From Candidatus Hadarchaeota archaeon (GTDB lineage: Archaea > Hadarchaeota > Hadarchaeia > Hadarchaeales > Hadarchaeaceae): a stretch of DNA of 64,000 bases. Positions within the stretch are counted from its first letter, which is position 1, and each line of letters starts with the position of its first letter. A program made the position numbers and the translations under genes. Positions 1 to 64,000 of the stretch are shown piece after piece. Under the pieces are notes generated by a model that saw only the letters and a program-made list of their open reading frames with translations, did not search any database and was not told the DNA's origin. The DNA lies in contig CAZESD010000002.1 of the NCBI GenBank assembly GCA_964514945.1, positions 13,369 through 77,368 on the forward strand, read 5' to 3'.

Positions 1-2
1 AG

Positions 3-230
3 GTGCTGCCGCAGAGGTCGAACTTTATTAACCGAGCGTTTGATTACGTTAAGGAGCGTGATTTCGTGACAGGAAAGATTGAGGACATGGTAGCTGATTT
101 GATCGCCGAACTCAGACATCGGCTCGATGAGCTCGAGTGCCGCGTTGCATCTCTTGAGCTATCACTCGGAAAGGTCAAGCCACCCAATCGTGCTGGCAAG
201 ATTGTTAAGTCAAAGCGCCACAGCAGATGA
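3..230 (+). CDS. Hypothetical coiled-coil protein; the 5' end is cut off by the window edge
   Basis: ORF open from the window start; charged coiled-coil-like C-terminus (ELRHRLDELECRVASLELSL); its stop overlaps the start of the next ORF by 4 nt, consistent with an operon joined to the ATPase fragment. Confidence 0.3.
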   Translation: MLPQRSNFINRAFDYVKERDFVTGKIEDMVADLIAELRHRLDELECRVASLELSLGKVKPPNRAGKIVKSKRHSR

Positions 231-1405
231 TAATTATGGCGCTTCGGACCTATCGTTCCGGCCCACTCCAAGTTGCAGAAATCGAGTGTTATGGGTGTGA
301 AGGGCTGAGTTCACTCGAAGATAAGCGTTGTCGCGCCTGTGTGCTCGAGCAGCTCGGTGCGCAAAACTTGGTGGACCAAGTTACCCTTCGCCGGGCCTAT
401 AAACGGGTGTACTGTTCGAGCGAACTCTCAAAACTCGCCAGAACCCTAGCTGTGCTTAAGCAGCTCATTTTCGACCGTGCATCCTATGCGGTGAGTGAGA
501 AAGGTAAGTGCAAAGGTTGCGTGGATAAACGATGCAGAGAATTGACCGAACGATGGGAAAAACTTCTAGAAGCACCGCACGATTTTTCACCGACTGAGGA
601 ATTGGCGAAAAAATACAGTAGGCTCAAAGGAGAATGCGCAAAATGTACCGAGCGTTATTTCCTAAAACTCCTCGCGAGCGCAAAGACAGGGCTGGTGGGC
701 ATTACAGCCATCCAAAACGCTAACGGAATGAATTACGACGAGGTTTTTGCGGCGCGGGTGATGCCGTTTTTCGTCGAGGGGATTTGTCATCCGCCAAGGC
801 ACAGGTTAAAACTGCTTGAAACTTATGAGTTAGCCGAGCGGCGAGGCATCGTGCGGATTTATGAACAGCTCGATCGTCCGCTACCGTTTTACCAGCTTGA
901 TCTTCCAGAGCTCAAGATGCCCGCTGAGCACCTTCAGTTGCTGGATGATGCATATAAATTTGAGACGACGGCCAAGCCGGGACACGCCCGTTTTGCTTTC
1001 CCAACACGAATCTCGGGGTTCCTCGACGATTGGTACAATGTTTTGCTACACATCCTTCGGGAGCGCTCGGATATCAATATCCCCTCGAGTGAGCTTAGGG
1101 AACTGGCCAAACAGATGTCTGGCTGGCTTACCTACCGGTGGCTTGAACCCCTCAGTTACGATGACAAACTCACCGACATTTACATCCCCGCACCGCCCGA
1201 GCTTCAGCCTATTCGAGTCGTCCACGAACGTTGGGATATGTGCGAGACTGGTATCCATTGGACGACGCCGGCTCTGTTGGGATTTGGGGAAACTCTCGCT
1301 TCCCGCCTCGCGACATCGTTCGATGAAGTTCGCCCGCAGCTGGACATTGAAATTCCCGAGCTTGGAATGCGATTGTTTTTGAGTCGTTACCCGGCGGTAA
1401 AGTAA
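227..1405 (+). pseudogene. N-terminal fragment of a FlaI/TadA(CpaF)-like type IV pilus/secretion ATPase, cut off by an insertion
   Basis: The C-terminal third matches the conserved N-domain layout of archaeal FlaI/TadA ATPases (FYQLDLPELKMPAEHLQLL.., LTDIYI..IRVVHERW, PQLDIEIPELGMRLFL compared with PILDGRLPDGSRLQAT). It ends exactly where the linker to the Walker A region should begin. A continuation in the same frame is found at 27169 on the far side of a 25.8-kb insertion. The Cys-rich N-terminus (several CxxC pairs) may be an extra Zn module. Confidence 0.7.
1387..1396. repeat. Left copy of the 10-bp direct repeat TTACCCGGCG (candidate attL core or target-site duplication)
   Basis: An identical 10-mer is present at 27183..27192. 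Both copies encode Y-P-A in the ATPase reading frame (SRYPAVK* on the left, IYYPAIWS on the right). Confidence 0.7.
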
Positions 1406-1637
1406 CCACTTGTGAGAATTTGTACGCGGCTAAAGGATTACGAGGCCGTAAAGCTCTCAAGTGCAAGTATTACAAAAGAGGTTCAAAGGATCCATCGCGA
1501 CCTCACCTTCCCATGGAGAAAAGCATGCATAGACCTGAATTCTCACCAAATTCGGAAGAGGTCAAGTTTTCCAATAATCTGTTAGATGATAGAAAGCCAA
1601 AATTTATACGATATGAAAGCCAAGCAAACAGAAAGGG

Positions 1638-2348
1638 ATGAAAATGGGAATTCCTGAAATTTTGATGTGGTTAATTTTTGGAGCTATTATCGGTTTCGTG
1701 CTGCAAAATATACTATTTGAACTATTTGCTGGTCCAGAATTGCGATTCAAAATAAAGTATTACAGAAAAAAGCTTGGTAAAAGAATTAGAAATCCTCATG
1801 TAAAAACAGTTCTTACGACTAAAACAGACGATTTAATAGATAAAAATTTAGATCTCAATGAAATTAGAGAATTAATCAAGAACGAGTTAAAAAACAAAGG
1901 TTTCGAAGTAGAGCCTCGAGGAGAAGATCTCAAATTTAATTTCACAACAGGCAAAACAGAAATAAACGCTGATGTCATGTTTGCTCCCGAAGTTGTGGAA
2001 GAGGGAAAGGTAATAACCTCCGAAGTAGAGGTGAATCTCACGGCCTCCTGTGGGTACAACAACTTTGAAGGCTATATTTTGGATTTGAAAAAAGGTGCAG
2101 AAATGATAGAGAAATGTCTAAGGAAGGTTATCAAAGACGTGGAATTTAAAGGAGGAAACTTGACTTGTGAGCTGAAAAACCTATATGAATTAACAGGGAT
2201 CTTATCCGGACTTGAGTTAAGCTCCCTTGCGGCGAAAATTGGAAATCGGTACTCGATTGACTTGTTTAAAAATAGAATAATAACTTATGGTGACATAGAC
2301 CAAAATGTTACATCAATATTGCGAAAGATAATTACAGTATATCTCTAG
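1638..2348 (+). CDS. Hypothetical membrane-anchored protein (one N-terminal transmembrane helix plus a soluble domain)
   Basis: N-terminal hydrophobic helix IPEILMWLIFGAIIGFVL; AT-rich coding sequence; no recognisable motif. Confidence 0.5.
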   Translation: MKMGIPEILMWLIFGAIIGFVLQNILFELFAGPELRFKIKYYRKKLGKRIRNPHVKTVLTTKTDDLIDKNLDLNEIRELIKNELKNKGFEVEPRGEDLKFNFTTGKTEINADVMFAPEVVEEGKVITSEVEVNLTASCGYNNFEGYILDLKKGAEMIEKCLRKVIKDVEFKGGNLTCELKNLYELTGILSGLELSSLAAKIGNRYSIDLFKNRIITYGDIDQNVTSILRKIITVYL

Positions 2349-2353
2349 TAGTT

Positions 2354-3037
2354 TTACACCAATGGAAGAATATTATTTTTCACGAATTGCAATATCTCTT
2401 CCTCGCTCATTGCAGAAATAAATGCAATTCCCCCCGTTTGGCTTAGTCGAACCGTCAAGCCATTTTCTCTTAATGTTACCATGACCGAACTCTTGTGTCC
2501 GTGATCATCATATCTCTTATGATCAGGCGATCTCGATAAGTTTGTACCTCCCAAAGCGGCTTTTGAAATACCTGGAATATTGAGGTCAGACCAGTTACAA
2601 TGTCTCAGTACATGCGGGTTTTGACGCAGGAACATCTCAATCATCTTTGTCGAAAATGGTTGTTTGAGAATAATGTCAGCTTTAAAAAATGCTTTATTCA
2701 TTTTTGTTGCCGCGTTTTCTGCATCCCATCTACTAGCTAATAGAATGAAAAAAAGTGAACTGCCTAAAGTAAAAACGAACTTGACTTTAACTGCCTCTTT
2801 AACATAGTTTACCCCACCGTCTGTCTGCAAAATTGCCCGGGAGACCTCATAGATAATCGATCCATGAAGATCCTTTTCTTTCATAACGAGATCATCAATA
2901 ATAGTGAGTAATTCCAGATCCTCCTCATTCATTTTAACTTTAAATTTGTCGATTATCCTTTTCTCTTTCAGTTTCCTTTGCAGTTCTTTTAACGGGATGA
3001 CTTTTTCCAATCTAAATAATCTGCATGGGACAATCAT
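2354..3037 (-). CDS. Hypothetical protein
   Basis: Long ORF in an AT-rich cargo block; no recognisable motif. Confidence 0.45.
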   Translation of the reverse strand: MIVPCRLFRLEKVIPLKELQRKLKEKRIIDKFKVKMNEEDLELLTIIDDLVMKEKDLHGSIIYEVSRAILQTDGGVNYVKEAVKVKFVFTLGSSLFFILLASRWDAENAATKMNKAFFKADIILKQPFSTKMIEMFLRQNPHVLRHCNWSDLNIPGISKAALGGTNLSRSPDHKRYDDHGHKSSVMVTLRENGLTVRLSQTGGIAFISAMSEEEILQFVKNNILPLV

Positions 3038-3701
3038 CTTATGCCCCTTTTTCTTTCTTCACTGCACTTATAAACCTAAGTTTCTGGTTAAAAATAGAGC
3101 GTTGAATTCTGTTTCAGATTTTGTTTTAATAAACAATTAGAGTACTAAAATTATCTGACGGCCTACAATAAGGAAGGGCTTATTAACTAGTCCAAGCCTA
3201 AGCGATTACTTTTTCTTTAGATTTACTGCACATTTTCCGATGTACGAACGAACTGAAGGAGATGGGAGAAATTGGATGTGACAAACGGGAATAACTTCGA
3301 TGTTGTAAACCTTTTTGACTATTTCATTTACTGTTCTCGTTACACCCTCTTCCCTTCCGTAATCATCAAACACAACTACCGTTCATTTGTGCATAAATTT
3401 CTGAACGTGCAGATTATACTAACCTCTTTCTTTTCAAACTACGTGGTGCGTTCCTCGCTTCTCGCACAGTCGGCACGGCACGGCGGGCGAGGGCTTTGAG
3501 CTGTTTAAATATGGGTTCTGCCATTTTCCCCTCAAATTAACCATAATAGGCTGTCACCAGATTAATAAAGTTTTTATATGAAGGTTCTGCTGCGTATTAG
3601 GGACTTTTAGCATTTTTAGCCCTCGGTGGTGCAATTCGGGACTTGGATGCACGTGGCCGAGAACGGTGCCTCAAGCCACGTGCTGAATGCTAATTTGCAT
3701 C

Positions 3702-5456
3702 TCACGGTTTTGAGCCCGATGCTGAACGAGGCTGGGGATAAACATTCGGGAACTCGGAGTAGTAATCTAAAACGTTAAAGAATATCGGCTCGCCAGAAAT
3801 CGAAAGCGGAGAAATGGGTCCGTACACCATGAAGGGATACTGCTTTCCCCCCATTGTGAGTAATGTCGCGGGATCCCTGAAGCTCTGGTAGAGATCCAAG
3901 TATCCTCCTCCCCCTATCAGCTCTCGTATTGCTCTGAGTTCCCCTCCCCAAGAGAGCCCGTAACCAAAAAAACATATACGCATCTGTTTCAGTACCTCTA
4001 TATCCAGGCCCGCGATGGATGTGCTGATGAAAAGCCACCCAAATCCGTACTTTCTCGTTTCTCTGACGGCCGTCGTAAGCGTCCCCTTGAGATTCTTGAA
4101 ATCTTCGTCCACGGGCCTCTCTGAGGGAATGAATCTATGGGCCTCGTCCACCATCACGAGTAGGTTAAGCAACTCCCTCTCTCGGTACAGGGTCTCCGCG
4201 GCATCCCTCAGTTTTGCGAAGATTTCGTTCAGGACTATCGCCATGACTTCTGGACTCCAGAAGATTCCAGCGGCAGCGGTCTCCGAGAGGTCTATGATCA
4301 CGACGCACTTTTGCTTGCATATTTTCTGGATTAGATCATCAATCCTGACCTTTTGCGGAGCGACAACGAAAAGATCGGTGACAGACCTCCAGATGCTATA
4401 AAGATTTTGTCTCCTGTTAGCGATACAATTTCTAACCCGCATCTGTCCATCCGAACCCACATAGATTCTCTCCACATTCTGGTCGAGGTAATTCATGAGC
4501 TGGTCAAAAGCAGCTTGATGATTTATTGGAACAAAACCCTGTAGAGTGGAAACTCCGTGGGTCATTGGCGGGCGGGCAGACGGTTGTGTCAGAAACGACT
4601 CAATCAGGTAGAGCGCGTTTAACTGGTTTTCCTCCGCCACGACGCCGAGTTCGTGAAGGAACCTTGACCGGAGGAGGATTCGCTGAAGACTCGTGGGACT
4701 GGAAAGGCAGATGTCGCAGACCCTGTACACCTCGGGGGTTCTTCCTACTTGGCTCAGGAGCTTCACCAGATGCTCTTTATTCCTGACCTCGCTGGAGTAC
4801 TCACCGACAGGATCCAGCGCGAGGATTGACATCTGTGGGAACTTGGTGTAAATCGCAAGGAGCATCCTGGCCAAATAAGACTTTCCGGACCCAGTTTTTC
4901 CGAAGACCCCGATGTGGTACCCCTCCCCCAGTCCGCCGTTTTTCCCGAAGTGTTTGAAAAACATTGGAAGGAATATATCCGTGTTGTACAACTTCCCGAC
5001 ATAAGAAATGTCGGTCTGCGCCTTCACGAGTTCGTCCACGATCTCTTGGTTGAGGAGGAAGATTTTCGTCCCCGTTGGAGGAACTGAACCCAATGCGACG
5101 GGCAGTATCTTCCCCTTGTCCCAGGAATAGACCGATCCGACTGAGATCTCCATCCCCCTTACATCATGTTGCTCGGTCAACGGCGGCGCGCGCCCACGAA
5201 AGCTTGTGATCTTGCGAACCGAGTGTCGCTCGATGTACGGGTTCTCGAGCGAGATGGACACCACTTGCCCCATGGCGTAAACGGGCTTTCCATCTTGCCT
5301 GGATTCGGTGATACAGAAGTTTCCAACTATCCCCTTCTCGTATGCACCCTCGATTAAATCAGCGACCAGAGAGTGGCTGGATGACGGGGATCCAACGACG
5401 CCTATCCATTCCCCGCGCTGGACCTTACCGCCGAGCTCGTCCTGTTTTTCACTCAC
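3702..5456 (-). CDS. herA: HerA-like (DUF87/FtsK-HerA superfamily) hexameric ATPase/helicase
   Basis: Walker A GVFGKTGSGKSYLARML; Walker B/DEAH-like box LLVMVDEAHRF; an N-terminal region before the P-loop as in HerA HAS-barrel proteins; 4-nt start/stop overlap (ATGA) with the upstream NurA-like gene. Confidence 0.85.
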   Translation of the reverse strand: MSEKQDELGGKVQRGEWIGVVGSPSSSHSLVADLIEGAYEKGIVGNFCITESRQDGKPVYAMGQVVSISLENPYIERHSVRKITSFRGRAPPLTEQHDVRGMEISVGSVYSWDKGKILPVALGSVPPTGTKIFLLNQEIVDELVKAQTDISYVGKLYNTDIFLPMFFKHFGKNGGLGEGYHIGVFGKTGSGKSYLARMLLAIYTKFPQMSILALDPVGEYSSEVRNKEHLVKLLSQVGRTPEVYRVCDICLSSPTSLQRILLRSRFLHELGVVAEENQLNALYLIESFLTQPSARPPMTHGVSTLQGFVPINHQAAFDQLMNYLDQNVERIYVGSDGQMRVRNCIANRRQNLYSIWRSVTDLFVVAPQKVRIDDLIQKICKQKCVVIIDLSETAAAGIFWSPEVMAIVLNEIFAKLRDAAETLYRERELLNLLVMVDEAHRFIPSERPVDEDFKNLKGTLTTAVRETRKYGFGWLFISTSIAGLDIEVLKQMRICFFGYGLSWGGELRAIRELIGGGGYLDLYQSFRDPATLLTMGGKQYPFMVYGPISPLSISGEPIFFNVLDYYSEFPNVYPQPRSASGSKP

Positions 5457-6616
5457 TCGAATCCCCCCTCAGTTCTGTAGTCGTGAGATGCTAAAAAAAC
5501 ATCGACTGGAACACCGACTACTCGGTCCACATCGTTCAAAGCTGCCTCCCGGAGCTCGGCGAGGGCGAAGTACGCGTGCTTGACGAACTGGTCCGCGATG
5601 TAGAGAGGATACGGTTCGAAAATGCCGGGGATTCCGGATTGATCCATCAAAGCTTCTAGCAGCACCGCGACCCTGCGTTCGTCTTGGGCCACGTTCTCTG
5701 CTACCTCGAGTCTGAGCGCCGGGTGGGCTGGGGACACCTTGAAATAGAAAACTTGTAACTCCCACAGCGCATCGATTATCTTTTTTCTCAACCTAACGAA
5801 TACCTGATCGCTTTCCATTTCTCCGAGTGTGAGGTGCCAGCGGTCCTCCGGGCGGCTGAGCTTCACGGGTCCTACCACATCGCCGGGTTTCAGGGCTATC
5901 GACAGCAGTCCCTTATCGTCTATCCCCTTGAGGACTGCGTGGTTCATGTCTTCCTTTACCAGCAGTGAAAGAATCTCGCTCCGAGTGGTGTACTTCGGCA
6001 CGCCGACGTACATGATGTCGGTCCTTGGAGAAGTGAGGACCTTGAGGTAGTTCTCCAGCGTTGTTTTTTGTCTTGAAACGAACTCATTTTTGAGTTTTTC
6101 TGGGGCATGGCTGACCGCGCGAAATCCCTGTCCAATTTTTATAAGCTGGGTTGTGAGCGAGCCGTCCAAAAAAACGACACGATGGGGGGCGCTCGTGGCG
6201 AGATTAAGCTCGTAAGAAAACATAAGGGCACTACACACGGGTAGCGTTTCGGGTTTGTGCTCGACAGGAAAAATGCGGACGATGTGGTGCGGTTTCTCCC
6301 ACCGTCTGGTTTCTTTTGGTGGGACAAGTCCCTCAACCGCGACACCTGCAATTCCAGTCGTGTCCAGCGAGAGTTGTCGAATGACCGCATAGGTTCCATC
6401 CACACCAACGGTTGTCGGGTAGCTCTTTTGTCTCAACAACTCGTTCACATTTCTTAACTGCCCGAGCTCGATGAGCTTTTCCCTCACGGGGGTTTTTATG
6501 TTCTCTATCTCTCGTAACCTGTCACTCACACTTTGAACAACTTCGCCGTGTTTTTGGAGCATCTCGTCCACCATCGACTCAGGGAGAAAATCTAGTGGAC
6601 TTTCGTACTTCTTCAT
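5453..6616 (-). CDS. nurA: NurA-like 5'-3' nuclease, partner of HerA
   Basis: NurA signature motifs VGVDGTYAV (motif I, xDGS/T) and VVFLDGSL. It is translationally coupled to herA. I prefer the start at 6616 (MKKYESPL) over the track start at 6703 because 6703 would overlap the upstream gene by 85 nt. Confidence 0.7.
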   Translation of the reverse strand: MKKYESPLDFLPESMVDEMLQKHGEVVQSVSDRLREIENIKTPVREKLIELGQLRNVNELLRQKSYPTTVGVDGTYAVIRQLSLDTTGIAGVAVEGLVPPKETRRWEKPHHIVRIFPVEHKPETLPVCSALMFSYELNLATSAPHRVVFLDGSLTTQLIKIGQGFRAVSHAPEKLKNEFVSRQKTTLENYLKVLTSPRTDIMYVGVPKYTTRSEILSLLVKEDMNHAVLKGIDDKGLLSIALKPGDVVGPVKLSRPEDRWHLTLGEMESDQVFVRLRKKIIDALWELQVFYFKVSPAHPALRLEVAENVAQDERRVAVLLEALMDQSGIPGIFEPYPLYIADQFVKHAYFALAELREAALNDVDRVVGVPVDVFLASHDYRTEGGFE

Positions 6617-6618
6617 GT

Positions 6619-7464
6619 TCAATGCCTCGGTGCCTCCAAAATTAACAGCTTCTTGCGACCCCGCTCTCTCGCCATGACTTTCCATCCCGCACGCTTGAAA
6701 CAAAAACCTGGATCTGTGCTTTTAATTGCTTTTGGGTTAACATATGTGAATAAGCGTTTCCCCGACCATTTCTTTATGGCTTGCTTCACAGCTTCTTTGA
6801 TTAAATCACTCGATAGTCCAGCCCCCTCGTTTCTGAACAGCGCACACTCTACTCCCTTCTGTCCATCCCAGCGGATTTTGTTCAATCTCCAGACGAACAG
6901 GGCTCGTTTGTCTGGAGTTATCAAGACCAGTTTTTCACCTGGACCGCAGAAAAACCTCGCGCCCCTAGTTTTTCTGGAGTAGTGATTATCAGCTAGTCTC
7001 TTGGCATCCAAGTTCGCATCATGGGTCACCATCCACACAACTTTTTCTTTGCCCCCATCATAGTCCTCGCTCCAGCGATTGAACTTTGTGAACCCACCAA
7101 GAGCCCGCATTACCGAGCGCGAGCTAATGCCAACGGTAGTGGCTATTTTCTCATACGTAAAACCTTTCTCACGCATAGAAATCATTTTCGCTAAATCTCT
7201 GCGCGAGAGCTTTACCGGTCTCCCCTGCTTTGAGTAGTCATAGATCACATCGACCCTTTTTTGAAAGAGGTAATCTAGTGCTCTCCTGCTTGCATTTTTT
7301 CTCGCCGTTCGTGTGAGAGTTACCCTCTCCAGATTCGGGCATCGCTTCAAGAGAAGCTTTACCGTGTTGCAAGTAAGATAATTAACAACATGAACTTTTT
7401 TGGCGCATCGTGGAAGTCCGTCTATATCCTCATTTTTTCTTACAATCAAAATATCAGCCCCCAA
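6619..7464 (-). CDS. Hypothetical protein with an internal helix-turn-helix, first gene ahead of nurA-herA in the same operon
   Basis: HTH-like stretch TYEKIATTVGISSRSVMRAL; stop 2 nt before the preferred NurA start; unknown C-terminal domain. Confidence 0.5.
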   Translation of the reverse strand: MGADILIVRKNEDIDGLPRCAKKVHVVNYLTCNTVKLLLKRCPNLERVTLTRTARKNASRRALDYLFQKRVDVIYDYSKQGRPVKLSRRDLAKMISMREKGFTYEKIATTVGISSRSVMRALGGFTKFNRWSEDYDGGKEKVVWMVTHDANLDAKRLADNHYSRKTRGARFFCGPGEKLVLITPDKRALFVWRLNKIRWDGQKGVECALFRNEGAGLSSDLIKEAVKQAIKKWSGKRLFTYVNPKAIKSTDPGFCFKRAGWKVMARERGRKKLLILEAPRH

Positions 7465-7486
7465 ATAGGTGACATTTTGTTGAATA

Positions 7487-7990
7487 TTAACATTTTGTCA
7501 CTCCCCTCGCTCGCAGATTTTCACTTAAATTTTCGTCATTCTGTCGCTCCTCCGTTTCAAGTCTTTTGATGGTTCTGGTCTCTCTCTTTATCTCTTTGGG
7601 TCTTGGCCTAAGCTTCTTGTCCATCCTCTCCTTGAAGCGAACACCGACAACTTCTCTTGTAATGCCTAGTTCATAAAGTTCTTGAGGACGAACACAACCT
7701 TGGCGCAAAATCACCTCTGGGATTTTTTCTGGACTGGAGAAAATGCGAACCTCTACAGCAACCTTCAAAACACTTGGACCCGAATATCCCCGTCTGAATT
7801 CGATTAAAAATTTTGAACCCGATCGAGCAAGATATTGCTTCCCAACTGGGCTTGCCGCACTCCGAAATTCCCAGATCTTTTTCCCTTGCGCGATAAGGTC
7901 AAACCACTTCTTTTTAAGCGGGCAAAAAACCCTTCGCCATTTCTTAACACTTCCCATGATCAGATCCCCAAAAACCATCCGACCACCCAC
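7487..7990 (-). CDS. ASCH (PUA-like) domain protein
   Basis: KKWFDLIAQGKKIWEFR matches the ASCH core (hP.K..yfd.I..G.Kt.E.R); the C-terminal tail is basic. Confidence 0.55.
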   Translation of the reverse strand: MGGRMVFGDLIMGSVKKWRRVFCPLKKKWFDLIAQGKKIWEFRSAASPVGKQYLARSGSKFLIEFRRGYSGPSVLKVAVEVRIFSSPEKIPEVILRQGCVRPQELYELGITREVVGVRFKERMDKKLRPRPKEIKRETRTIKRLETEERQNDENLSENLRARGVTKC

Positions 7991-8343
7991 CCGATCGCGA
8001 ACCAGTAGAGCATGTCTAGGTTAAGCAGGAAAGACGCTTTATATCCGACGCCCTCCGCCAAGCGCCCGTAAACTTTCCTCCAAAGATGCGGATCGCCTAG
8101 TGCAATCAGTGGGTAGAGGCAGAACACCAGAGGCACGACGATAACGAAGCCGAAGTAGCTGGCCGACGCCCCGACCACGAACGCTAGGCCGCACTCGGCA
8201 CGGGCCAGAAGCGAGTAGATTGTCAACCTCCGATTGCCCTTCTTTATCTTGTGTCTCATTCGGGCCATGAACTTAGCATAGCCTTCGTCGAACCTTCGGG
8301 CCAAGAAGTCGCCTGGGGTGAGGATTAGGCGCTTGACGTTCAT
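7960..8343 (-). CDS. Small membrane protein, the full-length member (copy 1) of a family that recurs in this window
   Basis: 127 aa with two hydrophobic segments. Paralogous sequence recurs at 14583, 18249, 19277 and 20594. Confidence 0.6.
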   Translation of the reverse strand: MNVKRLILTPGDFLARRFDEGYAKFMARMRHKIKKGNRRLTIYSLLARAECGLAFVVGASASYFGFVIVVPLVFCLYPLIALGDPHLWRKVYGRLAEGVGYKASFLLNLDMLYWFAIGWVVGWFLGI

Positions 8344-8679
8344 TCCATTTCATCCTATTAATCTAGAGCAGCACGAGTCGCATGTTGCTTTTAATGTGCA
8401 CTCATTCATGCGGAGGATTTTTAGCAATTCTCCCATCTCCGTTTGTCTGCTCAAGAAAAATAACATCTCCGAAAACTCTGCAAGTTTTATACGGGTGTGA
8501 GGAGGGTGGGAAGTTGAGTCTTCTTCAAATCTCGAAAGATACAATCGCTCTCGTCCTTTGCAATCCTCGTTTCGGCGTGGACTTTCTTCTCAGGGGAGAT
8601 TTTTTTGGCTTGCAAAATGGGCCCTTTAATTGGGAGCTTAATTAATGTGCAAAGCCGAGTTAGATTTGAGGCATGTAAA

Positions 8680-9510
8680 TTAACGATCTATCTGGCTGAA
8701 CTTGGAAATAAGTTGCTCGATGGTTAATAACTCAGTGCTTCTGAACTTCAGAGCATTGTCTGTTACATTTTGTACTTCGTGTAGTTTCACTATTTTTTCG
8801 TCGCTTGACCATACAACCACGTATAGCGGAACATTAAGACTCTGTCTAAGAATATCCAAAGGTTTCCACCTGTTTATGTCTTTGGAAAAGTAAAGATTCA
8901 GATCATGAGATTTCACTGGAAATTTGCGAGTTCTACTGAATTCGAAAATAGCTTCCACCTCCTTGGCTATTTTGTTCAAGAGAAACCCATCAAGGTTACC
9001 TGGCCAAGGGACGCCGTGCCGTCGTAGGCACTGGTCTATGGATGATAATCGACCTGGCTCAACGAAACCTTTAGAGACATGAATTCCCTTCAGGCTTGAC
9101 ATCCACTGTGCGAGATCTTCGCATGAGTTAAACAACTTTTTATTTACAACTACTATCTGTCCCTCGTCTTTAGCATCTACAGACAAAAGCCAAAAATTTT
9201 CCCCCCCATCTTGCCATAGCAGGAGATACAGCGGAACATTTAGAGACCTAGCCAGCACTATCCTAGCAAGCCAAGGATCTTTGTCTTCTTTTGTTTCAAA
9301 CCACTTACAGATCTGAAGTTCTGTCCATTCTCCAACTCTGATTGTGGATTTGCGCCTTTCGAATAATGCGGTGACAATGTTGCCCCTAACGGAGTAACCT
9401 TCTACAGGGTAAAGTGGAATGCCTTTTTTAAGAAGGGATTCATATACCCAATTTTTGGCTTCTGGTGTATCTATCCGTAATTCTGCTGCCATAATTTCCC
9501 CTCCATTCAC
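8680..9510 (-). CDS. Hypothetical protein made of two tandem copies of one homologous domain
   Basis: The block ARSLNVPLYLLLWQDGGENFWLLSVD in the first half matches LRQSLNVPLYVVVWSSDEKIVKLHEV in the second half. Confidence 0.5.
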   Translation of the reverse strand: MNGGEIMAAELRIDTPEAKNWVYESLLKKGIPLYPVEGYSVRGNIVTALFERRKSTIRVGEWTELQICKWFETKEDKDPWLARIVLARSLNVPLYLLLWQDGGENFWLLSVDAKDEGQIVVVNKKLFNSCEDLAQWMSSLKGIHVSKGFVEPGRLSSIDQCLRRHGVPWPGNLDGFLLNKIAKEVEAIFEFSRTRKFPVKSHDLNLYFSKDINRWKPLDILRQSLNVPLYVVVWSSDEKIVKLHEVQNVTDNALKFRSTELLTIEQLISKFSQIDR

Positions 9511-9648
9511 TCTCGATCCTCCTTTGTGAAAACCTATAGCTTTATGCGCGACTATTAATTTTTAACCCAATATCTCTCAATGGGGGTTGCTCCTAAAATA
9601 GCTTCTGCTCCCAAGGTACTTTTAATATGCGGGCAGAAAATCGATAGA

Positions 9649-12336
9649 TTACCTCAAACTCTCCTCAATAATTTTCTTTTCAGATTCAGTTATACCATAC
9701 AAACTATAGACCAATTCGTCTATCTCCGCGTCTGTTTTATTTATTTCTTCTTCTATTCTCTGTCTTTCGTCTGTTTTTTTGTCCCCGATTTCATTGAGGC
9801 GTTTGTTAAGAGAGAGCATTTTGTCCACGAGTTTGATAAGGGGTTGTTGTTGGGTTTCTGGAATTATTTTAATCGGTAGTTCATCTATTTGAGTCCCCCG
9901 CAAATCCAGATATCCACCACCGACATGGGTGGTGCCAAAATTTACTTTGTAATAAAAATCAATCACTTTTGAATTTAAGAGTGCAGTTAAAAATCTGAGA
10001 TTGATTTTTTGTTCTTTTTTTGGGATTAAATAGTAAATTCTATCCATTATGAAATTACCGCCGCCTTCATACGCTGCTTTAAGACTTAAAACTGTTCGTG
10101 GCATGAGCACTTTCTCTTTCGACAAAATTTTATTTTGTAGATCAGAAACAACAAAAACATCATCAGAAAGTTTAGGTAAATACCCGCTAACATTTCTAGA
10201 AACTATGCACTTGTGTGAGTTTTTTGTCTTTTCATTTAGTATTTTTATCTTATTTTTTGGTGAACCTCTACGGCATGTGAACAAATCTTTTACCCTAACA
10301 CTCTTTTTAACAAACTTCTCTATTAATTGAAATTTAATGTTTCCAATTTCTTCAAGAAATCTATTATCTCGACCTTCTAGAAACTTGGATTGTTTTATTT
10401 TTACTGTATTCTTATTAAAATGTAAATCTTCTATCTCATTTATTTTTTGAAATGTTATTAAATTGTTTTTTCTATTCATCTCATTACCCTCTTTTTGTAG
10501 GATTGTGATAACTGGATATGTCGATGCATCTTTGAAAATCCTCAAATGAGATACATCAATCAAAGAGATGATCTTGCAGTTTTCAAGAATTATATCCCTT
10601 AATTTTTGGCCGTAGTCACTCGCAATAAATTTGTTAGAAGTGATAAATCCCAAGTATCCATTATTTCTTAATAACTTCATCCCAATTTCAAAAAATAAGA
10701 TATAGATGTCGTATTGTTCGTAGGCACTTGAATATTTCTTAGCGTGAAACAGTTTATCTTTATTTGGAAGATCAGTATTTCTAATGTAAGGCGGATTTCC
10801 GATAACAACATCAAAACCGCCTTCGTCAATGATTTGTTTGAATTCCTTTTCCCATTTGAAAGCCTTATCTCCCGCGACTTTTTCATCGTCAATCAAAGAA
10901 TTACCGCATTTGATGTTTTGCTTTAGCAAGGGCAATCTGTATCCTTTTTCCGTAATTTTCAACAAAAGATTTAACTGTGCGATCTCTACTGCTTGCTTGT
11001 CTAAATCAACGCCGAAAATATTGTTCTTCAAAATTTCTACTTTTTTTGTAAATGTCGTTCCTGTCTCTACATCCAAGCGTGTTTGATTGTAATCTTTATC
11101 CTTCTTGCTGTGGTATTCATTCAAAACATCAAAAGCTTTTATCAAAAATGAACCGGAGCCACAAGCAGAATCCAAAACCCTAATTTTTTCGACATCCACT
11201 GTTTTGTCTTTAAGCAACTCACCTAAAGTATTTCTTACGATATAATCAACAATATAAGTGGGCGTGTAGTAAATTCCCTGCTCCTTGCGGCGGGCGTGCT
11301 TTTTCGCCAAGGTGGCCCGCTTTGCGGTCTTCTTTAGAATGTGGCCCAAGTACTGCTCGTAAACATTACCAAGAACATCAGCATCTAGTGCGGAAAAATC
11401 ATACTTTATTGTCCTATCCTTTGTGTGATCAAGACCGTTTATTATTTCTTCAAGAACCTCATTACTCACATCTAATTGGTCGCATAAGTGAGGTTTAAAC
11501 AGCTCACTATTGTATTCATCCCAAAAATGGCGGAAAACATCAACTATACGTTCAGCAAGAGTGCCTCTATGTTTACTTTCCCATATCCGTAGCACGGATA
11601 ACAATGTTTCTTCTTCTAGTTTTCTATCTTCACAGTTTCTAATGAAAATTAGTCTATCTATAATTCTCTGAACAGCCTCGTCCAACTCCGCCTCAGTGAG
11701 TCGTTTGTCTTTGTTTCTCGCTAGAATATCCTTAGAAAGCTTGGCTCGCCATATTGTCAAATCGTTAAGCAACTGTTCGCCCACAGAACTTTTCTTAGAT
11801 TTTTTGCCCCATTTCTCAGCTTCTTTATCCAATAAGCCCTGTTCAAAACTTTCTTTAGACAGAAGCCACAATTCCTCAAATCTGTCTAAAAACTCTTGGC
11901 GAGGGATAGTTATCGGACGACTTTGAGACGGGTCGGTGGTTTTCCACTCTGCATTAAATATTTTTACGCCTTGATCAAAATCGGTAAGAACGGCCCAAGT
12001 GCAGCCCTTATGCCAAGCGTAATTTATTGCTTGTTCTGCAAACCTAGGATCATCCAAGTCCTCTTTTAGTGCTTTTGCTTCGAGAAAGAATTTTGGGATT
12101 CCATTAATTCTAAAACTGTAGTCAACCCGACCCTTTGATATTGTTTCTTCTCTGGTAACTTCATCGGGATGTGTTTTATTACGAACATCCCAACCCAAAG
12201 CTTCAAACAAGGGTTCTATAAATTCAGCTTTGGTATCCGCCTCAGTATACTTGCCGAATCTTTTTTCTTCGACGACTTTGTCGTATTTCTCAAGAAGCTC
12301 CTTTATTTGCTGTTTGGCGTTTTCCTTGTTTACCAT
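9649..12336 (-). CDS. Type IIG/IIL restriction-modification enzyme of the MmeI family (endonuclease fused to an N6-adenine methyltransferase)
   Basis: N-terminal PD-(D/E)xK layout matching MmeI (RVDYSF..FFLEAKALKEDL); methyltransferase motif I VLDSACGSGSFL and motif IV VVIGNPPY; C-terminal region the size of a target-recognition domain; 895 aa. Confidence 0.85.
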   Translation of the reverse strand: MVNKENAKQQIKELLEKYDKVVEEKRFGKYTEADTKAEFIEPLFEALGWDVRNKTHPDEVTREETISKGRVDYSFRINGIPKFFLEAKALKEDLDDPRFAEQAINYAWHKGCTWAVLTDFDQGVKIFNAEWKTTDPSQSRPITIPRQEFLDRFEELWLLSKESFEQGLLDKEAEKWGKKSKKSSVGEQLLNDLTIWRAKLSKDILARNKDKRLTEAELDEAVQRIIDRLIFIRNCEDRKLEEETLLSVLRIWESKHRGTLAERIVDVFRHFWDEYNSELFKPHLCDQLDVSNEVLEEIINGLDHTKDRTIKYDFSALDADVLGNVYEQYLGHILKKTAKRATLAKKHARRKEQGIYYTPTYIVDYIVRNTLGELLKDKTVDVEKIRVLDSACGSGSFLIKAFDVLNEYHSKKDKDYNQTRLDVETGTTFTKKVEILKNNIFGVDLDKQAVEIAQLNLLLKITEKGYRLPLLKQNIKCGNSLIDDEKVAGDKAFKWEKEFKQIIDEGGFDVVIGNPPYIRNTDLPNKDKLFHAKKYSSAYEQYDIYILFFEIGMKLLRNNGYLGFITSNKFIASDYGQKLRDIILENCKIISLIDVSHLRIFKDASTYPVITILQKEGNEMNRKNNLITFQKINEIEDLHFNKNTVKIKQSKFLEGRDNRFLEEIGNIKFQLIEKFVKKSVRVKDLFTCRRGSPKNKIKILNEKTKNSHKCIVSRNVSGYLPKLSDDVFVVSDLQNKILSKEKVLMPRTVLSLKAAYEGGGNFIMDRIYYLIPKKEQKINLRFLTALLNSKVIDFYYKVNFGTTHVGGGYLDLRGTQIDELPIKIIPETQQQPLIKLVDKMLSLNKRLNEIGDKKTDERQRIEEEINKTDAEIDELVYSLYGITESEKKIIEESLR

Positions 12337-12454
12337 GATATCCCTAGAATATTTGGAATTTTTGGGTATTAAACTGCTCTATCTCGTGAGGTCTAATCAC
12401 CGAACGATTTTTTGCGCAGAAAACTAATTATAGCACAAAGCCTTAAATTAGGCT

Positions 12455-12748
12455 ATGAATAAGAAAGTAGAGAATGCCCGTCTAGTTGCCTTTCTGAATA
12501 ATTATGACTATTCTTTTTGGTATCATAAAATACTTTCATTAGACGAGATTTACAAGGATGAAAATTTCATCAATAAAGTTTTGAGCAAAATGACAGGTAC
12601 TGGTATCGTAGAAATAAGAAGAAGTATCGAATTCGAGATGTTTATGGCCAGTCAGCACCTTATCGAGACCCTATTTATGCTGATAGGAGCAGGACGAAAA
12701 ACTAAAAAAAGACGAGGGTTGGCGGAGCGCTTAATGAGGGGTTATTAG
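12455..12748 (+). CDS. Small hypothetical protein
   Basis: ORF only; lies between two minus-strand cargo genes. Confidence 0.3.
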   Translation: MNKKVENARLVAFLNNYDYSFWYHKILSLDEIYKDENFINKVLSKMTGTGIVEIRRSIEFEMFMASQHLIETLFMLIGAGRKTKKRRGLAERLMRGY

Positions 12749-12843
12749 TGGCACGTATGTGGTAAATAGGGCGACATGACCCGACACCTAGTACGTAAGA
12801 AAATCATACCGAGAACCTTGCCGTGCGGGCAGGGCAAACTGTC

Positions 12844-14232
12844 TCAAGTACTCCAAAAAAATCCCGGAACATAAACTTCTTCGTGGGATAATCCACCATG
12901 TGAGGATTTGAAATGCGTGAATCCTGAACGATAATTTGAGAGGTCTAAGCCTCCGAGGTAACAATTCTCGAAATGAACAACTACTTCCCCAATATGAAAA
13001 TCAGTCCCATAGGACTCACCAGTAATCTCTTCAGTCGCGAATCGTTCAAGTGTTCCAGGCTTAAGCGTTTTCCATTTTTCACCTGCCCAATCATAGCCGT
13101 AAAAACCTGAGCCTTCCTTTTTCACCCGTACAAGTGCAGGTTCGATGTCAGATTTCATTATCAAGGGATGTAAATCCTCAGAATAAAGATTGAGAATAGT
13201 TTGATTCGTTGCATAAAATTTGTAGTTCTTACCTAGGTACTTTTTAAATTTAGGAAAGGGAACAAAACCTTCTGGAACAGGTTTGTGGCCATGATCAGAA
13301 ACAATGAAGGAAAGGGTCTGACCGGAGCCAGATTCTTTGAGTTTACTATCTAAGCTAATTATGTATTGAAAGATTTTGCACAATTCGGATGTGACTATAG
13401 GGTTATCCGCTCCGTACATGTGAGCTAGGTAATCAATTGTGAATCGAACGAAGAGAAGCCAAAACTTCTTTGTCTCGTTTCTCTTGATGTATTTCTCTGC
13501 TTCTTGGGATGTCTCTAGGTTACCTGTGGTTTTTACATAAGTTTCTCTAAATAATTCACTCCCAAAAAAGTAATCTAAGAAACGACGTCCTTCGCTTTGG
13601 CTGTGGGATTTTCCTGCGGTGATAAATCCCAATGCACCGTCTTTATCCATCAATGAGGAGAGCAGGAAATAGGTCGTGATGGGAACCACGCTGGGTAAAA
13701 GCAGCTTTGTATTGTCCGATAGGTTTGGTTTAACGTTGAATCTTTCCCCAGTGTCTACGTCCCAGAACCTATCTGCGAAAACTTTGTGCTCTATTGGGAA
13801 CGCACCTGTGAATAATGATGTTGTAGCTACTGTGGTCATCGATGGGAACGTTGTAAACATTGAAGCTATCTCAGGCTTTATTTTTTCGAAGAAGGGTTTA
13901 CCTGATTTGAAAAATGTGGTAAAGCCCATGCCATCTATCAGGTAAATGATAATGTGATTGAATGATTCTAAATTCACATGAAGTCGGTCCTCGATCACAT
14001 CTTCCAAGCTTGCTCCGCAGTATCCCAGGCGTTGAATGTCATAAAGCGTGTTTATCTTAATATCGGTACCTAACACTCCTGCCTCGAGTCTTCTCTTTGG
14101 AGGACCCTCCCTTTTTTCTAAATACCGCAATAAAGTAGGGGCTATATCGACAATCGAAAACTCGCCCTCGTCCAAATCACGAATTCGTGTGCATATCTTT
14201 AGGCCATGCTTTGTGTTTTCAACGGCTGTCAT
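12844..14232 (-). CDS. Alkaline-phosphatase-superfamily protein (type I phosphodiesterase / nucleotide pyrophosphatase-like; PglZ-like fold)
   Basis: Metal-ligand and nucleophile block IIIYLIDGMGFTTF...PSMTTVATTSLFTG, FIVSDHGH and C-terminal SHGGLSHEEVYVP are all typical of the AP/NPP clan; there is an extra N-terminal domain of ~90 aa. Confidence 0.7.
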   Translation of the reverse strand: MTAVENTKHGLKICTRIRDLDEGEFSIVDIAPTLLRYLEKREGPPKRRLEAGVLGTDIKINTLYDIQRLGYCGASLEDVIEDRLHVNLESFNHIIIYLIDGMGFTTFFKSGKPFFEKIKPEIASMFTTFPSMTTVATTSLFTGAFPIEHKVFADRFWDVDTGERFNVKPNLSDNTKLLLPSVVPITTYFLLSSLMDKDGALGFITAGKSHSQSEGRRFLDYFFGSELFRETYVKTTGNLETSQEAEKYIKRNETKKFWLLFVRFTIDYLAHMYGADNPIVTSELCKIFQYIISLDSKLKESGSGQTLSFIVSDHGHKPVPEGFVPFPKFKKYLGKNYKFYATNQTILNLYSEDLHPLIMKSDIEPALVRVKKEGSGFYGYDWAGEKWKTLKPGTLERFATEEITGESYGTDFHIGEVVVHFENCYLGGLDLSNYRSGFTHFKSSHGGLSHEEVYVPGFFWST

Positions 14233-14299
14233 TCATAAATTCTATTCTTTCCTCTCCTTTAAACAATTCTTTCCTGCCCAGTCATATTTTGAAACCTTT

Positions 14300-14356
14300 G
14301 CGCGTGGTCGGGAGGTGAGTAAGTGAAGGGATTTTCACTTAAGCCCGGCCACGCGC
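14300..14356. repeat. Nested inverted repeat (13-bp outer stem around a 7-bp inner stem) in the divergent intergenic region
   Basis: Outer stem GCGCGTGGTCGGG...CCCGGCCACGCGC with one mismatch; inner stem AAGTGAA...TTCACTT. Confidence 0.5.
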
Positions 14357-14582
14357 GGCCCGCAACCACTAACTTCCAGTTCTTGTGGAGGCTGAAAGCT
14401 TGGAGGCCGCGGATTGCCGATAAACGGTTTGGGGGCGGATAAAAAAGGGCTTCGGTTTTGGGACGTCCAGCGAGGGTTAGAGAAGTGATTTCATCGGAAA
14501 GATTGAGGTCAAACCGATGACTCACGCCCCGCCGAACGCCGAAAGTGATTTTGGGCGCGGGGATAAAAGCTGTTGCGATCGG

Positions 14583-14880
14583 ATGAACGTCAAGCGCCTA
14601 ATCTTCACCCCCGGCGACTCCCTGGCCCGGAGGTTCGACGAGGGATATACCAAGTTCATGGCCCGAATGAGGCGCAAGATGAAGAATGGCAATCGGAGGT
14701 TGGCGATCTACTCGCTTCTTGCTAGGGCGGAGTGCGGGCTTGCTTTCGTGGTCGGGGCTTCGGCGAGCTACTTCGGCTTCGTCATCGTGGTGTCTCTGGT
14801 GCTCTGCCTCTACCCGCTGATTGCTCTCGGTGACCCTTTCTTATGGCGCAGGACATACGGGCGCTTGGTGCGAGGCATCG
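14583..14880 (+). pseudogene. Small-membrane-protein family copy 2: the 5' part is intact and fused to an unrelated GC-rich tail
   Basis: MNVKRLIFTPGDSLARRFDEGYTKFMARM...YGRLVRG lines up with copy 1 up to about 14880, after which homology is lost. The ORF in the track runs on to 15065 through sequence of atypical composition. Confidence 0.5.
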
Positions 14881-15175
14881 ACCCGTCCCTGCCACATGTT
14901 CGCTTGTCGGCGCGATCTTCAACGCCGCCGATGCCTTTCGCCGCTCCCCTCTCTGCGTCCGCTGGTGCGGCCGGATGGATAACCTCACCCAAAAGCTTGC
15001 GCTCTCGGGAAACCGCACCAGCGGATTGCGCGAGCATTTCGGGAGTGAAGGCCATTCCTCCTTGACCTTCTTCGGCATTTTAACCTTGGTGGCGGACTGG
15101 AACCCGAATTATGCGACTGGCTGCACATCGGACGGGATCTCAGCATCTCGCCAGCACTCTCCCGCCAGCCCACTC

Positions 15176-15330
15176 TCGCCATCTCCTACTCACCTTCGAG
15201 GTACTTCCTCACCTTCCGCTGGCGCAGCACGTGCCTTCGGAGCATCGCCTTCCGCCTGCGCACCATCAAGAGCGCGTATCCGGCCGCCCCGACCGCGAGC
15301 ACTCCGACCCCGAGCTCGACCATCATCTCA
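15176..15330 (-). CDS. Small protein with one transmembrane helix (46 aa; translated by hand, below the track's length cutoff)
   Basis: MMVELGVGVLAVGAAGYALLMVRRRKAMLRRHVLRQRKVRKYLEGE; it is a tandem paralog of the gene just upstream. Confidence 0.35.
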
Positions 15331-15549
15331 TTTTTCCTCCTCGAACTTCCTCTTGAGCCTTTTTAACTTCCTCAGTTGCTCCTCGCGTATCTTGGTCCAC
15401 TTCGCCCTTCTCCTGTACTGGCGAACCGCATAGCCGGCCGCGCATATGGCGAGGATTCCGACCCCGAACTCCACTATCATTTTCTCCCCTTCGGCCTTCT
15501 TCGGCATTTTAGGCCACGGCGTGTAGGGGGCACGGTCGCGCGTAGCCAC
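15328..15549 (-). CDS. Small protein with one transmembrane helix (73 aa), paralogous to 15176..15330
   Basis: MIVEFGVGILAICAAGYAVRQYRRRAKW... followed by a basic coiled tail; DNA-level repeat with the neighbouring gene. Confidence 0.4.
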   Translation of the reverse strand: MATRDRAPYTPWPKMPKKAEGEKMIVEFGVGILAICAAGYAVRQYRRRAKWTKIREEQLRKLKRLKRKFEEEK

Positions 15550-15571
15550 TCAAGCGTCTTGTGGTCTATCC

Positions 15572-15871
15572 TCACTCCCCCTCGCCCGTACTCGATGAGA
15601 GAAGTCCTCTGAGTTCCTTGTGTTTTTTCAAGAACTCATAACCCCGCTCGGTGACCGCCCAGTTCGATGGCGAGTTGGTCTGGGCTTTTACCAGTCCGCC
15701 CTTGGCTAGGTCACTTATGTATCGCCTGCACCGGCCGAAGTTCAGGTTGGCCCTGTAGACGATGTGGGTTTTGCAGGCCCCGTCGTCGATAGCACCCAAT
15801 ATATCAGCGTAAATGTCAGTTAGACCCCTTCGCTTTATGCTGTCCATCCTCGGAATTTGCCCAGCCCCCAT
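15572..15871 (-). CDS. Winged-helix DNA-binding protein
   Basis: Pattern KRRGLTDIYADILGAI...RYISDLAKGGLV, similar to archaeal wHTH regulators. Confidence 0.5.
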   Translation of the reverse strand: MGAGQIPRMDSIKRRGLTDIYADILGAIDDGACKTHIVYRANLNFGRCRRYISDLAKGGLVKAQTNSPSNWAVTERGYEFLKKHKELRGLLSSSTGEGE

Positions 15872-15974
15872 TTTTCCAGCAGACTATTCGTGTATCTAAT
15901 TGATACACAAACATACTCTATATTACCCATCACCCTTTAAAGGGATGCCTAACAAGATACACGGATGATACATT

Positions 15975-16166
15975 ATGAGTGCGCTGCGGGATGTGCGGTT
16001 GAAGATACCAGAACCCATGCTCGAGGGGATAGACTTGGCGATAGAGATGGGTCAGGCTGCGACGAGATCCGACTTCATCCGCATGTCAATAGCCGATCGC
16101 CTCAAGGAACTCACGATCGTCGGGGAACTCAAGCTGAGGAAATTCGGAAAGGGTCGAAAGGGTTGA
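15975..16166 (+). CDS. Ribbon-helix-helix (CopG-like) protein
   Basis: RLKIPEPMLEGIDLAIEMG...SDFIRMSIADRL fits the beta-alpha-alpha RHH pattern. Confidence 0.55.
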   Translation: MSALRDVRLKIPEPMLEGIDLAIEMGQAATRSDFIRMSIADRLKELTIVGELKLRKFGKGRKG

Positions 16167-16227
16167 GGCCCCCCAGCCACGATTTTCTGTTCTCCATCAG
16201 TCACACGCCGAACAGTTCCGCGGTGCC

Positions 16228-16587
16228 GTGCAGGACGACCTTGTGAGGGAATACGGCCTCGATGTCTTGGAGTTCGTCCCAGACACCGCCGTTCTATGCC
16301 CATACTGCAGGGGGGTGATGGTTAGGAACGGCACAATAGCCATTGAAAAGTGGACGGCGCATAACTACCTCTGCCGAAAGTGCGGTAAACAGCGGAGAGT
16401 TCCGACCAAGGCTCAGATGAGAAGAATTGAGGGGTTGGCTTCGAAGCGAGAAGGGGTTACAAGAGTAAGCTCCGATGTTACGAGTCCCCCTAGTTCTTCT
16501 CCCTCATCTAAGAGACCCAAAAAGAGAAGAAAGCAACCGATCGTCCTTGACGGAGTTGGAAAATTTAAGACTCTCTACGAGTTTTAA
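16228..16587 (+). CDS. Zinc-ribbon protein with a basic Ser/Pro-rich tail
   Basis: CPYC...17 residues...CRKC forms a four-Cys ribbon; hairpin terminator-like inverted repeat at about 16600..16632. Confidence 0.5.
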   Translation: MQDDLVREYGLDVLEFVPDTAVLCPYCRGVMVRNGTIAIEKWTAHNYLCRKCGKQRRVPTKAQMRRIEGLASKREGVTRVSSDVTSPPSSSPSSKRPKKRRKQPIVLDGVGKFKTLYEF

Positions 16588-16660
16588 GGCACTTTAGGGA
16601 AACGTCGCCCTAGAGAGACGTTATCCCAAACTAAAAATAACGGAGATCCAAAGTAAAATT

Positions 16661-17689
16661 ATGTCCAAAAATACAATTAAAAAATTGAGAAGGGAAGGGG
16701 CTAAATCTTTCGAAGAATTTAAAAAACACCTAGCAAAATTCAAAATCATCTATATCACACTTTTTATTTGTCTCACATTTTTTTATCTGATCCCTTATAG
16801 TGAAGATGTAGGCTTTTTCTCTCTTTCTATTTTTCTACTTCTCCTCATGCCTGTGGAATACGGTATCATTAAAGGTGGTTCTAATAAAGCCGAATTAAAA
16901 ACGCTATGGAAAATTTTGACAGGTCTTATATTGCTCGAAACGTTGGTTCTCTTGCTTGTTTTTTACCGTCATATCCATTACTTTGTTGCTCACCCTGATT
17001 GGTTTCCATTCTTACTTTTTTTTGTCGGTCTCTTTTTACTAGGGGGATGTATAGGGGGTATGCTCTATAACTCATATATAGCATCATCTGGAACACTATT
17101 GTTAATTGCTTTTTACTATAATGTCTCCAAAGCGTGGTGTTATTTGCAAAGAAAGCCGAGTCCTAAGCCATTCTATTTTAAATTTTCTAACCAAAATCAA
17201 CTAAATCATAATATTCTCCAAGATTTTCTTTATTACTTTACTGAGATTCTTTGGTTTTCGTCATGGTTCATATTGCTTATAATAAGTACAATGACTGTGC
17301 CCCCCAAGGTGATTACATCTTTTTCGGAGATCGGGGGAATTAGTATCCTCCTGTGGTCAATTATTTCAAGTTTGTTTATTTTTCCGTTGTTTTTAGCGGA
17401 ATCATCGGGTGTCCTCTGGCAGGGGAAAACCGTAAGCGTCAAGCGATTTCATAAGTACTTGTCTATTTTCTTTCTCTTTGTTGTTGCAGTAAAATTTGCA
17501 ACTTGGGGAGAATCCTTTGTCCCCCAATTTTTGTATGCGTTGCTCTTATGCGTATTCGCACAATCCGGGCTTGCTTTTGGTTATGTTATCACAGAAAAGG
17601 TTGCAAATAAACGTTTTATTAGATTAGCATATTTCTTTTACAGATTGGGAAAATGGACTGGCCTTGAGGCATCCGCAAGCAATCCATGA
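16661..17689 (+). CDS. Polytopic integral membrane protein
   Basis: At least 8 hydrophobic segments; AT-rich. Confidence 0.55.
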   Translation: MSKNTIKKLRREGAKSFEEFKKHLAKFKIIYITLFICLTFFYLIPYSEDVGFFSLSIFLLLLMPVEYGIIKGGSNKAELKTLWKILTGLILLETLVLLLVFYRHIHYFVAHPDWFPFLLFFVGLFLLGGCIGGMLYNSYIASSGTLLLIAFYYNVSKAWCYLQRKPSPKPFYFKFSNQNQLNHNILQDFLYYFTEILWFSSWFILLIISTMTVPPKVITSFSEIGGISILLWSIISSLFIFPLFLAESSGVLWQGKTVSVKRFHKYLSIFFLFVVAVKFATWGESFVPQFLYALLLCVFAQSGLAFGYVITEKVANKRFIRLAYFFYRLGKWTGLEASASNP

Positions 17690-17848
17690 ATTTCATTTCG
17701 TCAAGCGTCAGCCGATTGCGAGAGAGGTGAGCTGCCGAAGGGATCTTCTTGCAACAGGTGCATTCACCCCCCAAATTCATATGAAAAACCTTAAAACTAT
17801 ATCTTGGAAAGTAGAAAAAAGGAGGCAAACCGTGCATGATGTGAGAAC

Positions 17849-18094
17849 ATGATCGTTACGACAACAGATACTATACCTGGAAAGAAAATTGTTAAGATCT
17901 TAGGAATTGTTTTCGCTTCAAGCGGATCGATGGCAAAGCCAACAATAGAAGAAGCACGAGAAGATGCATGTGAAAAATTAAAAAAAGAAGCGGAGAAGCT
18001 AGGAGCCAACGCGATAGTAGGAGTCAAAGCGGAGCACGTAGTTACACTGGCCTGTGCAATAACTTTAACTGGAACCGCCGTAGAAATAAAATGA
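17849..18094 (+). CDS. YbjQ/UPF0145-family (DUF74) protein
   Basis: MIVTTTDTIPGKKI...EEAREDA...LGANAIVGV matches the UPF0145 consensus. Confidence 0.6.
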   Translation: MIVTTTDTIPGKKIVKILGIVFASSGSMAKPTIEEAREDACEKLKKEAEKLGANAIVGVKAEHVVTLACAITLTGTAVEIK

Positions 18095-18248
18095 TTATCG
18101 AATAACCGCAGGTTTTTCAGCATCCCAGAGCAGGCTCGCTTTCACCGTCTGTTTCACGGGGACTTCTTCCAAGCAAACGATCCTGACCTCATATTTCTTG
18201 AGGCCGAATTTTCATCTGCCCTAACACCGATGGAAATCCAGCTGGTTA

Positions 18249-18470
18249 CTAGGCTAGACCAATCATCCACCCGGCCAGCCACCCGATCGCGAACCAGTAG
18301 AGCATGTCAAGGTTGAGGAGAAAAGACGCCTTGTAGCCGACGCCCCGCGCTAGGCGCCCGTAAACTTTCCTCCAAACATGCGGGTCGCCTAGTGCAATCA
18401 GCGGGTAGAAACAGAGCACCAAGGGCACCACTATGGCAAAACCAAAGTAGCTAGGTTTTCCTTAGCGGAG
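18249..18470 (-). pseudogene. Small-membrane-protein family copy 3, a fragment holding only the 3' part
   Basis: Homology begins at SYFGFAIVVPLVLCFYPLIALGDP...; a stop codon lies immediately upstream in the same frame. Confidence 0.55.
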
Positions 18471-18471
18471 A

Positions 18472-19188
18472 TTATTTTAGCCATCCTTCAGGATATGGTG
18501 CAATGTCTGATTTCCCAGATAGTTCATCAACCTCAACAAATAATATTTTTAAGTCGGGATGTTGTTCATTTTTTTCTTCAATGTATTTTTCGTATTTTTC
18601 TTTTAGATACCTTTTACATTCTTTTTTATGATATTGGTAAGCCTTTTCTTTTTTATCTGTCCGTTTTCCGCTCGCTTTTATAAACGAGAGGATATACGCA
18701 TGTGTGACCTTGTTCCCTTTGTCGGTTAACTTTTTGAAATCACGATTGAAATGGTTCTTAAAACTCCCGTAGTTGAGAGACCTTTTAATCGGCTTATCGG
18801 TTTCAAGATCAAACGAGAACTCAATTGCTACAAATGGGGTATTTTCTTTAGAACCTAAAATTGCGAGATCAAAACTAGCAAGAGTTCCATCGTTGACCAA
18901 TTTTTCCTTTATTATTCTGTATCGTTGTTTTGTGGGATGTCCCCCTCTTATTTCGCACTGTTTTAAATTCTGTTTTAGATTTCTGTAAAGTTTGTAATGC
19001 AGATATTTCTCGCCGAAAAACGAAAGCATTTCTCTCTCATTTTCACCCCATTGACGGTACTGTATGAATTGCTCTTTTAGTTTCTTGATACAACTTTCTA
19101 CTTTTTCAACACATTCTTTTTCAGAAATCATTTTTTCCACCCTAGCATCCACGCCTTGATAGCGCCAACAAGTTCCTTTAGGTCTCAT
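18472..19188 (-). CDS. Hypothetical Lys-rich protein, bracketed by partial small-gene copies in direct orientation
   Basis: 238-aa ORF, AT-rich, no recognisable motif. Confidence 0.45.
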   Translation of the reverse strand: MRPKGTCWRYQGVDARVEKMISEKECVEKVESCIKKLKEQFIQYRQWGENEREMLSFFGEKYLHYKLYRNLKQNLKQCEIRGGHPTKQRYRIIKEKLVNDGTLASFDLAILGSKENTPFVAIEFSFDLETDKPIKRSLNYGSFKNHFNRDFKKLTDKGNKVTHAYILSFIKASGKRTDKKEKAYQYHKKECKRYLKEKYEKYIEEKNEQHPDLKILFVEVDELSGKSDIAPYPEGWLK

Positions 19189-19276
19189 CTAAATCCCTGA
19201 GCTGGATTTTGTTTTCCGCCGATTTCGCCCGCTCCGCCGTAGAAGCGAAGGGTTGTCATTTTTCACCCTAGTCAAA

Positions 19277-19510
19277 CTAAAACACCGGTAAATAAAACCA
19301 CCCAACCGCCCACCCGATCGCGAACCAGTAGAGCATGTCTAAGTTTAGTAGAAATGAGGCCCTGTATCCGACGCCCCGCGCTAACCGCCCGTATGTCCTG
19401 CGCCACATGAAAGGGTCGCCCAGTGCAATCAGCGGGTAGAGGCACAACACCAAGGGCACGACGATAACGAAGTCGAAATAACTAGCCGTTGCTCCGACCA
19501 CCCATGACCC
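19277..19510 (-). pseudogene. Small-membrane-protein family copy 4, a fragment holding only the 3' part
   Basis: VGATASYFDFVIVVPLVLCLYPLIALGDPFMWRRTYGRLARG...; it is closest in sequence to copy 2. Confidence 0.55.
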
Positions 19511-20593
19511 ATGACCGCCCAGAATCTAACTTTTCAAACAGAAGCTACTTTTTAAACACGCTTCCGACTTTTTAAACAGGGGGCACTTTTTAAACAAAGC
19601 CGTTATTCTTTAGCTATACTGATAACATACGCTACTAAGACGGCAATCCCGATTATGAAAATCGCAACTCCCGCAGGTTGCAAAGGTGATGGATAAGCAG
19701 CTAGGGCCCCACCAATTAATAGAGCTGCAATACCAGCAGCTAGGGGGCTTTCTTTGCCAGCCACATTTTCACCTCCAAATTGGAGCTAGTTTCCACTAGT
19801 ATAAGCGTTTGGATAATTCATTTTGAACAGCCCGCTGTTATTGATAATCATTTTGCCTTTGGTTTGAGTATTCGGGTTATGTAAAGCGTGGTAATTGCAC
19901 CCATTATCATGCCGAATAATACGTATAATAAGTTCGATATGTCCATCTCAAATCACCCCCGTTCATTTTTTGACTTTAGGAGCAACCCCCAGAATTTAGG
20001 AGCAGAGTCCGAAAAGTGCTCCTAAAGTACCGTTTGTTTTAAATTTTTCAACCCCATCAGGAAAACTTGCTGGTACTAAAGGAATCTGTTTTCATACCAT
20101 GCCTTGCTGACCCATTTATGTTTTTCACATGCATTGAGTTTTGTTTCGGCATCGATCCTATGTTTTGGGTTGCAAAACGGGCAGTTATTGTTTTCAGTAA
20201 TTTTTAATTCGCCCTGCTGTAATGCTTTTTTAACCCAGCCCATCTCAATCTCCTTTGTCCATACAGAATGTTATATTGATTTTCATTTATTTCCCTTCAA
20301 ACTCTATTAGGTTCTGTTAACTTAAGTGGGTCTGATTTTTGTGGAGAGCAGGCTTTTCGGTTCTGTAAATTCTGCGGGGTTCAAGAAATCAATATACGAT
20401 GCCCACGTTGTGGATGGGGTTGCGAGGTTCGAGGAGGGCCAAGAGATCCCCCTCAAAAAAGAGCACGTGTCGATGTATATCGAATACGAGAAGATACTCG
20501 AGGCTCTGAAAGAAAAAATACTCAAAGAGGGCAGCGAATTTGAAAAAAAGCGCATAGAGGGCAGCGAGTTTTGCCTGGGCGAGGACGTATCCT

Positions 20594-20645
20594 CGATATG
20601 CTCTACTGGTTCGCACTCGGATGGGTGGTAGGGTGGATTTTATAA
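20594..20645 (+). pseudogene. Small-membrane-protein family copy 5, a remnant of the C-terminal tail
   Basis: Encodes LDMLYWFALGWVVGWIL* in the frame offset by +1 from ORF 20326..20631. Confidence 0.4.
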
Positions 20646-20781
20646 GAACTCAAGCCCCATGCTGCATCCGCTTTTTTATTCGTAGTTGTTCGGCCCGCAA
20701 TATTTTCATAACTCGCATCGCTATTTTCCATCCATCCTGATCGGAGATTAGAACCCTAAGGTGAACCAAACGAATATTAAC

Positions 20782-21603
20782 TCAGATTGAGATTTTAGAG
20801 TTACCATCAAAGACTCTATCGGTACTTCTTTTTCTAAATGGAATAGATGAAAGAAAACTTGGTAATTTTGGGTTTTCTTTCCCAAGAGATTCGAGATATA
20901 AGACATCTCCCTCCACCGCTGATATTGGGATGGGAAAAATCCTTTGTTCATCAGTCCAAGGGATTTTAACTAACCCATCATTTTTGACACGCCCATTTAC
21001 CCATTCTATCGCTCTTAGTAATTCATCCATCCATTCTTTTATCAATCGAAGGTCTTCAGTACGTTTGCTTTCCCATAACTTGTACGATATTGCATAGCAG
21101 TATCTGGTGATGTTGGTATCAAGAGGTTTGTTTTTGAGAATGATGTCTACTATTTCGGGGCTACTTTTTACCCTCTCTTCAAAAAAGAAATAAATCGGGA
21201 TTTCTTCACCTTTTATTTTCACAAGTTCGTCCAACAGCACAAACAGGCAAAATAATGCAGGATGAAGGTTTCCGACCTGTTGAATATGTTCCTTCACGCG
21301 TTTCCCATTGATCTCAATATGATAATCACCTTCCTGAGAATCTACGTCGTCTATTTTCCAAGTGAACCTGTTGTCCTCTTGATAACTCACCACCGTCAAT
21401 ATTCTTCCCATTCTAATGTGAACAAATCGAATGATAATCTCTCCATCTTTTAGGTCCCACTTTCCCTGAATCCATTGTAAATGTTTTTCTGGCTTGAAAT
21501 CGATATGCTCAGAATAACCCTTGTGTCTTTCAGGATTAGTGTCAATGGTGAACCTGAGGAATCCTATATCGGCTGTATTTGGGAAAATATTGGTATATCT
21601 CAT
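20782..21603 (-). CDS. Hypothetical protein
   Basis: 273-aa ORF, AT-rich, no recognisable motif. Confidence 0.5.
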   Translation of the reverse strand: MRYTNIFPNTADIGFLRFTIDTNPERHKGYSEHIDFKPEKHLQWIQGKWDLKDGEIIIRFVHIRMGRILTVVSYQEDNRFTWKIDDVDSQEGDYHIEINGKRVKEHIQQVGNLHPALFCLFVLLDELVKIKGEEIPIYFFFEERVKSSPEIVDIILKNKPLDTNITRYCYAISYKLWESKRTEDLRLIKEWMDELLRAIEWVNGRVKNDGLVKIPWTDEQRIFPIPISAVEGDVLYLESLGKENPKLPSFLSSIPFRKRSTDRVFDGNSKISI

Positions 21604-21673
21604 TATAATTACTCTTTAGATTCTTACCTAAAAGTTTTGAAAAAGTAATTTTTGTGCAAGCGGGGCAATTTTT

Positions 21674-22297
21674 GTGCAGAAAACCTATTATTGTGCAAAG
21701 CCTATTTTGCCAAAACGTTTAAATACCCCCTTTACCCATAAGTATGCCTGTGTGCTGAAACACACAGGAGTAATTTCAGTGATCGGCAACAGGTGGTTCT
21801 GCATGCCCGACGACGACCGAGAGCCTTGGTGCTTCCTCACCCTTGAGCTGGGTGCCGGGAAACGCATCACGGGCTGGCAGGCGGGGTACGGAAACCCGAG
21901 GAGGATAACCCGGATGCTCAGCGGCGACGGATCCAGCGAGGAGGAGATCGTCCGAGGGCTGTTCGAGGAGGTTCGATTCTGCAGGCGGAAGGGCGCGACG
22001 CTGATCACGCTCGGCGCGGAGGTTCTGCCAGCTCTCAGGACCCGAACCCTCCTGCTCGGGCTCGACGGGGCGGGCATAGGGAGGGTGAGGCACATCTGCA
22101 TCGAGAGGCTCCTGAGGGATCACTTCTTGGGATTCGAAGGGGGGATGGATCTACCGCACGCACGCCGCATCCTAGAGTCGGCCAAGGGTGCAGACGTCGA
22201 AACGGGCGGTCTAGACGGGCCCGAGGTGCTCTGGAGGTTATATTCGGTAGTGGGGCCCCTGCTGCCGAAGGGATGCTTCCGTGGGCCTCCCCCGTGA
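21674..22297 (+). CDS. Hypothetical GC-rich protein; the real start is probably the GTG at 21779, after an AGGAG ribosome-binding site
   Basis: ORF in a GC-rich block; an 8-bp hairpin and the motif CACACAGGAG lie just upstream. Confidence 0.4.
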   Translation: MQKTYYCAKPILPKRLNTPFTHKYACVLKHTGVISVIGNRWFCMPDDDREPWCFLTLELGAGKRITGWQAGYGNPRRITRMLSGDGSSEEEIVRGLFEEVRFCRRKGATLITLGAEVLPALRTRTLLLGLDGAGIGRVRHICIERLLRDHFLGFEGGMDLPHARRILESAKGADVETGGLDGPEVLWRLYSVVGPLLPKGCFRGPPP

Positions 22298-22543
22298 ATG
22301 CCGTTGGGAGGGGAAAGGGAGATAACGAAATCTGAACCCTGCTTCGCGCACTACTTGGCCCTCCCCAAGTGCAGGGAGTGCAGGATAGAGATGCCCTGCC
22401 TAAGAGCTACTCTGGGGGGCATGGCCGAGCGCGGTCTGCTGAGGGAACGGTTCGACCTGGGGCGGGGGGAACTCGTTTACTCGATCTCAGAGAGGGGAAG
22501 ACGGCGCTTGGAGAAGAGGGGGCTACTGAGGAAGGTGGATTAA
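22298..22543 (+). CDS. Winged-helix transcriptional regulator (PadR/ArsR-like)
   Basis: ERGLLRERFD...VYSISERGRRRLEK. Confidence 0.5.
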   Translation: MPLGGEREITKSEPCFAHYLALPKCRECRIEMPCLRATLGGMAERGLLRERFDLGRGELVYSISERGRRRLEKRGLLRKVD

Positions 22544-22544
22544 A

Positions 22545-23117
22545 TTGTTGCTGGAAAATCGCTATTTTTCCCCTTATAAACAACCTCCACCCAAAGACTC
22601 GGCGGGGAGAAACATATGGGAGGTGAAAGAAGTGTCAAAACGAAAATATCGAGGAAAGGGTCTGAAGAGTTACGAGCGTGAGCCCCTCAGTAGAGAAGAA
22701 ATCAGAGAGCTAATCCAAGCCCCAGACAACCTTCGTGACAGGCTGATTATCGCATTGCTCTACGACACGGGACTAAGGACAAATGAGCTGGCAGACCTCA
22801 AGCTGAGTGACATCGACCCGGAAAAAGGGATGATCAAGGTAGTCAGAGGAAAGAGGGGAAGAGACAGGCTGGTTCCCTATTCCAGGGAAAAGCTCGGCAT
22901 GCTCGTAGACCACTGGCTGAGAAAAGAAAGAGGTAGCTACCTGGATGCAGGGGACGACGATCACTTCTTCGTTTCGAGATATGGCAAGGGACTGAAACCG
23001 GATGAGATAAGAAAAATCGTCCGCAAAGCTGCCGAGCAAGCGAGGATTCAGAAGATCCACGGAGTGACGCCGCGTATCCTCAGACATTCCTTCGCCACTC
23101 ACGCTACAGAAAAATAA
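22545..23117 (+). pseudogene. Truncated tyrosine recombinase; the catalytic core is present but the segment carrying the C-terminal Tyr is missing
   Basis: LRTNELADLKLSDID...RILRHSFATHATEK contains the R..HxxR box, but the ORF stops before the LGH...Y motif. Confidence 0.65.
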
Positions 23118-23120
23118 TGG

Positions 23121-23615
23121 GTGAATGAATTGAGAGATAATCTCACAAGGATAAACATATCCCTGACGAAGGATCAGGCCAAGCGGTACAAGGAATATAG
23201 TAGGCACTGCCACGGTAGCCGGAGCCAGTTCCTGCGCTTGGCGGCGGAGAACGAGATCGAGAGACGCCAGAATGGCGGGGGCACGGCAGAAATTGATGTA
23301 ACCCTCAGACCTCTTGTAGAGAGGCTGGAAGAGGTAGAAAAAGCGGTCAAGCGGATCGAGGGGAGGTTGGAGAAGACCGAGAAGGGAGTCGACTTCCTCG
23401 TTGATAAACACGGAAGCAGGATCGAGAAAGTTGCAGACGATGTAGAGAAGCTACTCGAGGAACACGGCGGCGAACTCGGCGTGCCCGAGATGAGCGATTT
23501 ACTTCCATACGAACGTAGCGAGATCCTCTTAGGTGTCGAAGGGCTGGAGAACGTACATACGATTAAGCGGGTTGAGCAAGAAGGGGGAATAATAAAGTGG
23601 AAGATCAGGGGGTGA
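23121..23615 (+). CDS. RHH-like DNA-binding protein with a coiled-coil C-terminus
   Basis: INISLTKDQAKRYKEY...SRSQFLRLAAENEI. Confidence 0.5.
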   Translation: MNELRDNLTRINISLTKDQAKRYKEYSRHCHGSRSQFLRLAAENEIERRQNGGGTAEIDVTLRPLVERLEEVEKAVKRIEGRLEKTEKGVDFLVDKHGSRIEKVADDVEKLLEEHGGELGVPEMSDLLPYERSEILLGVEGLENVHTIKRVEQEGGIIKWKIRG

Positions 23616-24982
23616 AGCATGTGGCAAGTGAAAGCGAAATTGTGCAGACAGCGCTCGATGGCTTGTTAAAGGAAAGTGAGGGTGAAACAACGAAGGATGA
23701 AAGCAATGAAAAGGGATCCATCCAAGCTGGTTCACCAGAGACCTTTCTCGGGTCCTTCGCAAGGCGCCAAGAGCTATACGAACAGGGGCTTAGCGACTCC
23801 GCGATAGCGCGGGAGGAGGGTGTGAGCCGCTCCGCTATGAGAAGGAATTTGCCACGGAATTCGCATTTGAAGTCCTTCCCCCGTCGCCAAGAGCTATACG
23901 AACAGGGGCTTAGTGATTACGCGATCGCGCAGGCAGAAAGCGTCGCCAATCACGTTATTTGGATGTGGAGAAAACGACGAAATTTGCCTCCGAATCTGCC
24001 TTCGCCTCAAAAACATATAGCAGTGAAAAGCTATTTCATAAAAGAATATCTCAGGTATCTTGAAGATGAGGGCTCAAGTGTCGTCAATAATCATAAGTGC
24101 TGTTTGGCGATGTTCGAGAACTTCTTAAAGGGTAAACCGTTAGAGAAAGTCGCCCCGAGGGATGTTTGGGACTTTCTAAACAATTTGATGGTAAAGAGGA
24201 GGGCAAAAGGCACTATATCACACTATTTTTCAACAATTAAATCGTTTTACGAGTATTTGGACCTCTGCCATGACATTGACGTTTCAGAATTAAGGAGGAA
24301 GCTTCCAGAACTGAGGAGGCAGATAAAAAAGTATCGATCTGGAGTACGGAAGGGTGTTGGTCGAGAACCCCTTACGAGGGATGAGGTTCGCCGTCTAATT
24401 AATGCGCCAGACAGCCTGCGCGATACGCTCCTCCTCAGCATGCTTTGCTATACCGGAATAAGGGCAGGAGAAGCTGCAGGTTTAAAAATCGAAAAGGTCG
24501 ACACGAAGAGGAGGGAAATAGAGGTCGTTGGCAAGGGAGATAAGCCGAGAAGGGTACCATATCATCTCGACCTTGATAGGCTGATAGACAGGTGGCTGAA
24601 TAAGGTAAGGAGGAGCTATGTAAACTCAGGGAATAGCGATTATTTCTTCGTCTCGAAATCGGGGGCTAAATTGACGGTTCCTCAAATCCGCAAAATTGTA
24701 AATAAAGCGGCTGAAAAAGCAAGTATTCAAAAAGTAGTTTTAGTGAAACTTGATGGTGCGGTAATTTATAAGGTAAAGCCCCATGTCCTTCGGCACACTT
24801 TCGCGACCCATCTAGATGAGGATTTCGCGAACGCTTCTGAGGACAGAATTATTCCAAGGGAGGACATCCAACAGATATTGGGCCACGAGCAAATGAGCAC
24901 AACAAGAGAGTATATCCATTCTGATGTAAGATTCAAGTCTTACTGTAAGCACTTCAAGGCCTACTTTGGAAGAAATCCTTAG
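23597..24982 (+). CDS. Tyrosine recombinase/integrase (XerC/D-like)
   Basis: LCYTGIRAGEAAGLKIEKVD, HVLRHTFATHL, ILGHEQMSTTREYIH; the N-terminus has a tandem ~40-aa duplication (RRQELYEQGLSD.AIA); the start is uncertain. Confidence 0.85.
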   Translation: MEDQGVKHVASESEIVQTALDGLLKESEGETTKDESNEKGSIQAGSPETFLGSFARRQELYEQGLSDSAIAREEGVSRSAMRRNLPRNSHLKSFPRRQELYEQGLSDYAIAQAESVANHVIWMWRKRRNLPPNLPSPQKHIAVKSYFIKEYLRYLEDEGSSVVNNHKCCLAMFENFLKGKPLEKVAPRDVWDFLNNLMVKRRAKGTISHYFSTIKSFYEYLDLCHDIDVSELRRKLPELRRQIKKYRSGVRKGVGREPLTRDEVRRLINAPDSLRDTLLLSMLCYTGIRAGEAAGLKIEKVDTKRREIEVVGKGDKPRRVPYHLDLDRLIDRWLNKVRRSYVNSGNSDYFFVSKSGAKLTVPQIRKIVNKAAEKASIQKVVLVKLDGAVIYKVKPHVLRHTFATHLDEDFANASEDRIIPREDIQQILGHEQMSTTREYIHSDVRFKSYCKHFKAYFGRNP

Positions 24983-25249
24983 TCGAATAGGAAAACCCTA
25001 ATCCTTATTTTTAATGTTTTTTTACCAAGTGGAATGTAATAACTACACAACGTCGGCATTGTTCCAGATAGAAGGGTGCCCATGTTGTGTATTTATTGTG
25101 TATGAGAGAAGACCACAGCGGAAGGTGAATCGGCTCATTGAAAATGGGGTAATCGCCCGTGAAGGCAAGGAGAGAAACCCAACCCTTAGCGTTTGTTTAC
25201 AGAAATCTTTCCGCGTCTACCCCAACCTCGCGTGCGGGGGTGAGCCAAC

Positions 25250-25495
25250 ATGATGGATGGCCGCGTCGTCTACGTTCGGTACTGGGACCACGTTCTCTTC
25301 AAGGACGTTAACTCCAAGGCCTACGGACCGCAGGTGAGGGAAACTGTCGGTTGGCTTGCCGAGGATAACGGGGGCTACATCCGAATCGAGTGGGAGAGAT
25401 TTAACGGCTCAGCCGTGCCGGACAACTTAAGGCAGCGCTCAACGGGGCTCGTGATCCTCAAGTCCTGCATCCTCGAGCTGAGGGAGGTGGGGTGA
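25250..25495 (+). CDS. Hypothetical protein
   Basis: ORF only. Confidence 0.35.
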   Translation: MMDGRVVYVRYWDHVLFKDVNSKAYGPQVRETVGWLAEDNGGYIRIEWERFNGSAVPDNLRQRSTGLVILKSCILELREVG

Positions 25496-25499
25496 TGCG

Positions 25500-25721
25500 C
25501 TACTTTTCCCGTTTGAGCCATAGCTCGAGGGCTTCTGCGATAGCCTTGCCTAAAGCCCCTTTCTCCCCACCGTACTTGAGGGCCACCCTTGCCCGAAAGT
25601 CACGCTCCAGCTTTTCGGGCAGCTCAATGGTCATCCGTCCCATGCTTAAACGCCAGTGTGGTCCTATGTCGATATGCTTAAATAACACTTCCCTCATACG
25701 TATGTCTGTATGTATTAGCAC
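25500..25721 (-). CDS. RHH/CopG-family protein
   Basis: MTIELPEKLERDFRARVALKYG...KAIAEALELWLK. Confidence 0.55.
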   Translation of the reverse strand: MLIHTDIRMREVLFKHIDIGPHWRLSMGRMTIELPEKLERDFRARVALKYGGEKGALGKAIAEALELWLKREK

Positions 25722-25737
25722 ACAGGAGGTTCAGTGA

Positions 25738-27168
25738 GTGGTTTCAGAGTCCAGAGTCTTGGAGCGACTCGAAGGCGGGTTCGAGATCCGAAGAATCACG
25801 CACGGGCCTGAGGGCTACCAACTCGACAGACCAGTTGAGGTCAGGCTTCCGGGGGATATGAGCAGGGGCGAGGAGGATGTCTACGATTACATTATTCGCT
25901 CCCTCCTTAACGACACGCCTCGTCTGATCCCGTTCGCGTGCGAGAGCCGAGCGATATTCGACCTCGCAAAGTACCTGAGGCGGGGCCTCAGCTCTAGCGA
26001 GCATACCCTGCGCACCTACGTACACGGCGTTGCCCAGTTCTGCAGATGGGCTGGAAGGGCCCCCGACGAACTTATTTGCGAGTGCAAGACCTCCGATGGG
26101 CTGCCTGATCAAAAGAAGCTTGCCGAACACGCGAAACTCCTCGATGATTACGTCGGATCTCTGCAGGCGGACGGACTCGCACCGCTCACCATAGCGAATT
26201 ACGTCAAAGCCATCAAGAGCCTGTACCGAGCAAATGGTTTGGAACTCAGGCTCCTCTACCGACTCAAGCGTACGATCAAAAACGAAGACCGAGCTCCGAC
26301 GCCCGAGGAACTCCAGCGGATGATCGATTTGGGGAACCTCCGCGACAAAGCGATCGTTTCGATGCTAGCCCTAGGCGGCTTTCGGATAGGGACGCTCGCG
26401 CGGCTAAAGTACCGCCACGTCCGCGGGGACTTGGAACGCGGCATGGTGCCCGTGCAAGTGCACGTGGAGGCCGACATCACTAAGGGCAAGTATCACAGCT
26501 ACGACACCTTCCTAGGCAAGGAGGCCGCCGAGTACCTGAAAGCGTACCTCGACCTGCGGCGGCGTGGAACTTTAAGGGAACACCGAACCTCAAGCGGTCA
26601 CATACTTCGTGTAGGAATTCCCCCGGAACAAATCACGGACGAATCGCCGCTCATACGCGCTGATCGCGACATTAAGGTAAGGTCGGTGACCCCCCGCGTG
26701 ATTTACCACGTCATCAACTCGCTTTATCGAAGGGCCGGGCTCGTTTCAAGGAGGGGAAGTGGTCGGACCCGATACCAGCTCTGGGCCCACTCGATCCGTA
26801 AGTATTTCCGAACACAGTTAGCAGCACTCGGTATGCCGACCGACTACATTGAATACATGATGGGCCACAGGATCTCGACCTACCACGACATACGCATGAA
26901 GGGAATCGAGTTCCTCCGCAACGTTTACGCTAGCTCTGGACTATCGATTAGGTCCAAAACGAAGATTACACGCTTGCAGATACTGGAGCAAATGGTGAGC
27001 GCTTGGGGAATGGATCCGAACAAAGTCGTGGTGAAAGAAGCATTCGCTGAGCCACACCGGGTCTTCGTATCGCCGTACGATCGAGAGGAGAATCAGATGA
27101 AGGTACTGAGCAACGCGCTGAAAGAGATGATGCGAAAAGAGCTAGGGTCTGTGGGTCGTAGAAATTGA
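25738..27168 (+). CDS. Tyrosine recombinase/integrase lying at the right end of the element
   Basis: LALGGFRIGTLARLKYRHV, HSIRKYFRT, MGHRISTYHDI; it ends 15 bp before the right-hand direct repeat. Confidence 0.8.
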   Translation: MVSESRVLERLEGGFEIRRITHGPEGYQLDRPVEVRLPGDMSRGEEDVYDYIIRSLLNDTPRLIPFACESRAIFDLAKYLRRGLSSSEHTLRTYVHGVAQFCRWAGRAPDELICECKTSDGLPDQKKLAEHAKLLDDYVGSLQADGLAPLTIANYVKAIKSLYRANGLELRLLYRLKRTIKNEDRAPTPEELQRMIDLGNLRDKAIVSMLALGGFRIGTLARLKYRHVRGDLERGMVPVQVHVEADITKGKYHSYDTFLGKEAAEYLKAYLDLRRRGTLREHRTSSGHILRVGIPPEQITDESPLIRADRDIKVRSVTPRVIYHVINSLYRRAGLVSRRGSGRTRYQLWAHSIRKYFRTQLAALGMPTDYIEYMMGHRISTYHDIRMKGIEFLRNVYASSGLSIRSKTKITRLQILEQMVSAWGMDPNKVVVKEAFAEPHRVFVSPYDREENQMKVLSNALKEMMRKELGSVGRRN

Positions 27169-28242
27169 AGCAAGAGTATTTATTACCCGGCGATATGGTC
27201 GAGGAGCATCGCGATATCGGTTAGGAAGCGTCGCCGCCGAGCTTGGACCCAGCCACTCTTTCTCGAGCGGGGCACGCTCACACCTCTCGCCAGCTCGCTC
27301 GTGAGCAACCTCGTCCGGCGAGGTGCTTCAGCTTTTATCATAGGTGAGATGGGGAGCGCAAAGACCAGCGAAGTCGAGACGCTAGTGCCCGAGATAGGCC
27401 CCCACCAACGCATCATAGCATTTCAGGATACGGAGGAACTCCACCTCGAGGAGTTCGTTGCACACGGTTACTCAATCGAAAATGTGCGAATTGCCGATGC
27501 CGCGCATCTCCAGCGCCAAATTGATGCCTTCCTTCGGGGAGGCGCGGCATACTGGCTCATCACGGAGGTACGGGCGATGGAGGCGGTTAGGGCAGCTTTG
27601 GGGGCGGCAGCGCGGCAGGGAAGTCAACCAATCGTGAGCAGCTTTCACGCCCGCTCGAAGCGCGAGATGTTTGATCTGGTGTGCCGCATCATGGGATTGC
27701 ATGACGCAGCCTACAAGTACGTCGATCTTGTCGTCAGCACCGCCCGCTTTTCCACTCCCACCGGTACCATCAGGCGGGTGATAGAGGTGGCTGAGGTACT
27801 CAAAGATTGGGATGACAAGCCGAAGTATGCCGAGATTTTCACCGACGACCGCAAGCGCGATTTGCTCGTGCCAAGAAATTTCCTTCGCGGTGATAGGCGC
27901 CTTCTCGAGCGCTTGAACTCCTTTGATCTCTCGAAACTCAATGTCCTAGATGCTGCAAAACGATTGGACTTCTTGTCACCTGAAAGAGGCGGAAGCCAGC
28001 TCTTGCCCACTATGTGCAAGCGGTTCGCGATAAATGAGCGAGACTTCCTCACAGGCATTCTCGCAGAGGCTAAGATGAAATCTGACTTGCTTGGTTTGAC
28101 CAGACGCACTGGCGACATGAGCTACCTCGAGCTACCATTCGTGAGTCGTGCCTACGATGCTTACTTCTCCTTCGTTAAAGAAAATGCTCCAGAGTACGAG
28201 CGCGTTCTAACTAGGTGGCAGAGTTGGTTGAAGGCCCTTTAA
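27169..28242 (+). pseudogene. C-terminal ATPase-domain fragment of the split FlaI/TadA(CpaF)-like ATPase
   Basis: The frame is open from the integrase stop codon and has no ATG before the P-loop. ...ISVRKRRRRAWTQPLFLERGTLTPLASSLV.. aligns with FTIRKF...GTLS of secretion ATPases. The Walker A is degenerate (IIGEMGSAKTS). Blocks IIAFQDTEEL, YWLITEVR and SSFHARS follow the VirB11/TadA pattern. Confidence 0.75.
27183..27192. repeat. Right copy of the 10-bp direct repeat TTACCCGGCG (candidate attR core)
   Basis: Identical to 1387..1396. Confidence 0.7.
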
Positions 28243-30197
28243 AAGTAGAGAAATGGCTACCCGTGAGCGAGGATGTGCGAGAAATCCTTGAGCGCTTCAA
28301 ACAGGCTGAGAAACGTCCACCGTCCTTTTACGAGCGCCTGTGCAAGCTCGCGAATCGAATTTTTGGTCGGCTCACGCGCGGCATGGAAGTAACCAAAAGC
28401 ACCCAGCGTGAGCTCGAGCAAGCAAAGCTCAAAATTTCAACGAGAGAGTACTGGGCTGGGTTCTTCCTCATGTTAGGCATCCCCACCCTTATGAGCGTTC
28501 TCGGGTGGCTGCTAATCGGTCTAGCAGGCTCGGACATGCTCGCGATGTGGTGGCTCCCCGTGCTTGGCTTGGTGTTGGGATGCGCCTTGGGGATGGTCTT
28601 CTACCTCTATCCCCCAAGCCTCGCCGGGATAAGGCGAAGCGAGGCCCAAGGGGAAGCGATCCACACGATCATGTTGTTAAGCTTTGCTCTCTACCACAAG
28701 CCCGACCTGCGCGGGGCGACGATTCTAGCTGCTAACGAGAGCAAAGGCGAACTCGCGGGCGACCTCCAGCGCGGGCTGCTCGAGCTCGATACTCGCCACC
28801 GCTATGAGAGTGTCCGCCATATGCTTACGGTAATCGCTCATCGGTGGGGCGAGATCGATGAGGGCACGAGGCAGGCGCTTTTCGATATCCTCCGCTCTAC
28901 GGGTGCGCTGGAGGAAGCTTCTCGCACCTCCGATGTTGGCCGGGCGCCACAACGCGTGCTCGAGAGCAGCGAGGCTCAGCTGAGCAAGCGCTTGAACGCG
29001 CTCGTGATGCCTACAATGGCATTCATGGTATTCGGCTCGCTCGCGATCGTCGGGATGATTGGCCTCTCTCCATTGTTCGGTGCGATAGGGGCAAATTTTG
29101 TCCAGCTGCACTTCTTCGTGCTCGCAGCCCTCCTGCTCGTGGCCTCCTTTTTCGCCTTCACTACCTATATGGGCAGGCTCAGGCCCACGACCCTACCTCC
29201 TTCCGAGGTGCCTGAGGATGACCCCCGTCTACCCTCACGGGGGAATGCAAGGATCTTCGCGCGCGAGGTTCCCTCTTGGCTGCCATCGCTCTTGGTTTTC
29301 CTTGCCCTCGCTTGGCCAGGTTTCCTCTATTTTGTGGGCGTTCAGACAGGTGCGTTGGGAGCACTCGTCCAAGGGGTGAACACGTTTTGGTTCATCTGGG
29401 CTGCGGCTGCGGCGGTTGCTGTCTACGCATATCTCTACGCTGGGCAGCGAAGGAAGCTTCGGGAGGAAGAGCGAACGAAGGCGATCGACTGGGGATCGGC
29501 GCTCAACACCATAGGCTCACGCGTAATCGACGGAAAGCCGATGAGTCAGGCGATGGTCGAGACCGCCGAGTTGATGCCGGGATCGCCCGTTGCGAATCAG
29601 CTCCACGAAATCGTCGAGAGCACCGAGAAGCATGCGATAGATGTGCGCCGCGCGCTATTTGAGCGAGGGTTGATCAAGCGAACCCGTAACCCCCTCATCC
29701 AAAGCTTCCTAAACGTGATTACGCGCATTCGGCGGAGCTCGGAAGCGGCAGCGGGACAGGCGTGCATGATGGCAGCGGATTTCCTCTCGACGTTACACCG
29801 AGTTGAACACCGCTTCCGCGAGCGGATAGAGGAGGCGATGGGGAACCTCTGGTTGGTCACCGTGGTCCTGTTACCGATCGTCTGCGCGATGTCGGTCTGG
29901 GTGATGGAGTTCATGTCGGGCGTTTCGTTCACGGTGGCGGGCGAGGCTGCAGGTGCTGGATTGACGAACCTGCCTTTCTTATTGGGCGCGATGGAGGCCA
30001 ACGAACTCGTTCTCCTGAAGCTCGTGATGGGCCTAACGGCGATAGCCCTCGCGGCGGTGATGGCGCGCTACATCGCAGTGATAAGCGCAGGCAACGATAA
30101 GGTCGAGCTTTGGGCAACGATGGGTAAAACCGTCTTGTTCACTACAATAGTCTTCACTGTTGCATACTTGGGTTTCGGTTTAATTAAGGGGGCGTAG
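28215..30197 (+). CDS. Polytopic membrane protein, probably a TadC/FlaJ-like (T2SS-F) pilus assembly platform
   Basis: Lies directly downstream of the ATPase and overlaps it; multiple transmembrane clusters separated by helical cytoplasmic domains. Confidence 0.5.
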   Translation: MAELVEGPLKVEKWLPVSEDVREILERFKQAEKRPPSFYERLCKLANRIFGRLTRGMEVTKSTQRELEQAKLKISTREYWAGFFLMLGIPTLMSVLGWLLIGLAGSDMLAMWWLPVLGLVLGCALGMVFYLYPPSLAGIRRSEAQGEAIHTIMLLSFALYHKPDLRGATILAANESKGELAGDLQRGLLELDTRHRYESVRHMLTVIAHRWGEIDEGTRQALFDILRSTGALEEASRTSDVGRAPQRVLESSEAQLSKRLNALVMPTMAFMVFGSLAIVGMIGLSPLFGAIGANFVQLHFFVLAALLLVASFFAFTTYMGRLRPTTLPPSEVPEDDPRLPSRGNARIFAREVPSWLPSLLVFLALAWPGFLYFVGVQTGALGALVQGVNTFWFIWAAAAAVAVYAYLYAGQRRKLREEERTKAIDWGSALNTIGSRVIDGKPMSQAMVETAELMPGSPVANQLHEIVESTEKHAIDVRRALFERGLIKRTRNPLIQSFLNVITRIRRSSEAAAGQACMMAADFLSTLHRVEHRFRERIEEAMGNLWLVTVVLLPIVCAMSVWVMEFMSGVSFTVAGEAAGAGLTNLPFLLGAMEANELVLLKLVMGLTAIALAAVMARYIAVISAGNDKVELWATMGKTVLFTTIVFTVAYLGFGLIKGA

Positions 30198-30337
30198 TTA
30201 GCATCGACGAGTTATTTTATCAACTTTCATGTCCGCTTCATTCTCGAGTCATTCGATGATGATTTTCTTTTTCATCCCTTTCCTCGATCACAGAAATCTT
30301 CGATGTTCTACCACTTAACGAGAATCTTAAGCTTCTA

Positions 30338-30595
30338 CTATCTAAGCGCTTTCAAAAGGTATTTTCCTTTATCGGTTAGGAAATAGACCCTCCTTCTGCC
30401 CTCTTCTTTAAAATCCACAAACCCGCTTTGTCTAAGGTCCCCAAGATGCTCATAAGCAGATGAAAGGGAAATTCCCAACCTATTTGCCAACTCATACCCA
30501 TGAGTAGGTTTCTTCTTGATTTCGTTCAAAACTCTCCCCTTTGTCGAACTCAAGATTCTCGTGAAAAACCCCGGTGGGGACTTGGTATATGCCAT
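30338..30595 (-). CDS. ArsR-type winged-helix regulator
   Basis: THGYELANRLGISLSSAYEHLGDLRQSGFV...RRVYFLTDKG. Confidence 0.6.
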   Translation of the reverse strand: MAYTKSPPGFFTRILSSTKGRVLNEIKKKPTHGYELANRLGISLSSAYEHLGDLRQSGFVDFKEEGRRRVYFLTDKGKYLLKALR

Positions 30596-30876
30596 ACAAA
30601 TGATTTCCGAACTAATGATTTATAACAGGAAAATCCGATATATCAGGGGGTGTGAATTGGTGAACTGGATCTGGGAGGGTGAAGCCACGGGCATTTGCGT
30701 CGTGACCTGCACCAGCGAAGGCAGGCCTCGCAGGTTGCTCGGCGAGGGGGCTTAGGCATGTATATATCCCCCGCGCAATCTGCTGGTGTGGTTTCCCGAA
30801 AGGCACAAGCTTTTGGGTGAGGTTATCCATCCGACTGCACCAGCAGGCGCAGAGGGAGAAAATTAGGAGATCGACG

Positions 30877-31044
30877 ATGGGTTCTCGGAAAATTTCAAAA
30901 CTGATTCACGGGTCCGTGCGCTGCCCCCACTGTGGTAAACCAGCGTGGGTGATGGCGACGAAGGGAGAGCGAGCGGATCTACACTGCAGTAAGTGCGGGA
31001 TGTTCGAAATCTCCGTGCGGAAGCTGAAGCTTTTCCGGAGTTGA
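30877..31044 (+). CDS. Small zinc-ribbon protein
   Basis: CPHCGK...CSKCG; AGGAGA ribosome-binding site ahead of the ATG at 30877. Confidence 0.45.
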   Translation: MGSRKISKLIHGSVRCPHCGKPAWVMATKGERADLHCSKCGMFEISVRKLKLFRS

Positions 31045-31159
31045 TCATCTAAACGAAAGATGACTCAATGTCATTCATAAACCGCACCTGATTTATATAC
31101 CTCACTATATATCGGCGCCAAGTTTAAATGCGAGGCGTAATTAGGTGGGTGGTGGTGAA

Positions 31160-32482
31160 ATGGCTTCCAAATCCGAGATCATGCAGCTCGTGAAGAAAGA
31201 GGGAATAAAGTTCGTTCAGATGCAGTTCATGGACATCTTGGGCACCGTCAAAAACGTCACAATCCCGATCACCAAACTCGAAAAGGCTCTTGATGAGGGC
31301 GTGTTCTTCGATGGATCCTCGGTGTTGGGGTACGCTACGATTGAGGAGTCAGACATGCGTCTCAAGCCAGATCCGAACACCTTTGTCGTGCTTCCTTGGC
31401 TCCAAGACAACCTAAAAACAGCCCGCATCGTGTGCGATGTGTACGACCATGAAGACAACCAGTTCGATGGAGATCCACGGGCGGCCCTCCAAAGGCTGAT
31501 GAAGCGCGTCGGGAAGAAGGGCTGGATGTTCAACACCGCTCCGGAGTACGAGTTCTTCCTCTTCATGCCGGACGAGCGGGGGGACCCGACGACGAAGCCC
31601 TCCGATTACGGGGGCTACTTTGACTTGATGCGCGACCGCGGCGATAACGTTCGAAAGGAAATAGTCACCTATCTCAACGCGATGGGTTTTGACGTTGAGG
31701 CCTCCCATCATGAAGTTGCACCGGGGCAGCACGAGATTGACTTGGCGTACGCTGACGCTATAACCTCGGCCGATCGCGTTGCCATGATGAAGTACGTCAC
31801 GAAAACGATCGCCAGCAAGCACGGACTCTACGCCACCTTCATGCCTAAGCCGATCTTCGGGATCAACGGCTCCGGGATGCATGTCAACCAGTCGCTGATG
31901 GCGCAAAGCAAAAGCGTTTTTTACGACCCCAAGGGCACGTATAAGCTAAGCAAGCTCGCGCTCCACTTCATCGGGGGCATGTTGAAGTACGCGAGGGAGA
32001 CGTGCGCGATTCTCGCCTCATCGGTCAACTCCTATAAGCGCCTAGTCCCAGGGTACGAAGCACCCGTTTACATCTCATGGGCCAACCGAAATCGAAGCGC
32101 CTTCATTCGTGTGCCAGCTGGTAGGGGAGCACGAACGCGCATCGAGCTTCGTAACCCCGACCCGGCTGGCAATCCATATCTGCAGTTCGCGGTGATGCTC
32201 GCCGCAGGATTGAAGGGGATCGAGGATAAGATCGAGCCCCCCGAGCCAGTCGAGAAAGATATCTTCCGCATGAGCGCCGAGGAACGGGAGGCCCTGGGCA
32301 TAGGATCACTCCCTGAGAATTTGGGGGAAGCGCTCGATTGTATGAGACGAAGCAGCCTGGTGCGGGAAGCTCTGGGAGAGCACCTCTTCAGCCACTTCCT
32401 CTACATCAAGGGGCATGAGTGGGACAGCTACAGGGCCCAAGTCAGCGATTGGGAGATAAAGACACTTTTGCCAGCGCTTTGA
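31160..32482 (+). CDS. glnA: Glutamine synthetase type I
   Basis: MQFMDILG, DGSS, and the Mg/ATP-site blocks of GS-I are present; ~440 aa. Confidence 0.9.
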   Translation: MASKSEIMQLVKKEGIKFVQMQFMDILGTVKNVTIPITKLEKALDEGVFFDGSSVLGYATIEESDMRLKPDPNTFVVLPWLQDNLKTARIVCDVYDHEDNQFDGDPRAALQRLMKRVGKKGWMFNTAPEYEFFLFMPDERGDPTTKPSDYGGYFDLMRDRGDNVRKEIVTYLNAMGFDVEASHHEVAPGQHEIDLAYADAITSADRVAMMKYVTKTIASKHGLYATFMPKPIFGINGSGMHVNQSLMAQSKSVFYDPKGTYKLSKLALHFIGGMLKYARETCAILASSVNSYKRLVPGYEAPVYISWANRNRSAFIRVPAGRGARTRIELRNPDPAGNPYLQFAVMLAAGLKGIEDKIEPPEPVEKDIFRMSAEEREALGIGSLPENLGEALDCMRRSSLVREALGEHLFSHFLYIKGHEWDSYRAQVSDWEIKTLLPAL

Positions 32483-33087
32483 CAGTTCGATTTTGTTGTT
32501 TAAAAAAAGGTTTAATCATTTTATTTTGAATTCTTCTTCATCGGTTCGACTTAAATTTCTCACCACCTCTAGGACCAAAGAGCGGGTTGGGTACCACGTT
32601 CGCGTCTGAGAGTGCTTGGCCTCGAAGACATCGCAAAGCAATTCGCCAAACTCAACGTTGCCGTAGAAAGTGCGGGGATTCGACCACGCGACTACTCCGC
32701 GGCGGTTCGGTCATCCCTCTCCGCGCTTTTTGCCGTGCGATCTTTTTCCAGCACTTCGGCTTCAACGCACCCTACCGCGCGCTTTATCCACTGCCTTCCC
32801 TAGCCGCGCTAGGTTCTTCCATGACTCCCTTTTGCCCTTAGGCGAAAGTTCAGCCTTCTTTGCTGGCTTCCTCCCCACAATTAGCTTTTCAAAGGCATTC
32901 CACTATTTAAAGCTTTTGCGTGTTACTGAAAGTGTAACAATTAAGGTATAAACAAATTTGTTAAGTTGGCGTCAATTCTATCTTGTAATCTCTTCCCTCG
33001 CTATGTATTTTTTTAACTTTTGTGAGTTCTAATAAGATTTGATCTTTTTAATTTATACGCTTTAAAGTTGAAAAGTAAAATTAAAAT

Positions 33088-33798
33088 TTGTTGGCGGTTA
33101 GGATGTCCAAGTCGCAGGTTGACAAATGCGCTTCCGCTCCAACGCTTGCGGTCTTCACGATATTCGTGATTCTGTGCTCGAGCGTAGCGATAATTACTTT
33201 TCAGTCGTTGGAGGAACGAGAGGTCTCAACGATTATTCTGAAGAGCGCTGCTGACGTGATTCGCGCCACAGCATCGCAAGTTGAGAGCGAGCTAAACTCA
33301 ACGCTCGAGAGCTCGATAGCTGCTGCGATGTACGATGTCGGCTTAAAGGGTGGTACACGTGAAAATGTGGAAAATTACATTCGCGAGTACATGAACGCGC
33401 ATATCTCCGACATCAACGCCTCCTCGCGCTCAACCCTTAAGGTCGCCGTACCGCTATGCGACGAGAACTCGCTCATGATTGAGTGGTTACCTAATGGGGG
33501 CATTCATGCACGGGGTTACCTAAATGCCAGCTTTGAGCACGTGATGGGCCCTATGGCATTCGGGTTAAGTTTGCATGCGATGTCCCGCCCGAGATTCGAA
33601 CGGATAAGGCACGTAGCCGAGCTATCTGCGGTGCTGGTGGCGGGCGCGGAGAACCTCGCGGAGTTGGAGGAGTTGGAGCGAGCGCTTAACGAGAACTATG
33701 CGTGCGAAGGACTTGCAGTGGAGCTGGAGAATGAGAACAACATGGTCTACGTGACGGTGCAAGACATCTTCGGGGCTCGAGGAGTATTCGTTCCTTAA
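33088..33798 (+). CDS. Hypothetical secreted or membrane-anchored protein
   Basis: N-terminal hydrophobic helix. Confidence 0.4.
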   Translation: MLAVRMSKSQVDKCASAPTLAVFTIFVILCSSVAIITFQSLEEREVSTIILKSAADVIRATASQVESELNSTLESSIAAAMYDVGLKGGTRENVENYIREYMNAHISDINASSRSTLKVAVPLCDENSLMIEWLPNGGIHARGYLNASFEHVMGPMAFGLSLHAMSRPRFERIRHVAELSAVLVAGAENLAELEELERALNENYACEGLAVELENENNMVYVTVQDIFGARGVFVP

Positions 33799-34796
33799 AC
33801 CACGGCTTCTAACTCAGGCTCCGATTGAAAGACAAAACCAGGAGTATTTTCCATGTACCACCATTGTATCGCTTGATAGTGTAAGATGTAACTCTCAAAT
33901 TCGACCCGCCAAGTGAGGTAAGTGGAAATGTTGGTGGCCGCTGCAGCAGCTCGAATCGATGCGTTATTTGGTATGTTTACTACCGCGTTATCGCTTGTGC
34001 ACCGCCAGGTTCGCGAACGTAAATAGCCAAGCGTCCGCGCGGGCGAGTACAGCCATCCGCTCAAGTAGGCGTTTTCTGCACTTGGACAGGAAAAGGCAAA
34101 GGCATCGGTAAGTTCCCCTATGTAGTTCTCGATTTTTGAAATTATCCAAACGTTATCGATGAGCCCGACATTTTCCCAGTTTTCGTGCCCTTGAACGCGG
34201 AGCCAGATTGAACCAGCACGGACGAGTATCGAATCGCTGTTTTCCCATTTGTACGCGTCAATGTCACGGGACACGTCAAAGTAAGCGACGATAATCGCCG
34301 TTGCCTCGCGCTGGTTCTCTCGCGCGAAATAATAGAATTCCGGTGGTTCGCCTAGGGGTGTAGGAAGGATGTTTTCAGGCAACGCTTCAATCGGAGAGGC
34401 GCTGACGAGCACGGCATCACCTGAGCACATGAAGTAAACTCTTCCTCCAGGTATGAGGCTTGTGTTCTCCACCTGCAACCCGACGTTTGCGATGGTCCAG
34501 TAGCTTTCACCTGCCCCAGTCCCCCCGGTTATCCGCACGATGAAGGTCGAGCGGTTCTTGTCTATTTCGAGCTCATAACTTGAACCAGCTAATTGCAAGG
34601 GCAGGTCAAGAGTGGGTTGCTGTCCAGATAGAGCTGAAAAGCAAGTTTTGGCTAGGTCGTCCGCGAGCGCTTGGGCCTGAGCACTGACCTCGAATTCCCG
34701 CTGCTTCGTCAGCTGCATGAAGAAGACTCCCGCAAGCAGGATCGCCATGAGGACCCCGAAGAGCAGGTAGAAGGTCAGCTCGTGGGCATCAGACAC
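33795..34796 (-). CDS. Pilin-like protein (N-terminal hydrophobic helix resembling a class III signal peptide)
   Basis: LTFYLLFGVLMAILLAGVFFMQL; 8-nt overlap with the upstream gene. Confidence 0.5.
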   Translation of the reverse strand: MSDAHELTFYLLFGVLMAILLAGVFFMQLTKQREFEVSAQAQALADDLAKTCFSALSGQQPTLDLPLQLAGSSYELEIDKNRSTFIVRITGGTGAGESYWTIANVGLQVENTSLIPGGRVYFMCSGDAVLVSASPIEALPENILPTPLGEPPEFYYFARENQREATAIIVAYFDVSRDIDAYKWENSDSILVRAGSIWLRVQGHENWENVGLIDNVWIISKIENYIGELTDAFAFSCPSAENAYLSGWLYSPARTLGYLRSRTWRCTSDNAVVNIPNNASIRAAAAATNISTYLTWRVEFESYILHYQAIQWWYMENTPGFVFQSEPELEAVV

Positions 34797-35151
34797 TTAC
34801 CGTCACCCCGTTCTCCGTGCGCTTGAGCGTTAGTCGCGCCTGTTGTCCGCTGAGCGTCTGCCCGCTGACCGCAACGCCTGCATCAAAATTCTCCTGCGCC
34901 TGCCCGATCACAATCACCACCAAGTTCTCCTCGAACCGGAGCTCACAATTTGGGGGCACCACGATGTCAAAGGGTAGGGAAGCCCCTGCGTCTTGATCTG
35001 CTAGAAGCTTTACCTGCTGCGCGAGCTGCTCAGCCTGGCGCCTGAAAACGGCCTCCGCGCTCCCGCTCTGATATTGTAAGTAGAGGGCGGCGAAGATCGA
35101 GAGGAAAATCGTAGCGAAGATCACGCTCGCTAAGGTTCGAAGGGCCACCAT
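34789..35151 (-). CDS. Pilin-like protein
   Basis: LASVIFATIFLSIFAALYL. Confidence 0.5.
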   Translation of the reverse strand: MVALRTLASVIFATIFLSIFAALYLQYQSGSAEAVFRRQAEQLAQQVKLLADQDAGASLPFDIVVPPNCELRFEENLVVIVIGQAQENFDAGVAVSGQTLSGQQARLTLKRTENGVTVSV

Positions 35152-35450
35152 GCTATCGCCCTATTGTCTCACGCGGACCTTAACAAAAAGATTACTTTGC
35201 AGACTTTCTCTCTGTAGCAATAGATCCTCGATTCACTCTAACTTTCTTTCCTGATGTAAGAGCAAACGTGGAGATTGAGAAAGTGCAATCCATTAGGTTG
35301 GATCGCTTCGCGACGCCGCAGCTAACCAAGCGAAAATGTGGACTTGGATCATGAAATCAGGAAATCCGAGGTTAAAAGTATACGCTCTGATCGGACAGCA
35401 GCACGCAGCCATATGTTGTGCGCCGTTAACATTGCCAGTTCAGGTTTCGA

Positions 35451-36119
35451 TTACTCTACTTCCTCTTCTTCTGGTTTTAAATCCCTCAGCTTCTCCTCCA
35501 GGGTCTTGATTTTCTGCTCCGCCTCCTTCAGCTCCCGATCGACTTTCTGCTTTTCCGCGATTGCCTCTTCCGCCCTTTTTTCCTCCTCTGCTTTCTTTAT
35601 TGCTTCTTTCTTCCCCTTCTCCAGTCTCTTCTGCTCATTGTTTTTTCCACCGCTGGTAATGGCCCCACCAAAAATCCCTCCAGCGAGGCATGCGACAAAA
35701 GCAACGCCCAAGTTCGTTTCCATCCCTTTGACCCCGTCGACCAAGGTGCGAATCGTCTGATCAAATGAGAGCCCAGCCATAGACCCACTTATGAATCCCA
35801 GGACAACCCACACGACCGCCACGCTTAAAATAGCCATGATTACAGCTTTACCTGGACTTCTCGCAATCAATCCTCCAAGAAAGCCACCTACAACCCAAGC
35901 TACCATTGGAAGGAGAACGCCAAAGCTGTTATACATCGTATAAGGAGTCAAAAGGTAACTGAGAAAACTCGATGCCAGAAGTTTTCCCGCCTCTGGGTCC
36001 TCGAAAGCCTGCTTGATTTCTTCGGTACCCAAGCCCAAACCCTGAAAATAGACGATTGCAATCGCGACGATGAGACAAAGAAGTATTCCACCCACAAGGC
36101 TTCCTTTCATTTTTTTCAC
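35451..36119 (-). CDS. Membrane protein with a charged coiled-coil C-terminus
   Basis: Four transmembrane segments followed by a tail rich in EEEKRAEEAIAEKQK. Confidence 0.5.
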   Translation of the reverse strand: MKKMKGSLVGGILLCLIVAIAIVYFQGLGLGTEEIKQAFEDPEAGKLLASSFLSYLLTPYTMYNSFGVLLPMVAWVVGGFLGGLIARSPGKAVIMAILSVAVVWVVLGFISGSMAGLSFDQTIRTLVDGVKGMETNLGVAFVACLAGGIFGGAITSGGKNNEQKRLEKGKKEAIKKAEEEKRAEEAIAEKQKVDRELKEAEQKIKTLEEKLRDLKPEEEEVE

Positions 36120-36257
36120 CTCTTTTTGATTTTTCCCCGTGAAAATATTACCCGTTTAAGGAATATCAAACTTTTCTTTTCACATTAAATTATCATCGCC
36201 AGCACCACAGTTGTTACAAGTGGATAATGTTCTTTCAGCCAGAATGGCCATCACGAC

Positions 36258-37382
36258 TTACCGCTCCCACATCAGCAGGCCCTCCCGCGCTATTCCGACC
36301 TTCTTTCTCGCGGGAGTTGTACAGAAGCGCTTGTTTACCACGACCACGCGTTTGGCCCTGAACCCGGCGCGTTCGGCAAGCCTGCTAAGCGTTTCGCAGA
36401 CCTCAACAACACCTTCCGGGAAACATCCATCTGATGTCACCAAACAAACTCTCGCCCCGTGCTTGCAGACGCGATAAAGCTCTTTGATTACTGCGAACAT
36501 GTCCTTGAAGTAAAGTTTCGCTTCGATCGGTTTTTCCCCAACAAATTCCCCAACTTCAGAAAAATCCTCCACAGCGCCACCCTCACGCACGCTGATGAGC
36601 TGATCTGAAGCTGGAGCATCCAAGTCCAACAACTGCTGCTCGATGCGGTACGCGTTGATGTACTCCCGTTTGTTCAGGTAGGGCGGAGAGGTAACGACTG
36701 CATCAACACTCTCGTCGGCCAGCTTAAGCTTCCTCGCGTCGCAGTGCTCAATCGTTACCTTGCAGGCCTTTCCCTCGAATCGCTCGACATCGCTACACAT
36801 GTGCAGGAGTTGTCGTTTGAGCACATTTCGGAGGGGAGGCACCGGCTTCTTGACGAATCTTATCGCCGCGCCATCCTTGTGCGCCCAGCTGCATCGCATC
36901 GCCGCATTCATCAACCCGAGTAACAGAAATTCGCGAACCTTCTCGTTTTCAACCTCTATTATCTTTCGCTTGAAAAATGCGATGTCCTCCAGCAGGGGCT
37001 TTGGAAAAACGCGCGCGGCGAAACCCGGCATTTCAACTTCTAGTTTTTCGAACTTCGATTTCATCAACCTTCGAACTGCTGCCCTGAGCTCCTCCACATC
37101 GTAATCCCTTAATTTCACGCGCGAGGCGAACAACATGATTGGATGTACATCATAACCGACGCTGCCTACCCCAAGTTGTTTGCAGGCAAGCGGCGTCGTC
37201 CCGCAGCCAACAAAGGGGTCAAGTACGAGATCGCCTTCGCCAAGTCCCCAAGTTTCAGCAAGTAGGAACACGAGGTCTCGGGAGAACGCCTCTTTGAAAT
37301 ATAACCAGTTGTAAACGGGAAGTCGCTTGTTGAGGAGGAAGGTCGCCAGCCTACCCAGTTTGAGCTTCTCGACTATCTTCAC
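36258..37382 (-). CDS. SAM-dependent methyltransferase, N6/N4 DNA-MTase-like or UPF0020 RNA-MTase-like
   Basis: Motif I DPFVGCGTT and motif IV VTSPPY. Confidence 0.55.
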   Translation of the reverse strand: MKIVEKLKLGRLATFLLNKRLPVYNWLYFKEAFSRDLVFLLAETWGLGEGDLVLDPFVGCGTTPLACKQLGVGSVGYDVHPIMLFASRVKLRDYDVEELRAAVRRLMKSKFEKLEVEMPGFAARVFPKPLLEDIAFFKRKIIEVENEKVREFLLLGLMNAAMRCSWAHKDGAAIRFVKKPVPPLRNVLKRQLLHMCSDVERFEGKACKVTIEHCDARKLKLADESVDAVVTSPPYLNKREYINAYRIEQQLLDLDAPASDQLISVREGGAVEDFSEVGEFVGEKPIEAKLYFKDMFAVIKELYRVCKHGARVCLVTSDGCFPEGVVEVCETLSRLAERAGFRAKRVVVVNKRFCTTPARKKVGIAREGLLMWER

Positions 37383-37398
37383 AGAAAAACCTTCTGAA

Positions 37399-38637
37399 TC
37401 ATCGCATCGACATAAGATAATCAGCCTCAGTGTCGCTCAATTCGAGTTCGGCCGCGATTCGAGATGCAGCCTTCTTGTCGTGTTTGAATATCAGGTGCAA
37501 GTAGGGCAAGAAGTGTTTTCGCGCAACTTTCGAGGAGGTGTGGCAACGAGCAGCGATTTTTTTCGCTGTGCTATCACGCACGGCTCGAGCAGCCCTAGTT
37601 CTGCCAAAATATTTTCCAGAACTGGGGGGTTGGAAGCGGACAAATTTTAACTCACCCTCACGAGAGAGAGCGACCCCGGCGCTCATTAGGTCACTGGCGT
37701 ACCTCCACAGCCCGTAAGCTTGTCTTCTTCGGGCGCGGCCTAGAAAAGTATCGGCCCGCGAAATGGCGTCGTAGGCCTGAACCCGGTCAGCTGGGTCGGC
37801 AAACATCCGTGGGATATTTTCATCAATCCACGCGAGGGCATCGTCAGGCGCCTTGTCGAGCGCCCATAGCAACTCTCGGGCTTCCCTGACTCCCTTGGCA
37901 TAGACGAGTTGCTTCAGCACGTCGAAAATGCTCGCTTCCCGGTCGCGTCGGTAAAGCACGACATCCTTTATGGCTAAGCGCTTTCTGCCGGCTGCAATGG
38001 TTTGCAGATCATTTATCGCGGAGCGCAGGTCGCCCCGTACAGTTTCAGCGATTACGTTCAACGCAATCGGGTCGACTTCGATGTGCTCCGCGCGGCATAT
38101 CCGTTGGAGTACGCTTGCGATTACATCCTTAGTCAAGCGCCTGAAGTTTATGGCGAGGCAGGTGCCCCTTATTTTCCACGGAATCGCATATTGGTCATTG
38201 GCAATTAGCACCACTGGGTTCTGAGTCTGCTTGAGCAATTCCTCGATCGCGCGGTATCCACCCCTGTCTGTAGTTCCGTAGACGTTGTCGGCTTCGTCGA
38301 GCACGACCAACCGCTTGCCCTCAGTTCCTGCAAAAAGAGTGCCAGTCGTCGCTGCTGTGCCGGCGACCTGTTGGACTATTTTAAGGGTGCGTTTGTCGCT
38401 AGCGTTGAGCTCAATCAGATCCCATCCAAATTCCCGGGCCAATGCAGCGGTGGCAATTGTCTTTCCCGTCCCCGCCGCCCCGTAGAGCAGGAGGGCGGGT
38501 TTTTTTGGCTTGCCCTTCCGCCACCCTTCAGCCCAGTCAAGCATTGCTTTAAGAGCTTGGGATTGTCCAATTACTTCCTTGAGTTTGCGGGGTTGGTACT
38601 TGTCGACCCAAGATTCTGACATGGAGGTACCAAACAC
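37399..38637 (-). CDS. rfcL: Replication factor C large subunit (AAA+ clamp loader)
   Basis: WVDKYQPRKLKEVIGQ; LLLYGAAGTGKT; ELNASDKR; the SRC-like region. Confidence 0.7.
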   Translation of the reverse strand: MFGTSMSESWVDKYQPRKLKEVIGQSQALKAMLDWAEGWRKGKPKKPALLLYGAAGTGKTIATAALAREFGWDLIELNASDKRTLKIVQQVAGTAATTGTLFAGTEGKRLVVLDEADNVYGTTDRGGYRAIEELLKQTQNPVVLIANDQYAIPWKIRGTCLAINFRRLTKDVIASVLQRICRAEHIEVDPIALNVIAETVRGDLRSAINDLQTIAAGRKRLAIKDVVLYRRDREASIFDVLKQLVYAKGVREARELLWALDKAPDDALAWIDENIPRMFADPADRVQAYDAISRADTFLGRARRRQAYGLWRYASDLMSAGVALSREGELKFVRFQPPSSGKYFGRTRAARAVRDSTAKKIAARCHTSSKVARKHFLPYLHLIFKHDKKAASRIAAELELSDTEADYLMSMR

Positions 38638-38749
38638 AATTTGGCTGGGTTTGATTAAAATGATTGGGGCGCGGAAAACAGAGAATATTCTTGACCCCTC
38701 TCCTGAAAATTGTCTTAAGTTCTAGTCCCATATACTGAATGGGATAACG

Positions 38750-40051
38750 GTGAAAATTGCGGTTATCGCTGACACTCACCTGGGGACGAAGTGGGGGACC
38801 CCGCGGGAACAAGATTCTTTCGAGCAGGCTAGGGAGATCATCGAGCAAGCGCTTGAACTTGGTGCGGAACTCATTCTCGTGCTCGGCGATATTTTTGATA
38901 TGAGAACTCCCCGCCAAGAAGTTTGGGCCCAAGCCATGCGCATTCTCTCAATTCCACTAGCAAAGGGACGGAACGAGATCACGCTCAGCCGTGTTATAGA
39001 CAAAAATCAGGATGATTTCTCCCCAGTGGCGCTCCGCGGGACACCCGTAATCGCTTTACACGGAAATCACGAGCGGCGCACCCGAGGATTCGTTAACCCT
39101 GTAGAGGCTCTTGAAGCTGCGGGTCTCCTCATCCACCTGCATCACAACACGCTGGTTTTTAACACCTCAAGTGGCACGCTAGCGATTCACGGCATGAGCA
39201 ATGTGCCCGAGCAACATGCAAAAAATGTGCTCGCTACCTGGAACCCCAAGCCTGTGGAAGGTACGTTCAACATCATGATGCTTCACCAATCTGTAGGACA
39301 GTACGTGTACTCGAGCGAGGAGTTCCCAACGATCGACCTCGCGGACCTGCCGTCCGGGTTTGACCTCTACCTCTGCGGACACATTCACTATCATGCAGAA
39401 GCTACCGCGCACGGGAAGCCATTACTCTTTCCAGGGAGCACCGAACGGACCCAGCTGCTTCAAGTGGAGGCCGAGGTGCCAAAGGGGTTCTACATGCTCG
39501 ACCTCGATGACAGACTCAGCTACGAGTTCATCGAGCTTAAAAGTGCGCGAGATTTTTACTATGAGGAAATGAAATTCGAGAGCGTTGGGATCCTTCAGTT
39601 GAGTGAGGCGGTAAGAGCAAAGGTACGGGAGCTGCTGGGGCGACCCAGGCGCAATTTCGAGAAGCTCCCCCTGATCAGGCTGAGGCTCACGGGGACTCTC
39701 TCAAAAGAGGCATCGCGCAGCGAGTTCGACGAGCGATCGATCATTCAGGAGTTCGCCGATCGAGCGTTGGTCGCTATAAGCAAGGGCGACCTCACCTCCC
39801 CAGGGCTCGAGGAAAAAGTGCAGCTCCTGCGCAAGTTGAGGGAGCGACGCTTGCCCATAGATGAGATGGCGATGGGTCTGCTTGAGGCAAACCTTCGCGA
39901 GGTTAGTTACGACCAACCGTTCGATGTACGCGTACTCTACAATCTTTTGGTTGAGGACAGGGCCGAGGAGGCGCTTCAAAAGGTGTTTGATGTGGTGGAA
40001 GAGCAGGTCAAAACTGAGCTGGAGAAAAAATCAGATGATAACCCAAGTTAA
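38750..40051 (+). CDS. mre11: Mre11 double-strand-break repair nuclease (calcineurin-like phosphoesterase)
   Basis: AVIADTHLG, GDIFD, LHGNHERR, GHIHY. Confidence 0.85.
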   Translation: MKIAVIADTHLGTKWGTPREQDSFEQAREIIEQALELGAELILVLGDIFDMRTPRQEVWAQAMRILSIPLAKGRNEITLSRVIDKNQDDFSPVALRGTPVIALHGNHERRTRGFVNPVEALEAAGLLIHLHHNTLVFNTSSGTLAIHGMSNVPEQHAKNVLATWNPKPVEGTFNIMMLHQSVGQYVYSSEEFPTIDLADLPSGFDLYLCGHIHYHAEATAHGKPLLFPGSTERTQLLQVEAEVPKGFYMLDLDDRLSYEFIELKSARDFYYEEMKFESVGILQLSEAVRAKVRELLGRPRRNFEKLPLIRLRLTGTLSKEASRSEFDERSIIQEFADRALVAISKGDLTSPGLEEKVQLLRKLRERRLPIDEMAMGLLEANLREVSYDQPFDVRVLYNLLVEDRAEEALQKVFDVVEEQVKTELEKKSDDNPS

Positions 40052-42437
40052 ACTAAAAAATTGGAAGTCGCACCGCAACACCGACTTGCATTTTGGCGAC
40101 GGCACGAATGTTCTCGTAGGAACCATGGGTGCTGGAAAGTCCGCAGTATTGGATGCGATTACCTACGCTCTCTTTGGGACCCTGCCGGCGGTGCAGACCC
40201 GACGCATCAGGCTCGAGAACCTCATAATGAACCGACCTGACACGATGGATCGAGCAGAGGTCGAGGTTAGATTCCTCACACCTAACGGCGACGAATTTAC
40301 GGTCAAACGTGTCATCGAGCGGGGGAAGGGGACGGTGCTTTCGGAACTTCGGAAGGCTACCGGGGAGTTGGTCGAGAGCCCAAGTGCGACGCGCGTGAGC
40401 GAGAACATCCACTCCCTCCTCAAACTCGATTACGATCTCTTCGAGCGAGCGATTTACGCGGAACAAAATCGTTTGGATTATTTCCTGACCCTGCCGCGCG
40501 GCAAACGAATGGAAAGCATCGATGAGCTTTTGGGCATAAACAAACTTGAGCTGGCACGCAAAGAAATCGGATCGCTCACGAATCGCGTCCGAGACCGCAC
40601 TGAGGAACGAAAGAGGACCATAAGCCAGCTCGGACAGGACGTTTCGCTAGCTCTCTTGCCGACCCACGAGCAGGAGATGAAGGATATTGAACTCTCGAAG
40701 CAGGAGACCCAGAGGAGGCTTCAGCAAATTCAACCAGAGCTGGAGGCGACCTCCTCCCAACTTCAGCAGTTACGCAAAACCGAGCAGGAACTCGCAAGGT
40801 TGGAGAGCTCATCCCGAGAAGTCGATGGGGCGATAAACGCGTTGGATCGTCAAATCGAGCAGGTCAAAGGGAGGTTAGGGGCTGCTGTCAGGTTTGCTCC
40901 CGAAGAACTCAAGCGACGGGTGGCAGATCTTGAACAGGCCTGCCGCAAGACCGATGCCCGGGCGAGCGAGCTCAACTCTAATTTAACTACTAGCAGTTCG
41001 AGAGTGCGGGAATTAGAAACCAAGATAGGGATGATTCATGAACGCTTGGAAAGGCTCGCGAGCGAGATAGAACGGAAAAACAAGTTGAGTGAGGAGTTGG
41101 AAAAATTAAGATCACAAGAACTGGCGAAGCTGATTGAAGAACTGCAGCTCAAGTCTAGACGCGCTGGCGATGAACTTGCAGCTTCTCATGCCCGAGCGCA
41201 GGATCTTCGGCAGGTAATGGATGAACTTGCAGCAGCTGGTTCAACATGTCCAGTCTGCGAAAGCCCCCTTGAGGAGGGTAAAAAGCAGCAATTATTGGAG
41301 GAGCGCAGGGGACAGCTCGAGGCGAAAATCAAACGCGCAGCCGAACTTGAGGCACACGTGAAAGAATTAAATAAAAATTTGAATGAGAAGCTCAAACTTC
41401 AGAGGAGAGCCCAGTTATTGGAGAAGGAGATCGAGGAGCTTCCTGCGCGAGAGGCGGAGCGTTCTCAGCTCTTCCAACAAATTCAGAATTTGGAACGGGA
41501 ACTTCCAAACGTGCGGGAAGCAACAAGAAAGCTCACGATTGAGGTTGAGGGGACACGCAAGGAAGCGGAAACGCTCCGTGGGCAATTCACCGCGACCAAG
41601 CAGTCACTTCAGCTGAGGCTTGACTTGGACCAGCTCGAGATCGAGCGCAAGCAGAAGTTTACTGAGCAATTACGTGTACAGCGCGAGCTACAACAGTTGA
41701 GGCGCGCCTACGACGAGGCACGAGCGAAAGAACTCGAGCGCCACCACGAGGAGCTCATTCGCATTCACGAGCGTTTGCGCACCGAGCTCGTCGGGAAAGA
41801 ACAGTTAATCGTGGAGAAGCGGAAGCTCATCGAGAGCATTCGGGAAAAGCGCGAGACGATTATGCGATGTGAGGTGGAGGTCAAACATCTGGAAAACGCA
41901 GCGAGGAGCCTGACCACAATTCAAGCCGCGCTCGCGCGAACCCAAGTGGCTATGCGCAGGGAATTCATCGATGGGGTTAACGAGGCGATGAGCGAGCTCT
42001 GGGAGAGCATCTACCCTTACGGAGATTTAACAGGCATTAAGCTCGCTGTTGAGGGGGGCGAGCGGGGAAGCGATTACGTGCTGCAGCTCCGTGATCGCGC
42101 TGGAAACTGGATTCCGGTCGAGGGGGTCGCGAGCGGGGGTGAACGCACCGATGCCTGCCTAGCACTCCGGATAGCGTTCGCGATCGTGCTAGTGCCCACA
42201 CTCAGCTGGATCGTGCTCGATGAACCGACGCACAACCTCGATGAGGAGGGCATTCAGGAGCTCGCGAAGGTCCTGAGGGAGCGCCTTCCCGAGATCGTGC
42301 AGCAGATAATAATCATAACTCATGAACAGCGGTTGGAGGAAGCGGTGAGTGGTTACCTCTATCGTTTTTCACGGAACAAGGACGCGGATGAGCCGACGAG
42401 AGTCGAGCGAGTAACAGTTCCCGAGAGATTTGATTGA
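40035..42437 (+). CDS. rad50: Rad50 ATPase (SMC-like)
   Basis: Walker A GTMGAGKSAVLDAI; long coiled coils; zinc hook CPVCESPL; signature SGGE; Walker B VLDEPT; 17-nt overlap with mre11. Confidence 0.9.
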   Translation: MITQVKLKNWKSHRNTDLHFGDGTNVLVGTMGAGKSAVLDAITYALFGTLPAVQTRRIRLENLIMNRPDTMDRAEVEVRFLTPNGDEFTVKRVIERGKGTVLSELRKATGELVESPSATRVSENIHSLLKLDYDLFERAIYAEQNRLDYFLTLPRGKRMESIDELLGINKLELARKEIGSLTNRVRDRTEERKRTISQLGQDVSLALLPTHEQEMKDIELSKQETQRRLQQIQPELEATSSQLQQLRKTEQELARLESSSREVDGAINALDRQIEQVKGRLGAAVRFAPEELKRRVADLEQACRKTDARASELNSNLTTSSSRVRELETKIGMIHERLERLASEIERKNKLSEELEKLRSQELAKLIEELQLKSRRAGDELAASHARAQDLRQVMDELAAAGSTCPVCESPLEEGKKQQLLEERRGQLEAKIKRAAELEAHVKELNKNLNEKLKLQRRAQLLEKEIEELPAREAERSQLFQQIQNLERELPNVREATRKLTIEVEGTRKEAETLRGQFTATKQSLQLRLDLDQLEIERKQKFTEQLRVQRELQQLRRAYDEARAKELERHHEELIRIHERLRTELVGKEQLIVEKRKLIESIREKRETIMRCEVEVKHLENAARSLTTIQAALARTQVAMRREFIDGVNEAMSELWESIYPYGDLTGIKLAVEGGERGSDYVLQLRDRAGNWIPVEGVASGGERTDACLALRIAFAIVLVPTLSWIVLDEPTHNLDEEGIQELAKVLRERLPEIVQQIIIITHEQRLEEAVSGYLYRFSRNKDADEPTRVERVTVPERFD

Positions 42438-42757
42438 TCGACGTTATCCTTAAGCGCACGCCCGAACTTGCCCTGCAACAACTCGCTGAAAACCTTGAGT
42501 TCCTCGCGCAGAATTTTCGCCGTACCCACTTTGTCCACGCTTGAGGCGAGAGAAATGAGCTTGTTTAGGTTGTGGTTACAGGGGTGTGTTTTCTCACGCT
42601 TCAGCCATGCGTGGACGGCCTGCCGGGTCACGCCCAGAGCAGCCGCCAACTGGACTGTGGACCAACCGTTGCGGAGCAGGAGCTTGATAAGTTTCGCCCT
42701 TCCACTTCGGCTCACGAATTCGCTTAGCCCGTCACGTGGACCCATCTTCCCGCCCAA
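42359..42757 (-). CDS. HTH DNA-binding protein
   Basis: WSTVQLAAALGVTRQAVHAWL; its 3' end is convergent with rad50 and overlaps it. Confidence 0.45.
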   Translation of the reverse strand: MGGKMGPRDGLSEFVSRSGRAKLIKLLLRNGWSTVQLAAALGVTRQAVHAWLKREKTHPCNHNLNKLISLASSVDKVGTAKILREELKVFSELLQGKFGRALKDNVDQSNLSGTVTRSTLVGSSASLFREKR

Positions 42758-42792
42758 GCTTTGGGTGGAAGTTCTTTATAAGAGGAAAATAG

Positions 42793-43022
42793 TGTCAACT
42801 CCCCAGTTTACACGCGCGCCAAGTTCCCATTTAACAAAATTTGAACGAATCTCCTTTTGACGGGACAAGCGATGGATTTTTCTTTGTCAACTCCCCAGTT
42901 TACATCCTCGTGCTGGCCTCCCGATGTTGTCAACTCCCCAGTTTACACGAAAGAAGTGTAAAATATCATTTGACATACTTAGTGGCAAGATATCTAAGAT
43001 TTGTCAACTCCCCAGTTTACAC
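42793..43022. repeat. Four direct 21-nt repeats TGTCAACTCCCCAGTTTACA(C/T) with irregular spacing
   Basis: Copies at 42793, 42885, 42928 and 43002; the spacers are 71, 22 and 53 nt long. Confidence 0.7.
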
Positions 43023-43048
43023 AATTTGTAAGTCTCCATGCACCAGAC

Positions 43049-43570
43049 TCAGGCCTTGGCGATCTCGAATATCCTCACGGTCACGGGTATCCTTACGGTC
43101 ACGGGTACGGCTACGTTCTCCCTGCCGGCCATGGTCAGGCGCACTTCACCCTGCCTGGTGAACTGTTTCACTCCAGCTCCTGGCATCGCCGCATCGCCCG
43201 GGTACACCTGAACCCACTCTCTGCCCTCGTTCTCGTTCACCAGCCTCACCATAACCCCATACCCGGACGGACGGAGGTATTCTAGAACGTTTTCCATAGC
43301 TGAGCGCAGGTGGGGCTCGGGCACGACTGGTTCTTCAAGCAGGAGGTTCTCGGCAGCTGCACGCAGAAAGCTCATGCTGTACGGCTCGACCCAGGCGAGC
43401 TCCAAGGTCATGTACAAATGTTCGCTCTTGAGCTCAAGTTGGCGATCGGTGGCCGCCCGGAGTGGCCTCAGGCTATAGGCGTGCATGAACACCGCGGCGA
43501 GGACTAGCATTACAAACATGAATGCGATTGCGAGAACATCTGCAACGCCGTGATCGTCTAAGCGCGCCAT
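43049..43570 (-). CDS. Pilin-like protein
   Basis: VLAIAFMFVMLVLAAVF. Confidence 0.45.
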   Translation of the reverse strand: MARLDDHGVADVLAIAFMFVMLVLAAVFMHAYSLRPLRAATDRQLELKSEHLYMTLELAWVEPYSMSFLRAAAENLLLEEPVVPEPHLRSAMENVLEYLRPSGYGVMVRLVNENEGREWVQVYPGDAAMPGAGVKQFTRQGEVRLTMAGRENVAVPVTVRIPVTVRIFEIAKA

Positions 43571-43992
43571 GCAATCACACCTAACTTGGCTGGTAGGAAC
43601 CGGCCGTTCTCGTAGAGGGCGCATGCCACCGCCAACGAGCACCTCGCCCTATCATCGGGTGGGGCTGAACCGTAGGATTTAGGAACGCACTCGCCCCCAG
43701 CCTCGTAGCTCATGGACACCTGAAAATCGTAATTCTCTCCACCGATCAGTTGCCTAGTTTGGAGGTTATCGAGTTTCGCGGGGTCGAGGGCGTACATGTG
43801 TAGCTTACCATCGTTGTCTACGTATGCCAGCTCCTCCACAGATAGACGGATGACGATCGCAGAGGTAGCATCGCTGAGTTCCGCGAGTGCGGAAATTGAA
43901 CGGTATTGTTGGTATGCAGAGACGGTCACGAGTAAAAATGAGATTACGAGAATGCATGTGGCGAGCGTTTTCAAGATTTGCGTTAATATCAC
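43558..43992 (-). CDS. Pilin-like protein
   Basis: LATCILVISFLLVTVSAY. Confidence 0.5.
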   Translation of the reverse strand: MILTQILKTLATCILVISFLLVTVSAYQQYRSISALAELSDATSAIVIRLSVEELAYVDNDGKLHMYALDPAKLDNLQTRQLIGGENYDFQVSMSYEAGGECVPKSYGSAPPDDRARCSLAVACALYENGRFLPAKLGVIAWRA

Positions 43993-44342
43993 TCGCCCAC
44001 CACCACTGAATTATCTCTAATTTTTATGATTAATCGGTGGAAACCCTCGCCCAGCGTGTGACCGACGAGAGGTAGCGGGTACTCGTTTTCGGGGAGCGTG
44101 AAACCATTGATACTCAAGCGTTGGTTTTCAAACCTGAGTTCATAGCCGGGGGGTATGATGATCTCAACAGTACGATTGTCTCCATACGTGATCGTGGTCA
44201 AAATACCTTGGTTCAACTCGAGCGCGGCATCTCTCGCTCCACGTTCCCGGTCGAGGCCTTGAAGGAACTGGTAACCTAATATGAATATCGAAACCACGAA
44301 AGCCGCAAGTATCACTAGTGCGAGGGTTCTGAAAGCTGGCAT
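43989..44342 (-). CDS. Pilin-like protein
   Basis: LALVILAAFVVSIFILGY; 4-nt overlap. Confidence 0.5.
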   Translation of the reverse strand: MPAFRTLALVILAAFVVSIFILGYQFLQGLDRERGARDAALELNQGILTTITYGDNRTVEIIIPPGYELRFENQRLSINGFTLPENEYPLPLVGHTLGEGFHRLIIKIRDNSVVVGE

Positions 44343-44347
44343 CCTTT

Positions 44348-44815
44348 CTAGTCTACGATCGTCAGCTCAAATGTTGTGCTCTTTGTGGTATCGTCTTCGC
44401 CTGTCCCGCGGATAGTTATCGTAGTGGTGCCGAACGCAGTATTGTCAACGCTTATGGTCATGGTCGAACCGAACTCCGGGATGCCACTCTGGGGGGAGAA
44501 ACTTACGTTTACTCCTGTTGGCATTCCAGTCGCGCTGAGCGTCACCTGCTTGTCGTAACCCAGCACCGGTTGGACGGTGACTTGTGCAGTAATCGTGTTC
44601 TTGCCAGTAGTTGGTATTCCAATCGTTGCGCTCGTGGGCGAAACGTTTACGCTGAAGCTAAGCGTCTGCTCTGCGCCCATACCCGCCTGCTGGTAAAGCG
44701 CCACTCCTATGCCCAGTCCCACCGCAAGCAAGATTATGCCAGCCATGATTTTCATCACGATCGGCTCGACTCCGGCTTCATCCTCCAATAATCCCTTCAT
44801 CCTACTCACCTCCAT
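44348..44815 (-). CDS. Pilin-like protein (Flp/TadE-like)
   Basis: IVMKIMAGIILLAVGLGIGVAL. Confidence 0.5.
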   Translation of the reverse strand: MEVSRMKGLLEDEAGVEPIVMKIMAGIILLAVGLGIGVALYQQAGMGAEQTLSFSVNVSPTSATIGIPTTGKNTITAQVTVQPVLGYDKQVTLSATGMPTGVNVSFSPQSGIPEFGSTMTISVDNTAFGTTTITIRGTGEDDTTKSTTFELTIVD

Positions 44816-44887
44816 AGCTTAGATGCTATTCACTTTTAAAGTATTAAGTTAATAATGCTTGCTCGTAGAATATAATTTGACGGAGCT

Positions 44888-45667
44888 GTGAGAAGTTTGG
44901 CCAAAAGGAAGAAACGCGCGGCTGGGCGAGGCTATTTGAAATGGGCCATAGTGGTGCTGCTCGTCTGCGCTGCCATATTCTTCGTAGGCGATTGGTATTC
45001 AAAATACATAACCCGCATCGGGGTGATCCGCGTGAGCGGGAGCATCGACGACTTCACTTATGCAAATCAGGCATATGGTGCGCTTAGTGATCCTAACATC
45101 AAAGCTGTTATCGTGGTCGTCGACAGCTCAGGTGGAACGGTACAAGCGTGCTTTGAGGCCGAGGCTGCGTTCAGAGAGTTAAACAGGGAAAAGCCAGTGG
45201 TTGTGACGATGGAGGAATATGCCGCATCCGGGGCTTATCTCATCTCGACGGCGTCCGACTACATCTTCGCGCGCAGTGCCACGGTTACCGCGGGGTTGGG
45301 CGTCATCGCGATTTGGGTCAGCTACGAAAACAAGTTGAAAGCGGAGGGTATCGATTACTACGTGTGGAAGTCAGGGGAGAGCAAGGACCTAGGTGCGGAG
45401 TATCGTCCCCCCACCGAAAATGAAAAAAAAGAGATGCAAAGTTATGTAGATAATCTAATGTCCGAAATGGTGGCGCGTATTAAAACGAACCGTCCCCAGG
45501 TCACAAACACTATCGATGAGCTAATGGACGGATCTACCCTCTACGGCTCGGAGGCCCTGCCCTATAAACTGGTGGACGAAATCGGGATTTATGAAGATGC
45601 TGTAAAAAAGGCGGCCAAGCTAGCTGGCCTAGCGGAAGGCTCCTACACCGTTGTCGGGCTGACGTAA
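44888..45667 (+). CDS. sppA: Signal peptide peptidase SppA (S49 family)
   Basis: IRVSGSI, VVVDSSGGTV, YAASGAYLIS. Confidence 0.75.
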   Translation: MRSLAKRKKRAAGRGYLKWAIVVLLVCAAIFFVGDWYSKYITRIGVIRVSGSIDDFTYANQAYGALSDPNIKAVIVVVDSSGGTVQACFEAEAAFRELNREKPVVVTMEEYAASGAYLISTASDYIFARSATVTAGLGVIAIWVSYENKLKAEGIDYYVWKSGESKDLGAEYRPPTENEKKEMQSYVDNLMSEMVARIKTNRPQVTNTIDELMDGSTLYGSEALPYKLVDEIGIYEDAVKKAAKLAGLAEGSYTVVGLT

Positions 45668-45893
45668 TTAGACAGTTCCATGCTGGTAAGTTGTGTCAGG
45701 TAAAGGAGTAAAATTAGTCGGGCAGGGAATTTACAGACGAGTGTTTAAGGCCAAAATTTCGTATGTGTATTTAGCTATTTGATATTTAATGAAAGTTTGC
45801 TTTGGGATGTATATACGTCGGGGCATCCTGCGAATTATAAAAAAGAAAAAAATGGGGGTTGCGTTTTGCCCCCATTGTCCTGTTTTTATGCCG

Positions 45894-47603
45894 CTATGGT
45901 ACCGTTATACTATCTTGCGTCTCAACGTTTGCTTCGGGGTCGTATGTCCACCCTTCTTTGACGATATTATCTACCACGAAAGTGAACGTCGTCCCACTCG
46001 GGGCCTTCTTTATTGAGTCAGATTGTAAGCTCCATCTCTCTACTATCCCATTGTTATCTGATACTCCAGAATCGGAATCGGAGGTTGCATTCTCCCAGTG
46101 ACCATACAGCGTGGCAGCCTCAACTGGATTGTTACCGGCATCTTGGATAGTCACCTCTGCCATAGCGTTTGTGTTTACGCCAAGAGTTTGAAGAAACATA
46201 TCGATGTTGGCGACGTGCATAACCGTTGCCCCCGCTTCTTGTGTTGTGAAGCTGTACTCAGAACTTTCGGAACTGTTGTTGCTCGGGTCTGTGCTCTTGA
46301 CGACGTAATAGTAAGTCGTGTTTTCTGTCAGGTCGGTGAGTCCGATGCTGTGCGACGTTACGTAAGCTGAGTCGTATTTGTTATCCGTGTAATTCCCTGG
46401 TGAAGTGCCATACTTGACCAAGCTGTCCGCGATTTCATCCGTGTCCCAAGTGATGGTTGCTGAATTGCTCGTTATGGCTGATGAGGCGACATTCTCTATG
46501 GTGGGCGGCGTTGTATCTGGTGTCGTGGTGGTGAATGTGTAATACGACCCGTTATTGTCGTCGACTGCAGTGTTTGAACTCGAGTCCGTCGATTTCACCT
46601 CATAATAATACGTTGTAGATGCGGAAAGTTCCGTGAGAGTTATTGAGTGGCTCGTGACCATCGTTGCATCCGATTCCGTACTGCCCAAAGCCGTAGTGGT
46701 TCCATAATTAACCACACTATCGCTGAGTTCATCCGTATCCCACGTGATTTTTGCACTTGAACTCGTGATTTCCGAAGAAGCCACGTTCGATATCACCGGC
46801 GGCGTGTTATCCGGACCCGCAGTGCTCATTTCTTCTATCATTGCCCAGGTCAGACGATCTGCCGTGTCGTCCCAATTCTCATTTTCTATGGCACCAGTGA
46901 TAATGTAGCTCGTACCGGCCACTCCGTGGTCTTTGAACATCGGCCATACGTTCTCGTAGTCGGATTTCCAGCAGTCGTCGAAGGTGAAGACCACCATCGC
47001 CTTGCCTTGCTCGGCAGTGCTCCAGTAGTCGTACGCCTCCGCTATCGTTACTATCTCTAATAGACCAGCATCCTGTTTTCCAACGGCATAGTCCAACGAT
47101 TGATGAAGCTTTTCTGGCGTGCAACCATAATTGCTGGGGTTCGCGCTCACATCGTGAGTCAATATAACCAATAGCGCAGCATCCGCCACACAGTCGTCTA
47201 TCCATCCTTGGATTTTGCCCAATGGAGTGGAGCGTTTTAATTGAGCACCCTTCAGTTCATACCAGTTTGTTATGGGATATGTACACATAAAACCCCATAC
47301 CATTCTACCACTGAGTCGATACTCCGCAAGTACTGCTTCGACCTCGTCGCCATAACCTCCGAAAGGATACGCGTGGTGTTTTGGAGTGGCGTAACCATGT
47401 GCTGTAAACGCAGCGTCCACAGCCTCCAATTCCGCACGAATTTCATTCTCGGTTAATTGAGTCAAATTTGCGTGGGTGTGCGTGTGACACTCGAAATTCC
47501 AAACTGTACTCCCAGGATCGGCGGATATTGGCTCAGCAACTTCTAGCACACCAATAACCCCTGCAACCAGCATTGCAATCAAAACAAGTCCAGCCCATTT
47601 CAT
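45894..47603 (-). CDS. Secreted polysaccharide deacetylase with a circularly permuted NodB domain, followed by two FN3 domains
   Basis: Signal peptide; HTHTH (NodB motif 2) and HHAYPFGGY (motif 3) come before FTFDD (motif 1); two repeats of ITWDTDE...YYYEVKSTD. Confidence 0.7.
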   Translation of the reverse strand: MKWAGLVLIAMLVAGVIGVLEVAEPISADPGSTVWNFECHTHTHANLTQLTENEIRAELEAVDAAFTAHGYATPKHHAYPFGGYGDEVEAVLAEYRLSGRMVWGFMCTYPITNWYELKGAQLKRSTPLGKIQGWIDDCVADAALLVILTHDVSANPSNYGCTPEKLHQSLDYAVGKQDAGLLEIVTIAEAYDYWSTAEQGKAMVVFTFDDCWKSDYENVWPMFKDHGVAGTSYIITGAIENENWDDTADRLTWAMIEEMSTAGPDNTPPVISNVASSEITSSSAKITWDTDELSDSVVNYGTTTALGSTESDATMVTSHSITLTELSASTTYYYEVKSTDSSSNTAVDDNNGSYYTFTTTTPDTTPPTIENVASSAITSNSATITWDTDEIADSLVKYGTSPGNYTDNKYDSAYVTSHSIGLTDLTENTTYYYVVKSTDPSNNSSESSEYSFTTQEAGATVMHVANIDMFLQTLGVNTNAMAEVTIQDAGNNPVEAATLYGHWENATSDSDSGVSDNNGIVERWSLQSDSIKKAPSGTTFTFVVDNIVKEGWTYDPEANVETQDSITVP

Positions 47604-47825
47604 ATGTATTCATCCTCTTTTTAAGTTGGTTTAAAACTCCGCAAGTGAGGTTATCCATCCTACTTGTTTCATTGTAAAAGCACTAAAGTTCATTGTAATA
47701 CTTAAAGATTGTGGCTCTGAGCGGGCTATATTTCATGTTTTTTCACCAAATATGGTAATTTTGATGAAAAACGTGCCAAAGTCAACTTTTTAAGCTCAAT
47801 AAGTTTAATTTTAAAGGGAGTCTTC

Positions 47826-48563
47826 ATGACCTCGGCATTAGTAGAAATGAAAAATATCCACAAGCGGTTTGGAAAGGTTCATGCGCTGATAGGCGTTGAT
47901 TTTTCCGTAAACCCCTCTGAAATTGTGGGGTTGGTAGGAGATAACGGCGCTGGGAAAAGCACATTGATTAAAATCCTGACGGGAGTTCTTTCACTAGATG
48001 AAGGAGAAATACATTTCAACGGAAAAAAAATTAAATTCTCCTCCCCAAGAGAAGCGAGAGATAATGGGATTGAAACAATATATCAAGAGCAAGCATTGGC
48101 GGATGATTTAAGCGTGACAAGAAACCTGTTTATGGGAAAAGAGCTACAAAAATCCATAGGCCCTATAAAACTTCTCGATCATAAAAATATGAAAAAAGAA
48201 AGCGAAAATATATTGAGTGGACTTGGTTTAAGTATATCGTCCATGGACCAAGAGACTAGGTTTTGCTCTGGAGGAGAAAGACAAGGGATAGCAATAGCAA
48301 GAGCGATGTATTTTAAGGCTAAGCTTGTCATATTGGACGAACCAACAAGAGCCTTAGGAGTTGCCGGAGTTCGGCGAGTACTGGAGCTCGTCAAAGAATT
48401 GAAAAGCAGAGGGATTGCAAGTATTTTTATAACTCACAACCTTCACCATGTGTACCCTGTCGCGGATAGATTTGTTATTCTTGTTCGGGGAAAGAAAGTA
48501 GGAGATAGCTTGAAAAAGGATACTTCGGTAGATAAACTCACCGAGCTTATGATTAAAAGATAA
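47826..48563 (+). CDS. ABC transporter ATP-binding protein
   Basis: GDNGAGKSTL, signature CSGGERQ, ILDEPT. Confidence 0.85.
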   Translation: MTSALVEMKNIHKRFGKVHALIGVDFSVNPSEIVGLVGDNGAGKSTLIKILTGVLSLDEGEIHFNGKKIKFSSPREARDNGIETIYQEQALADDLSVTRNLFMGKELQKSIGPIKLLDHKNMKKESENILSGLGLSISSMDQETRFCSGGERQGIAIARAMYFKAKLVILDEPTRALGVAGVRRVLELVKELKSRGIASIFITHNLHHVYPVADRFVILVRGKKVGDSLKKDTSVDKLTELMIKR

Positions 48564-48627
48564 ACCAGTTAAATTAGAACTTTTAGTCGAAATTGTTGGG
48601 TTGCCGGAACTCACGACAAAAATCTAT

Positions 48628-51600
48628 TTAGGATAAAACCCCATCGATCCGTTCCACCCGGCCTTCGCGCACATCCCGCGCTAAAGGAGTCCCCAAGGTA
48701 TCTCCGGACACGGTTTTCTCTTCTCCGCCATAATATCTCAGCCGGTAAGAGATGACTTTTACTCCATCTTTGCCGAAAGTGTTTTTTCGCTTTTGATTAT
48801 GGTAGACCACTAGAGTTTTGCCGAGGAACTTGAACGCGAAAGCATTTTTCGGGATTGCTACTCTTCTTAATCTTCCCTTCCCATCGTAATAATTGAATGC
48901 CTTTTTTTCCTGGGTGAAAAGCCAACCGGGAAGAGCGGGCCGGAGTTTAAGCATGAGTTGCTTTTTTCTATTCAAGAAGAAGGGATTTTCACTCACCGCC
49001 ATGTGGAACCACATATTGAGCATCTCACTAGTGAGACCGCTTAAGCGGGGCTGGTATCCCCAACCGTGGAGTTTCTTGTCCGGAAAGACGCTGCTGACGA
49101 TGATGGATCCCCCCTCCAGAATGCTTCTCCCGTACATTTCCGGATTGAGGAATGGAATTAGGGCGGTTTTGATGTCCCGGTAGAATTCTTGGTAAAAACC
49201 GCTCCGCAACATCTCCAAAAGCCACTTGTATTCCATGTGAAGGTAGATAGCCTCGTTCTCAAGCCATCCCCTAGCGTAAGCGCGAATCCTCCCGACTTCA
49301 AAGGGTTCTTTTTCCAGGGACTCGCAGACTTTGTACATCTTAAGTTCCCTATCGTAGAGTGGACTTCTTCGAACACTTTCGTAAATTTGCTTGTCCCACT
49401 CTCGGTGAACCCTCAACAAATGAACCGGGCCTTCTAGGAAGAGGGACACCGGGCGCTGGCAGAATTTTTTAGCTCTAACTAAAGGATATCCTGAGTGGCT
49501 GAGCGCGGGTATTTTTTTCTTCCGGTCTTTCCATATCGGCTCGTACTCTTTGACCTCGTTAACGAAATATGTATAACAGACGCCATTTTTATGAAAGATT
49601 TTGTTCTTGTTTTCCGGCTTGAAAACCTCGTTGAGAATCCTCAGACATGCGTCCAAGAAACGCTTCACTTCGGCAACCGTCATTTTCCGTTCTCGCCCGC
49701 TGACCCCCATTTTTGTCCTTTCCCTGTAACGCTCTTTCAGCCGGTTGCTCTCCTCCCAGTAGAGTAGGGCCCTTTCTCCTTTTTTGGAGTTTAACTTTCT
49801 CTTCATCGCCCGGATTAAACCCCTCATGAATTCATACAACTCTTCATAGAGAGTGACCGAAGCGCTGCCTTTTAGATTAAGCTTATCCAAATTTTCCCTT
49901 AGAAACAGGCAGTGCCTTTCCAGTTCTATAGTTTCGCATAGAGATGACCCTAGAAGCCCTGGCAGCCCGTTTATGGCATCACACCAGCCGGGCTTATCGG
50001 CCTCCATTTCTATCCCGATTCCTTGCGGGTCTAGCGTGGCAATCTTGTTGGCTATAATGGAGAGGAGCTTCACTACAAGGTTGGTTTGGTAGATGCGGCC
50101 ACGACCGTATTTAGTCCGTACCTGAGTCGGAAGCTCCCGGCGACTTTTGATCATTCGAAGTTTTTCGGGGTCGCGAATTACCGCACCGTATTGTCGAACC
50201 TGCCCATTAATCAAAACGTATTTCTTATCTCGGGGCAAGACGATATCCGGATTATCGTAGAAAGTGAATATTTTTCGGCCAATTAAAATCTCTTTAAGCC
50301 TTTCCGGGTATATCGCCAAGAAACTGTTGATTTGGTCGATGTTGTAGGTCCAGTGATCCATCCAGAACCCTTCATGTAAATCGCCTACATCATTTTGCCG
50401 GCAGAAAAGCAAAAGTTCCTCCAAAATTCTTTCGTATTTCCTTGGACTCCTGGCCTTGTCCCCCTCCAGTTTCATGATGAACTCTCCGGGAGTGAAGGGT
50501 CGGCTAACCATCTCTAAAAGCTCGCAGAATAGCTTTTTGTCCTTAACAATACTCCCCAGCCATTTTTTGACCCCCCTGATATCCTCGGCGGTATAAGTCA
50601 GCCCTGTGACTACCTGTGGATTGTAACCGTCGGTCTGGAGCATGTTGAGGAAGGTGACCATGTTAAAGTCTTCCACTTCGGGAAAGAACCAGACACCAGT
50701 TCGACGGTTCTGGTTGACATCGCGGTAATACTCATTTCCTTGGGAGAGATATGTGGGCTCCAGAATGAGGTAGTGGTAATCTCTCTCCAAGTCTCCGTGA
50801 ATTCGAGAGTAGAGGTGAAAAACACTTTTTCCCCTTGACGTACGGAGCACGAGAGGCATGCCGCCCCTGAGCACGTTGTCGAAGAATGTCTGCTGGCAGT
50901 ACTGGTCGAACTCCGTGGAACTTGAGACGGTGAAGGCGTGGCTTTTAATTTGTCCGATTATCTTCAGGTGTTCCTCGCGTTTGTGGCGGAAGGAATTCTT
51001 TTTTCTGAGAACTTTCAAAAGGTTGCGCAATTTTTCTTCATTGGGGGTACTCCCAATCAACGAGTATAAGGTAATCTCCCCACCAGCTGGCAAGTTCAAA
51101 GAAAGAGCTGTAAAGGCGCAGGGGGTTCTGTTTTCGTGAATCTGTTTTATTTTCAGGAGGTCTTGAACGGATTTTTCCTCAAAAACCCAAGGATGATCGT
51201 AGGTTTGTGACTCGCCGAAGATAACGGATGGATCAGCTATAAAATGATCCTTCAATATTTTGTTCTCCTCGCTGGGGATTGTTAAATAAAAATTACCCCC
51301 GTGGAATTTTCCAACCTGCGAAATATCTTCCGGCGTTTGCTTCAGACGGAAAAGGAGAACACCATCAAGTTGCTCCACACCCATCATGGCTTCAATGTGC
51401 TGAGGAATAAATTTGAGGTGGTTCTGGTTCAGACCATAAGGCAGGATTCGTGGGAGGCCGTCAATTAACTCCAGTTTGATGGGATGAGCACTGAGATTCT
51501 TTATCCTCAGTTCCCTCACCAGGGCTGGGATTGGCTCGTTGACCAAGGGGAAATAGAGCACATTTGTTTCTATCCCCAGTTCTGGGTTGATATCGTTGAT

Positions 51601-51954
51601 TTCCAGTTCTTCGGCGGAGACAATCATTTTCTGTTTGATTTCTTTCTCCTTGTTTTTTTGAAAGGGCTCGTAGACCGTGTAACCGTTAATTTTTAGGAAA
51701 GTTCGGAACCCCTGCTGACTGACGAGCTGAAGGGCCTTATTAAAGGAGTAGAATTCGAGAATCGCGTGATCTTTATCCCTCACACCCATACTGCAGATGC
51801 CCTGCCCCCTGCTGACATAGTAGATCCACATTGGGATCCCCCACTTGCCTCCGATCCCGGGGAAAAAATCGGAGAACGCTTTGGCCCAGTTGTAATTCTC
51901 CACGACGAAGCGGTACCTCGAATCAAGGTAAAACCTAACGGGTTGTTGATTCAT
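48628..51954 (-). CDS. Large glycoside-hydrolase-like or glycan-phosphorylase-like protein; family not resolved
   Basis: 1108 aa; N-terminal FPGIGGKWGIPMW resembles the GIGTG beta-sandwich seen in GH116 and GH94 enzymes; AT-rich. Confidence 0.35.
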   Translation of the reverse strand: MNQQPVRFYLDSRYRFVVENYNWAKAFSDFFPGIGGKWGIPMWIYYVSRGQGICSMGVRDKDHAILEFYSFNKALQLVSQQGFRTFLKINGYTVYEPFQKNKEKEIKQKMIVSAEELEINDINPELGIETNVLYFPLVNEPIPALVRELRIKNLSAHPIKLELIDGLPRILPYGLNQNHLKFIPQHIEAMMGVEQLDGVLLFRLKQTPEDISQVGKFHGGNFYLTIPSEENKILKDHFIADPSVIFGESQTYDHPWVFEEKSVQDLLKIKQIHENRTPCAFTALSLNLPAGGEITLYSLIGSTPNEEKLRNLLKVLRKKNSFRHKREEHLKIIGQIKSHAFTVSSSTEFDQYCQQTFFDNVLRGGMPLVLRTSRGKSVFHLYSRIHGDLERDYHYLILEPTYLSQGNEYYRDVNQNRRTGVWFFPEVEDFNMVTFLNMLQTDGYNPQVVTGLTYTAEDIRGVKKWLGSIVKDKKLFCELLEMVSRPFTPGEFIMKLEGDKARSPRKYERILEELLLFCRQNDVGDLHEGFWMDHWTYNIDQINSFLAIYPERLKEILIGRKIFTFYDNPDIVLPRDKKYVLINGQVRQYGAVIRDPEKLRMIKSRRELPTQVRTKYGRGRIYQTNLVVKLLSIIANKIATLDPQGIGIEMEADKPGWCDAINGLPGLLGSSLCETIELERHCLFLRENLDKLNLKGSASVTLYEELYEFMRGLIRAMKRKLNSKKGERALLYWEESNRLKERYRERTKMGVSGRERKMTVAEVKRFLDACLRILNEVFKPENKNKIFHKNGVCYTYFVNEVKEYEPIWKDRKKKIPALSHSGYPLVRAKKFCQRPVSLFLEGPVHLLRVHREWDKQIYESVRRSPLYDRELKMYKVCESLEKEPFEVGRIRAYARGWLENEAIYLHMEYKWLLEMLRSGFYQEFYRDIKTALIPFLNPEMYGRSILEGGSIIVSSVFPDKKLHGWGYQPRLSGLTSEMLNMWFHMAVSENPFFLNRKKQLMLKLRPALPGWLFTQEKKAFNYYDGKGRLRRVAIPKNAFAFKFLGKTLVVYHNQKRKNTFGKDGVKVISYRLRYYGGEEKTVSGDTLGTPLARDVREGRVERIDGVLS

Positions 51955-52230
51955 GTCGACCTCCCAGTCATTAAAGTATACAGATAATTTTTAAAGGCTT
52001 TGGTTTGGGGATTTTTTTCATGACTAAATTATATAAATAGGACGAAAATCGATTTTCTTAAAGCTCTTTTCGCCTACCCGGTACATTCGACCTCAAAACT
52101 CTTTATTGACTTAAATTGGATTTAGAGAATTTTTAATTGAACACCCCTAACCTCATGCTCCTTGTTCACGAGATACACACCAGTCTCACAATTTTTTAAT
52201 AGCGAGGAAAGATAACTATGGGCGATTCAA

Positions 52231-53589
52231 ATGCCTAAACTATTTGGAACATTTGGAGTCCGTGGCGTGGTCAATCAAGAGCTCACGCCCGAGTTTGGGT
52301 TTGAGATGGGGCTCGCCCTCGCCACCTACATGAAAGGAAGTGGAAAGGTGGCAGTCGGTTATGACACAAGGACATCAAGCGTGATGTTCGAGCAGGCGAT
52401 AACTGCCGGACTCATCTCGGGGGGATGTGATGTGGTCGCCATCGGGACCTCACCAACTCCGGTTTTATCATTTGCAATCCGCTACTTCTCCTGTGATGCC
52501 GGAGTGATGATAACGGCATCTCACAACCCGCCCCAATATAATGGCATCAAGCTCTGGGGGTCAGATGGAGGCGCATTTTCCCGAGAAGGGGAAAAGGAAA
52601 TCGAACGAATAATCTCGGAGAAATCTTGGAAGCGGGCCTCTTGGGATAAAATAGGGAAAATCGGACAAGCCGACGCTCTCACCCCCTACATTAAGGGAAT
52701 TCTAAACCGCATCCCCAAGTTTGAGCGGAAATTAAAAGTGGTGGTGGACTGCGCCAATGCGACGGGGAGCTTGGTCACCCCAAGACTCCTCAGAGAGCTT
52801 GGTTGCAAGGTGATCTCGATGAATTGTCAGATAGACGGAACTTTTCCAGGGAGGAATCCAGAACCAACTCCAGAAAACATCAAGGAACTCTCAAAGGCAG
52901 TGGTGGCCTGCGGTGCGGACTTAGGCATAGCCCACGATGGAGATGCCGACCGAACCGCTATTGTAAATGAAAAAGGAGAAGTGCTCGCCGGAGACAGGGT
53001 GTTTGCGCTGGTGGCTTTTCACCACCTTCGGGGAAAGAAACATCCGAAGATAGTAACAGATATCTCCGCCAGTTCGGTGTTGGACGATGTTGCGAGAGAG
53101 CTGGGCGGGAGTGTTGTAAAAACGCCTGTGGGTGAGCCCGAGATAGCGCAGGAGATTCGGGAGCACGGATGTGAGCTAGGTGGGGAGGAAACTGGGAGTG
53201 TTATCTTTCCGGACTGGGCTTTATGTAGGGAAGGAGTGATGACTGCCCTGAAGTTCATTGAGGCTCTCGTCCAATCAGGTGAAAAAGTTTCGGAGTTTGA
53301 TCGTACTCTACCACAATATTTCCTGATCAAGCAGAAAATAAAATGTCCAAATGAGATCAAAGGGCAAGTGTTAAATTTGCTTTCAGAACGGTTCGCCCGG
53401 TACAAACTAAACAGGATTGATGGTTTACGCGTGGATTTTGATGACGGGTGGTTGCTACTTAGACCCTCTGGGACTGAACCAATTTTCAGGTGCTTTTCGG
53501 AGGCTAAAAATTCTGAAAGGGCCAAGGAACTCGCAGAGCTTGGGATGCGGGAACTTGAGGCGTGCGCCAAAACTGTAGGTTCTAACTAA
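52231..53589 (+). CDS. Phosphoglucosamine/phosphomannomutase family protein (alpha-D-phosphohexomutase)
   Basis: Active-site block TASHNPPQYNGIK, metal loop DGDADR, GEESG. Confidence 0.85.
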   Translation: MPKLFGTFGVRGVVNQELTPEFGFEMGLALATYMKGSGKVAVGYDTRTSSVMFEQAITAGLISGGCDVVAIGTSPTPVLSFAIRYFSCDAGVMITASHNPPQYNGIKLWGSDGGAFSREGEKEIERIISEKSWKRASWDKIGKIGQADALTPYIKGILNRIPKFERKLKVVVDCANATGSLVTPRLLRELGCKVISMNCQIDGTFPGRNPEPTPENIKELSKAVVACGADLGIAHDGDADRTAIVNEKGEVLAGDRVFALVAFHHLRGKKHPKIVTDISASSVLDDVARELGGSVVKTPVGEPEIAQEIREHGCELGGEETGSVIFPDWALCREGVMTALKFIEALVQSGEKVSEFDRTLPQYFLIKQKIKCPNEIKGQVLNLLSERFARYKLNRIDGLRVDFDDGWLLLRPSGTEPIFRCFSEAKNSERAKELAELGMRELEACAKTVGSN

Positions 53590-53657
53590 AATCTAAATAC
53601 GTACAAGGTGCAATATCACTGGAAGTCGGGTTGTAATTAATCTTGGGAGGTTGAAAA

Positions 53658-55862
53658 GTGCGCCCCGCAGCACTCAGAAAGACGGCTGGGAGTCGGATGA
53701 ACAGGGAATCTGTGGATATGCAAGCGGTCCGCGCAATCGTAGTGGCAGTTTTGGGGGCACTAGTACTACTGGTGTTGGTATCGACCCCAGTGACGGGAAC
53801 GATCACGACCCAACACGCGCCGATCTTCATTAATGGCGATAATTCTTTCACCCCGAGCAACGGCGTCGTCTTGGGCTCTGGGACCGCAGACGATCCCTAC
53901 ATCATCGAGAACTGGGTGATCGACGCCTCAGATAACCACGGGATCTGGATCGAGAACACGACCAGGTACTTCGTCATTCGGAACTGCGTAATCGAGAATG
54001 GCGGAGACGCTCACTGGGGAGTCTACTTAGAGAACGTGCACAATGGAAAAGTCGAGAACAATACCTGTGTGAATAACGTGGACGGAATCTGCTTGGTTTT
54101 CTCAGATAACAACATCCTCTCCAACAACACCTGTGGGAACAATTTTTGGGCTGGCATTACTCTAGTCTCTTCGACCAATGGCATTCTAAACAACAACACT
54201 TGCTCAAACAACTCCAACGTGGGCATCTACCTGTACTCCTCGTCTCACAATAAGCTGGTTAGCAACACCTGCGAGAACAACAACTACGGTGTTCACTTAC
54301 TCTCCTCGTCTAACCATAATAGTTTGCGCAACAACGTTTGCTCGAACAACGCCAAAGAAGGCATTTGCTTGCGTCGTTCGTCCTTTGGCAACTTGGTCGG
54401 CAATATCTGCGAAAACAACTACGTGGGTATCTCCCTGATCTTCTCTTCCAACGATAACCTAATTAACAACACTAGTGTGCGCAACTCCAGCGGCATCTAC
54501 CTGGAATCCTCGGACAACAGCGTTCTCTTCAACAACACCTGCGAGAACAACTGGCGCGGTATCCGGCTGTGGGAGGCCTCTAGAAGCATTCTCTCCAACA
54601 ACACCTGCGAGAACAACTCCCGTAATTTCGGCGTGGTGGGCTCGAATGTTTCACACTTTGACCACGAGATCGATACTTCGAACCTCGTCAACGGCAGGCC
54701 GATCCATTACATTAAGGACAACTCGGACCTGGTGATAGGTCCCTCCCTGAACGCGGGGTACCTCGCGCTCGTGGGATGCGACAACATCAGGGTGGAGAAC
54801 CTAGTGTTCGAGAACAACGGGCAGGGAATTCTCTTCGCTTCTACCGAAAACAGCCGGATAGAGAACTGCACTTTCTCGAGCAACACCGAGGGTATCTCCT
54901 TGTGCTCTTCCTCCTACAATAAGCTAGTTAACAACATCTGCGATAACAACGATTACGGCATTCGGCTATGCTCCTCGTCTAACTACAATAGTTTGCATAA
55001 AAACACATGTTCGAACAACGCCTCTGATGGTATTTGTCTAAGTTACTTATCTAGCAACACTCTCTCTAACAATATCTGCTCGAACAGCATCTGCGGCATT
55101 CGGCTGTGGGAGGTCTCCAAAAACGTTCTTTTTAACAATATCTGCTCGAACAACAGCTATGGCCTCTGGTTATTCTCTGCCACTAATAACATAATCTTCC
55201 ACAACTACATGTCCAGCAACACTTCGCACAACGCCTATGATGACGACACTAACTACTGGGACGAGAACGGAGAGGGGAACTACTGGGGCGACTGGCAGCC
55301 CCCCGACCATCCCGACGCCGATGGGGACGGGATAGTGGATGAGTCCCGACCAATTGCGGGCGGAACCAATCAAGACAGCTATCCACTCGTGCTCGACCCT
55401 TCGCTCCCGCCGTTCAATGAACTACCCACCGCCGACGCGGGTGGCCCCTACTCAGTCGACGGGGGTGAGACTGTCGAGCTGGACGGGACTGGGAGTTCTG
55501 ATCCGGACGGCACGATTGTGAGCTACTCTTGGACGATCACTAGCGATCCGACGGGCGAGGCGAGTCTGGCCGGGACTGACAACGTTATCTCGACATTTCA
55601 TGCTCCTTTCGTTGAATCGAGCGCGAGTGTGACTGTCAGTCTGATCGTTGAGGACAATAGTGGAGCCACTGACAACACTATTGCAACCATTACGATCCAG
55701 CCACCCTCCGGTGAGACGCCGTATGCGCTTTACGTCGGGATAATAGCGATCATAATTATCGTTGGGCTTCTTGCGTATTTCGGAATCAGAAGAGGTGTTG
55801 TCCAAGGATGCTTATCGAAAATGCCGGGCTTTCGAAATAAACGGCTAGCCAAACGTTTTTGA
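53658..55862 (+). CDS. Cell-surface protein with a parallel beta-helix (NosD/pectate-lyase-like repeats), a PKD-like domain and a C-terminal transmembrane anchor
   Basis: More than 15 repeats of the N.C.NN..GI.L pattern; C-terminal IIAIIIIVGLLAYF. Confidence 0.7.
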   Translation: MRPAALRKTAGSRMNRESVDMQAVRAIVVAVLGALVLLVLVSTPVTGTITTQHAPIFINGDNSFTPSNGVVLGSGTADDPYIIENWVIDASDNHGIWIENTTRYFVIRNCVIENGGDAHWGVYLENVHNGKVENNTCVNNVDGICLVFSDNNILSNNTCGNNFWAGITLVSSTNGILNNNTCSNNSNVGIYLYSSSHNKLVSNTCENNNYGVHLLSSSNHNSLRNNVCSNNAKEGICLRRSSFGNLVGNICENNYVGISLIFSSNDNLINNTSVRNSSGIYLESSDNSVLFNNTCENNWRGIRLWEASRSILSNNTCENNSRNFGVVGSNVSHFDHEIDTSNLVNGRPIHYIKDNSDLVIGPSLNAGYLALVGCDNIRVENLVFENNGQGILFASTENSRIENCTFSSNTEGISLCSSSYNKLVNNICDNNDYGIRLCSSSNYNSLHKNTCSNNASDGICLSYLSSNTLSNNICSNSICGIRLWEVSKNVLFNNICSNNSYGLWLFSATNNIIFHNYMSSNTSHNAYDDDTNYWDENGEGNYWGDWQPPDHPDADGDGIVDESRPIAGGTNQDSYPLVLDPSLPPFNELPTADAGGPYSVDGGETVELDGTGSSDPDGTIVSYSWTITSDPTGEASLAGTDNVISTFHAPFVESSASVTVSLIVEDNSGATDNTIATITIQPPSGETPYALYVGIIAIIIIVGLLAYFGIRRGVVQGCLSKMPGFRNKRLAKRF

Positions 55863-56293
55863 GCGTTCGCTAACATCCTTAGGGCGGAGTAACTCATAGT
55901 GGATTGGACGGTTTTGCCTAAGCTCGACATCAAGAGGATTAAGCGGAATTACGGGAAGGCTTGGATAGGCTCCGGGAAATCTATTCGAAAGCGGGGGAAA
56001 TTTTTCTTGCCCAAGGATACAGAGGAGTCGATCCCACCGGAAACCAAGCAAACGACTCGTTCTTTCACCTAAACCACAGATGTTTTATCGATGTTTCAAT
56101 AAAAAGAAGGATGTGCCGGGGTAGCCCAGTCAGGAGAAGGCAGCCCTCAGGTGAAAAAAGGTGCCACACCAACTCCGATGAGGCATGTTATAATATGAGT
56201 AATCATCAGCTCAAACTGAGGGAACCAAAGAAGAAAAAATAGAAAGGGATTTTCGGCGTTTATCCCTTTCGTCCTTTCGGATCCTCTGATGCC

Positions 56294-59200
56294 TTAAGGA
56301 TTCAAGTTTTGCACTCGATAGTACCAATCCTCGCCCGTTGGCCTTGGATGATAAGGTTGTGGCCGATACTTCTTCAGGACCCTTATCAACGTCAGAAAGT
56401 CGTACCTGAGCGAGATATGCGTTCCACCCCAGTGCTGCGCCAGGACATCATACGCCCCGTGCATATCCTCTCTCATGGCATTCCATTCAGCGTCTGACGG
56501 TACGCCATTTGCAAAGAAGGTTCTCAATTCCGCGAGGAAGTTCTCTATGTCGGTCCACGTGATTTCGGCATCATAGATGTCAGTGGTTTCGTTGTTCATC
56601 GCATCCGTTATAGCACGCACCGTCGGAACATGGGAAGCAAACCCGCCCATGTCAAAGTTCTCGCAGATGTCTGTTGAATTCAGTGCCTGCTCTCTATTGG
56701 TTGAAAACAGCTTCTTTGCCTCCAGGGAGCCCATCCCTCTGTTATAAGCAAACGTTAGTATCACAAACTCTGCCCATTCATCTTTTGCGTTGGCCATAAA
56801 CTCAGTGTACTCTGCTTCTGGTACTGCATTTAGCATCTCCCTTGACACAGTTAAACTTATGCCTGCGACAATCGCGGAGCTTATCCAATTCGGATCACTC
56901 ATATCGTCCGAGACCTTGGTGTAATTGTCGTGGGAAGCACTGGGAGGGAAGTAATCCGGGAAGAAGCTGACCATATCATTGAAATTCCCACTCTCCACCT
57001 GGTAAGGCCCATCAGGGTGATCTATTTGGATTGGCCATACCCATTCTTCGCCATCGATGACCACTATGATGCCCTGGGTTACACTAGGATCTTTAGTTAC
57101 ACATGCTGCCCAATCCTCCTTCGAGCCTAGTGCAGCCAGATAATTGGGGTTGATGTTAAGCTCTTCCAACACAAAGCCCAGTCCCATAGCCATGTACTTT
57201 GTAGGTATCCAAGCTCGGACATCAGTTGCTCCGTTCACAGGATAATCTATGTTGGGGGCCAGACCTATCTGGATTTGTGTATCGCTGGGCGGATCGTACA
57301 TAATGAGCTTATCTTGAATGGGTGGCAGATTGGGGTTGTAGTACTCAGCCTGATTGAATATGAGGTCCTCCGCACTTAGATCAGGTTTCTGTGGTGCCCA
57401 GCTCGGCGGTAAGCCTTGGTACTCAGGATAAGTGATATTCTCCCCTCTCACGTAATGTGTCTTAAACTGCTGAGGATATACTTTTGAGCCACTTTTTGTT
57501 GCTTCTATTTCTATTTCAACAGACGTACCATAGGGGAATAAACTTTGCCAGCTTAGGTCTAATGTAACAACATCTCCTTCAACAGTGTAACCAAGACTAC
57601 TACCATCAGAGCATTTCATGCTCGTAATCTGCGACGTCGTCTCAAACTCCGCCGACCGTATCGCAAAATAGGTTCCATTCCACACGTAACTGTTATTGGG
57701 GTTTTCTAACGTTATCTTTCCCGTAAATGAAGCATTATCTTCACTCGTAGTAGTATAAGTTGTTCTCAACTCGTCTAGTGCTACCTCGGTGGTCGCGCTC
57801 GCCTCTGCTGAAGGATCTGACTCGTTCTGGCTCGTGTCCACTGCGGTCACCTTGTAGTAGTAGGTGGTGCTCGCGCTGAGGCCAGTGTCCGAGTAAGCAT
57901 TCTCGGTTGTATTGTCCACGAAGTTTCCGGCGCCAGGGGTGAACCCGCTGGTCGTGCTCCTGTAGACGCTGTAGTGGTCCAAGTCAGTCTCGGTGTTGTT
58001 GGCCCAGTCCAGGTCTATCTGCGAGGAGCTCACAGCAGTCGCAGTGAGACCTGTAGGAGCTGCCGGAGGCTCTGCCGGTCCAGCCATCTCCTGTATCTGT
58101 GCCCAGGTCAGGGAATCGGCAAAATTCCCGTCTTGGGCGTTCGGGTAGAGGTAGCTTGTACCCACGAAGCCGTATTCGTTTTTGAGTATTCCCCATGTGG
58201 TGGTGTAGTCAGTTGTATAACCGTCGTCGAAACCGAGCGCTACGACTGCCTTTGTGCCGTTCCAAGAGGTGTATGCATCTCTCATCGGCAGAACCTGTAG
58301 TTGACCAGCGTTCTGTTTATCGAGGAGGTAGTCACATACTGCCCTAAGCGTTGCTGGCGTACAGGCATACTGGGGAGGGCTTTCCATCACTCTGTGGGTG
58401 AATATGTTCAGCAGCGCGTCGTTCGTTATTGCTTGATCTATATATCCCGTGATGGTACTAACAGCTGTTGACGATTGTATCTCCACAGCATTCATTGCGT
58501 ACCAGTCTGCCATGGGATAGGTGTTTATGGCGCCGGTCACAGCCCAAGCTGCTCTGCCAGTTAGCCGATACTGTGCAACTACTGATTCAACTGTGGCGTT
58601 ATACTCTCCGTACGGGTACGCATGATGTTGTGGTGCTGGGAGACCATGTGCTGCGAATGCATCGTTCACTTGTTGCAGTTCCGATTGAATTTGGGCCTCG
58701 GTCATCTGAGTAAGGTATGGGTGGGTGTAAGAGTGGCACTCGAAATCCCAGCCTCCAACAGGTGGTGCTGCCTGAGTAGTCGCGCTCGCCTGCGCTGAAG
58801 GACTTGACTCGTTGTTGCTCGTGTCCACTGCAGTCACCTTGTAATAGTAGGTGGTGGAAGCACTTAGTCCAGTGTCCGAGTAATTGCTCACGGTCGTATC
58901 AGCCACGAAGGTTCCGGTGCCAGGAGTGAAGCCGCTCGTCGTGCTCCGGTAGACACTGTACTTCGCCAAGTCAGCCTCGGTATTGTTGGCCCAGTCCAGG
59001 TTGATCTGCGAAGAGCTAGCAGCCGTGGCCGTGAGGCCTGTAGGAGCTGCTGGAGGCGTCGCGTCTGGCGCCTCAGTAGTTGCGCTCGCCTGCGCTGAAG
59101 GACTCGACTCGTTGCCGCTCGTGTCCACTGCAGTCACCTTGTAGTAGTACGTGGTGCTCGCGCTGAGGCCAGTGTCCGAATAATTGCTCACGGTCGTCTC

Positions 59201-62200
59201 AGCTACGAAGTTTCCGGCGCTAGGGGTGAAGCCGCTGGTCGTGCTCCGGTAGACCTTGTACTTCGCCATGTCAGCCTCGGTGTTGTTGGCCCAGTCCAAG
59301 TCAATCTGTGATGGACTAACAGCCGTGGCAATGAGGCCCGTAGGAGCTGCTGGAGGCGTGGTGTCTGCAGTTGGCTCATTTCCGTAGATCAGGGACCCAT
59401 CCTTATAGACGGGAATGTAGGTGGTAGTTACCCAAGTATTGATAATCAGCCCTGTCCTTGACCAGTCATTGCTTGCATCCCAGTTCGTTGACCAATCGCT
59501 AAGGTAAATGCGATATCTTAGCTGTGTGCTGCTCCCGGCTGCCAGGGAGTAGGTGCCGTAATCCATCGTGTAGTAGTAGATGTAGTTGGGAGCATCGTAG
59601 GCTGTGGGGCCCGAGACAGTCACCGCACCGCTCTGATCCCAGTCTTTCGCGAAAACCAAATTCGAGGCAGAATACCCAGCCGCATAGATCTCCGTTAGAT
59701 CCATAAAGTACTTGGCTGAAATGCCACTTATCGCTGAAGTACCGTCATTAAAGATCTTCTGGTATATCCCAGTTGATTGACTAGAATCAGTTGCCAACAA
59801 AGCCTCCACATGTACCTCACCGGCAGGAGGCGTCTCAGTAGTTGCGCTCGCCTGTGCTGAGGGATCTGACTCATTGTTGCTCGTGTCCACTGCAGTCACC
59901 TTGTAGTAGTAGGTGGTACTTGCACTGAGGCCAGTGTCCGAGTAGCTGCTCACGGTCGTATTCGCCACGAAGTTTCCGGTGCCAGGGGTGAAACCGCTCG
60001 TCGTGCTCCGGTAGACGCTGTAGTGGTCCAGGTCAGCCTCGGTGTTGTTGGCCCAGTCCAAGTCAATCTGCGAGGGACCAATAGCAGTGGCAGTGAGGCC
60101 CGTAGGAGCCGCCGGAGGCGTGGTGTCTGCCGGTCCAGCAGCCATCTCTTGCATCTGCGCCACGGTCATGCCGACACCAGCCGTGTAAATGTAGCTTGTA
60201 CCTATGAAGCCGTATTCGTCTCTGAGTATTGGCCATGTGGTGGTGTAGTCAGTTGTATAACCGTCGTCGAAACTAAGCACTACGACCGCCTTTGTGCCGT
60301 CCCAAGAGATGTATGCATCTCTCATCGGCAGGACCGTTAGTTGGCCAGCGTTCTGTTTAGCAAGGAGGTAGTCACATACTGCTCTAAGCGTTGCTGGCGT
60401 GCATGCATACTGGGGAGGGCTTTCCATCACTCTGTGGGTGAATATGTTCAGCAGCGCGTTATTCGTTATTGCTTCGTCTATCCATCCCGTGGCCTCACTA
60501 ACGGCTGTTGTATTTTGTATCTCCATAGCATTCATTTGGTACCGGTCTGCCATGGGATAGGTGTTTATGTGGCTGTCCACATCCCAAGCTGCTCTGCCAG
60601 TTAGCCGATACTCCGCGACTACTGATTTGACTGTGTCGTTGTAATCTCCGTAGGGATATGCCATGTGTTCCGGTGTGTATCCAAGATTTGCTTGGAAGTA
60701 AGAGTTCACCTGCTCCAGTTGCGATTGAATTCCAGCCTCGGTCAGCTGAGTAAGGTATGGGTGGGTATGAGTGTGGCCCTCGAAATCCCAGCCTACAGTT
60801 GGTGGTGCTTCTGCCTTAGTAGTTGCGCTCGCCTCTGAAGAGGCAGACGACTCGTTCCCGAACAAGTCCACTGCAGTCACCTTGTAGTAGTACGTGGTGT
60901 TCGCGCTGAGGCCGGTGTCCGAGTAGGCGCTCACGGTCGTATTCGCCACGAAGTTTCCGGTGCCAGGGGTGAAGCCGCTGGTCGTGCTCCTGTAGACGCT
61001 GTAGTAGTCAAAGTCGACCTCGGTGTTGTTGGCCCAGTCCAGGTCGATCCGAGACATGCTCACAGCCGCGGCAATGAAGCCACTCGGAACTGCTGGAGGC
61101 GTGTTGTCCGGCGGTGGAGGGAACGCGTCTCTCAGGGTAAAGTCTACCCAGAATATTCCCATATCGTTGGGAATTGCCGCGTCTAACGCATCTCCGATGT
61201 CCTTCGGCGGATTATCCAGGTTGTCCCACCAAACCTTGTCGGCCTCGTACCCGACCTGGAACCATACGGGGTTGGGGTAGAAGAATGGGGCCCAATTATC
61301 AGCGAACTCGGCAACCATGTCAGAGAGGTTGTCAAAAATCTGGTAGTCATCGTTAAAGATTATGTCACCTCTGTAATTCGGCGGCATCCAATCCCGATAA
61401 AAGTGCTTGAGGTACAACGTATAATTGGCGCTGTGGGACTTTACTGCGCTTTCCCAGGCTTCCGCCTCAGCATCAGTAACTGGTACACCCATGTCGTTCG
61501 TCGCACTGTATTTGTACCACTCCACGTCCACGCCGAAGCCTTTTACACACGAGTGGTGTCCGTACTGGTTCAATACTAGGTCAATCAGAGTCCCCACATC
61601 TGCATCTGCTGGTTCGACCTGTAGCCATACGTCTATCCCGTGGGTATCGAAGTAGTCAAAGTATGGCTCATGAAAGTCTGTGTCCGAGAATAGTATATTC
61701 GGGTCGGTGCTAGTCCCCGGGAATTCCAGATGGCAATCGTTTGGATCCCACATGACTCCCACATTCCAGATTCCGGTTGGTTGAGAGCCGGTCCAATAAC
61801 TCGCCATTTTCTTCATGTCATTCTCCCACTCTTCTGCACTCGGGAATGGGCTTATGCCGTAAGTGGATTCTCTCACCCCAGCGTGTGTCACGCTTGGTGC
61901 TGCTGCCTCGGTAAACAACGCATACACGTAGTCGATGTTTAGCGGTTGTGAGTCCGCACTTTCGTACACGCCCCAAATTATCTTTCCGCTAGCGTCGATG
62001 TAGTTAGCAATATCGACAGTTATGGTTCTGGTAATCGTGCCATCCGCACCCGTAGCGATTGACTCGGTGGTGCCTATTTGGTCCCATTCACCGTTGACCA
62101 AATCGCGAGCCCATATGCTGAAGTTGGCCGATTCGCTCGAGAGGTATCCTTCAAAGTGAAGCTCGATACTGCCGATAGTCTCAACCGCCATCTCGGTATA

Positions 62201-63994
62201 CATTTCCAACCAGAGGAAGACCTCGTCTCCATAACCCGGGTCTGGCGTCGTCCATCGACTGCCGTCGGAGCTTGCTATCGCGGTATACTCAGAGCTCGTC
62301 GCCTCAGTCTTCGAGTTCAGGTTGCCTCCGACGGTCATCGGGAGGGCAGATGACATCGTATCGACGTCGCAATAGTAAGCGGTCATAGTTGGTGGTGCTG
62401 CTTCAGTAGTTGCGCTCGCCTGTGCTGAGGGATCTGACTCGTTGCCGCTCGTGTCCACTGCAGTCACCTTGTAGTAGTAGGTGGTACTTGCACTGAGGCC
62501 AGTGTCCGAGTAGCTGCTCACGGTCGTATTCGCCACGAAGTTTCCGGTGCCAGGAGTGAAGCCGCTAGTCGTGCTCCGGTAGACGTTGTAACTCGCCAAG
62601 TCAGTCTCGGTGTTGTTGGCCCAGTCCAGGTTAATCTGCGAGGAGCTCACAGCAGTGGCCGTGAGGCCGGTCGGAGCTGCCGGTGGCGTCGTGTCCGGCG
62701 GAGCGAACACGTCTCTCATGGTAAAGTCTACCCAGAAAAGCCCGCAATCCTGCGGAATTGCAGCGTCTATCGCATCTCCGATATCCTTCGGCGGATTAGT
62801 CAGAGTTTCCCACCAAACCTGGTCGACCGGATACCCGTACTGGAACCATACAGGGTTGGGGTAAAAGTAAGGGGCCCACTCATTTGAGAACTCGTCAACC
62901 ATGTTATATGTACCAGGTGTATCGAGGCTTTCGAACTCTTGGCTATCACTACAAAAGATTATATCACCTCTGTACGTCGGCGGCATCCGACCCAAGGTCC
63001 AGTACTTGATGAAGAGCGTATAACTGCTGCTGTGGGACTTTACTGCGCTTTCCCAGGTTTGCGCGTTAGAGTCAGTCACTGATGCACCCGTAGTCGTGTA
63101 CCACTCCACATCCACGCCGAAGCCTTTTACACAAGAGTGGTTTCCGTACTGGTTCAACACGAGGTCAATCAGAGTATCCATATCTGCATCCCCTGGTTCG
63201 ACCTGCAGCCATACGTCTATCCCGTGGGTATCGAAGTAGTCAAGGTAGCTCTCGTGACGGTCTACGGTATCGAATACTATGTTCGTGTAGGGACCCCCAG
63301 CTGGCTCTGGGAATTCTAGGCGACAAGTGCTCCCGAGTACGTCGGGAACATCCATTATTCCCACTATCCAGATTGCGGTTGGTTGAGAGCCTGACCAATA
63401 ACTCGCCATGGTATTCATGTCGTTTGTCCACTCTTCTGCACTCGGGAATGGGCTAGGAGCACCATAAGTTGAAGACCTTAATCCAGCGTGTGTCACCGGT
63501 GGTGGTACTGCTTCAGTAGTTGCGCTCGCCTGCGCTGAGGGATCAGACTCGTTGCCGCTCGTGTCCTCGGCGGTCACCTTGTAGTAGTAGGTGGTGCCAG
63601 CGCTCAGCCCGGTGTCCGAGTAATTGCTCGCTGTAGTCTCAGCCACGAAGGTTCCGATGCCGGGGGTGAAGCCGCTCGTCGTGCTCCGGTAGACGCTGTA
63701 CTTCCACAGGTCGGCCTCGGTGTTGTTGGCCCAGTCCAAGTCGATTCGCGAAGAGCTCACAGCAGTGGCCGTGAGGCCGGTCGGAGCTGCCGGAGGCGTG
63801 GTGTCTGGCGTGAGGGTGGTTGCGCTCGCCTGCGCTGAAGGATCTGACTCATTACCGCTCGTGTCCTCGGCGGTCACCTTGTAGTAGTAGGTGGTCTCGG
63901 TGCTCAGCCCGGTGTCCGAGTAATTGCTCACGGTCGTATTCGCCACGAAGTTTCCGGTGCCAGGGGTGAAGCCGCTCGTCGTGCTCCTGTACAC
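56294..63994 (-). CDS. Giant secreted multidomain protein of at least 2566 aa; its N-terminus lies beyond the window
   Basis: Repeated units: FN3 (YSVYRSTTSGFTPG...YYYKVTAVD), circularly permuted NodB-deacetylase domains (HTHTHPYL...SFDDGYTTDY), and ~300-aa glycosidase-like domains (GIDVWLQVEP...GFGVDVEWY). Confidence 0.8.
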   Translation of the reverse strand: MYRSTTSGFTPGTGNFVANTTVSNYSDTGLSTETTYYYKVTAEDTSGNESDPSAQASATTLTPDTTPPAAPTGLTATAVSSSRIDLDWANNTEADLWKYSVYRSTTSGFTPGIGTFVAETTASNYSDTGLSAGTTYYYKVTAEDTSGNESDPSAQASATTEAVPPPVTHAGLRSSTYGAPSPFPSAEEWTNDMNTMASYWSGSQPTAIWIVGIMDVPDVLGSTCRLEFPEPAGGPYTNIVFDTVDRHESYLDYFDTHGIDVWLQVEPGDADMDTLIDLVLNQYGNHSCVKGFGVDVEWYTTTGASVTDSNAQTWESAVKSHSSSYTLFIKYWTLGRMPPTYRGDIIFCSDSQEFESLDTPGTYNMVDEFSNEWAPYFYPNPVWFQYGYPVDQVWWETLTNPPKDIGDAIDAAIPQDCGLFWVDFTMRDVFAPPDTTPPAAPTGLTATAVSSSQINLDWANNTETDLASYNVYRSTTSGFTPGTGNFVANTTVSSYSDTGLSASTTYYYKVTAVDTSGNESDPSAQASATTEAAPPTMTAYYCDVDTMSSALPMTVGGNLNSKTEATSSEYTAIASSDGSRWTTPDPGYGDEVFLWLEMYTEMAVETIGSIELHFEGYLSSESANFSIWARDLVNGEWDQIGTTESIATGADGTITRTITVDIANYIDASGKIIWGVYESADSQPLNIDYVYALFTEAAAPSVTHAGVRESTYGISPFPSAEEWENDMKKMASYWTGSQPTGIWNVGVMWDPNDCHLEFPGTSTDPNILFSDTDFHEPYFDYFDTHGIDVWLQVEPADADVGTLIDLVLNQYGHHSCVKGFGVDVEWYKYSATNDMGVPVTDAEAEAWESAVKSHSANYTLYLKHFYRDWMPPNYRGDIIFNDDYQIFDNLSDMVAEFADNWAPFFYPNPVWFQVGYEADKVWWDNLDNPPKDIGDALDAAIPNDMGIFWVDFTLRDAFPPPPDNTPPAVPSGFIAAAVSMSRIDLDWANNTEVDFDYYSVYRSTTSGFTPGTGNFVANTTVSAYSDTGLSANTTYYYKVTAVDLFGNESSASSEASATTKAEAPPTVGWDFEGHTHTHPYLTQLTEAGIQSQLEQVNSYFQANLGYTPEHMAYPYGDYNDTVKSVVAEYRLTGRAAWDVDSHINTYPMADRYQMNAMEIQNTTAVSEATGWIDEAITNNALLNIFTHRVMESPPQYACTPATLRAVCDYLLAKQNAGQLTVLPMRDAYISWDGTKAVVVLSFDDGYTTDYTTTWPILRDEYGFIGTSYIYTAGVGMTVAQMQEMAAGPADTTPPAAPTGLTATAIGPSQIDLDWANNTEADLDHYSVYRSTTSGFTPGTGNFVANTTVSSYSDTGLSASTTYYYKVTAVDTSNNESDPSAQASATTETPPAGEVHVEALLATDSSQSTGIYQKIFNDGTSAISGISAKYFMDLTEIYAAGYSASNLVFAKDWDQSGAVTVSGPTAYDAPNYIYYYTMDYGTYSLAAGSSTQLRYRIYLSDWSTNWDASNDWSRTGLIINTWVTTTYIPVYKDGSLIYGNEPTADTTPPAAPTGLIATAVSPSQIDLDWANNTEADMAKYKVYRSTTSGFTPSAGNFVAETTVSNYSDTGLSASTTYYYKVTAVDTSGNESSPSAQASATTEAPDATPPAAPTGLTATAASSSQINLDWANNTEADLAKYSVYRSTTSGFTPGTGTFVADTTVSNYSDTGLSASTTYYYKVTAVDTSNNESSPSAQASATTQAAPPVGGWDFECHSYTHPYLTQMTEAQIQSELQQVNDAFAAHGLPAPQHHAYPYGEYNATVESVVAQYRLTGRAAWAVTGAINTYPMADWYAMNAVEIQSSTAVSTITGYIDQAITNDALLNIFTHRVMESPPQYACTPATLRAVCDYLLDKQNAGQLQVLPMRDAYTSWNGTKAVVALGFDDGYTTDYTTTWGILKNEYGFVGTSYLYPNAQDGNFADSLTWAQIQEMAGPAEPPAAPTGLTATAVSSSQIDLDWANNTETDLDHYSVYRSTTSGFTPGAGNFVDNTTENAYSDTGLSASTTYYYKVTAVDTSQNESDPSAEASATTEVALDELRTTYTTTSEDNASFTGKITLENPNNSYVWNGTYFAIRSAEFETTSQITSMKCSDGSSLGYTVEGDVVTLDLSWQSLFPYGTSVEIEIEATKSGSKVYPQQFKTHYVRGENITYPEYQGLPPSWAPQKPDLSAEDLIFNQAEYYNPNLPPIQDKLIMYDPPSDTQIQIGLAPNIDYPVNGATDVRAWIPTKYMAMGLGFVLEELNINPNYLAALGSKEDWAACVTKDPSVTQGIIVVIDGEEWVWPIQIDHPDGPYQVESGNFNDMVSFFPDYFPPSASHDNYTKVSDDMSDPNWISSAIVAGISLTVSREMLNAVPEAEYTEFMANAKDEWAEFVILTFAYNRGMGSLEAKKLFSTNREQALNSTDICENFDMGGFASHVPTVRAITDAMNNETTDIYDAEITWTDIENFLAELRTFFANGVPSDAEWNAMREDMHGAYDVLAQHWGGTHISLRYDFLTLIRVLKKYRPQPYHPRPTGEDWYYRVQNLNP

Positions 63995-64000
63995 GCTGTA

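What the first reader, a model, noticed from the sequence alone, without database searches (positions are those of the whole stretch)
227..28242. A ~25.8-kb composite integrative element splits a FlaI/TadA-like pilus ATPase gene and is bounded by 10-bp direct repeats
ORF 227..1405 ends with ...PQLDIEIPELGMRLFLSRYPAVK*. The frame that opens straight after the integrase stop at 27169 reads SKSIYYPAIWSRSIAISVRKRRRRAWTQPLFLERGTLTPLASSLV..GEMGSAKTS. Joining the two at the shared YPA codons gives RLFLSRYPAIWSRSIAISVRK...GTLT. Allowing for the repeat-encoded residues, the segment from RLF to GTL is 39 residues long, the same length and block order (RLQAT..FTIRKF..GTFS) that I recall for the FlaI linker. 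I take this match from memory; I did not run a pairwise alignment. The 10-mer TTACCCGGCG is present at both junctions, 1387..1396 and 27183..27192, which is the signature of site-specific integration into a protein-coding gene. A tyrosine recombinase gene sits at the right end. Insertion into a pilus ATPase gene is an unusual target; archaeal integrative elements usually target tRNA genes.
Basis: partly seen in the sequence, partly recalled or inferred. Interest (0 to 1): 0.85.

Follow-up and report, generated by a model that had tools for sequence, protein, structure and literature searches.

The report
Mobile island splits archaeal pilus-type ATPase gene
A 25.8-kb mobile DNA island carrying defence genes has inserted precisely into the middle of a secretion/pilus-motor ATPase gene of an uncultured Hadarchaeon, and related archaea show that this same gene is hit repeatedly by mobile elements at two conserved spots.

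Summary
TTACCCGGCG occurs only at 1387-1396 and 27183-27192. Removing 1397-27192 (25,796 bp) restores an in-frame 739-aa ORF. That ORF aligns without gaps across the join to FlaI, archaeal GspE and CpaF, and its model has their fold. Related Hadarchaeota carry the uninterrupted 736-739-aa gene in the same neighbourhood. Their DNA aligns up to 1396 and resumes at 27184, overlapping by the 9-bp core.

The insert is a mosaic "cryptic integrated element". Its right end holds a conserved three-gene integration module: an 81-aa ORF, a 46-aa ribbon-helix-helix protein and an intact 476-aa tyrosine integrase ending 14 nt before attR. It also holds a second integrase, an integrase remnant, a type IIG restriction-modification enzyme, a HerA/NurA-like pair and five copies of a small membrane-protein gene. 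No virus or plasmid hallmark genes were found.

The split gene shows no decay, so the insertion is recent or reversible.

New here: a different integrase family interrupts the same gene at codon ~513 (Walker B) in several other lineages, and metagenome contigs end exactly at both junctions.

Excision was not demonstrated. This is a new member of a known kind, and it resembles bacterial prophages that split comGA.

The parts
227..1396 (+). N-terminal fragment of the split secretion-type ATPase gene (codons 1-390). Read-through into the island adds VK and a stop at 1403-1405.
   Evidence: 93% nt identical to intact alleles in L001-L003. Contains the Cys-rich N-terminal region and most of the FlaI-like N-domain.
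1387..1396 (+). attL core, TTACCCGGCG
   Evidence: Together with the island-side GTAA it forms the dyad TTACC-CGGC-GGTAA, read directly from the sequence.
1397..27192 (.). Integrated element, 25,796 bp (equivalently 1387-27182).
   Evidence: Absent from syntenic loci L001-L004 and from most of about 110 related loci. GC 0.31-0.45 over much of it, against about 0.52-0.57 in the flanks.
3702..6703 (-). Cargo: HerA-like ATPase (3702-5456) and NurA-domain protein (5453-6703).
   Evidence: Pfam DUF87/HerA 2e-12 and NurA 8e-07. PADLOC HerA 4.9e-17.
6619..7464 (-). Cargo: HTH protein.
   Evidence: Weak HTH_7/HTH_23 hits, below the curated cut-offs.
9649..12336 (-). Cargo: type IIG restriction-modification enzyme (895 aa), lying in the lowest-GC stretch of the island.
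   Evidence: Pfam Eco57I 8.8e-49, N6_Mtase, MmeI_Mtase, TaqI_C, HSDR_N. PADLOC REase_MTase_IIG 5.9e-135.
12844..14232 (-). Cargo: alkaline-phosphatase-superfamily (Phosphodiest) protein, 462 aa.
   Evidence: Pfam PF01663 2.8e-18. No PADLOC or NCBIfam hit.
7960..8343 (-). Full-length copy (127 aa) of a small membrane-protein gene that recurs in the island. The other copies are 14578-14880 (+, diverged 3' end), 18249-18431 (-) and 19277-19501 (-) (both 5'-truncated), and the fragment 20588-20641 (+).
   Evidence: Repeat families D1 and I1-I6, 80-86% identity. Alignment and translations.
22545..23117 (+). Tyrosine-recombinase remnant (190 aa). It ends after the HxxR box, lacks the catalytic Tyr, and no C-terminal piece occurs elsewhere in the window.
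   Evidence: Pfam Phage_integrase 1.7e-25, profile positions 3-141 of 172..
23121..24982 (+). Second recombinase unit: a 164-aa RHH-like/coiled-coil ORF (23121-23615) and intact integrase Int2 (23597-24982, 461 aa).
   Evidence: Pfam Phage_integrase 1.1e-31 plus SAM-like N-domains. 47% identical to the remnant, and only about 35% identical to Int3 over 110 aa.
25239..27176 (+). Integration module: 81-aa ORF (25250-25495, +), 46-47-aa ribbon-helix-helix protein (25500-25643, -) and integrase Int3 (25738-27168, +, 476 aa).
   Evidence: The same three-gene module is found in L005, L007 and L008 (Int 62-68% identical) and at 92% nt identity in L125-L127. In 27 homologues R216, K249/K251, H351, R354, H377, Y382 and Y397 are invariant.
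27183..27192 (+). attR core, TTACCCGGCG, 14 nt after the Int3 stop codon.
   Evidence: The attR junction is reproduced 100% by an independent Logan assembly of run SRR10836661 (L124).
27193..28242 (+). C-terminal fragment of the ATPase gene (codons 391-739). It is in the same frame as Int3 but has no start codon before GTG 27301 or ATG 27349.
   Evidence: 95% nt identical to intact alleles. Carries Walker A (GEMGSAKTS), the Asp box, Walker B (LITEVR) and the His box.
28215..30197 (+). Downstream partner gene (660 aa) encoding a polytopic membrane protein. It overlaps the ATPase stop codon and is probably the platform protein of the machine.
   Evidence: Conserved next to the ATPase in L001-L004. 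About 8-9 hydrophobic segments. No Pfam, PDB or NCBIfam match, so the role is inferred.

Best explanation
Window 1397-27192 is a site-specific integrative element of the lambda/pNOB8 ('type II') kind, in which the integrase gene stays intact after integration. In the vocabulary used for thaumarchaeal elements it is a 'cryptic integrated element'.

Proposed history and mechanism:
1. A circular form carrying an attP with the core TTACCCGGCG recombined with the identical core in the chromosome. The chromosomal core is codons 387-390 (R-Y-P-A) of a Hadarchaeota-specific ATPase of about 740 aa related to FlaI, GspE and CpaF.
2. The reaction was most probably catalysed by Int3, the tyrosine integrase encoded 14 nt from attR, perhaps assisted by the small RHH protein encoded divergently upstream of it.
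3. The crossover duplicated the core and cut the gene in the loop between the last two beta-strands of the ATPase N-domain.
4. The N-fragment now ends after two foreign codons. The C-fragment has no start codon upstream of its P-loop region. The translationally coupled membrane-protein gene downstream is separated from the operon promoter. The machine is therefore expected to be off while the element is in place.
5. The element has since become, or already was, a mosaic. It carries defence-type cargo (type IIG restriction-modification enzyme, HerA/NurA-like pair), a second integrase, an integrase remnant and repeated fragments of a small membrane-protein gene.

Shown: the insertion, its exact borders, the duplicated core, the empty sites, the identity of the target, the intact catalytic residues of Int3, and the absence of decay in the split gene.

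Inferred: that Int3 rather than Int2 did it, that the gene is functionally off, and that the element can still excise.
For: - Repeat unique to the two junctions.
- In-frame restoration of a 739-aa ORF.
- Gap-free alignment across the join to FlaI, GspE and CpaF. Fold match to 2oap with TM 0.71 relative to the target.
- Intact syntenic alleles at 90-95% aa identity.
- blastn breakpoints at 1396 and 27184 with a 9-bp overlap. attB reads GAGTCG[G/A]TACCC[C/G]GCGATATGG.
- Int3 lies adjacent to attR with invariant R, K, HxxR, H and Y residues. Its three-gene module is conserved at the ends of other archaeal islands.
- attR is reproduced in a second assembly.
- The site motif SRYPAIW is nearly invariant across the family, so it offers a stable target.
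- On the window branch the split gene has 35 synonymous and 13 non-synonymous changes. The intact L001 branch has 35.5 and 13.5. There are no stops or frameshifts in 2.2 kb.
- The model places residue 390 between strands 381-387 and 396-402, ahead of the C-domain.
Against: - No attP, and no empty site of the same strain, was found. The degenerate att pattern gave 0 hits in JGI metagenomes, and the exact restored protein is not in the 15-billion-protein collection.
- A 90%-identical integrase occurs in three other contigs (L125-L127). There, homology stops 6 nt before the core and the core is absent. Int3-like integrases are therefore not generally tied to this att site.
- The nearest other relatives (62-68% identical) sit next to other targets.
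- Two further recombinase genes lie in the island.
- The core is short (9-10 bp). No arm-type sites were identified.
- The function of the ATPase and its partner is unknown, so 'machine off' has no observable phenotype yet.
Confidence: 0.8

Rival explanations
1. Reversible switch ('regulated gene integrity'). The element excises in some cells or conditions and restores the ATPase gene, so the insertion acts as an on/off control of the pilus-like machine. Known bacterial examples are phi10403S in comK, and skin and SPbeta in sigK and spsM.
For: - The cores are identical, and Int3 and the candidate RHH cofactor are intact.
- The split gene shows no relaxation of selection. With 13 non-synonymous against 35 synonymous changes, at most roughly 5-10% of the branch can have been neutral (inference).
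- The restored junction is seamless.
- A contig from another population ends exactly at the last base of the core, as expected where occupied and empty alleles coexist.
Against: - No attP or same-strain attB was found.
- Lack of decay is explained equally well by a recent insertion.
- Only one occupied instance of this site is known, so the published multi-event criterion (PMC7192596) is not met for site 390.
Confidence: 0.2
2. The island is an immobile relic, and/or it was inserted by a recombinase other than Int3 (Int2, or an integrase since lost). In that case the Int3 module arrived beside attR by later recombination.
For: - The Int3 module is a 1.94-kb cassette found elsewhere at 92% identity with unrelated flanks, and the homology ends 6 nt before the core.
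- The island shows heavy internal rearrangement: a truncated integrase, truncated gene copies, and an 83-nt chromosomal sequence copied inside it.
Against: - An integrase ending 14 nt from the att core is the standard architecture. It is also seen in the unrelated element at codon 513.
- Int2 lies 2.2 kb from attR, with the Int3 module in between.
- No second pair of flanking repeats was found.
Confidence: 0.15
3. Assembly or binning chimera that joins unrelated contigs inside the ATPase gene.
For: The source is a metagenome-assembled genome. Chimeric contigs do occur in this gene family, for example P0094.
Against: - Both junctions carry the same 10-mer.
- The two gene halves restore one frame.
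- An integrase abuts the junction.
- An independent Logan assembly reproduces attR over 3.5 kb at 100% identity.
- Synteny continues on both sides.
Confidence: 0.02
4. Transposition with a 10-bp target-site duplication (DDE transposon or casposon) rather than att recombination.
For: Short direct repeats flanking an insert are also produced by transposition.
Against: - No transposase or Cas1 gene was found.
- The termini GTAAAGTAACC... and ...AGAGTATTTA are not inverted repeats.
- Three tyrosine recombinase genes are present.
Confidence: 0.03
5. The two fragments are both made and assemble into a working split ATPase.
For: The cut lies close to the boundary between the N-domain and the C-domain. 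A GTG at 27301 could start a 313-aa C-domain protein.
Against: - The cut removes the last N-domain strand and the invariant RKRR..WTQPLF segment from any product started at 27301 or 27349.
- No start codon lies near the junction.
- All other family members are single chains.
Confidence: 0.03

Closest known systems
Cryptic integrated elements and other iMGEs of Thaumarchaeota (Krupovic et al. 2019, PMC6563490)
   Same: Tyrosine-integrase elements with short att sites (as short as 8 bp), with mosaic cargo and no virus or plasmid hallmark genes. Integration sites were validated by comparison with empty sites in relatives. Some of those elements use protein-coding genes as targets.
   Different: The 14 thaumarchaeal cases in coding genes are in 3'-distal regions, so the gene is largely preserved. 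Here the cut is at codon 390 of 739 and no replacement end is supplied. The host phylum is also different (Hadarchaeota).
Type II (pNOB8-type, lambda-like) archaeal integrases (Badel et al. 2021, PMC8371274)
   Same: The integrase gene stays intact and sits next to one att site. The direct repeats arise from attP x attB exchange.
   Different: The target is not a tRNA gene. Int3 belongs to a large uncharacterised clade of about 450-500 aa found in Bathyarchaeota, Thermoproteota, Nitrososphaerales and Hadarchaeota. The clade has an H-x4-Y-x14-Y C-terminal motif, and which Tyr is catalytic is not known.
Prophage SpST71A in comGA of Staphylococcus pseudintermedius (PMC7029219); pneumococcal prophages in comYC (PMC12637031)
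   Same: A site-specific integrase-bearing element splits, in mid-gene, the ATPase (comGA, same superfamily) or the pilin gene of a type IV pilus-like machine and thereby disables it. The same target is used recurrently across lineages.
   Different: Those are bacterial tailed prophages, and their target function (DNA uptake) is known. Here the host is an archaeon, the element has no recognisable virion genes, and the role of the machine is unknown.
Regulated-gene-integrity elements: skin (sigK), SPbeta (spsM), phi10403S (comK), nifD/fdxN/hupL elements (Mageeney et al. 2020, PMC7192596)
   Same: The insertion disrupts a domain, and precise excision would restore the gene seamlessly.
   Different: Excision has not been observed here, and no developmental or regulatory context is known.
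FlaI (4ii7), Archaeoglobus GspE (2oap), CpaF/TadA (8rkd), as relatives of the target gene
   Same: Two-domain secretion-ATPase fold. Asp box, Walker B Glu and His box are conserved. A polytopic membrane-protein gene lies adjacent.
   Different: - About 300 extra N-terminal residues with CxxC pairs, and about 130 extra C-terminal residues.
- Walker A is GEMG[ST]AKTS, with Ala in place of the canonical Gly in all 17 aligned members.
- The window protein does not reach Pfam T2SSE significance.

Membership tests
Type II/IV secretion-system ATPases (FlaI/GspE/CpaF/VirB11; Pfam T2SSE PF00437) | Significant sequence similarity spanning the N-domain, linker and RecA-like C-domain | tested here: met
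   phmmer against FlaI E 4.6e-12, query 305-614. Family profile: FlaI 3.5e-20, 2oap 1.5e-18, CpaF 3.8e-15.
Type II/IV secretion-system ATPases (FlaI/GspE/CpaF/VirB11; Pfam T2SSE PF00437) | Match to the curated Pfam T2SSE model | tested here: inconclusive
   The restored window protein gives no Pfam hit at E<=0.01. Many homologues at 55-65% identity carry a precomputed PF00437 hit.
Type II/IV secretion-system ATPases (FlaI/GspE/CpaF/VirB11; Pfam T2SSE PF00437) | Canonical Walker A GxxxxGK[ST] | tested here: not met
   The sequence is GEMGSAKTS. G441, G444, A446, K447 and T448 are invariant in 17 family members, so this is a family-wide variant and not decay.
Type II/IV secretion-system ATPases (FlaI/GspE/CpaF/VirB11; Pfam T2SSE PF00437) | Asp box, Walker B with catalytic Glu, His box | tested here: met
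   FQDTEEL, WLITEVR and SFHA align with the FlaI motifs IEDTPEL, LVGEIR and TFHA. D469, E515 and H542 are invariant.
Type II/IV secretion-system ATPases (FlaI/GspE/CpaF/VirB11; Pfam T2SSE PF00437) | Two-domain secretion-ATPase fold | tested here: met
   AlphaFold model with mean pLDDT 72.9; the C-domain core 443-560 has low confidence. Foldseek: 2oap E 1.5e-22 with TM 0.71 relative to the target, then FlaI and CpaF.
Type II/IV secretion-system ATPases (FlaI/GspE/CpaF/VirB11; Pfam T2SSE PF00437) | Partner polytopic platform protein (FlaJ/TadC/PilC-like) and pilins | tested here: inconclusive
   The adjacent conserved 660-aa protein has about 8-9 hydrophobic segments but no Pfam, PDB or NCBIfam match. 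No pilin gene was identified.
Tyrosine-recombinase integrative element, type II (integrase intact after integration) | Integrase with the R-K-HxxR-H/W-Y catalytic set | tested here: met
   Pfam Phage_integrase. R216, K249/K251, H351, R354, H377, Y382 and Y397 are invariant in 27 homologues.
Tyrosine-recombinase integrative element, type II (integrase intact after integration) | Identical direct repeats at both borders, present once at the empty site | tested here: met
Tyrosine-recombinase integrative element, type II (integrase intact after integration) | Integrase gene intact and adjacent to an att site | tested here: met
   The Int3 stop codon is at 27166-27168 and the core starts at 27183.
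Tyrosine-recombinase integrative element, type II (integrase intact after integration) | Excision to a circular form carrying attP | tested here: inconclusive
   0 hits to a pattern covering attP, attB, attL and attR in JGI metagenomes, but the source population is not in that collection. Raw reads could not be mapped.
SSV-type (type I, 'suicidal') archaeal integrases | att site inside the integrase gene, so that the gene is split into N and C parts at the element's ends | tested here: not met
   Int3 and Int2 are intact. The remnant at 22545-23117 is internal, and no matching C-terminal piece exists in the window.
Regulated gene integrity (criteria of Mageeney et al. 2020) | Insertion disrupts a protein domain without supplying a replacement | tested here: met
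   Cut at codon 390 of 739. The island adds only VK and a stop. No second ATPase copy occurs in the window.
Regulated gene integrity (criteria of Mageeney et al. 2020) | Several independent integrations by one tight integrase clade at the same position | tested here: inconclusive
   Site 390: one occupied allele, plus a contig (L104) that ends exactly at the core. Site 513: met for another integrase clade. L009, L010/L011 and P0089 are interrupted at that site. The element-derived tail is 94% identical between P0089 and P0093 while the host parts are 83% identical.
Regulated gene integrity (criteria of Mageeney et al. 2020) | Excision restores gene function under defined conditions | not testable with these tools
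   Needs reads, cultures or reporter assays.
Provirus | Capsid, portal, terminase or other virion genes | tested here: not met
   None found with Pfam, PHROGs or NCBIfam. Int3 has only distant (41-48%) relatives in IMG/VR.
DDE transposon / casposon | Transposase or Cas1 gene, and terminal inverted repeats | tested here: not met

The most novel reading that the evidence does not exclude
This Hadarchaeota-specific pilus/secretion ATPase operon may be a preferred battleground between mobile elements and host.

Supporting observations:
- Two unrelated integrase families have evolved attB sites inside two of the gene's most conserved motifs: SRYPAIW at codon ~390 and the Walker B motif YWLI|TEVR at codon ~513.
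- A third footprint targets the 3' end of the partner gene.
- Insertions recur across lineages and are polymorphic within populations.

If this is right, knocking out the machine benefits the element. It could block pilus-dependent superinfection or DNA uptake that might 'cure' the element, as proposed for bacterial prophages in comGA and comYC. Alternatively the insertion could work as a reversible on/off switch. Either way it would be the first archaeal case of this kind of conflict.
Probability: 0.3. Interest if true: 0.7.

Novelty: new member of a known kind. Interest (0 to 1): 0.5.

Why it matters
- Almost nothing is known about mobile elements of Hadarchaeota, a subsurface phylum with no cultured members. 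Here one integration event is mapped to the base pair, with attB, attL and attR, a conserved three-gene integration module and a defence-gene cargo.
- Archaeal integrative elements are described as using tRNA genes, intergenic DNA or the 3' ends of coding genes. A mid-gene, gene-killing target is unusual.
- The same gene is hit at a second conserved motif by another integrase family in several lineages.
- This parallels bacterial prophages that disable competence pili. It gives a concrete, testable archaeal candidate for element-driven inactivation, or switching, of a surface machine.
- It also flags a lineage-specific ATPase family (Cys-rich N-terminus, Ala-variant P-loop) whose function is worth establishing.

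Tried and rejected
**Searches for an excised form or an empty site of the same strain**
- One degenerate 30-nt pattern covering attP, attB, attL and attR in JGI metagenomes: 0 hits.
- Exact look-up of the restored 739-aa protein and of both fragments: not in the collection.

**Relatives of the integrases**
- The nearest Int3 relatives (L005, L007, L008, 62-68% identical) are not next to ATPase fragments and lack the core.
- A direct-repeat search for their att sites gave only a 12-mer that is probably chance.
- L125-L127 (90% identical integrase) have a different downstream sequence and no core.
- Int2 has no relatives in IMG/VR. Int3 has only two distant ones.

**Contig ends that looked suggestive**
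- MAG-18 contigs L054 and L050 break over site 390, but both read through it; they differ by one SNP in the core. I treat this as strain variation, not as evidence.
- L128 starts 6 nt after the core, but L096 from the same assembly is intact across the site. Not used as evidence.
- P0094, which looked like a third interruption at codon ~454, is a chimera with a bacterial IF-2-like C-terminus.

**Other dead ends**
- A systematic dyad-symmetry scan of attP and attB gave nothing beyond the TTACC/GGTAA arms visible by eye.
- No tRNA genes and no Rfam family in 1-32000.
- PHROGs and NCBIfam gave no informative hits for about ten island ORFs.
- A stop-codon reassignment was considered, because several ORFs abut in frame. 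It was rejected: the interrupting stops are a mix of TGA and TAA, and the flanking ORFs are unrelated or are remnants.

Full report
**1. Observation**

- ORF 227-1405 ends ...GMRLFLSRYPAVK*.
- The frame following the integrase stop codon (TGA, 27166-27168) reads SKSIYYPAIWSRSIAISVRKRRRRAWTQPLFLERGTL....
- TTACCCGGCG occurs only at 1387-1396 and 27183-27192. Shuffled sequence gives a mean of 0.08 matches, and none of 100 shuffles had two.
- Deleting 1397-27192 (25,796 bp) yields an in-frame ORF of 2220 nt, 739 aa.

**2. Identity of the split gene**

- The restored protein gives no Pfam hit at E<=0.01.
- phmmer against PDB sequences finds FlaI (4ii7, E 4.6e-12), archaeal GspE (2oap), CpaF and VirB11. 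The FlaI alignment runs from residue 305 to 614 with no gap at the join at residue 390.
- A profile of 17 family members raises this to FlaI 3.5e-20, 2oap 1.5e-18 and CpaF 3.8e-15.
- An AlphaFold model has mean pLDDT 72.9, and its C-domain core is poorly modelled. Its best Foldseek matches are 2oap (E 1.5e-22, TM 0.71 relative to the target), then FlaI and CpaF.
- The family is restricted to Hadarchaeota/Hadesarchaea in the searches made.
- Members are about 735-750 aa long, with a Cys-rich N-terminal extension of about 300 aa and a C-terminal extension of about 130 aa.
- All members have the P-loop GEMG[ST]AKTS, with Ala where the canonical motif has Gly. The Asp box, the Walker B Glu and the His box are conserved.
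- The gene overlaps a conserved 660-aa gene for a polytopic membrane protein. I take this to be the platform protein. That is an inference from position and hydropathy only; searches gave no family match.

**3. Empty sites and exact borders**

- Homologues of 736-739 aa at 90-95% identity exist.
- Their contigs show the same gene order as the window outside the insert: MoeA, a small ORF, the ATPase, the 660-aa gene, glnA.
- blastn aligns L001 9784-11170 to window 10-1396, and L001 11162-14189 to window 27184-30211. The insert is therefore absent, and 9 bp of the query are used twice.
- attB reads GAGTCG-GTACCCCGCG-ATATGG in L001 and GAGTCG-ATACCCGGCG-ATATGG in L004.
- The core covers codons R-Y-P-A of the motif SRYPAIW, which is nearly invariant in the family.
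- Of 43 genome loci and 67 metagenome loci, nearly all are uninterrupted.
- An independent Logan assembly of run SRR10836661 reproduces window 23885-27402, including attR, at 100% identity. The junction is therefore not an artefact of one assembler.

**4. Anatomy of the insert**

Right end:
- Int3 (25738-27168, 476 aa) ends 14 nt before the core. It has Pfam Phage_integrase and SAM-like N-domain hits.
- In an alignment of 27 homologues, R216, K249/K251, H351-x-x-R354, H377, Y382 and Y397 are invariant.
- Int3 belongs to a family of more than 1000 archaeal proteins of about 450-500 aa.
- Upstream lie a divergently transcribed 46-47-aa ribbon-helix-helix gene (25500-25643, MGRMTIELPE...LWLK) and an 81-aa ORF (25250-25495).
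- The same three genes precede the integrase in L007 and L008. The RHH gene also precedes it in L005.
- The whole 1.94-kb module (25239-27176) recurs at 92% nt identity in contigs from three other samples (L125-L127), with unrelated DNA on both sides. It is thus a portable integration cassette.
- Further left are Int2 (23597-24982), a 164-aa RHH-like ORF, and a recombinase remnant (22545-23117). The remnant stops after the HxxR box, and its missing C-terminus is nowhere in the window.

Cargo:
- a type IIG restriction-modification enzyme (9649-12336; PADLOC 5.9e-135)
- a HerA-like/NurA-like pair (3702-6703)
- an alkaline-phosphatase-superfamily protein
- wHTH and RHH regulators
- a YbjQ-like protein
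- many ORFs without matches

No capsid, terminase, replication or conjugation gene was recognised.

A small membrane-protein gene occurs once complete (7960-8343). It occurs once with a diverged 3' end, twice 5'-truncated and once as a 54-nt fragment, at 80-86% identity and in both orientations. With GC content ranging from 0.31 to 0.57, this supports the word 'composite'. I could not define nested att sites.

**5. State of the split gene**

- With L004 as outgroup, the window branch of the ATPase gene carries 35 synonymous and 13 non-synonymous changes.
- The branch leading to the intact L001 allele carries 35.5 and 13.5.
- Omega is about 0.14 in both halves, similar to the neighbouring genes, and there is no stop or frameshift.
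- Neutral evolution would give about 3.3 non-synonymous changes per synonymous one.
- So the insertion is either recent, or the gene is periodically restored.
- In the model, residue 390 lies in the turn between strands 381-387 and 396-402, just before the linker helix and the C-domain.
- The N-fragment gains only VK and a stop. The C-fragment has no start codon before GTG 27301 or ATG 27349. That would omit the invariant RKRR..WTQPLF segment. I therefore expect loss of function while the element is integrated.

**6. The gene is a recurrent target**

- In L009, L010 and L011 the orthologous gene is interrupted after ...YWLI. This is inside the Walker B motif, at codon ~513 in the numbering of the restored window protein.
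- In L010/L011 a 423-aa tyrosine integrase is encoded on the opposite strand directly at that junction. L009 has a homologue 74% identical. It is only distantly related to Int3.
- Each interrupted allele has a close relative with an intact gene (L107 at 92% nt, L098 at 86% nt), and homology stops at the same nucleotide.
- P0089 is a further interrupted allele. Its element-derived tail is 94% identical to that of P0093, while the host parts are 83% identical. This points to spread of the element and independent integration.
- Contigs L044 and L053, from two more lineages, end exactly at ...TGGTTGAT and ...TGGCTCAT, the same base.
- At the window's own site, contig L104 (84% aa identity, another sample) ends exactly at ...GTACCCGGCG, the last base of the core.
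- About 21 contig ends fall inside this 2.2-kb gene. Three landing on two specified bases is far beyond chance: about 0.02 are expected (my estimate). It is what a branching assembly graph produces when occupied and empty alleles coexist.
- In L012/L059 a remnant of an L010-type integrase, followed by a 93%-identical 313-bp copy of the 3' end of the 660-aa gene, lies upstream of the operon. This is a third footprint.

**7. Mechanism and rivals**

The best-supported reading is lambda/pNOB8-type site-specific recombination between an attP and the chromosomal core, most probably by Int3.

The reservation is that a 90%-identical integrase in L125-L127 sits beside a different sequence with no core. 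Specificity must then reside in a few residues or in the core-proximal DNA, or another recombinase did the job.

A reversible switch is compatible with all the data but is not shown. Chimera, transposition and a functional split protein are each contradicted (see the rivals).

**8. Comparison with what is known**

- Archaeal attB sites in coding genes are recorded (PMC8371274, section 19). In Thaumarchaeota 14 of 68 mapped elements use the 3'-distal part of a coding gene, and att sites can be as short as 8 bp (PMC6563490).
- Mid-gene, function-destroying insertion is the hallmark of bacterial 'regulated gene integrity' elements (PMC7192596).
- The closest functional parallel is prophage SpST71A, which splits comGA, the ATPase gene of the competence pseudopilus (PMC7029219). 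The 'chromosomal curing' argument explains why such elements would disable DNA uptake (PMC12637031).
- HerA-like ATPases and integrases are among the commonest genes of archaeal 'dark matter islands' (PMC4158269).
- In the papers searched I found no description of an integrative element in Hadarchaeota beyond counts of proviruses and integrons.

**9. Verdict**

It is a new member of a known kind. Interest is moderate, and is raised by the recurrence of hits in the same gene.

Noticed in passing
L009 4876-7685; L010 5763-8572; L011; ends of L044 and L053: A second integration hot spot in the same ATPase gene family, after ...YWLI inside the Walker B motif (codon ~513). It is used by a different 423-aa tyrosine integrase encoded antisense at the junction. 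Two further contigs end at exactly that base.
   Followed up: yes
L104 (Ga0209991_10050382), last base: A metagenome contig from a relative with 84% aa identity ends exactly at the last base of the att core (...GAGTCGGTACCCGGCG). This suggests that occupied and empty alleles coexist at the same site in another population.
   Followed up: partly
L012 / L059 764-1589 and 5690-6002: Upstream of the intact ATPase operon lies a C-terminal remnant of an L010-type integrase. It is followed by a 313-bp, 93%-identical copy of the 3' end of the 660-aa partner gene. This looks like the footprint of a third element that targeted that gene's 3' end.
   Followed up: partly
window 30772-30854 and 14951-15032: An 83-nt sequence in the spacer upstream of glnA has an inverted, 89%-identical copy inside the island. 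It is conserved in relatives and is predicted to form a hairpin with a 15-bp closing stem, with one compensatory change. It has no Rfam match. It could be a small RNA, a protein-binding palindrome or an old att site.
   Followed up: partly
window 25239-27176; L125, L126, L127: The Int3 integration module recurs at 92% nt identity in three other samples, flanked by unrelated DNA (IS-type transposases upstream, an N6/N4 methyltransferase downstream). The homology ends 6 nt before the att core.
   Followed up: partly
L008 6046-6145: Among the closest relatives of Int3 (65-68% identity), this integrase abuts, on the opposite strand, the 5' end of a TFB-like gene (zinc-ribbon N-terminus MAPANCPSCDSP...). 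That indicates a different target.
   Followed up: no
window 441-449 of the restored protein (DNA 27343-27369): The whole ATPase family has the P-loop GEMG[ST]AKTS, with Ala in place of the canonical Gly before Lys, plus a Cys-rich N-terminal extension of about 300 aa. Whether these proteins hydrolyse ATP normally is unknown.
   Followed up: partly
window 32552-32658: A cation-efflux gene present in the syntenic loci of relatives (L001 16572-17456) is missing here and is replaced by about 100 bp.
   Followed up: no
window 38750-42437 and 3702-6703: The chromosomal Mre11-like and Rad50-like genes have no HerA or NurA gene next to them in this window, whereas the island carries a HerA-like/NurA-like pair.
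   Followed up: no
window 56294-63994 (-): A giant ORF of at least 2566 aa with fibronectin-III, polysaccharide-deacetylase and Ig-like domains. It is still open at 63994, seven bases short of the end of the window. A related 569-aa gene lies at 45894-47603.
   Followed up: no
window 27166-27195: The Int3 stop codon (TGA) and the ATPase C-fragment are in the same reading frame with no stop between them, so read-through of one TGA would fuse the two. This is probably coincidence.
   Followed up: no
P0094: A 496-aa 'homologue' is a chimera of ATPase residues 1-451 with a bacterial IF-2-like C-terminus. It is a warning about chimeric contigs in this data set.
   Followed up: yes

What the first reader, a model, noticed from the sequence alone, without database searches (positions are those of the whole stretch)
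3702..6616. A HerA-NurA operon is carried as cargo of the integrated element and is separate from the host mre11-rad50
In many archaea herA and nurA sit with mre11-rad50. Here mre11-rad50 lies at 38.7-42.4 kb in the host region, next to rfcL. The HerA-like ATPase (Walker A GKTGSGKS, Walker B VMVDEAHRF) and the NurA-like nuclease (VGVDGT, FLDGSL) are translationally coupled and lie inside the inserted element. This suggests a mobile or defence-associated HerA/NurA module rather than the housekeeping end-resection machinery. HerA-like ATPases have been described in prokaryotic antiphage systems, but those with a NurA partner are poorly characterised.
Basis: partly seen in the sequence, partly recalled or inferred. 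Interest (0 to 1): 0.7.

Follow-up and report, generated by a model that had tools for sequence, protein, structure and literature searches.

The report
Mobile GNAT–NurA–HerA nuclease cassette
A Hadesarchaeon carries, in a variable integrase-bearing island, a three-gene cassette (DNA-binding acyltransferase-like protein, NurA-like nuclease, HerA-like motor ATPase) from a widely transferred family that is usually linked to the phage-defence marker DruA, so it is probably a conflict or defence device and not the cell's ordinary DNA-break repair machinery.

Summary
A 387-aa NurA-like gene (5453-6616, -) overlaps by 4 nt a 584-aa HerA-like gene (3702-5456, -). mre11-rad50 sits apart at 38.7-42.4 kb, next to rfcL.

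The reading as non-housekeeping and mobile is supported.
- Both proteins are far from the canonical orthologs. HerA scores 16-25 bits against NCBIfam cut-offs of 800-970. NurA is recognisable mainly by fold.
- Window 1-29876 is missing from a sister Hadesarchaeon contig that is 93% identical from glnA onwards.
- The island holds three tyrosine recombinases and a type IIG R-M gene.

An HTH plus GNAT-fold protein (6619-7464) ends 2 nt before nurA. These three genes, and only these, recur in at least three other unrelated contexts.

The wider family is a fixed NurA-then-HerA pair (78 of 80 genome loci), patchy across Archaea and Bacteria. In 35 of 54 fully flanked loci it is joined to DruA/DUF4338, which one comparative study classes as GNAT-like. 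Neighbours often include R-M, DruE and Hma genes.

Best explanation: an ATP-driven DNA-degrading effector controlled by, or paired with, a GNAT enzyme. Function is untested. I could not check for a canonical herA-nurA elsewhere in the genome.

The parts
3702..5456 (-). HerA-like hexameric-type P-loop ATPase (584 aa, GTG start), distal gene of the cassette
   Evidence: Pfam DUF87 E 2e-12. Walker A/B and candidate Arg finger conserved. Partial matches to PADLOC HerA models. The profile hits solved HerAs (9c1m, 8wiv, 8wet TdpA, 8xau, 4d2i) only over about 120 C-terminal residues. Far below the NCBIfam HerA cut-offs.
5453..6616 (-). NurA-like RNase H-fold nuclease (387 aa, ATG start); its stop overlaps the HerA start by 4 nt
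   Evidence: Pfam NurA E 8.1e-7. AF2 model pLDDT 88; Foldseek best hits are NurA 2ygk, 9x1m_G and 3taz. D73/E136/D151/D342 invariant in 44 homologs. No PADLOC model matches.
6619..7464 (-). Third cassette gene: DUF1699_N plus HTH_7 DNA-binding N-terminal half and GNAT-fold C-terminal domain (residues about 144-277). The public gene call is 276 aa, about 5 codons shorter.
1..29876 (.). Variable island (context). It has no counterpart in sister contig L085. The left border lies beyond the window; the right border is near 29.9-31.1 kb.
   Evidence: blastn of L085 against the window: 93% identity from 31114 onwards, 82% at 29877-30193, nothing before that. Mosaic GC. No tRNA gene.
22545..27168 (+). 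Three tyrosine recombinase (integrase) genes of the island: 22545-23117 (truncated), 23597-24982, 25738-27168 (context)
   Evidence: Pfam Phage_integrase E 1.7e-25, 1.1e-31 and 1.7e-11.
9649..12336 (-). Type IIG restriction-modification enzyme, a neighbouring defence gene on the same strand (context)
   Evidence: Pfam Eco57I 8.8e-49 with N6_Mtase, TaqI_C and HSDR_N. PADLOC REase_MTase_IIG 5.9e-135.
38750..42437 (+). Host mre11 (38750-40051) and rad50 (39861-42437), unlinked to the cassette (comparison)
   Evidence: Pfam Metallophos; SMC_N, AAA_23 and Rad50 zinc hook. Syntenic and 93% identical in L085/L086.

Best explanation
The locus is a self-contained three-gene cassette, HTH-GNAT then NurA-like nuclease then HerA-like ATPase. 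It was acquired horizontally and sits in an integrase-bearing variable island of a Hadesarchaeon.

Proposed mechanism, by analogy with canonical HerA-NurA, whose structures and biochemistry are known: a HerA hexamer bound to a NurA dimer loads on a DNA end, pumps the duplex with ATP, and feeds both strands to the two NurA active sites, destroying linear DNA.

In this cassette the machine most likely works in genetic conflict, degrading incoming or replicating foreign DNA for the host or for the element that carries it. The GNAT-fold partner has its own DNA-binding domain. It most likely either marks self DNA or a protein, or gates the nuclease.

Shown here: gene structure, folds, intact catalytic motifs, mobility of the cassette, and its link to GNAT-type genes and to defence genes.

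Inferred: formation of the complex, DNA degradation, the target, and the role of the GNAT protein.
For: Anatomy:
- Overlapping or abutting genes.
- NurA fold with an invariant D/E/D/D set.
- HerA Walker A/B and Arg intact.
- GNAT fold with a cofactor-loop motif.

Not housekeeping:
- NCBIfam HerA equivalogs score 16-25 bits against cut-offs of 800-970.
- No relative of the window's Mre11, and only three weak Rad50-like matches, in 80 related loci.
- Absent from the syntenic site of a sister genome at 93% identity.
- Singleton 90% clusters, against 16-37 members for core genes.
- A relative in Thermococcus barophilus MP; Thermococcales are known from the literature to carry the canonical herA-mre11-rad50-nurA operon.

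Mobile cassette:
- Exactly these three genes are shared with L081-083, where a terminase, Dam and GIY-YIG lie nearby.
- The same cassette occurs in Hadarchaeales L095-097 with a DEAD helicase and a STAND NTPase, and in L099-100 with BglII R-M, ParB and an integrase.
- Identities are discordant between the GNAT gene and NurA-HerA.
- The HerA tree mixes Archaea and Bacteria.
- Seven IMG/VR contigs and eight plasmids carry relatives.

Defence link:
- NurA-HerA is adjacent in 78 of 80 loci.
- DruA is adjacent in 35 of 54 fully flanked loci and in 5 of 7 viral loci.
- Neighbours include DruE, Hma, type I, II and III R-M, and AriA-like genes.
- A type IIG R-M gene lies 2.2 kb away in the window.

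Literature:
- Canonical HerA-NurA digests both strands, and a defence role has been proposed for it (PMC12977600).
- DUF4338 is described as GNAT-like, and HerA/FtsK 'capture' defence systems are described (PMC10853773).
- GNAT has been proposed as a DNA modifier in HerA-linked BRC systems (PMC12839542).
Against: - No experiment exists for any member of this family.
- No PADLOC model matches the NurA, and HerA matches are only partial.
- About a third of the loci have no GNAT-type gene.
- A Nitrososphaeraceae clade shows conserved synteny with ordinary genes, which looks vertical.
- Many neighbours in other genomes are housekeeping genes, and I did not compute a formal enrichment statistic.
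- The GNAT fold match is generic, and its resemblance to Mom is no better than to ordinary acetyltransferases.
- hhalign finds no link between this GNAT and DruA.
- The rest of this genome could not be searched for a canonical herA-nurA.
Confidence: 0.6

Rival explanations
1. The cassette serves the mobile element or virus itself. It would process the element's own DNA ends for recombination-dependent replication, integration, excision or packaging, or degrade host or competitor DNA, and would not defend the host.
For: - It sits in an integrase-bearing island.
- The close relative L081 has a terminase large subunit 8 kb away.
- L099 has ParB-like genes and an integrase.
- Seven IMG/VR contigs carry DruA-NurA-HerA.
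- The GNAT domain belongs to a phage protein family, phrog_24928.
- HerA-like ATPases are common in archaeal 'dark matter' islands and have been read as viral pumps (PMC4158269).
Against: - Only 7 of 2.9 million viral contigs and no deposited phage record carry it, against at least 450 matching stretches in species genomes.
- Most loci show no MGE hallmark next to the module.
- L081 already has a terminase for packaging.
- The same cassette occurs with unrelated backbones, as expected for cargo and not for a core replication module.
Confidence: 0.17
2. It is the organism's working DNA end-resection machinery. A divergent HerA-NurA would cooperate in trans with the unlinked Mre11-Rad50, as in mesophilic archaea where the four genes are not clustered.
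For: - Same two folds and the same gene pairing as canonical HerA-NurA.
- No other HerA or NurA in the 64-kb window.
- Some lineages (Nitrososphaeraceae, Methanoculleus) keep the pair in stable contexts.
- Genome annotations name relatives 'DNA double-strand break repair nuclease NurA'.
Against: - Absent from the matching region of a sister contig and from the 90% clusters that hold the sister genomes' core proteins.
- Far below the equivalog cut-offs.
- Occurs as an extra copy in Thermococcus.
- Tied to DruA or GNAT genes and shuffled between unrelated contexts.
Confidence: 0.12
3. It is a decaying, non-functional remnant of transferred DNA.
For: - One integrase in the island is truncated.
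- The island is mosaic in GC.
- The predicted sensor-1 position of HerA is T, where most relatives have Q.
Against: - All three ORFs are full length with preserved overlaps.
- Every invariant catalytic residue is kept.
- The T variant is shared by the four closest relatives in the alignment, so it is a clade trait.
Confidence: 0.04

Closest known systems
Canonical archaeal HerA-NurA end-resection complex (S. solfataricus 2ygk/4d2i; P. furiosus 3tal; T. kodakarensis 9x1l-9x1p)
   Same: A NurA RNase H-fold nuclease paired with a HerA/FtsK-type ATPase, encoded by adjacent co-directional genes. Catalytic motifs are intact. The predicted NurA structure matches these NurAs best.
   Different: - 10-13% identity to solved NurAs, and no sequence-level hit.
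- HerA is far below the equivalog cut-offs.
- Not linked to mre11-rad50.
- Linked instead to a GNAT-type gene.
- Horizontally mobile.
DruA/DUF4338, signature gene of Druantia type I (DruABCDE)
   Same: In most relatives of this cassette a bona fide DruA (Pfam PF14236 down to 7e-134; PADLOC DruA1) sits in the same operon as NurA-HerA. DruA is described as GNAT-like (PMC10853773), the fold found here for the window's partner gene.
   Different: - The window has no DruA.
- Its GNAT is not detectably homologous to DruA.
- No DruB, C or D family appeared among the neighbour families listed, and DruE is nearby in only 4 of 80 loci.
TdpABC phosphorothioate-based system (TdpA 8wet)
   Same: Per the citing paper it is a restriction-modification-like system with a single modification gene, tdpC (PMC12914056). 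From my recollection of An et al. 2025, which was not readable here, TdpA is a HerA-type hexamer working with the nuclease TdpB. TdpA is the best single-sequence PDB hit for the window HerA (E 2.6e-6).
   Different: - Similarity is limited to about 100 residues of the ATPase core and is no better than to other HerAs.
- No TdpB appears among the NurA-model fold hits.
- The partner here is a GNAT.
- No dnd or ssp genes were seen among the ORFs scanned.
Sir2-HerA and DUF4297-HerA antiphage systems; DndH and other 'HerA/FtsK capture' systems; BRC systems with HerA/FtsK plus GNAT plus TGT
   Same: A HerA-family ATPase coupled to an effector, in defence contexts. A GNAT has been proposed as a DNA-modifying component in BRC (PMC12839542). 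Partial PADLOC and PDB HerA matches.
   Different: The effector here is NurA, not Sir2, DUF4297, a REase or PglZ. There is no full-length match to any of those HerA models. It is a compact three-gene unit.
Bacterial NurA-HerA of Deinococcus/Thermus
   Same: A NurA-HerA pair outside thermophilic archaea, not linked to mre11-rad50.
   Different: Its solved chains did not appear among the sequence or fold hits. The relationship was not otherwise tested.

Membership tests
Canonical HerA-NurA DSB end-resection pair | HerA/FtsK-class ATPase with Walker A, Walker B and Arg finger | tested here: met
   Pfam DUF87 2e-12. K192/S193, D437/E438 and R468 conserved.
Canonical HerA-NurA DSB end-resection pair | NurA RNase H-like fold with acidic metal-binding residues | tested here: met
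   Foldseek best hits are NurA 2ygk, 9x1m_G and 3taz. D73/E136/D151/D342 are invariant and lie on or next to beta1, alpha1, beta4 and a C-terminal helix of the model.
Canonical HerA-NurA DSB end-resection pair | Orthology to characterised HerA (NCBIfam equivalog cut-offs) | tested here: not met
   NF040937 scores 25.3 bits against 800; NF040819 scores 16.5 against 970.
Canonical HerA-NurA DSB end-resection pair | Genomic linkage with mre11-rad50 (typical of thermophiles) | tested here: not met
   32 kb apart in the window. No relative of the window's Mre11, and only three weak Rad50-like matches, in 80 related loci.
Canonical HerA-NurA DSB end-resection pair | Vertical inheritance: orthologs at the same place in sister genomes | tested here: not met
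   The region is absent from L085. Singleton 90% clusters against 16-37 members for core proteins.
Canonical HerA-NurA DSB end-resection pair | HerA6-NurA2 complex with ATP-dependent nuclease activity | not testable with these tools
   Needs biochemistry or a multimer structure prediction.
Druantia type I | DruA (DUF4338) present | tested here: not met
   A DruA HMM finds nothing in the 64-kb window. Pfam and PADLOC give no DruA hit.
Druantia type I | DruE helicase and DruB, C, D present | tested here: not met
   No PADLOC Dru hits among the ten ORFs scanned, 1638-14232.
   4-nt overlap in the window. Same order in 78 of 80 loci.
Known HerA-based antiphage systems (Sir2-HerA, DUF4297-HerA, TdpAB) | Cognate effector or partner (Sir2, DUF4297, TdpB/TdpC) and a full-length match to that system's HerA | tested here: not met
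   PADLOC HerA hits are partial, 60 bits or less. NCBIfam HerA_antiphage scores 25.5 against 800. No such partner gene was found.
Integrated mobile element or genomic island | Integrase genes, and absence from the syntenic site of a close relative | tested here: met
   Three Phage_integrase genes. L085 comparison.
Integrated mobile element or genomic island | Both borders with att-type direct repeats | tested here: inconclusive
   The left border is outside the window. No flanking repeat or tRNA gene was found.

The most novel reading that the evidence does not exclude
GNAT-NurA-HerA, including the widespread DruA-NurA-HerA form, is an undescribed restriction-modification-like immune system. 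The GNAT enzyme would acylate host DNA (or a DNA-bound protein) as a self mark, in the manner of phage Mu Mom or of TdpC for TdpAB. The HerA-NurA motor-nuclease would then shred DNA that lacks the mark. Stand-alone phage copies of the same GNAT (phrog_24928) would be counter-defence, like orphan methylases. This would also suggest a role for DruA, whose function in Druantia type I I believe to be unknown (my own recollection, not checked here).
Probability: 0.15. Interest if true: 0.85.

Novelty: new variant of a known kind. Interest (0 to 1): 0.6.

Why it matters
HerA-NurA is textbook archaeal repair machinery, and a recent T. kodakarensis study suggests it may also destroy foreign DNA.

This locus shows that a divergent HerA-NurA pair travels as a compact cassette with a GNAT-type partner across Archaea and Bacteria. 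The NurA-like family has 673 clusters at 50% identity, and at least 450 matching stretches were found in a collection of one genome per species. It often lies among defence genes and is most often fused into an operon with DruA.

I found no description of this triad in PADLOC-DB 2.0 or in the searchable literature.

It gives a directly testable candidate system in bacteria with genetic tools, for example the DruA-NurA-HerA of Chloroflexus, Thermanaerothrix or Syntrophorhabdus, which could be expressed in E. coli. It also offers a possible handle on what DruA does.

For genome annotation, it warns that 'NurA' or 'DUF87' hits in archaeal MAGs should not be counted as recombination-repair capacity.

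Tried and rejected
- Exact-protein look-ups of the window's own HerA and NurA, P0001, P0140, P0183 (T. barophilus) and P0269 found no record. I therefore could not read the source contig (147,737 bp) beyond the window or the Thermococcus context.
- The Tdp paper (An et al. 2025) is not held. Statements about TdpA/B rest on a citing paper and on my own recollection.
- Sequence searches of the NurA, alone or as a profile, against the PDB found nothing. Only the fold search worked.
- A possible fourth gene (a 372-aa ORF upstream in both L081 and L099) proved to be coincidence.
- The ASCH lead (weak Pfam hit in 7487-7990; ASCH gene in L081) did not hold up.
- No match in deposited phage genomes, no Rfam family, and no tRNA gene that could mark an att site.
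- The afdb50 fold library was unavailable. The viral fold search gave only weak generic GNAT hits.
- The alkaline-phosphatase-like neighbour has no PglZ hit by PADLOC and no PDB match.
- The genome-contig scan did not return the source genome itself, so I could not check for a canonical herA-nurA elsewhere in it.
Full report
**Observation.**
Two minus-strand ORFs lie at the stated coordinates.
- The distal ORF (3702-5456, 584 aa, GTG start) matches the HerA central domain (Pfam DUF87, E 2e-12). It carries GKTGSGKS and LLVMVDEAHRF.
- The proximal ORF, read from the ATG at 6616 (387 aa), matches Pfam NurA above the curated cut-off (29.2 against 21 bits).
- The nurA stop and the herA start overlap as GTGA, and a purine-rich GAGGGGGG lies just upstream.
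- Public gene calls give identical products (P0001, P0140).
- The family HMMs and a strict Walker A scan find no further HerA or NurA in the window.

**Organism and island.**
GlnA, Mre11 and RFC-L fall in 90%-identity clusters with proteins named Hadesarchaea/Hadarchaeaceae, for example DG-33. The source contig is 147,737 bp.

A sister contig (L085, 120 kb) is 93% identical to window 31114-41506, covering glnA through rfcL, mre11 and rad50. It has a weaker match (82%) to 29877-30193. Nothing from window 1-29876 occurs in the 9.6 kb that precede glnA there; L085 instead has moaC, moeA and nop5-fibrillarin.

The non-syntenic stretch holds three tyrosine recombinase genes, a type IIG R-M enzyme and many ORFs with no family match. 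GC ranges from 0.36 to 0.57 against 0.51 for the host part. The left border is outside the window, and I found no att repeat or tRNA gene.

Core proteins have 16-37 near-identical cluster mates. The three cassette proteins have 1-2, and the next closest HerA is 77% identical.

**A third gene.**
ORF 6619-7464 stops 2 nt before the nurA ATG.
- Its N-terminal half gives weak DUF1699_N/HTH_7 matches, below the Pfam cut-offs.
- Its C-terminal half matches phrog_24928 at 4e-35.
- With 47 homologs the AlphaFold model reaches pLDDT 90.
- The nearly invariant F-R-N-E-G-A-G fits the GNAT Q/RxxGxG/A cofactor loop.

tblastx shows that the window shares exactly these three genes, and nothing else, with metagenomic contigs L081-083 (HerA 76%, NurA 71%, GNAT protein 59%). 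In those contigs a terminase, a Dam methylase, and GIY-YIG, MORC-like and ASCH genes lie nearby.

The same cassette occurs in two further settings:
- A Hadarchaeales genome, behind a DEAD-box helicase gene and facing a STAND NTPase (L095-097).
- With a stand-alone 154-aa GNAT overlapping nurA, next to a BglII-type R-M pair, ParB-like genes and an integrase (L099-100).

Identities are discordant. Window against L096 gives GNAT 71%, NurA 54%, HerA 50%. This indicates recombination between the GNAT gene and NurA-HerA.

**The wider family.**
A scan of one genome per species returned at least 450 confirmed HerA relatives, of which 80 loci were kept.
- In 78 of these a NurA-like gene lies directly upstream on the same strand. 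The other two are cut by contig ends.
- None has a relative of the window's Mre11, and only three have weak Rad50-like matches.
- Clustering of all flanking ORFs revealed one further conserved gene. By Pfam (down to 7e-134) and PADLOC it is DruA/DUF4338.
- With HMMs it is found in 46 of 80 loci, in 35 of 54 loci with full flanks, and in 5 of 7 IMG/VR contigs. It is nearly always in the same operon.
- DruA is frequent in Bacteria (31 of 41 loci) and less so in Archaea (7 of 39) by the first, BLAST-based count.
- Other neighbours are highly variable: 147 Pfam families in 130 proteins, none in more than four. They include DruE, Hma, type I, II and III R-M, and AriA-like genes.
- A neighbour-joining tree of HerA interleaves bacterial and archaeal taxa.
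- The NurA-like family has 673 representatives at 50% identity among 1.84 billion proteins.
- A Nitrososphaeraceae clade keeps the pair in conserved synteny without a GNAT gene. Not every member need be mobile or defensive.

**Relation to known proteins.**
- The HerA profile matches solved HerAs of defence systems (9c1m, 8wiv, 8wet TdpA, 8xau) and S. solfataricus HerA about equally, and only over the C-terminal ATPase core.
- NCBIfam equivalogs for repair HerA and for antiphage HerA are all missed by more than 750 bits.
- The NurA profile finds no solved chain by sequence. The model (pLDDT 88) matches the NurA structures first and Argonaute PIWI domains far behind.
- D73, E136, D151 and D342 are invariant and fall where an RNase H-like active site expects them.
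- PADLOC has no model for this NurA.
- hhalign does not connect the window's GNAT with DruA. DUF4338 has, however, been described as GNAT-like (PMC10853773).

**Mechanism.**
The fold and motif results justify carrying over the mechanism of canonical HerA-NurA: a hexameric pump and a dimeric nuclease that thread a duplex from an end. The 2026 T. kodakarensis work shows both strands are digested, and its authors raise a defence role (PMC12977600).

The evidence favours a conflict or defence role, to which I assign about 0.6. That evidence is the cassette's mobility, its independence from mre11-rad50, its absence from a sister genome, its link with DruA or GNAT genes, and its frequent defence neighbours.

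The GNAT partner could be a self-marking modifier, a regulator or a sensor, and nothing here decides between these. Comparable ideas exist for HerA/FtsK 'capture' systems and for GNAT/TGT in BRC systems. For Tdp, one gene makes the modification.

**Rivals.**
- Use by the element itself, about 0.17.
- True housekeeping resection, about 0.12.
- Decay, about 0.04.

**Novelty.**
HerA-based defence and HerA-NurA repair are both known, so this is a new variant and not a new kind. I found no paper linking DruA or a GNAT with NurA-HerA, and no PADLOC system covers it. The library is incomplete, however, and newer defence catalogues could not be consulted.

Noticed in passing
window 7975-8160, 18267-18452, 19298-19483 (- strand): Three 80-84% identical copies of a roughly 186-nt coding stretch. 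Many differences look synonymous by eye (not tallied), so the island carries three paralogous genes for a small hydrophobic, probably membrane, protein. One copy lies in ORF 7960-8343, two genes upstream of the cassette.
   Followed up: partly
window 9649-14232 (- strand): A type IIG R-M enzyme (895 aa) is followed by an alkaline-phosphatase-superfamily protein (Pfam Phosphodiest 2.8e-18) with no PglZ, PADLOC or PDB match. This is the lowest GC of the window (0.36-0.41). A 57%-identical IIG N-terminus lies 9.4 kb from DruA-NurA-HerA in L035.
   Followed up: partly
window 22545-27168: Three tyrosine recombinase genes in a row. The first is truncated (190 aa), and a 62-nt stretch is repeated 120 nt further on (85% identity) inside the second gene (23752-23933). 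This suggests nested or successive integrations.
   Followed up: no
window 28215-31113; L085 9661-9987: The last ~100 codons of the 660-aa ORF 28215-30197 match (82% nt) a free-standing 93-aa gene of the sister contig. The window also has about 920 extra bp just upstream of glnA. This may be the island's right junction, or a gene fusion created by insertion.
   Followed up: partly
window about 32552; L085 11426-12418: The cation-efflux gene that follows glnA in the sister contig is missing from the window. This is a small deletion in the otherwise collinear host block.
   Followed up: no
L005, L006 (Methanoculleus), L025, L038: A full-length DruE helicase (PADLOC E down to 3e-179) lies beside NurA-HerA, with or without DruA. 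Some loci may therefore combine Druantia parts with this module.
   Followed up: partly
L049-L078 (Nitrososphaeraceae clade): About ten related loci share conserved flanking genes, without DruA or GNAT. One is an unannotated 163-aa ORF just downstream of HerA (eight loci). In this lineage the pair looks vertically inherited and might have a cellular role.
   Followed up: partly
window 7487-7990 (-); L081 7583-7921: Weak ASCH-like signal (Pfam E 0.02) in the ORF just upstream of the cassette. A clear ASCH gene lies two genes upstream of the cassette in L081, but the two proteins do not align. ASCH domains are described as binding modified DNA (PMC10853773), so this might relate to the GNAT. The evidence is thin.
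   Followed up: partly
L094 (IMG/VR contig), 7920-8420: A stand-alone copy of the window-type GNAT domain (48% identity) sits on a predicted viral contig without NurA-HerA. This is consistent with phrog_24928 being a phage family.
   Followed up: no

Follow-up and report, generated by a model that had tools for sequence, protein, structure and literature searches.

The minus strand of the window (the whole 64-kb stretch of Candidatus Hadarchaeota archaeon DNA analysed here) carries a run of compact genes encoding a HerA-like protein, a NurA-like protein, a protein of 276–281 aa and an ASCH-fold protein, all of them genuine ORFs situated where the first-pass annotation had placed its ASCH, HTH, NurA and HerA genes. 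The HerA-like ATPase (584 aa; 3702..5456) was recognized by Pfam DUF87 and PADLOC HerA. It is preceded on the same strand by a NurA-like nuclease (387 aa from the ATG at 6616; 5453..6616; Pfam NurA), a DUF1699_N–HTH–GNAT-like partner protein (281 aa; 6619..7464; phrog_24928, AlphaFold and Foldseek), the ASCH-fold protein (156 aa from the ATG at 7957; 7487..7957; AlphaFold, Foldseek and a weak Pfam ASCH match) and a 127-aa ORF with a membrane-like segment (7960..8343; ORF list and hydropathy). The HerA gene was named in the text of the first-pass annotation, though it falls outside the interval given there (5453..7990).

NurA and HerA share a 4-nt overlap (GTGA), and 2 nt separate the stop codon of the 281-aa gene (6619..6621) from the NurA ATG at 6616. 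The distance from the ASCH stop to the start of the 281-aa gene is 22 nt with the TTG at 7464 or 37 nt with the TTG at 7449, the latter start (276 aa) being in agreement with the public gene call P0001 and with the start of the homologues. The ASCH start at 7957 is backed by the homologue P0243 and lies 2 nt after the stop of the 127-aa ORF. Thus the 4-nt overlap and the gaps of 2 and 22 nt described at first stand, a 3-nt gap was not located, and the "31-nt overlap" of the ASCH gene was dropped as an artefact of choosing the longest ORF (GTG at 7990). It is the gene spacing alone that suggests co-transcription, with the 127-aa ORF probably as the first gene of the unit. At the other end, a perfect 9-bp inverted repeat with a 17-nt loop (minus strand, 3649..3683; arms GCACGTGGC ... 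GCCACGTGC), found by direct reading of the sequence, starts 19 nt past the HerA stop codon and may mark the end of the transcription unit; it lacks a following T-run and is not among the terminator scan's calls.

The HerA-like protein matches Pfam DUF87 at 2e-12 and PADLOC HerA at 4.9e-17. Its Walker A (GVFGKTGSGKS, 4878..4910) and Walker B (VMVDEAH, 4137..4157) motifs are intact, and by its sequence it is a predicted hexameric ATPase/translocase of the HerA-like type. The NCBIfam HerA equivalogs scored below their cut-offs (HerA_Thermprot, 25.3 bits vs 800; helicase_HerA, 16.5 vs 970). Its nearest solved sequence relative is TdpA (8wet, 2.6e-6, over only ~120 residues), followed by HerA 4d2i, and in 87 of 95 related loci a HerA gene follows that for NurA. 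The NurA-like protein matches Pfam NurA at 6.7e-7 (29.5 bits against a gathering cut-off of 21) and shows the conserved motifs VGVDG (6395..6409), FLDGS (6158..6172) and EPYPLYIAD (5591..5617); residues D73, G74, D151, G152, S153 and D342 are invariant in 48 homologous sequences. Its homologues (n = 286) are archaeal in every case where the source is named, and the Thermococcus barophilus protein P0165 belongs to the same NurA-HerA clade. Neither NCBIfam nor PADLOC, the latter lacking a model for it, recognizes this NurA. Since the family profile recovers no solved NurA at E<=1 among solved structures, the window NurA belongs to a divergent clade.

Three domains make up the partner protein: at the N-terminus the alpha/beta domain DUF1699_N (residues 1-77), then an HTH of three helices (88-122) and, at the C-terminus, a GNAT-like domain (144-277). 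Pfam gave sub-threshold HTH_7 and HTH_23 matches at residues 81-122 of the 281-aa ORF and a weak DUF1699 match, while PF28505 (DUF1699_N) was found on its homologues; the internal HTH of the first-pass annotation is a predicted DNA-binding domain. HMM searches and structure prediction for 6619..7464 also gave an identity to what had been called an unknown C-terminal domain, namely a GNAT (acetyltransferase) fold with putative activity, as judged from the AlphaFold model (pLDDT 90). Foldseek aligned this model with the GNAT structures 3juw, 3fbu, NatD 4u9w, AcrVA5 6iuf and TacT/TacT3 at a probability of 0.8-1.0 (0.97-1.0 for 3juw, 3fbu, NatD, AcrVA5 and others), although the E-values reached by the three-domain query are no better than 1e-4 to 1e-2. 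Viral NAT_SF/acetyltransferase models match the structure as well. None of the Pfam Acetyltransf_* or NCBIfam acetyltransferase models matches the partner, PADLOC has no model for it, and the sole match is to phrog_24928, an unannotated PHROG family (residues 144-275, 4e-35). The domain includes the motifs HYSRK (6970..6984), GPGEKLVL (6922..6945), FRNEGAG (6817..6837) and DPGFCFKRAGW (6682..6714), and residues H161, Y162, C207, F210, R211, N212, E213 and C255 are invariant among homologues. In the window, R211-N-E-G214-A-G216 fits the GNAT motif A R/Q-x-x-G-x-G/A, which contacts the acetyl-CoA pyrophosphate, and is a putative CoA motif; its first three residues (R211, N212, E213) are invariant, but the next three (214-216) differ between homologues and G216 is not conserved.

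Elsewhere the phrog_24928 family stands alone in bacterial prophages, often near DNA methyltransferases. Examples are Lily gp60, which adjoins two DNA methyltransferases, and genes of Salinibacter phages. A DNA methyltransferase lies within 3 kb in 21 of 82 bacterial loci with the stand-alone domain, and none of 80 such bacterial genomes carries a window-type NurA-HerA.

In archaea, the order DUF1699_N–HTH–GNAT-like protein, NurA and HerA recurs in ~12 independent contexts (the window with L012, L178, L100, L118, L001-3, L004-5, L006-7, L008-9, L010-11 and L108), a count that includes a GNAT-only form of the partner still coupled to NurA (L095-96, L112). In the loci carrying it, the GNAT-like partner is always immediately upstream of NurA, usually with a stop/start overlap (1-8 nt in L001, L006, L008, L010 and L095). 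The 281-aa protein, proposed at first as a companion of NurA-HerA, is therefore a genuine, conserved and translationally coupled one. The proposed conservation of a four-gene operon did not hold as such, however: the search of other genomes found the HTH-GNAT, NurA and HerA genes together, and ASCH kept only in two close relatives besides the window (L178 and L100), so that the conserved unit is three genes, not four. Identity in P0003 is 71% in the partner protein vs ~50% in NurA and HerA, and in L006 it is 59% in the partner vs 71-76% in NurA and HerA. Such discordant values indicate shuffling, as is typical of mobile defence genes.

The ASCH (PUA-like) assignment was confirmed by fold, despite a weak Pfam match (PF04266, E 0.02 over 25 aa, 16 bits against a gathering cut-off of 21.2). 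Nine of the 20 representatives of the family match Pfam ASCH at E<=0.05 (best 2.6e-5), and the AlphaFold model (pLDDT 89) matched Escherichia coli YqfB best (9kyh, 7e-5, TM 0.69), followed by ZmASCH, PH0355 and TTHA0113 (these four at probability 1.0) and also EF3133 and PF0470 (0.94-1.0 overall). The ASCH core spans residues 9-110, and a long charged C-terminal helix spans residues 120-150. The GxKxxExR motif reads GKKIWEFR (7862..7885; given as G26-K27-K-I-W-E30-F-R32), with K27, E30 and R32 kept in at least 90% of the 20 relatives. Besides the window, only two loci have a window-type ASCH gene next to the module: L178, where it is on the same strand across a 162-nt gap, and L100, where it is on the opposite strand and divergent. 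The nine other GNAT-type contexts lack it; it is a lineage-specific add-on and not core to the module. Another ASCH family (cluster c18, matching Pfam ASCH at 4e-8) does recur loosely near related NurA-HerA loci, so ASCH proteins are recurrent neighbours, not core subunits. The 127-aa ORF has a hydrophobic segment at ~51-85 and a hydrophobic C-terminus by hydropathy, and it has no Pfam, PADLOC, NCBIfam or PHROG match and no match in any related locus but the identical L012.

In sister NurA-HerA loci, DruA (DUF4338, PF14236; Pfam 2e-58, PADLOC 6e-69) lies directly downstream of HerA instead of the GNAT-like partner. Among 39 non-redundant NurA-HerA loci with sufficient flank on both sides, the GNAT-like partner is present in eight and DruA in 11. 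No locus has both, and the remaining 20, with neither, all fall in a separate, more distant clade. The GNAT-like and DruA partner types are interleaved in a neighbour-joining tree of NurA. DruA has been classed as a GNAT-fold domain (PMC10853773). By hhalign, DruA is not homologous to the GNAT-like domain (probability 0.4%), so the equivalence of the two is one of fold and position only, the DruA fold being taken from the literature (PMC10853773). A distinct mobile NurA-HerA clade is always accompanied by exactly one GNAT-fold third gene, of either the phrog_24928 type or DruA.

The surroundings agree with the defence context suggested by the first-pass annotation, as they typify defence islands and mobile elements. 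The window encodes a Type IIG restriction-modification enzyme 2 kb upstream of the module and two integrases at 23.6-27.2 kb, and its local G+C is mosaic (0.35-0.56). Related loci have restriction-modification genes, AbiE, integrases, a transposase and an NB-ARC ATPase as neighbours; a terminase lies 8 kb upstream in L006, and L095 has ParB-like genes and an integrase. Mre11 (38750..40051) and Rad50 (39861..42437) are also encoded in the window, on the strand opposite to the module and 31 kb off, unlinked to it, and no annotated gene around the related loci is labelled Mre11 or Rad50. The partner and ASCH proteins were rightly set apart from the canonical set, for neither belongs to HerA-NurA-Mre11-Rad50.

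We favour, with modest confidence, the reading that 3702..7464 is a three-gene archaeal module on a horizontally mobile island and most likely an anti-invader (restriction-like) system. The island context bears on the module's defence role through guilt by association only, and we know of no NurA-containing system with a known defence function. The literature regards HerA-NurA as DNA-repair machinery of archaea, and the module could instead carry out ordinary end resection with Mre11-Rad50, the HTH-GNAT protein being a transcriptional or acetylation regulator. The intact domains and motifs of NurA and HerA would suit such a housekeeping role, as would Mre11 and Rad50 in the same 64 kb, where no second HerA-NurA pair was seen and the pair may be the only one in the genome. 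The distant NurA-HerA clade with neither partner could likewise be the housekeeping version, and the DruA-type Thermococcus locus L180 sits amid ordinary chromosomal genes. We nevertheless regard this role as unlikely, as the module is unlinked to mre11-rad50 in the window and in all related contexts, its flanks are mobile or defence-related with mosaic G+C, the identities of partner and NurA/HerA are discordant, and both enzymes diverge strongly from solved and curated HerA and NurA. Moreover, Thermococcus species carry a canonical herA-mre11-rad50-nurA operon, and P0165 of T. barophilus would be an extra copy if that operon is present there.

Another explanation is that the module serves an integrated virus or plasmid in replication, recombination, degradation of host or competitor DNA, or counter-defence, with the GNAT-like protein as an anti-defence acetyltransferase like AcrVA5. 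The occurrence of the stand-alone domain as a phage and prophage gene and its methyltransferase neighbours speak for it, together with AcrVA5 among the Foldseek matches, the two integrases of the window, the terminase of L006 and the ParB-like genes and integrase of L095. The module, however, occurs in a wide range of backbones instead of a single type of element, and it adjoins classical host defence genes (restriction-modification, AbiE), which makes this explanation rather unlikely; it also overlaps with the anti-invader reading, because defence systems commonly ride mobile elements. TacT3 and other small GNATs among the structural matches, and the frequency of HTH-effector fusions in autoregulated modules, would fit a toxin-antitoxin-like unit in which the HTH-GNAT protein is a self-contained, autoregulated TacT/AtaT-type toxin or regulator and its adjacency to NurA-HerA is mechanistically meaningless. 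This is highly improbable given that order and overlapping codons are kept across ~12 contexts at 40-80% identity, that DruA is the positional replacement in sister loci, and that the GNAT-only form is still coupled to NurA.

In the anti-invader system that we favour, a HerA hexamer would feed DNA that is linear or broken to a NurA dimer for degradation, by analogy with canonical HerA-NurA. The HTH-GNAT subunit, produced in a fixed ratio with the nuclease, would set when or on what the machine acts. It could acetylate a target, for instance DNA, a chromatin protein or the complex, or it could hold the complex on DNA. In this genome the ASCH gene and the gene for the small membrane protein would be co-transcribed, lineage-specific accessories. 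The ASCH fold reads modified bases, and a bolder, quite improbable version makes the module an acetylation analogue of restriction-modification. There, HTH-GNAT would write an acetyl mark, e.g., N4-acetylcytosine, on self DNA or on a DNA-bound chromatin protein, NurA-HerA would destroy unmarked DNA, and the ASCH protein (YqfB ac4C-hydrolase fold) would read or erase the mark; phage orphan GNATs beside orphan methyltransferases would counterfeit it, and DruA would take the same writer/discriminator role in the sister loci and in Druantia.

A mobile clade always bearing one GNAT-fold third subunit points to a nuclease-translocase repurposed for genome conflict. If this is true, a NurA-based effector joins the known HerA defence systems, and a first functional handle is gained on DruA of Druantia and on a widespread unannotated phage/prophage family. 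It also raises the idea that acetylation, beside methylation and phosphorothioation, can gate a DNA-degrading immune machine. Genetics should be feasible in Thermococcus, because relatives there carry the DruA variant (L180).

Among known systems, canonical archaeal HerA-NurA of Sulfolobus, Pyrococcus and Thermococcus kodakarensis shows the same NurA beside HerA (DUF87), and the window shares its intact Walker A/B and NurA "DG" acidic motifs and, by analogy, probably its hexamer-plus-dimer threading and DNA degradation (PMC3326311; PMC5715905; PMC12977600). Unlike it, the window module has no operonic mre11-rad50, lies on a mobile island, carries an obligatory third gene (GNAT-like or DruA) in its type of loci and is highly divergent from solved or curated HerA and NurA. 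HerA-family ATPases with effectors act in anti-phage defence, and in Sir2-HerA and DUF4297-HerA, as in the window, HerA is coupled to an effector enzyme in defence islands (PMC11291478; PMC11472057). Comparative genomics has also led to the proposal of HerA/FtsK "capture" systems that include GNATs (PMC12839542). The GNAT encoded with HerA/FtsK in the proposed BRC systems is a putative modification enzyme (PMC10853773; PMC12839542), and a combination of GNAT and HerA is found in the window too. In contrast to all of these, the effector of the window is NurA, not Sir2, DUF4297, a restriction endonuclease or PglZ. No flanking gene in the window matches Sir2 or DUF4297 in Pfam or PADLOC, and the module is without the ORC/Cdc6, TGT or BREX components of capture systems.

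Druantia is linked to the module through DruA, the third-position gene of the sister loci, which is mutually exclusive with the GNAT-like partner and lies downstream of HerA, whereas the partner of the window lies upstream of NurA. No DruA or DruE match was found in the window by Pfam or PADLOC, and no annotated gene adjoining the modules is labelled DruB-E. TdpB is the nuclease partner of TdpA. In the tdp cluster, restriction genes are paired with the DNA-modification gene tdpC (PMC12914056), a pairing that would parallel a modification role for the window GNAT. Unlike TdpAB(C), no tdpC or phosphorothioate genes were seen in the window. YqfB is an N4-acetylcytidine amidohydrolase that shares the ASCH/PUA-like fold with the window protein, which differs in its extra 45-residue charged helix and in the small size of its family (20 representatives). 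An amidohydrolase function does not follow for the window protein, because its E30 replaces what we take to be the catalytic Thr of YqfB. The phrog_24928 GNAT-like family and the DUF1699_N-HTH fusion are not described in the reports on HerA-effector, BRC and capture systems (PMC11291478; PMC11472057; PMC10853773; PMC12839542), and the module is most likely a previously undescribed variant of HerA-based anti-invader systems.

The partner, NurA and HerA genes make up a three-gene unit that is conserved and translationally coupled. For the 281-aa partner protein, about 18 full-length relatives were retrieved; all those that could be placed are archaeal, and one comes from a Hadarchaeales genome. 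In every retrieved context (L001-3, L004-5, L006-7, L008-9, L010-11, L100, L108, L118 and L178 among the compared loci carry the full-length partner), the partner gene lies directly upstream of NurA, which is followed by HerA, and the stop and start codons of partner and NurA overlap in most of them. A GNAT-only version of 154 aa takes the partner position at L095-96 and L112. The identities to the window proteins are discordant: at L001, one of the Hadarchaeales loci L001-L003, the partner is 71% identical and NurA and HerA only about 50%, whereas at L006 and L010 the corresponding values are 56-59% and 70-76%. Such a pattern suggests that the partner gene and the NurA-HerA pair have recombined.

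In the window, the unit belongs to a series of closely packed ORFs on the minus strand (3.7-8.4 kb). A 127-aa ORF (7960..8343, minus strand), for which no relatives were found, is followed by the genes of an ASCH-fold protein (7487..7957, minus strand; 156 aa from ATG), the HTH-GNAT-like partner (6619..7464, minus strand; 281 aa), the NurA-like nuclease (5453..6616, minus strand; 387 aa from ATG) and the HerA-like ATPase (3702..5456, minus strand; 584 aa). The NurA and HerA calls of the first-pass annotation are upheld by Pfam NurA (6.7e-7, above the gathering score), Pfam DUF87/HerA (2e-12) and PADLOC HerA (5e-17). That annotation had placed a four-gene operon at 5453-7990; the tight packing on the minus strand was confirmed, but the HerA gene falls outside this range. 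The 31-nt overlap it described is an artefact of taking the longest ORF from GTG 7990, as the start at ATG 7957, supported by an 83% identical homologue (P0243), removes the overlap and lies 2 nt past the stop of the 127-aa ORF. The ASCH stop is 22 nt from the start of the 281-aa gene at TTG 7464, or 37 nt from TTG 7449, which is the start in an identical public protein (P0001) and in homologues. The NurA ATG comes 2 nt after the stop codon of the 281-aa gene, and the NurA and HerA genes share 4 nt (GTGA). Promoter and terminator scans gave fewer sites than shuffled controls, and were uninformative for co-transcription because the scan had no archaeal promoter model. Beginning 19 nt past the HerA stop is a perfect inverted repeat of 9 bp whose loop measures 17 nt (3649..3683, minus strand); it has no T-run after it and may be a terminator or a binding site.

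The partner protein is predicted to combine a DNA-binding HTH with a GNAT fold. Its AlphaFold model, built from 56 homologues, has a mean pLDDT of 90 and comprises an N-terminal alpha/beta domain (residues 1-77, annotated as PF28505 DUF1699_N on homologues), a three-helix HTH (residues 88-122) and a C-terminal alpha/beta domain (residues 145-277). The internal HTH proposed earlier is thus present in the model, while the Pfam matches to HTH_7 and HTH_23 (residues 81-122) stay below threshold. The C-terminal domain had been called unknown and has no Pfam or NCBIfam family; NCBIfam gave only XF1762_fam at 0.05 for the window partner and nothing for this domain across 56 members. Residues 144-275 match the PHROG family phrog_24928, of unknown function, at 4e-35. 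Foldseek placed the modelled domain among GNAT acetyltransferases (3juw, 3fbu, NatD, AcrVA5, RimJ-like proteins and TacT) with a probability of 0.8-1.0, and it also matched viral NAT_SF and acetyltransferase models, so that structure prediction of the 6619..7464 product points to a GNAT-like fold. A PDB sequence search with the family profile returned nothing meaningful. The invariant residues in the family alignment are H161, Y162, C207, F210, R211, N212, E213 and C255. The stretch R211-N-E-G-A-G216 of the window partner matches the GNAT R/Q-x-x-G-x-G/A motif, with positions 214-216 varying in homologues.

The GNAT-like domain also exists alone, in over 100 proteins some 155 aa long, none of which carries an annotation. 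These come from diverse bacterial genomes, in prophage-like regions (80 loci, L013-L092), and from phages, namely Paenibacillus phage Lily gp60 (L093 5962..6420) and Salinibacter phages. A NurA-HerA pair of the present type adjoined the gene in 0 of the 80 genome loci. Orphan DNA methyltransferases (C5, N6/N4 and D12 classes) neighbour it most often, and in 21 of 82 loci one lies no more than 3 kb away; the stand-alone domain is therefore assigned to a phage DNA-modification and early-gene region. In a few loci, DUF5131 and a PAPS-reductase-like gene adjoin it.

Relatives of the window NurA number in the hundreds and are archaeal, with Bathyarchaeota, Thermococcus, Nanoarchaeota and Promethearchaeota among the named sources; a metagenome scan gave 464 matches. 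HerA comes after NurA in nearly all retrieved loci. Neighbour clustering revealed a second recurrent partner, a protein of about 375 aa encoded directly after HerA, which is the Druantia protein DruA (DUF4338; Pfam 2e-58, PADLOC 6e-69) and is also found at NurA-HerA in a Thermococcus genome. Of 39 non-redundant loci that extend far enough to either side, 8 have the GNAT-like partner, 11 have DruA, none has both and 20 have neither, all 20 falling in a separate, more distant clade, mostly from soil metagenomes. In the sister loci, DruA is a positional alternative to the GNAT-like partner. When 78 NurA sequences are arranged in an NJ tree, drawn without support values, loci of the two kinds are interleaved; this, and the disagreement between partner identity and NurA/HerA identity, suggests that the third gene has been swapped repeatedly. 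Homology between the GNAT-like domain and DruA was rejected at the sequence level (hhalign of family alignments, probability 0.4%). Their equivalence by fold comes from the literature, in which DUF4338 has been described as a GNAT domain (PMC10853773); if that is right, the clade would always pair NurA-HerA with one GNAT-fold protein.

Several NurA-HerA-DruA loci (L097 12948..19498, L104 1..6779, L126 165..7957 and L175) repeatedly hold further genes. These encode a protein of about 850 aa that is Ser/Thr-kinase plus ORC/Cdc6-like AAA (PADLOC CARF_STK_AAA 4e-28), a CARF6-like protein of about 375 aa (2e-20), a 372-aa protein that is anchored in the membrane at its C-terminus and has no family, an ASCH protein and a 113-aa protein. 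The order at L126 is NurA-HerA-kinase-CARF6-DruA, and at L175 NurA and HerA are separated by the 372-aa gene. Such loci with their additional genes may be a larger multi-gene system. The 372-aa neighbours at L006 and L095 proved unrelated to each other.

The ASCH gene of the window type has a far smaller range than the unit. The window protein alone gives only a weak Pfam ASCH match; a full HMMER scan found a small family of 20 representatives, 9 of which match ASCH. Its model (pLDDT 89) matches YqfB, PH0355, ZmASCH, TTHA0113 and other ASCH structures with a probability of 1.0, so that it is predicted to resemble Escherichia coli YqfB, an ac4C amidohydrolase. The GxKxxExR motif is present (G26, K27, E30, R32), and residues 120-150 form a long charged helix specific to the lineage. 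Outside the window, this ASCH type was found in module contexts only at L178, on the same strand with a gap of 162 nt, and at L100, on the opposite strand with a spacer of 88 bp. Another ASCH cluster (c18, Pfam 4e-8), bona fide but without sequence relation to the window type, recurs near other NurA-HerA loci together with a 372-aa membrane protein (c11) and a 113-aa protein (c22). From the narrow spread of the one and the recurrence of the other, ASCH proteins are recurrent neighbours rather than fixed subunits. Of the proposed four-gene arrangement, partner, NurA and HerA recur elsewhere and the ASCH gene does not share their range.

The surroundings of the module are those of a mobile element and a defence island. 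A Type IIG restriction-modification enzyme (9649..12336, minus strand; 895 aa; Eco57I 9e-49, PADLOC REase_MTase_IIG 6e-135) lies 2 kb away, and its very low G+C of 0.36 against 0.52 for the NurA-HerA genes suggests an island assembled from separately acquired pieces. Just upstream of it is a 462-aa alkaline-phosphatase-superfamily protein (12844..14232, minus strand; Pfam Phosphodiest 3e-18); in BREX-like systems, phosphatases of the PglZ type serve as effectors. A 276-aa ORF (8680..9510, minus strand) separates the restriction-modification gene from the module; it matches nothing in any library, lacks relatives among the fetched loci and seems to be duplicated internally (SLNVPLYLLLWQ at about residue 90, SLNVPLYVVVWS at about residue 235). 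Two tyrosine recombinases (Phage_integrase; 23597..24982 and 25738..27168, plus strand) and a mosaic G+C over 1-22 kb (0.36 to 0.56 per gene) point to the left third of the window being an integrated element or island. No attachment repeat was found in the window, and its tRNA and Rfam scans were empty, giving no integration-site clue. A very long ORF of 2566 aa occupies the right end (56294..63994, minus strand). Related loci hold restriction-modification genes, AbiEi/AbiEii, an integrase, ParB-like genes, a transposase and an NB-ARC ATPase. Upstream of the module copy at L006 (1..6216) are a terminase large subunit, a GcrA-like protein, a D12 DNA methylase, a DUF328/YaaD (DpdC-family) protein, a GIY-YIG protein and a 527-aa HATPase_c_3 protein that recurs at L102, L109, L144 and L146. 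The setting resembles that of a provirus or of a region rich in defence genes.

Canonical HerA-NurA is a translocase that feeds DNA to a nuclease dimer (PMC3326311, PMC5715905). The ATPase and nuclease motifs are intact in the module proteins, whose HerA would feed DNA to a NurA dimer as in the canonical complex. We consider it probable, on the whole of the analysis, that this complex is aimed at invading DNA, the HTH-GNAT subunit gating or directing it. With recombinases and proviral genes close by, the module could instead serve the mobile element itself, counter-defence included; beside restriction-modification and Abi genes in the same surroundings, we hold this to be unlikely. An ordinary repair machine with HTH-GNAT as its regulator, to which the shared HerA-NurA core would be suited, is also unlikely. 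Mre11 (38750..40051, Metallophos) and its paired Rad50 (39861..42437, SMC_N plus zinc hook) are in the window but unlinked, 31 kb from the module, beside an RFC-like clamp loader (37399..38637, minus strand) and an N6/N4 DNA methylase (36258..37382, minus strand), and neither HerA nor NurA adjoins the pair within 36258..42437. The window HerA falls well short of the curated HerA equivalog cut-offs, with TdpA as its best solved sequence relative, and a NurA profile search of PDB sequences found no solved NurA. The module is therefore not the canonical herA-mre11-rad50-nurA repair operon, in agreement with the earlier view that the upstream genes stand outside it.

The acetyltransferase-like fold and the ASCH neighbour would also fit an acetyl-mark analogue of restriction-modification, with GNAT as writer, ASCH as reader or eraser and NurA-HerA destroying unmarked DNA; this is improbable. 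A toxin-like GNAT adjoining NurA-HerA without meaning is highly improbable beside so constant a gene order.

The literature search gave no account of NurA-HerA modules that include DruA or a GNAT of the phrog_24928 type, and no PADLOC model matched the window NurA or the partner protein. The published systems that come near to the putative HTH-GNAT-gated defence module are HerA-based defence (Sir2-HerA, DUF4297-HerA), the HerA/FtsK 'capture' systems and a proposed HerA/FtsK-GNAT-TGT system (PMC11291478, PMC11472057, PMC10853773, PMC12839542).
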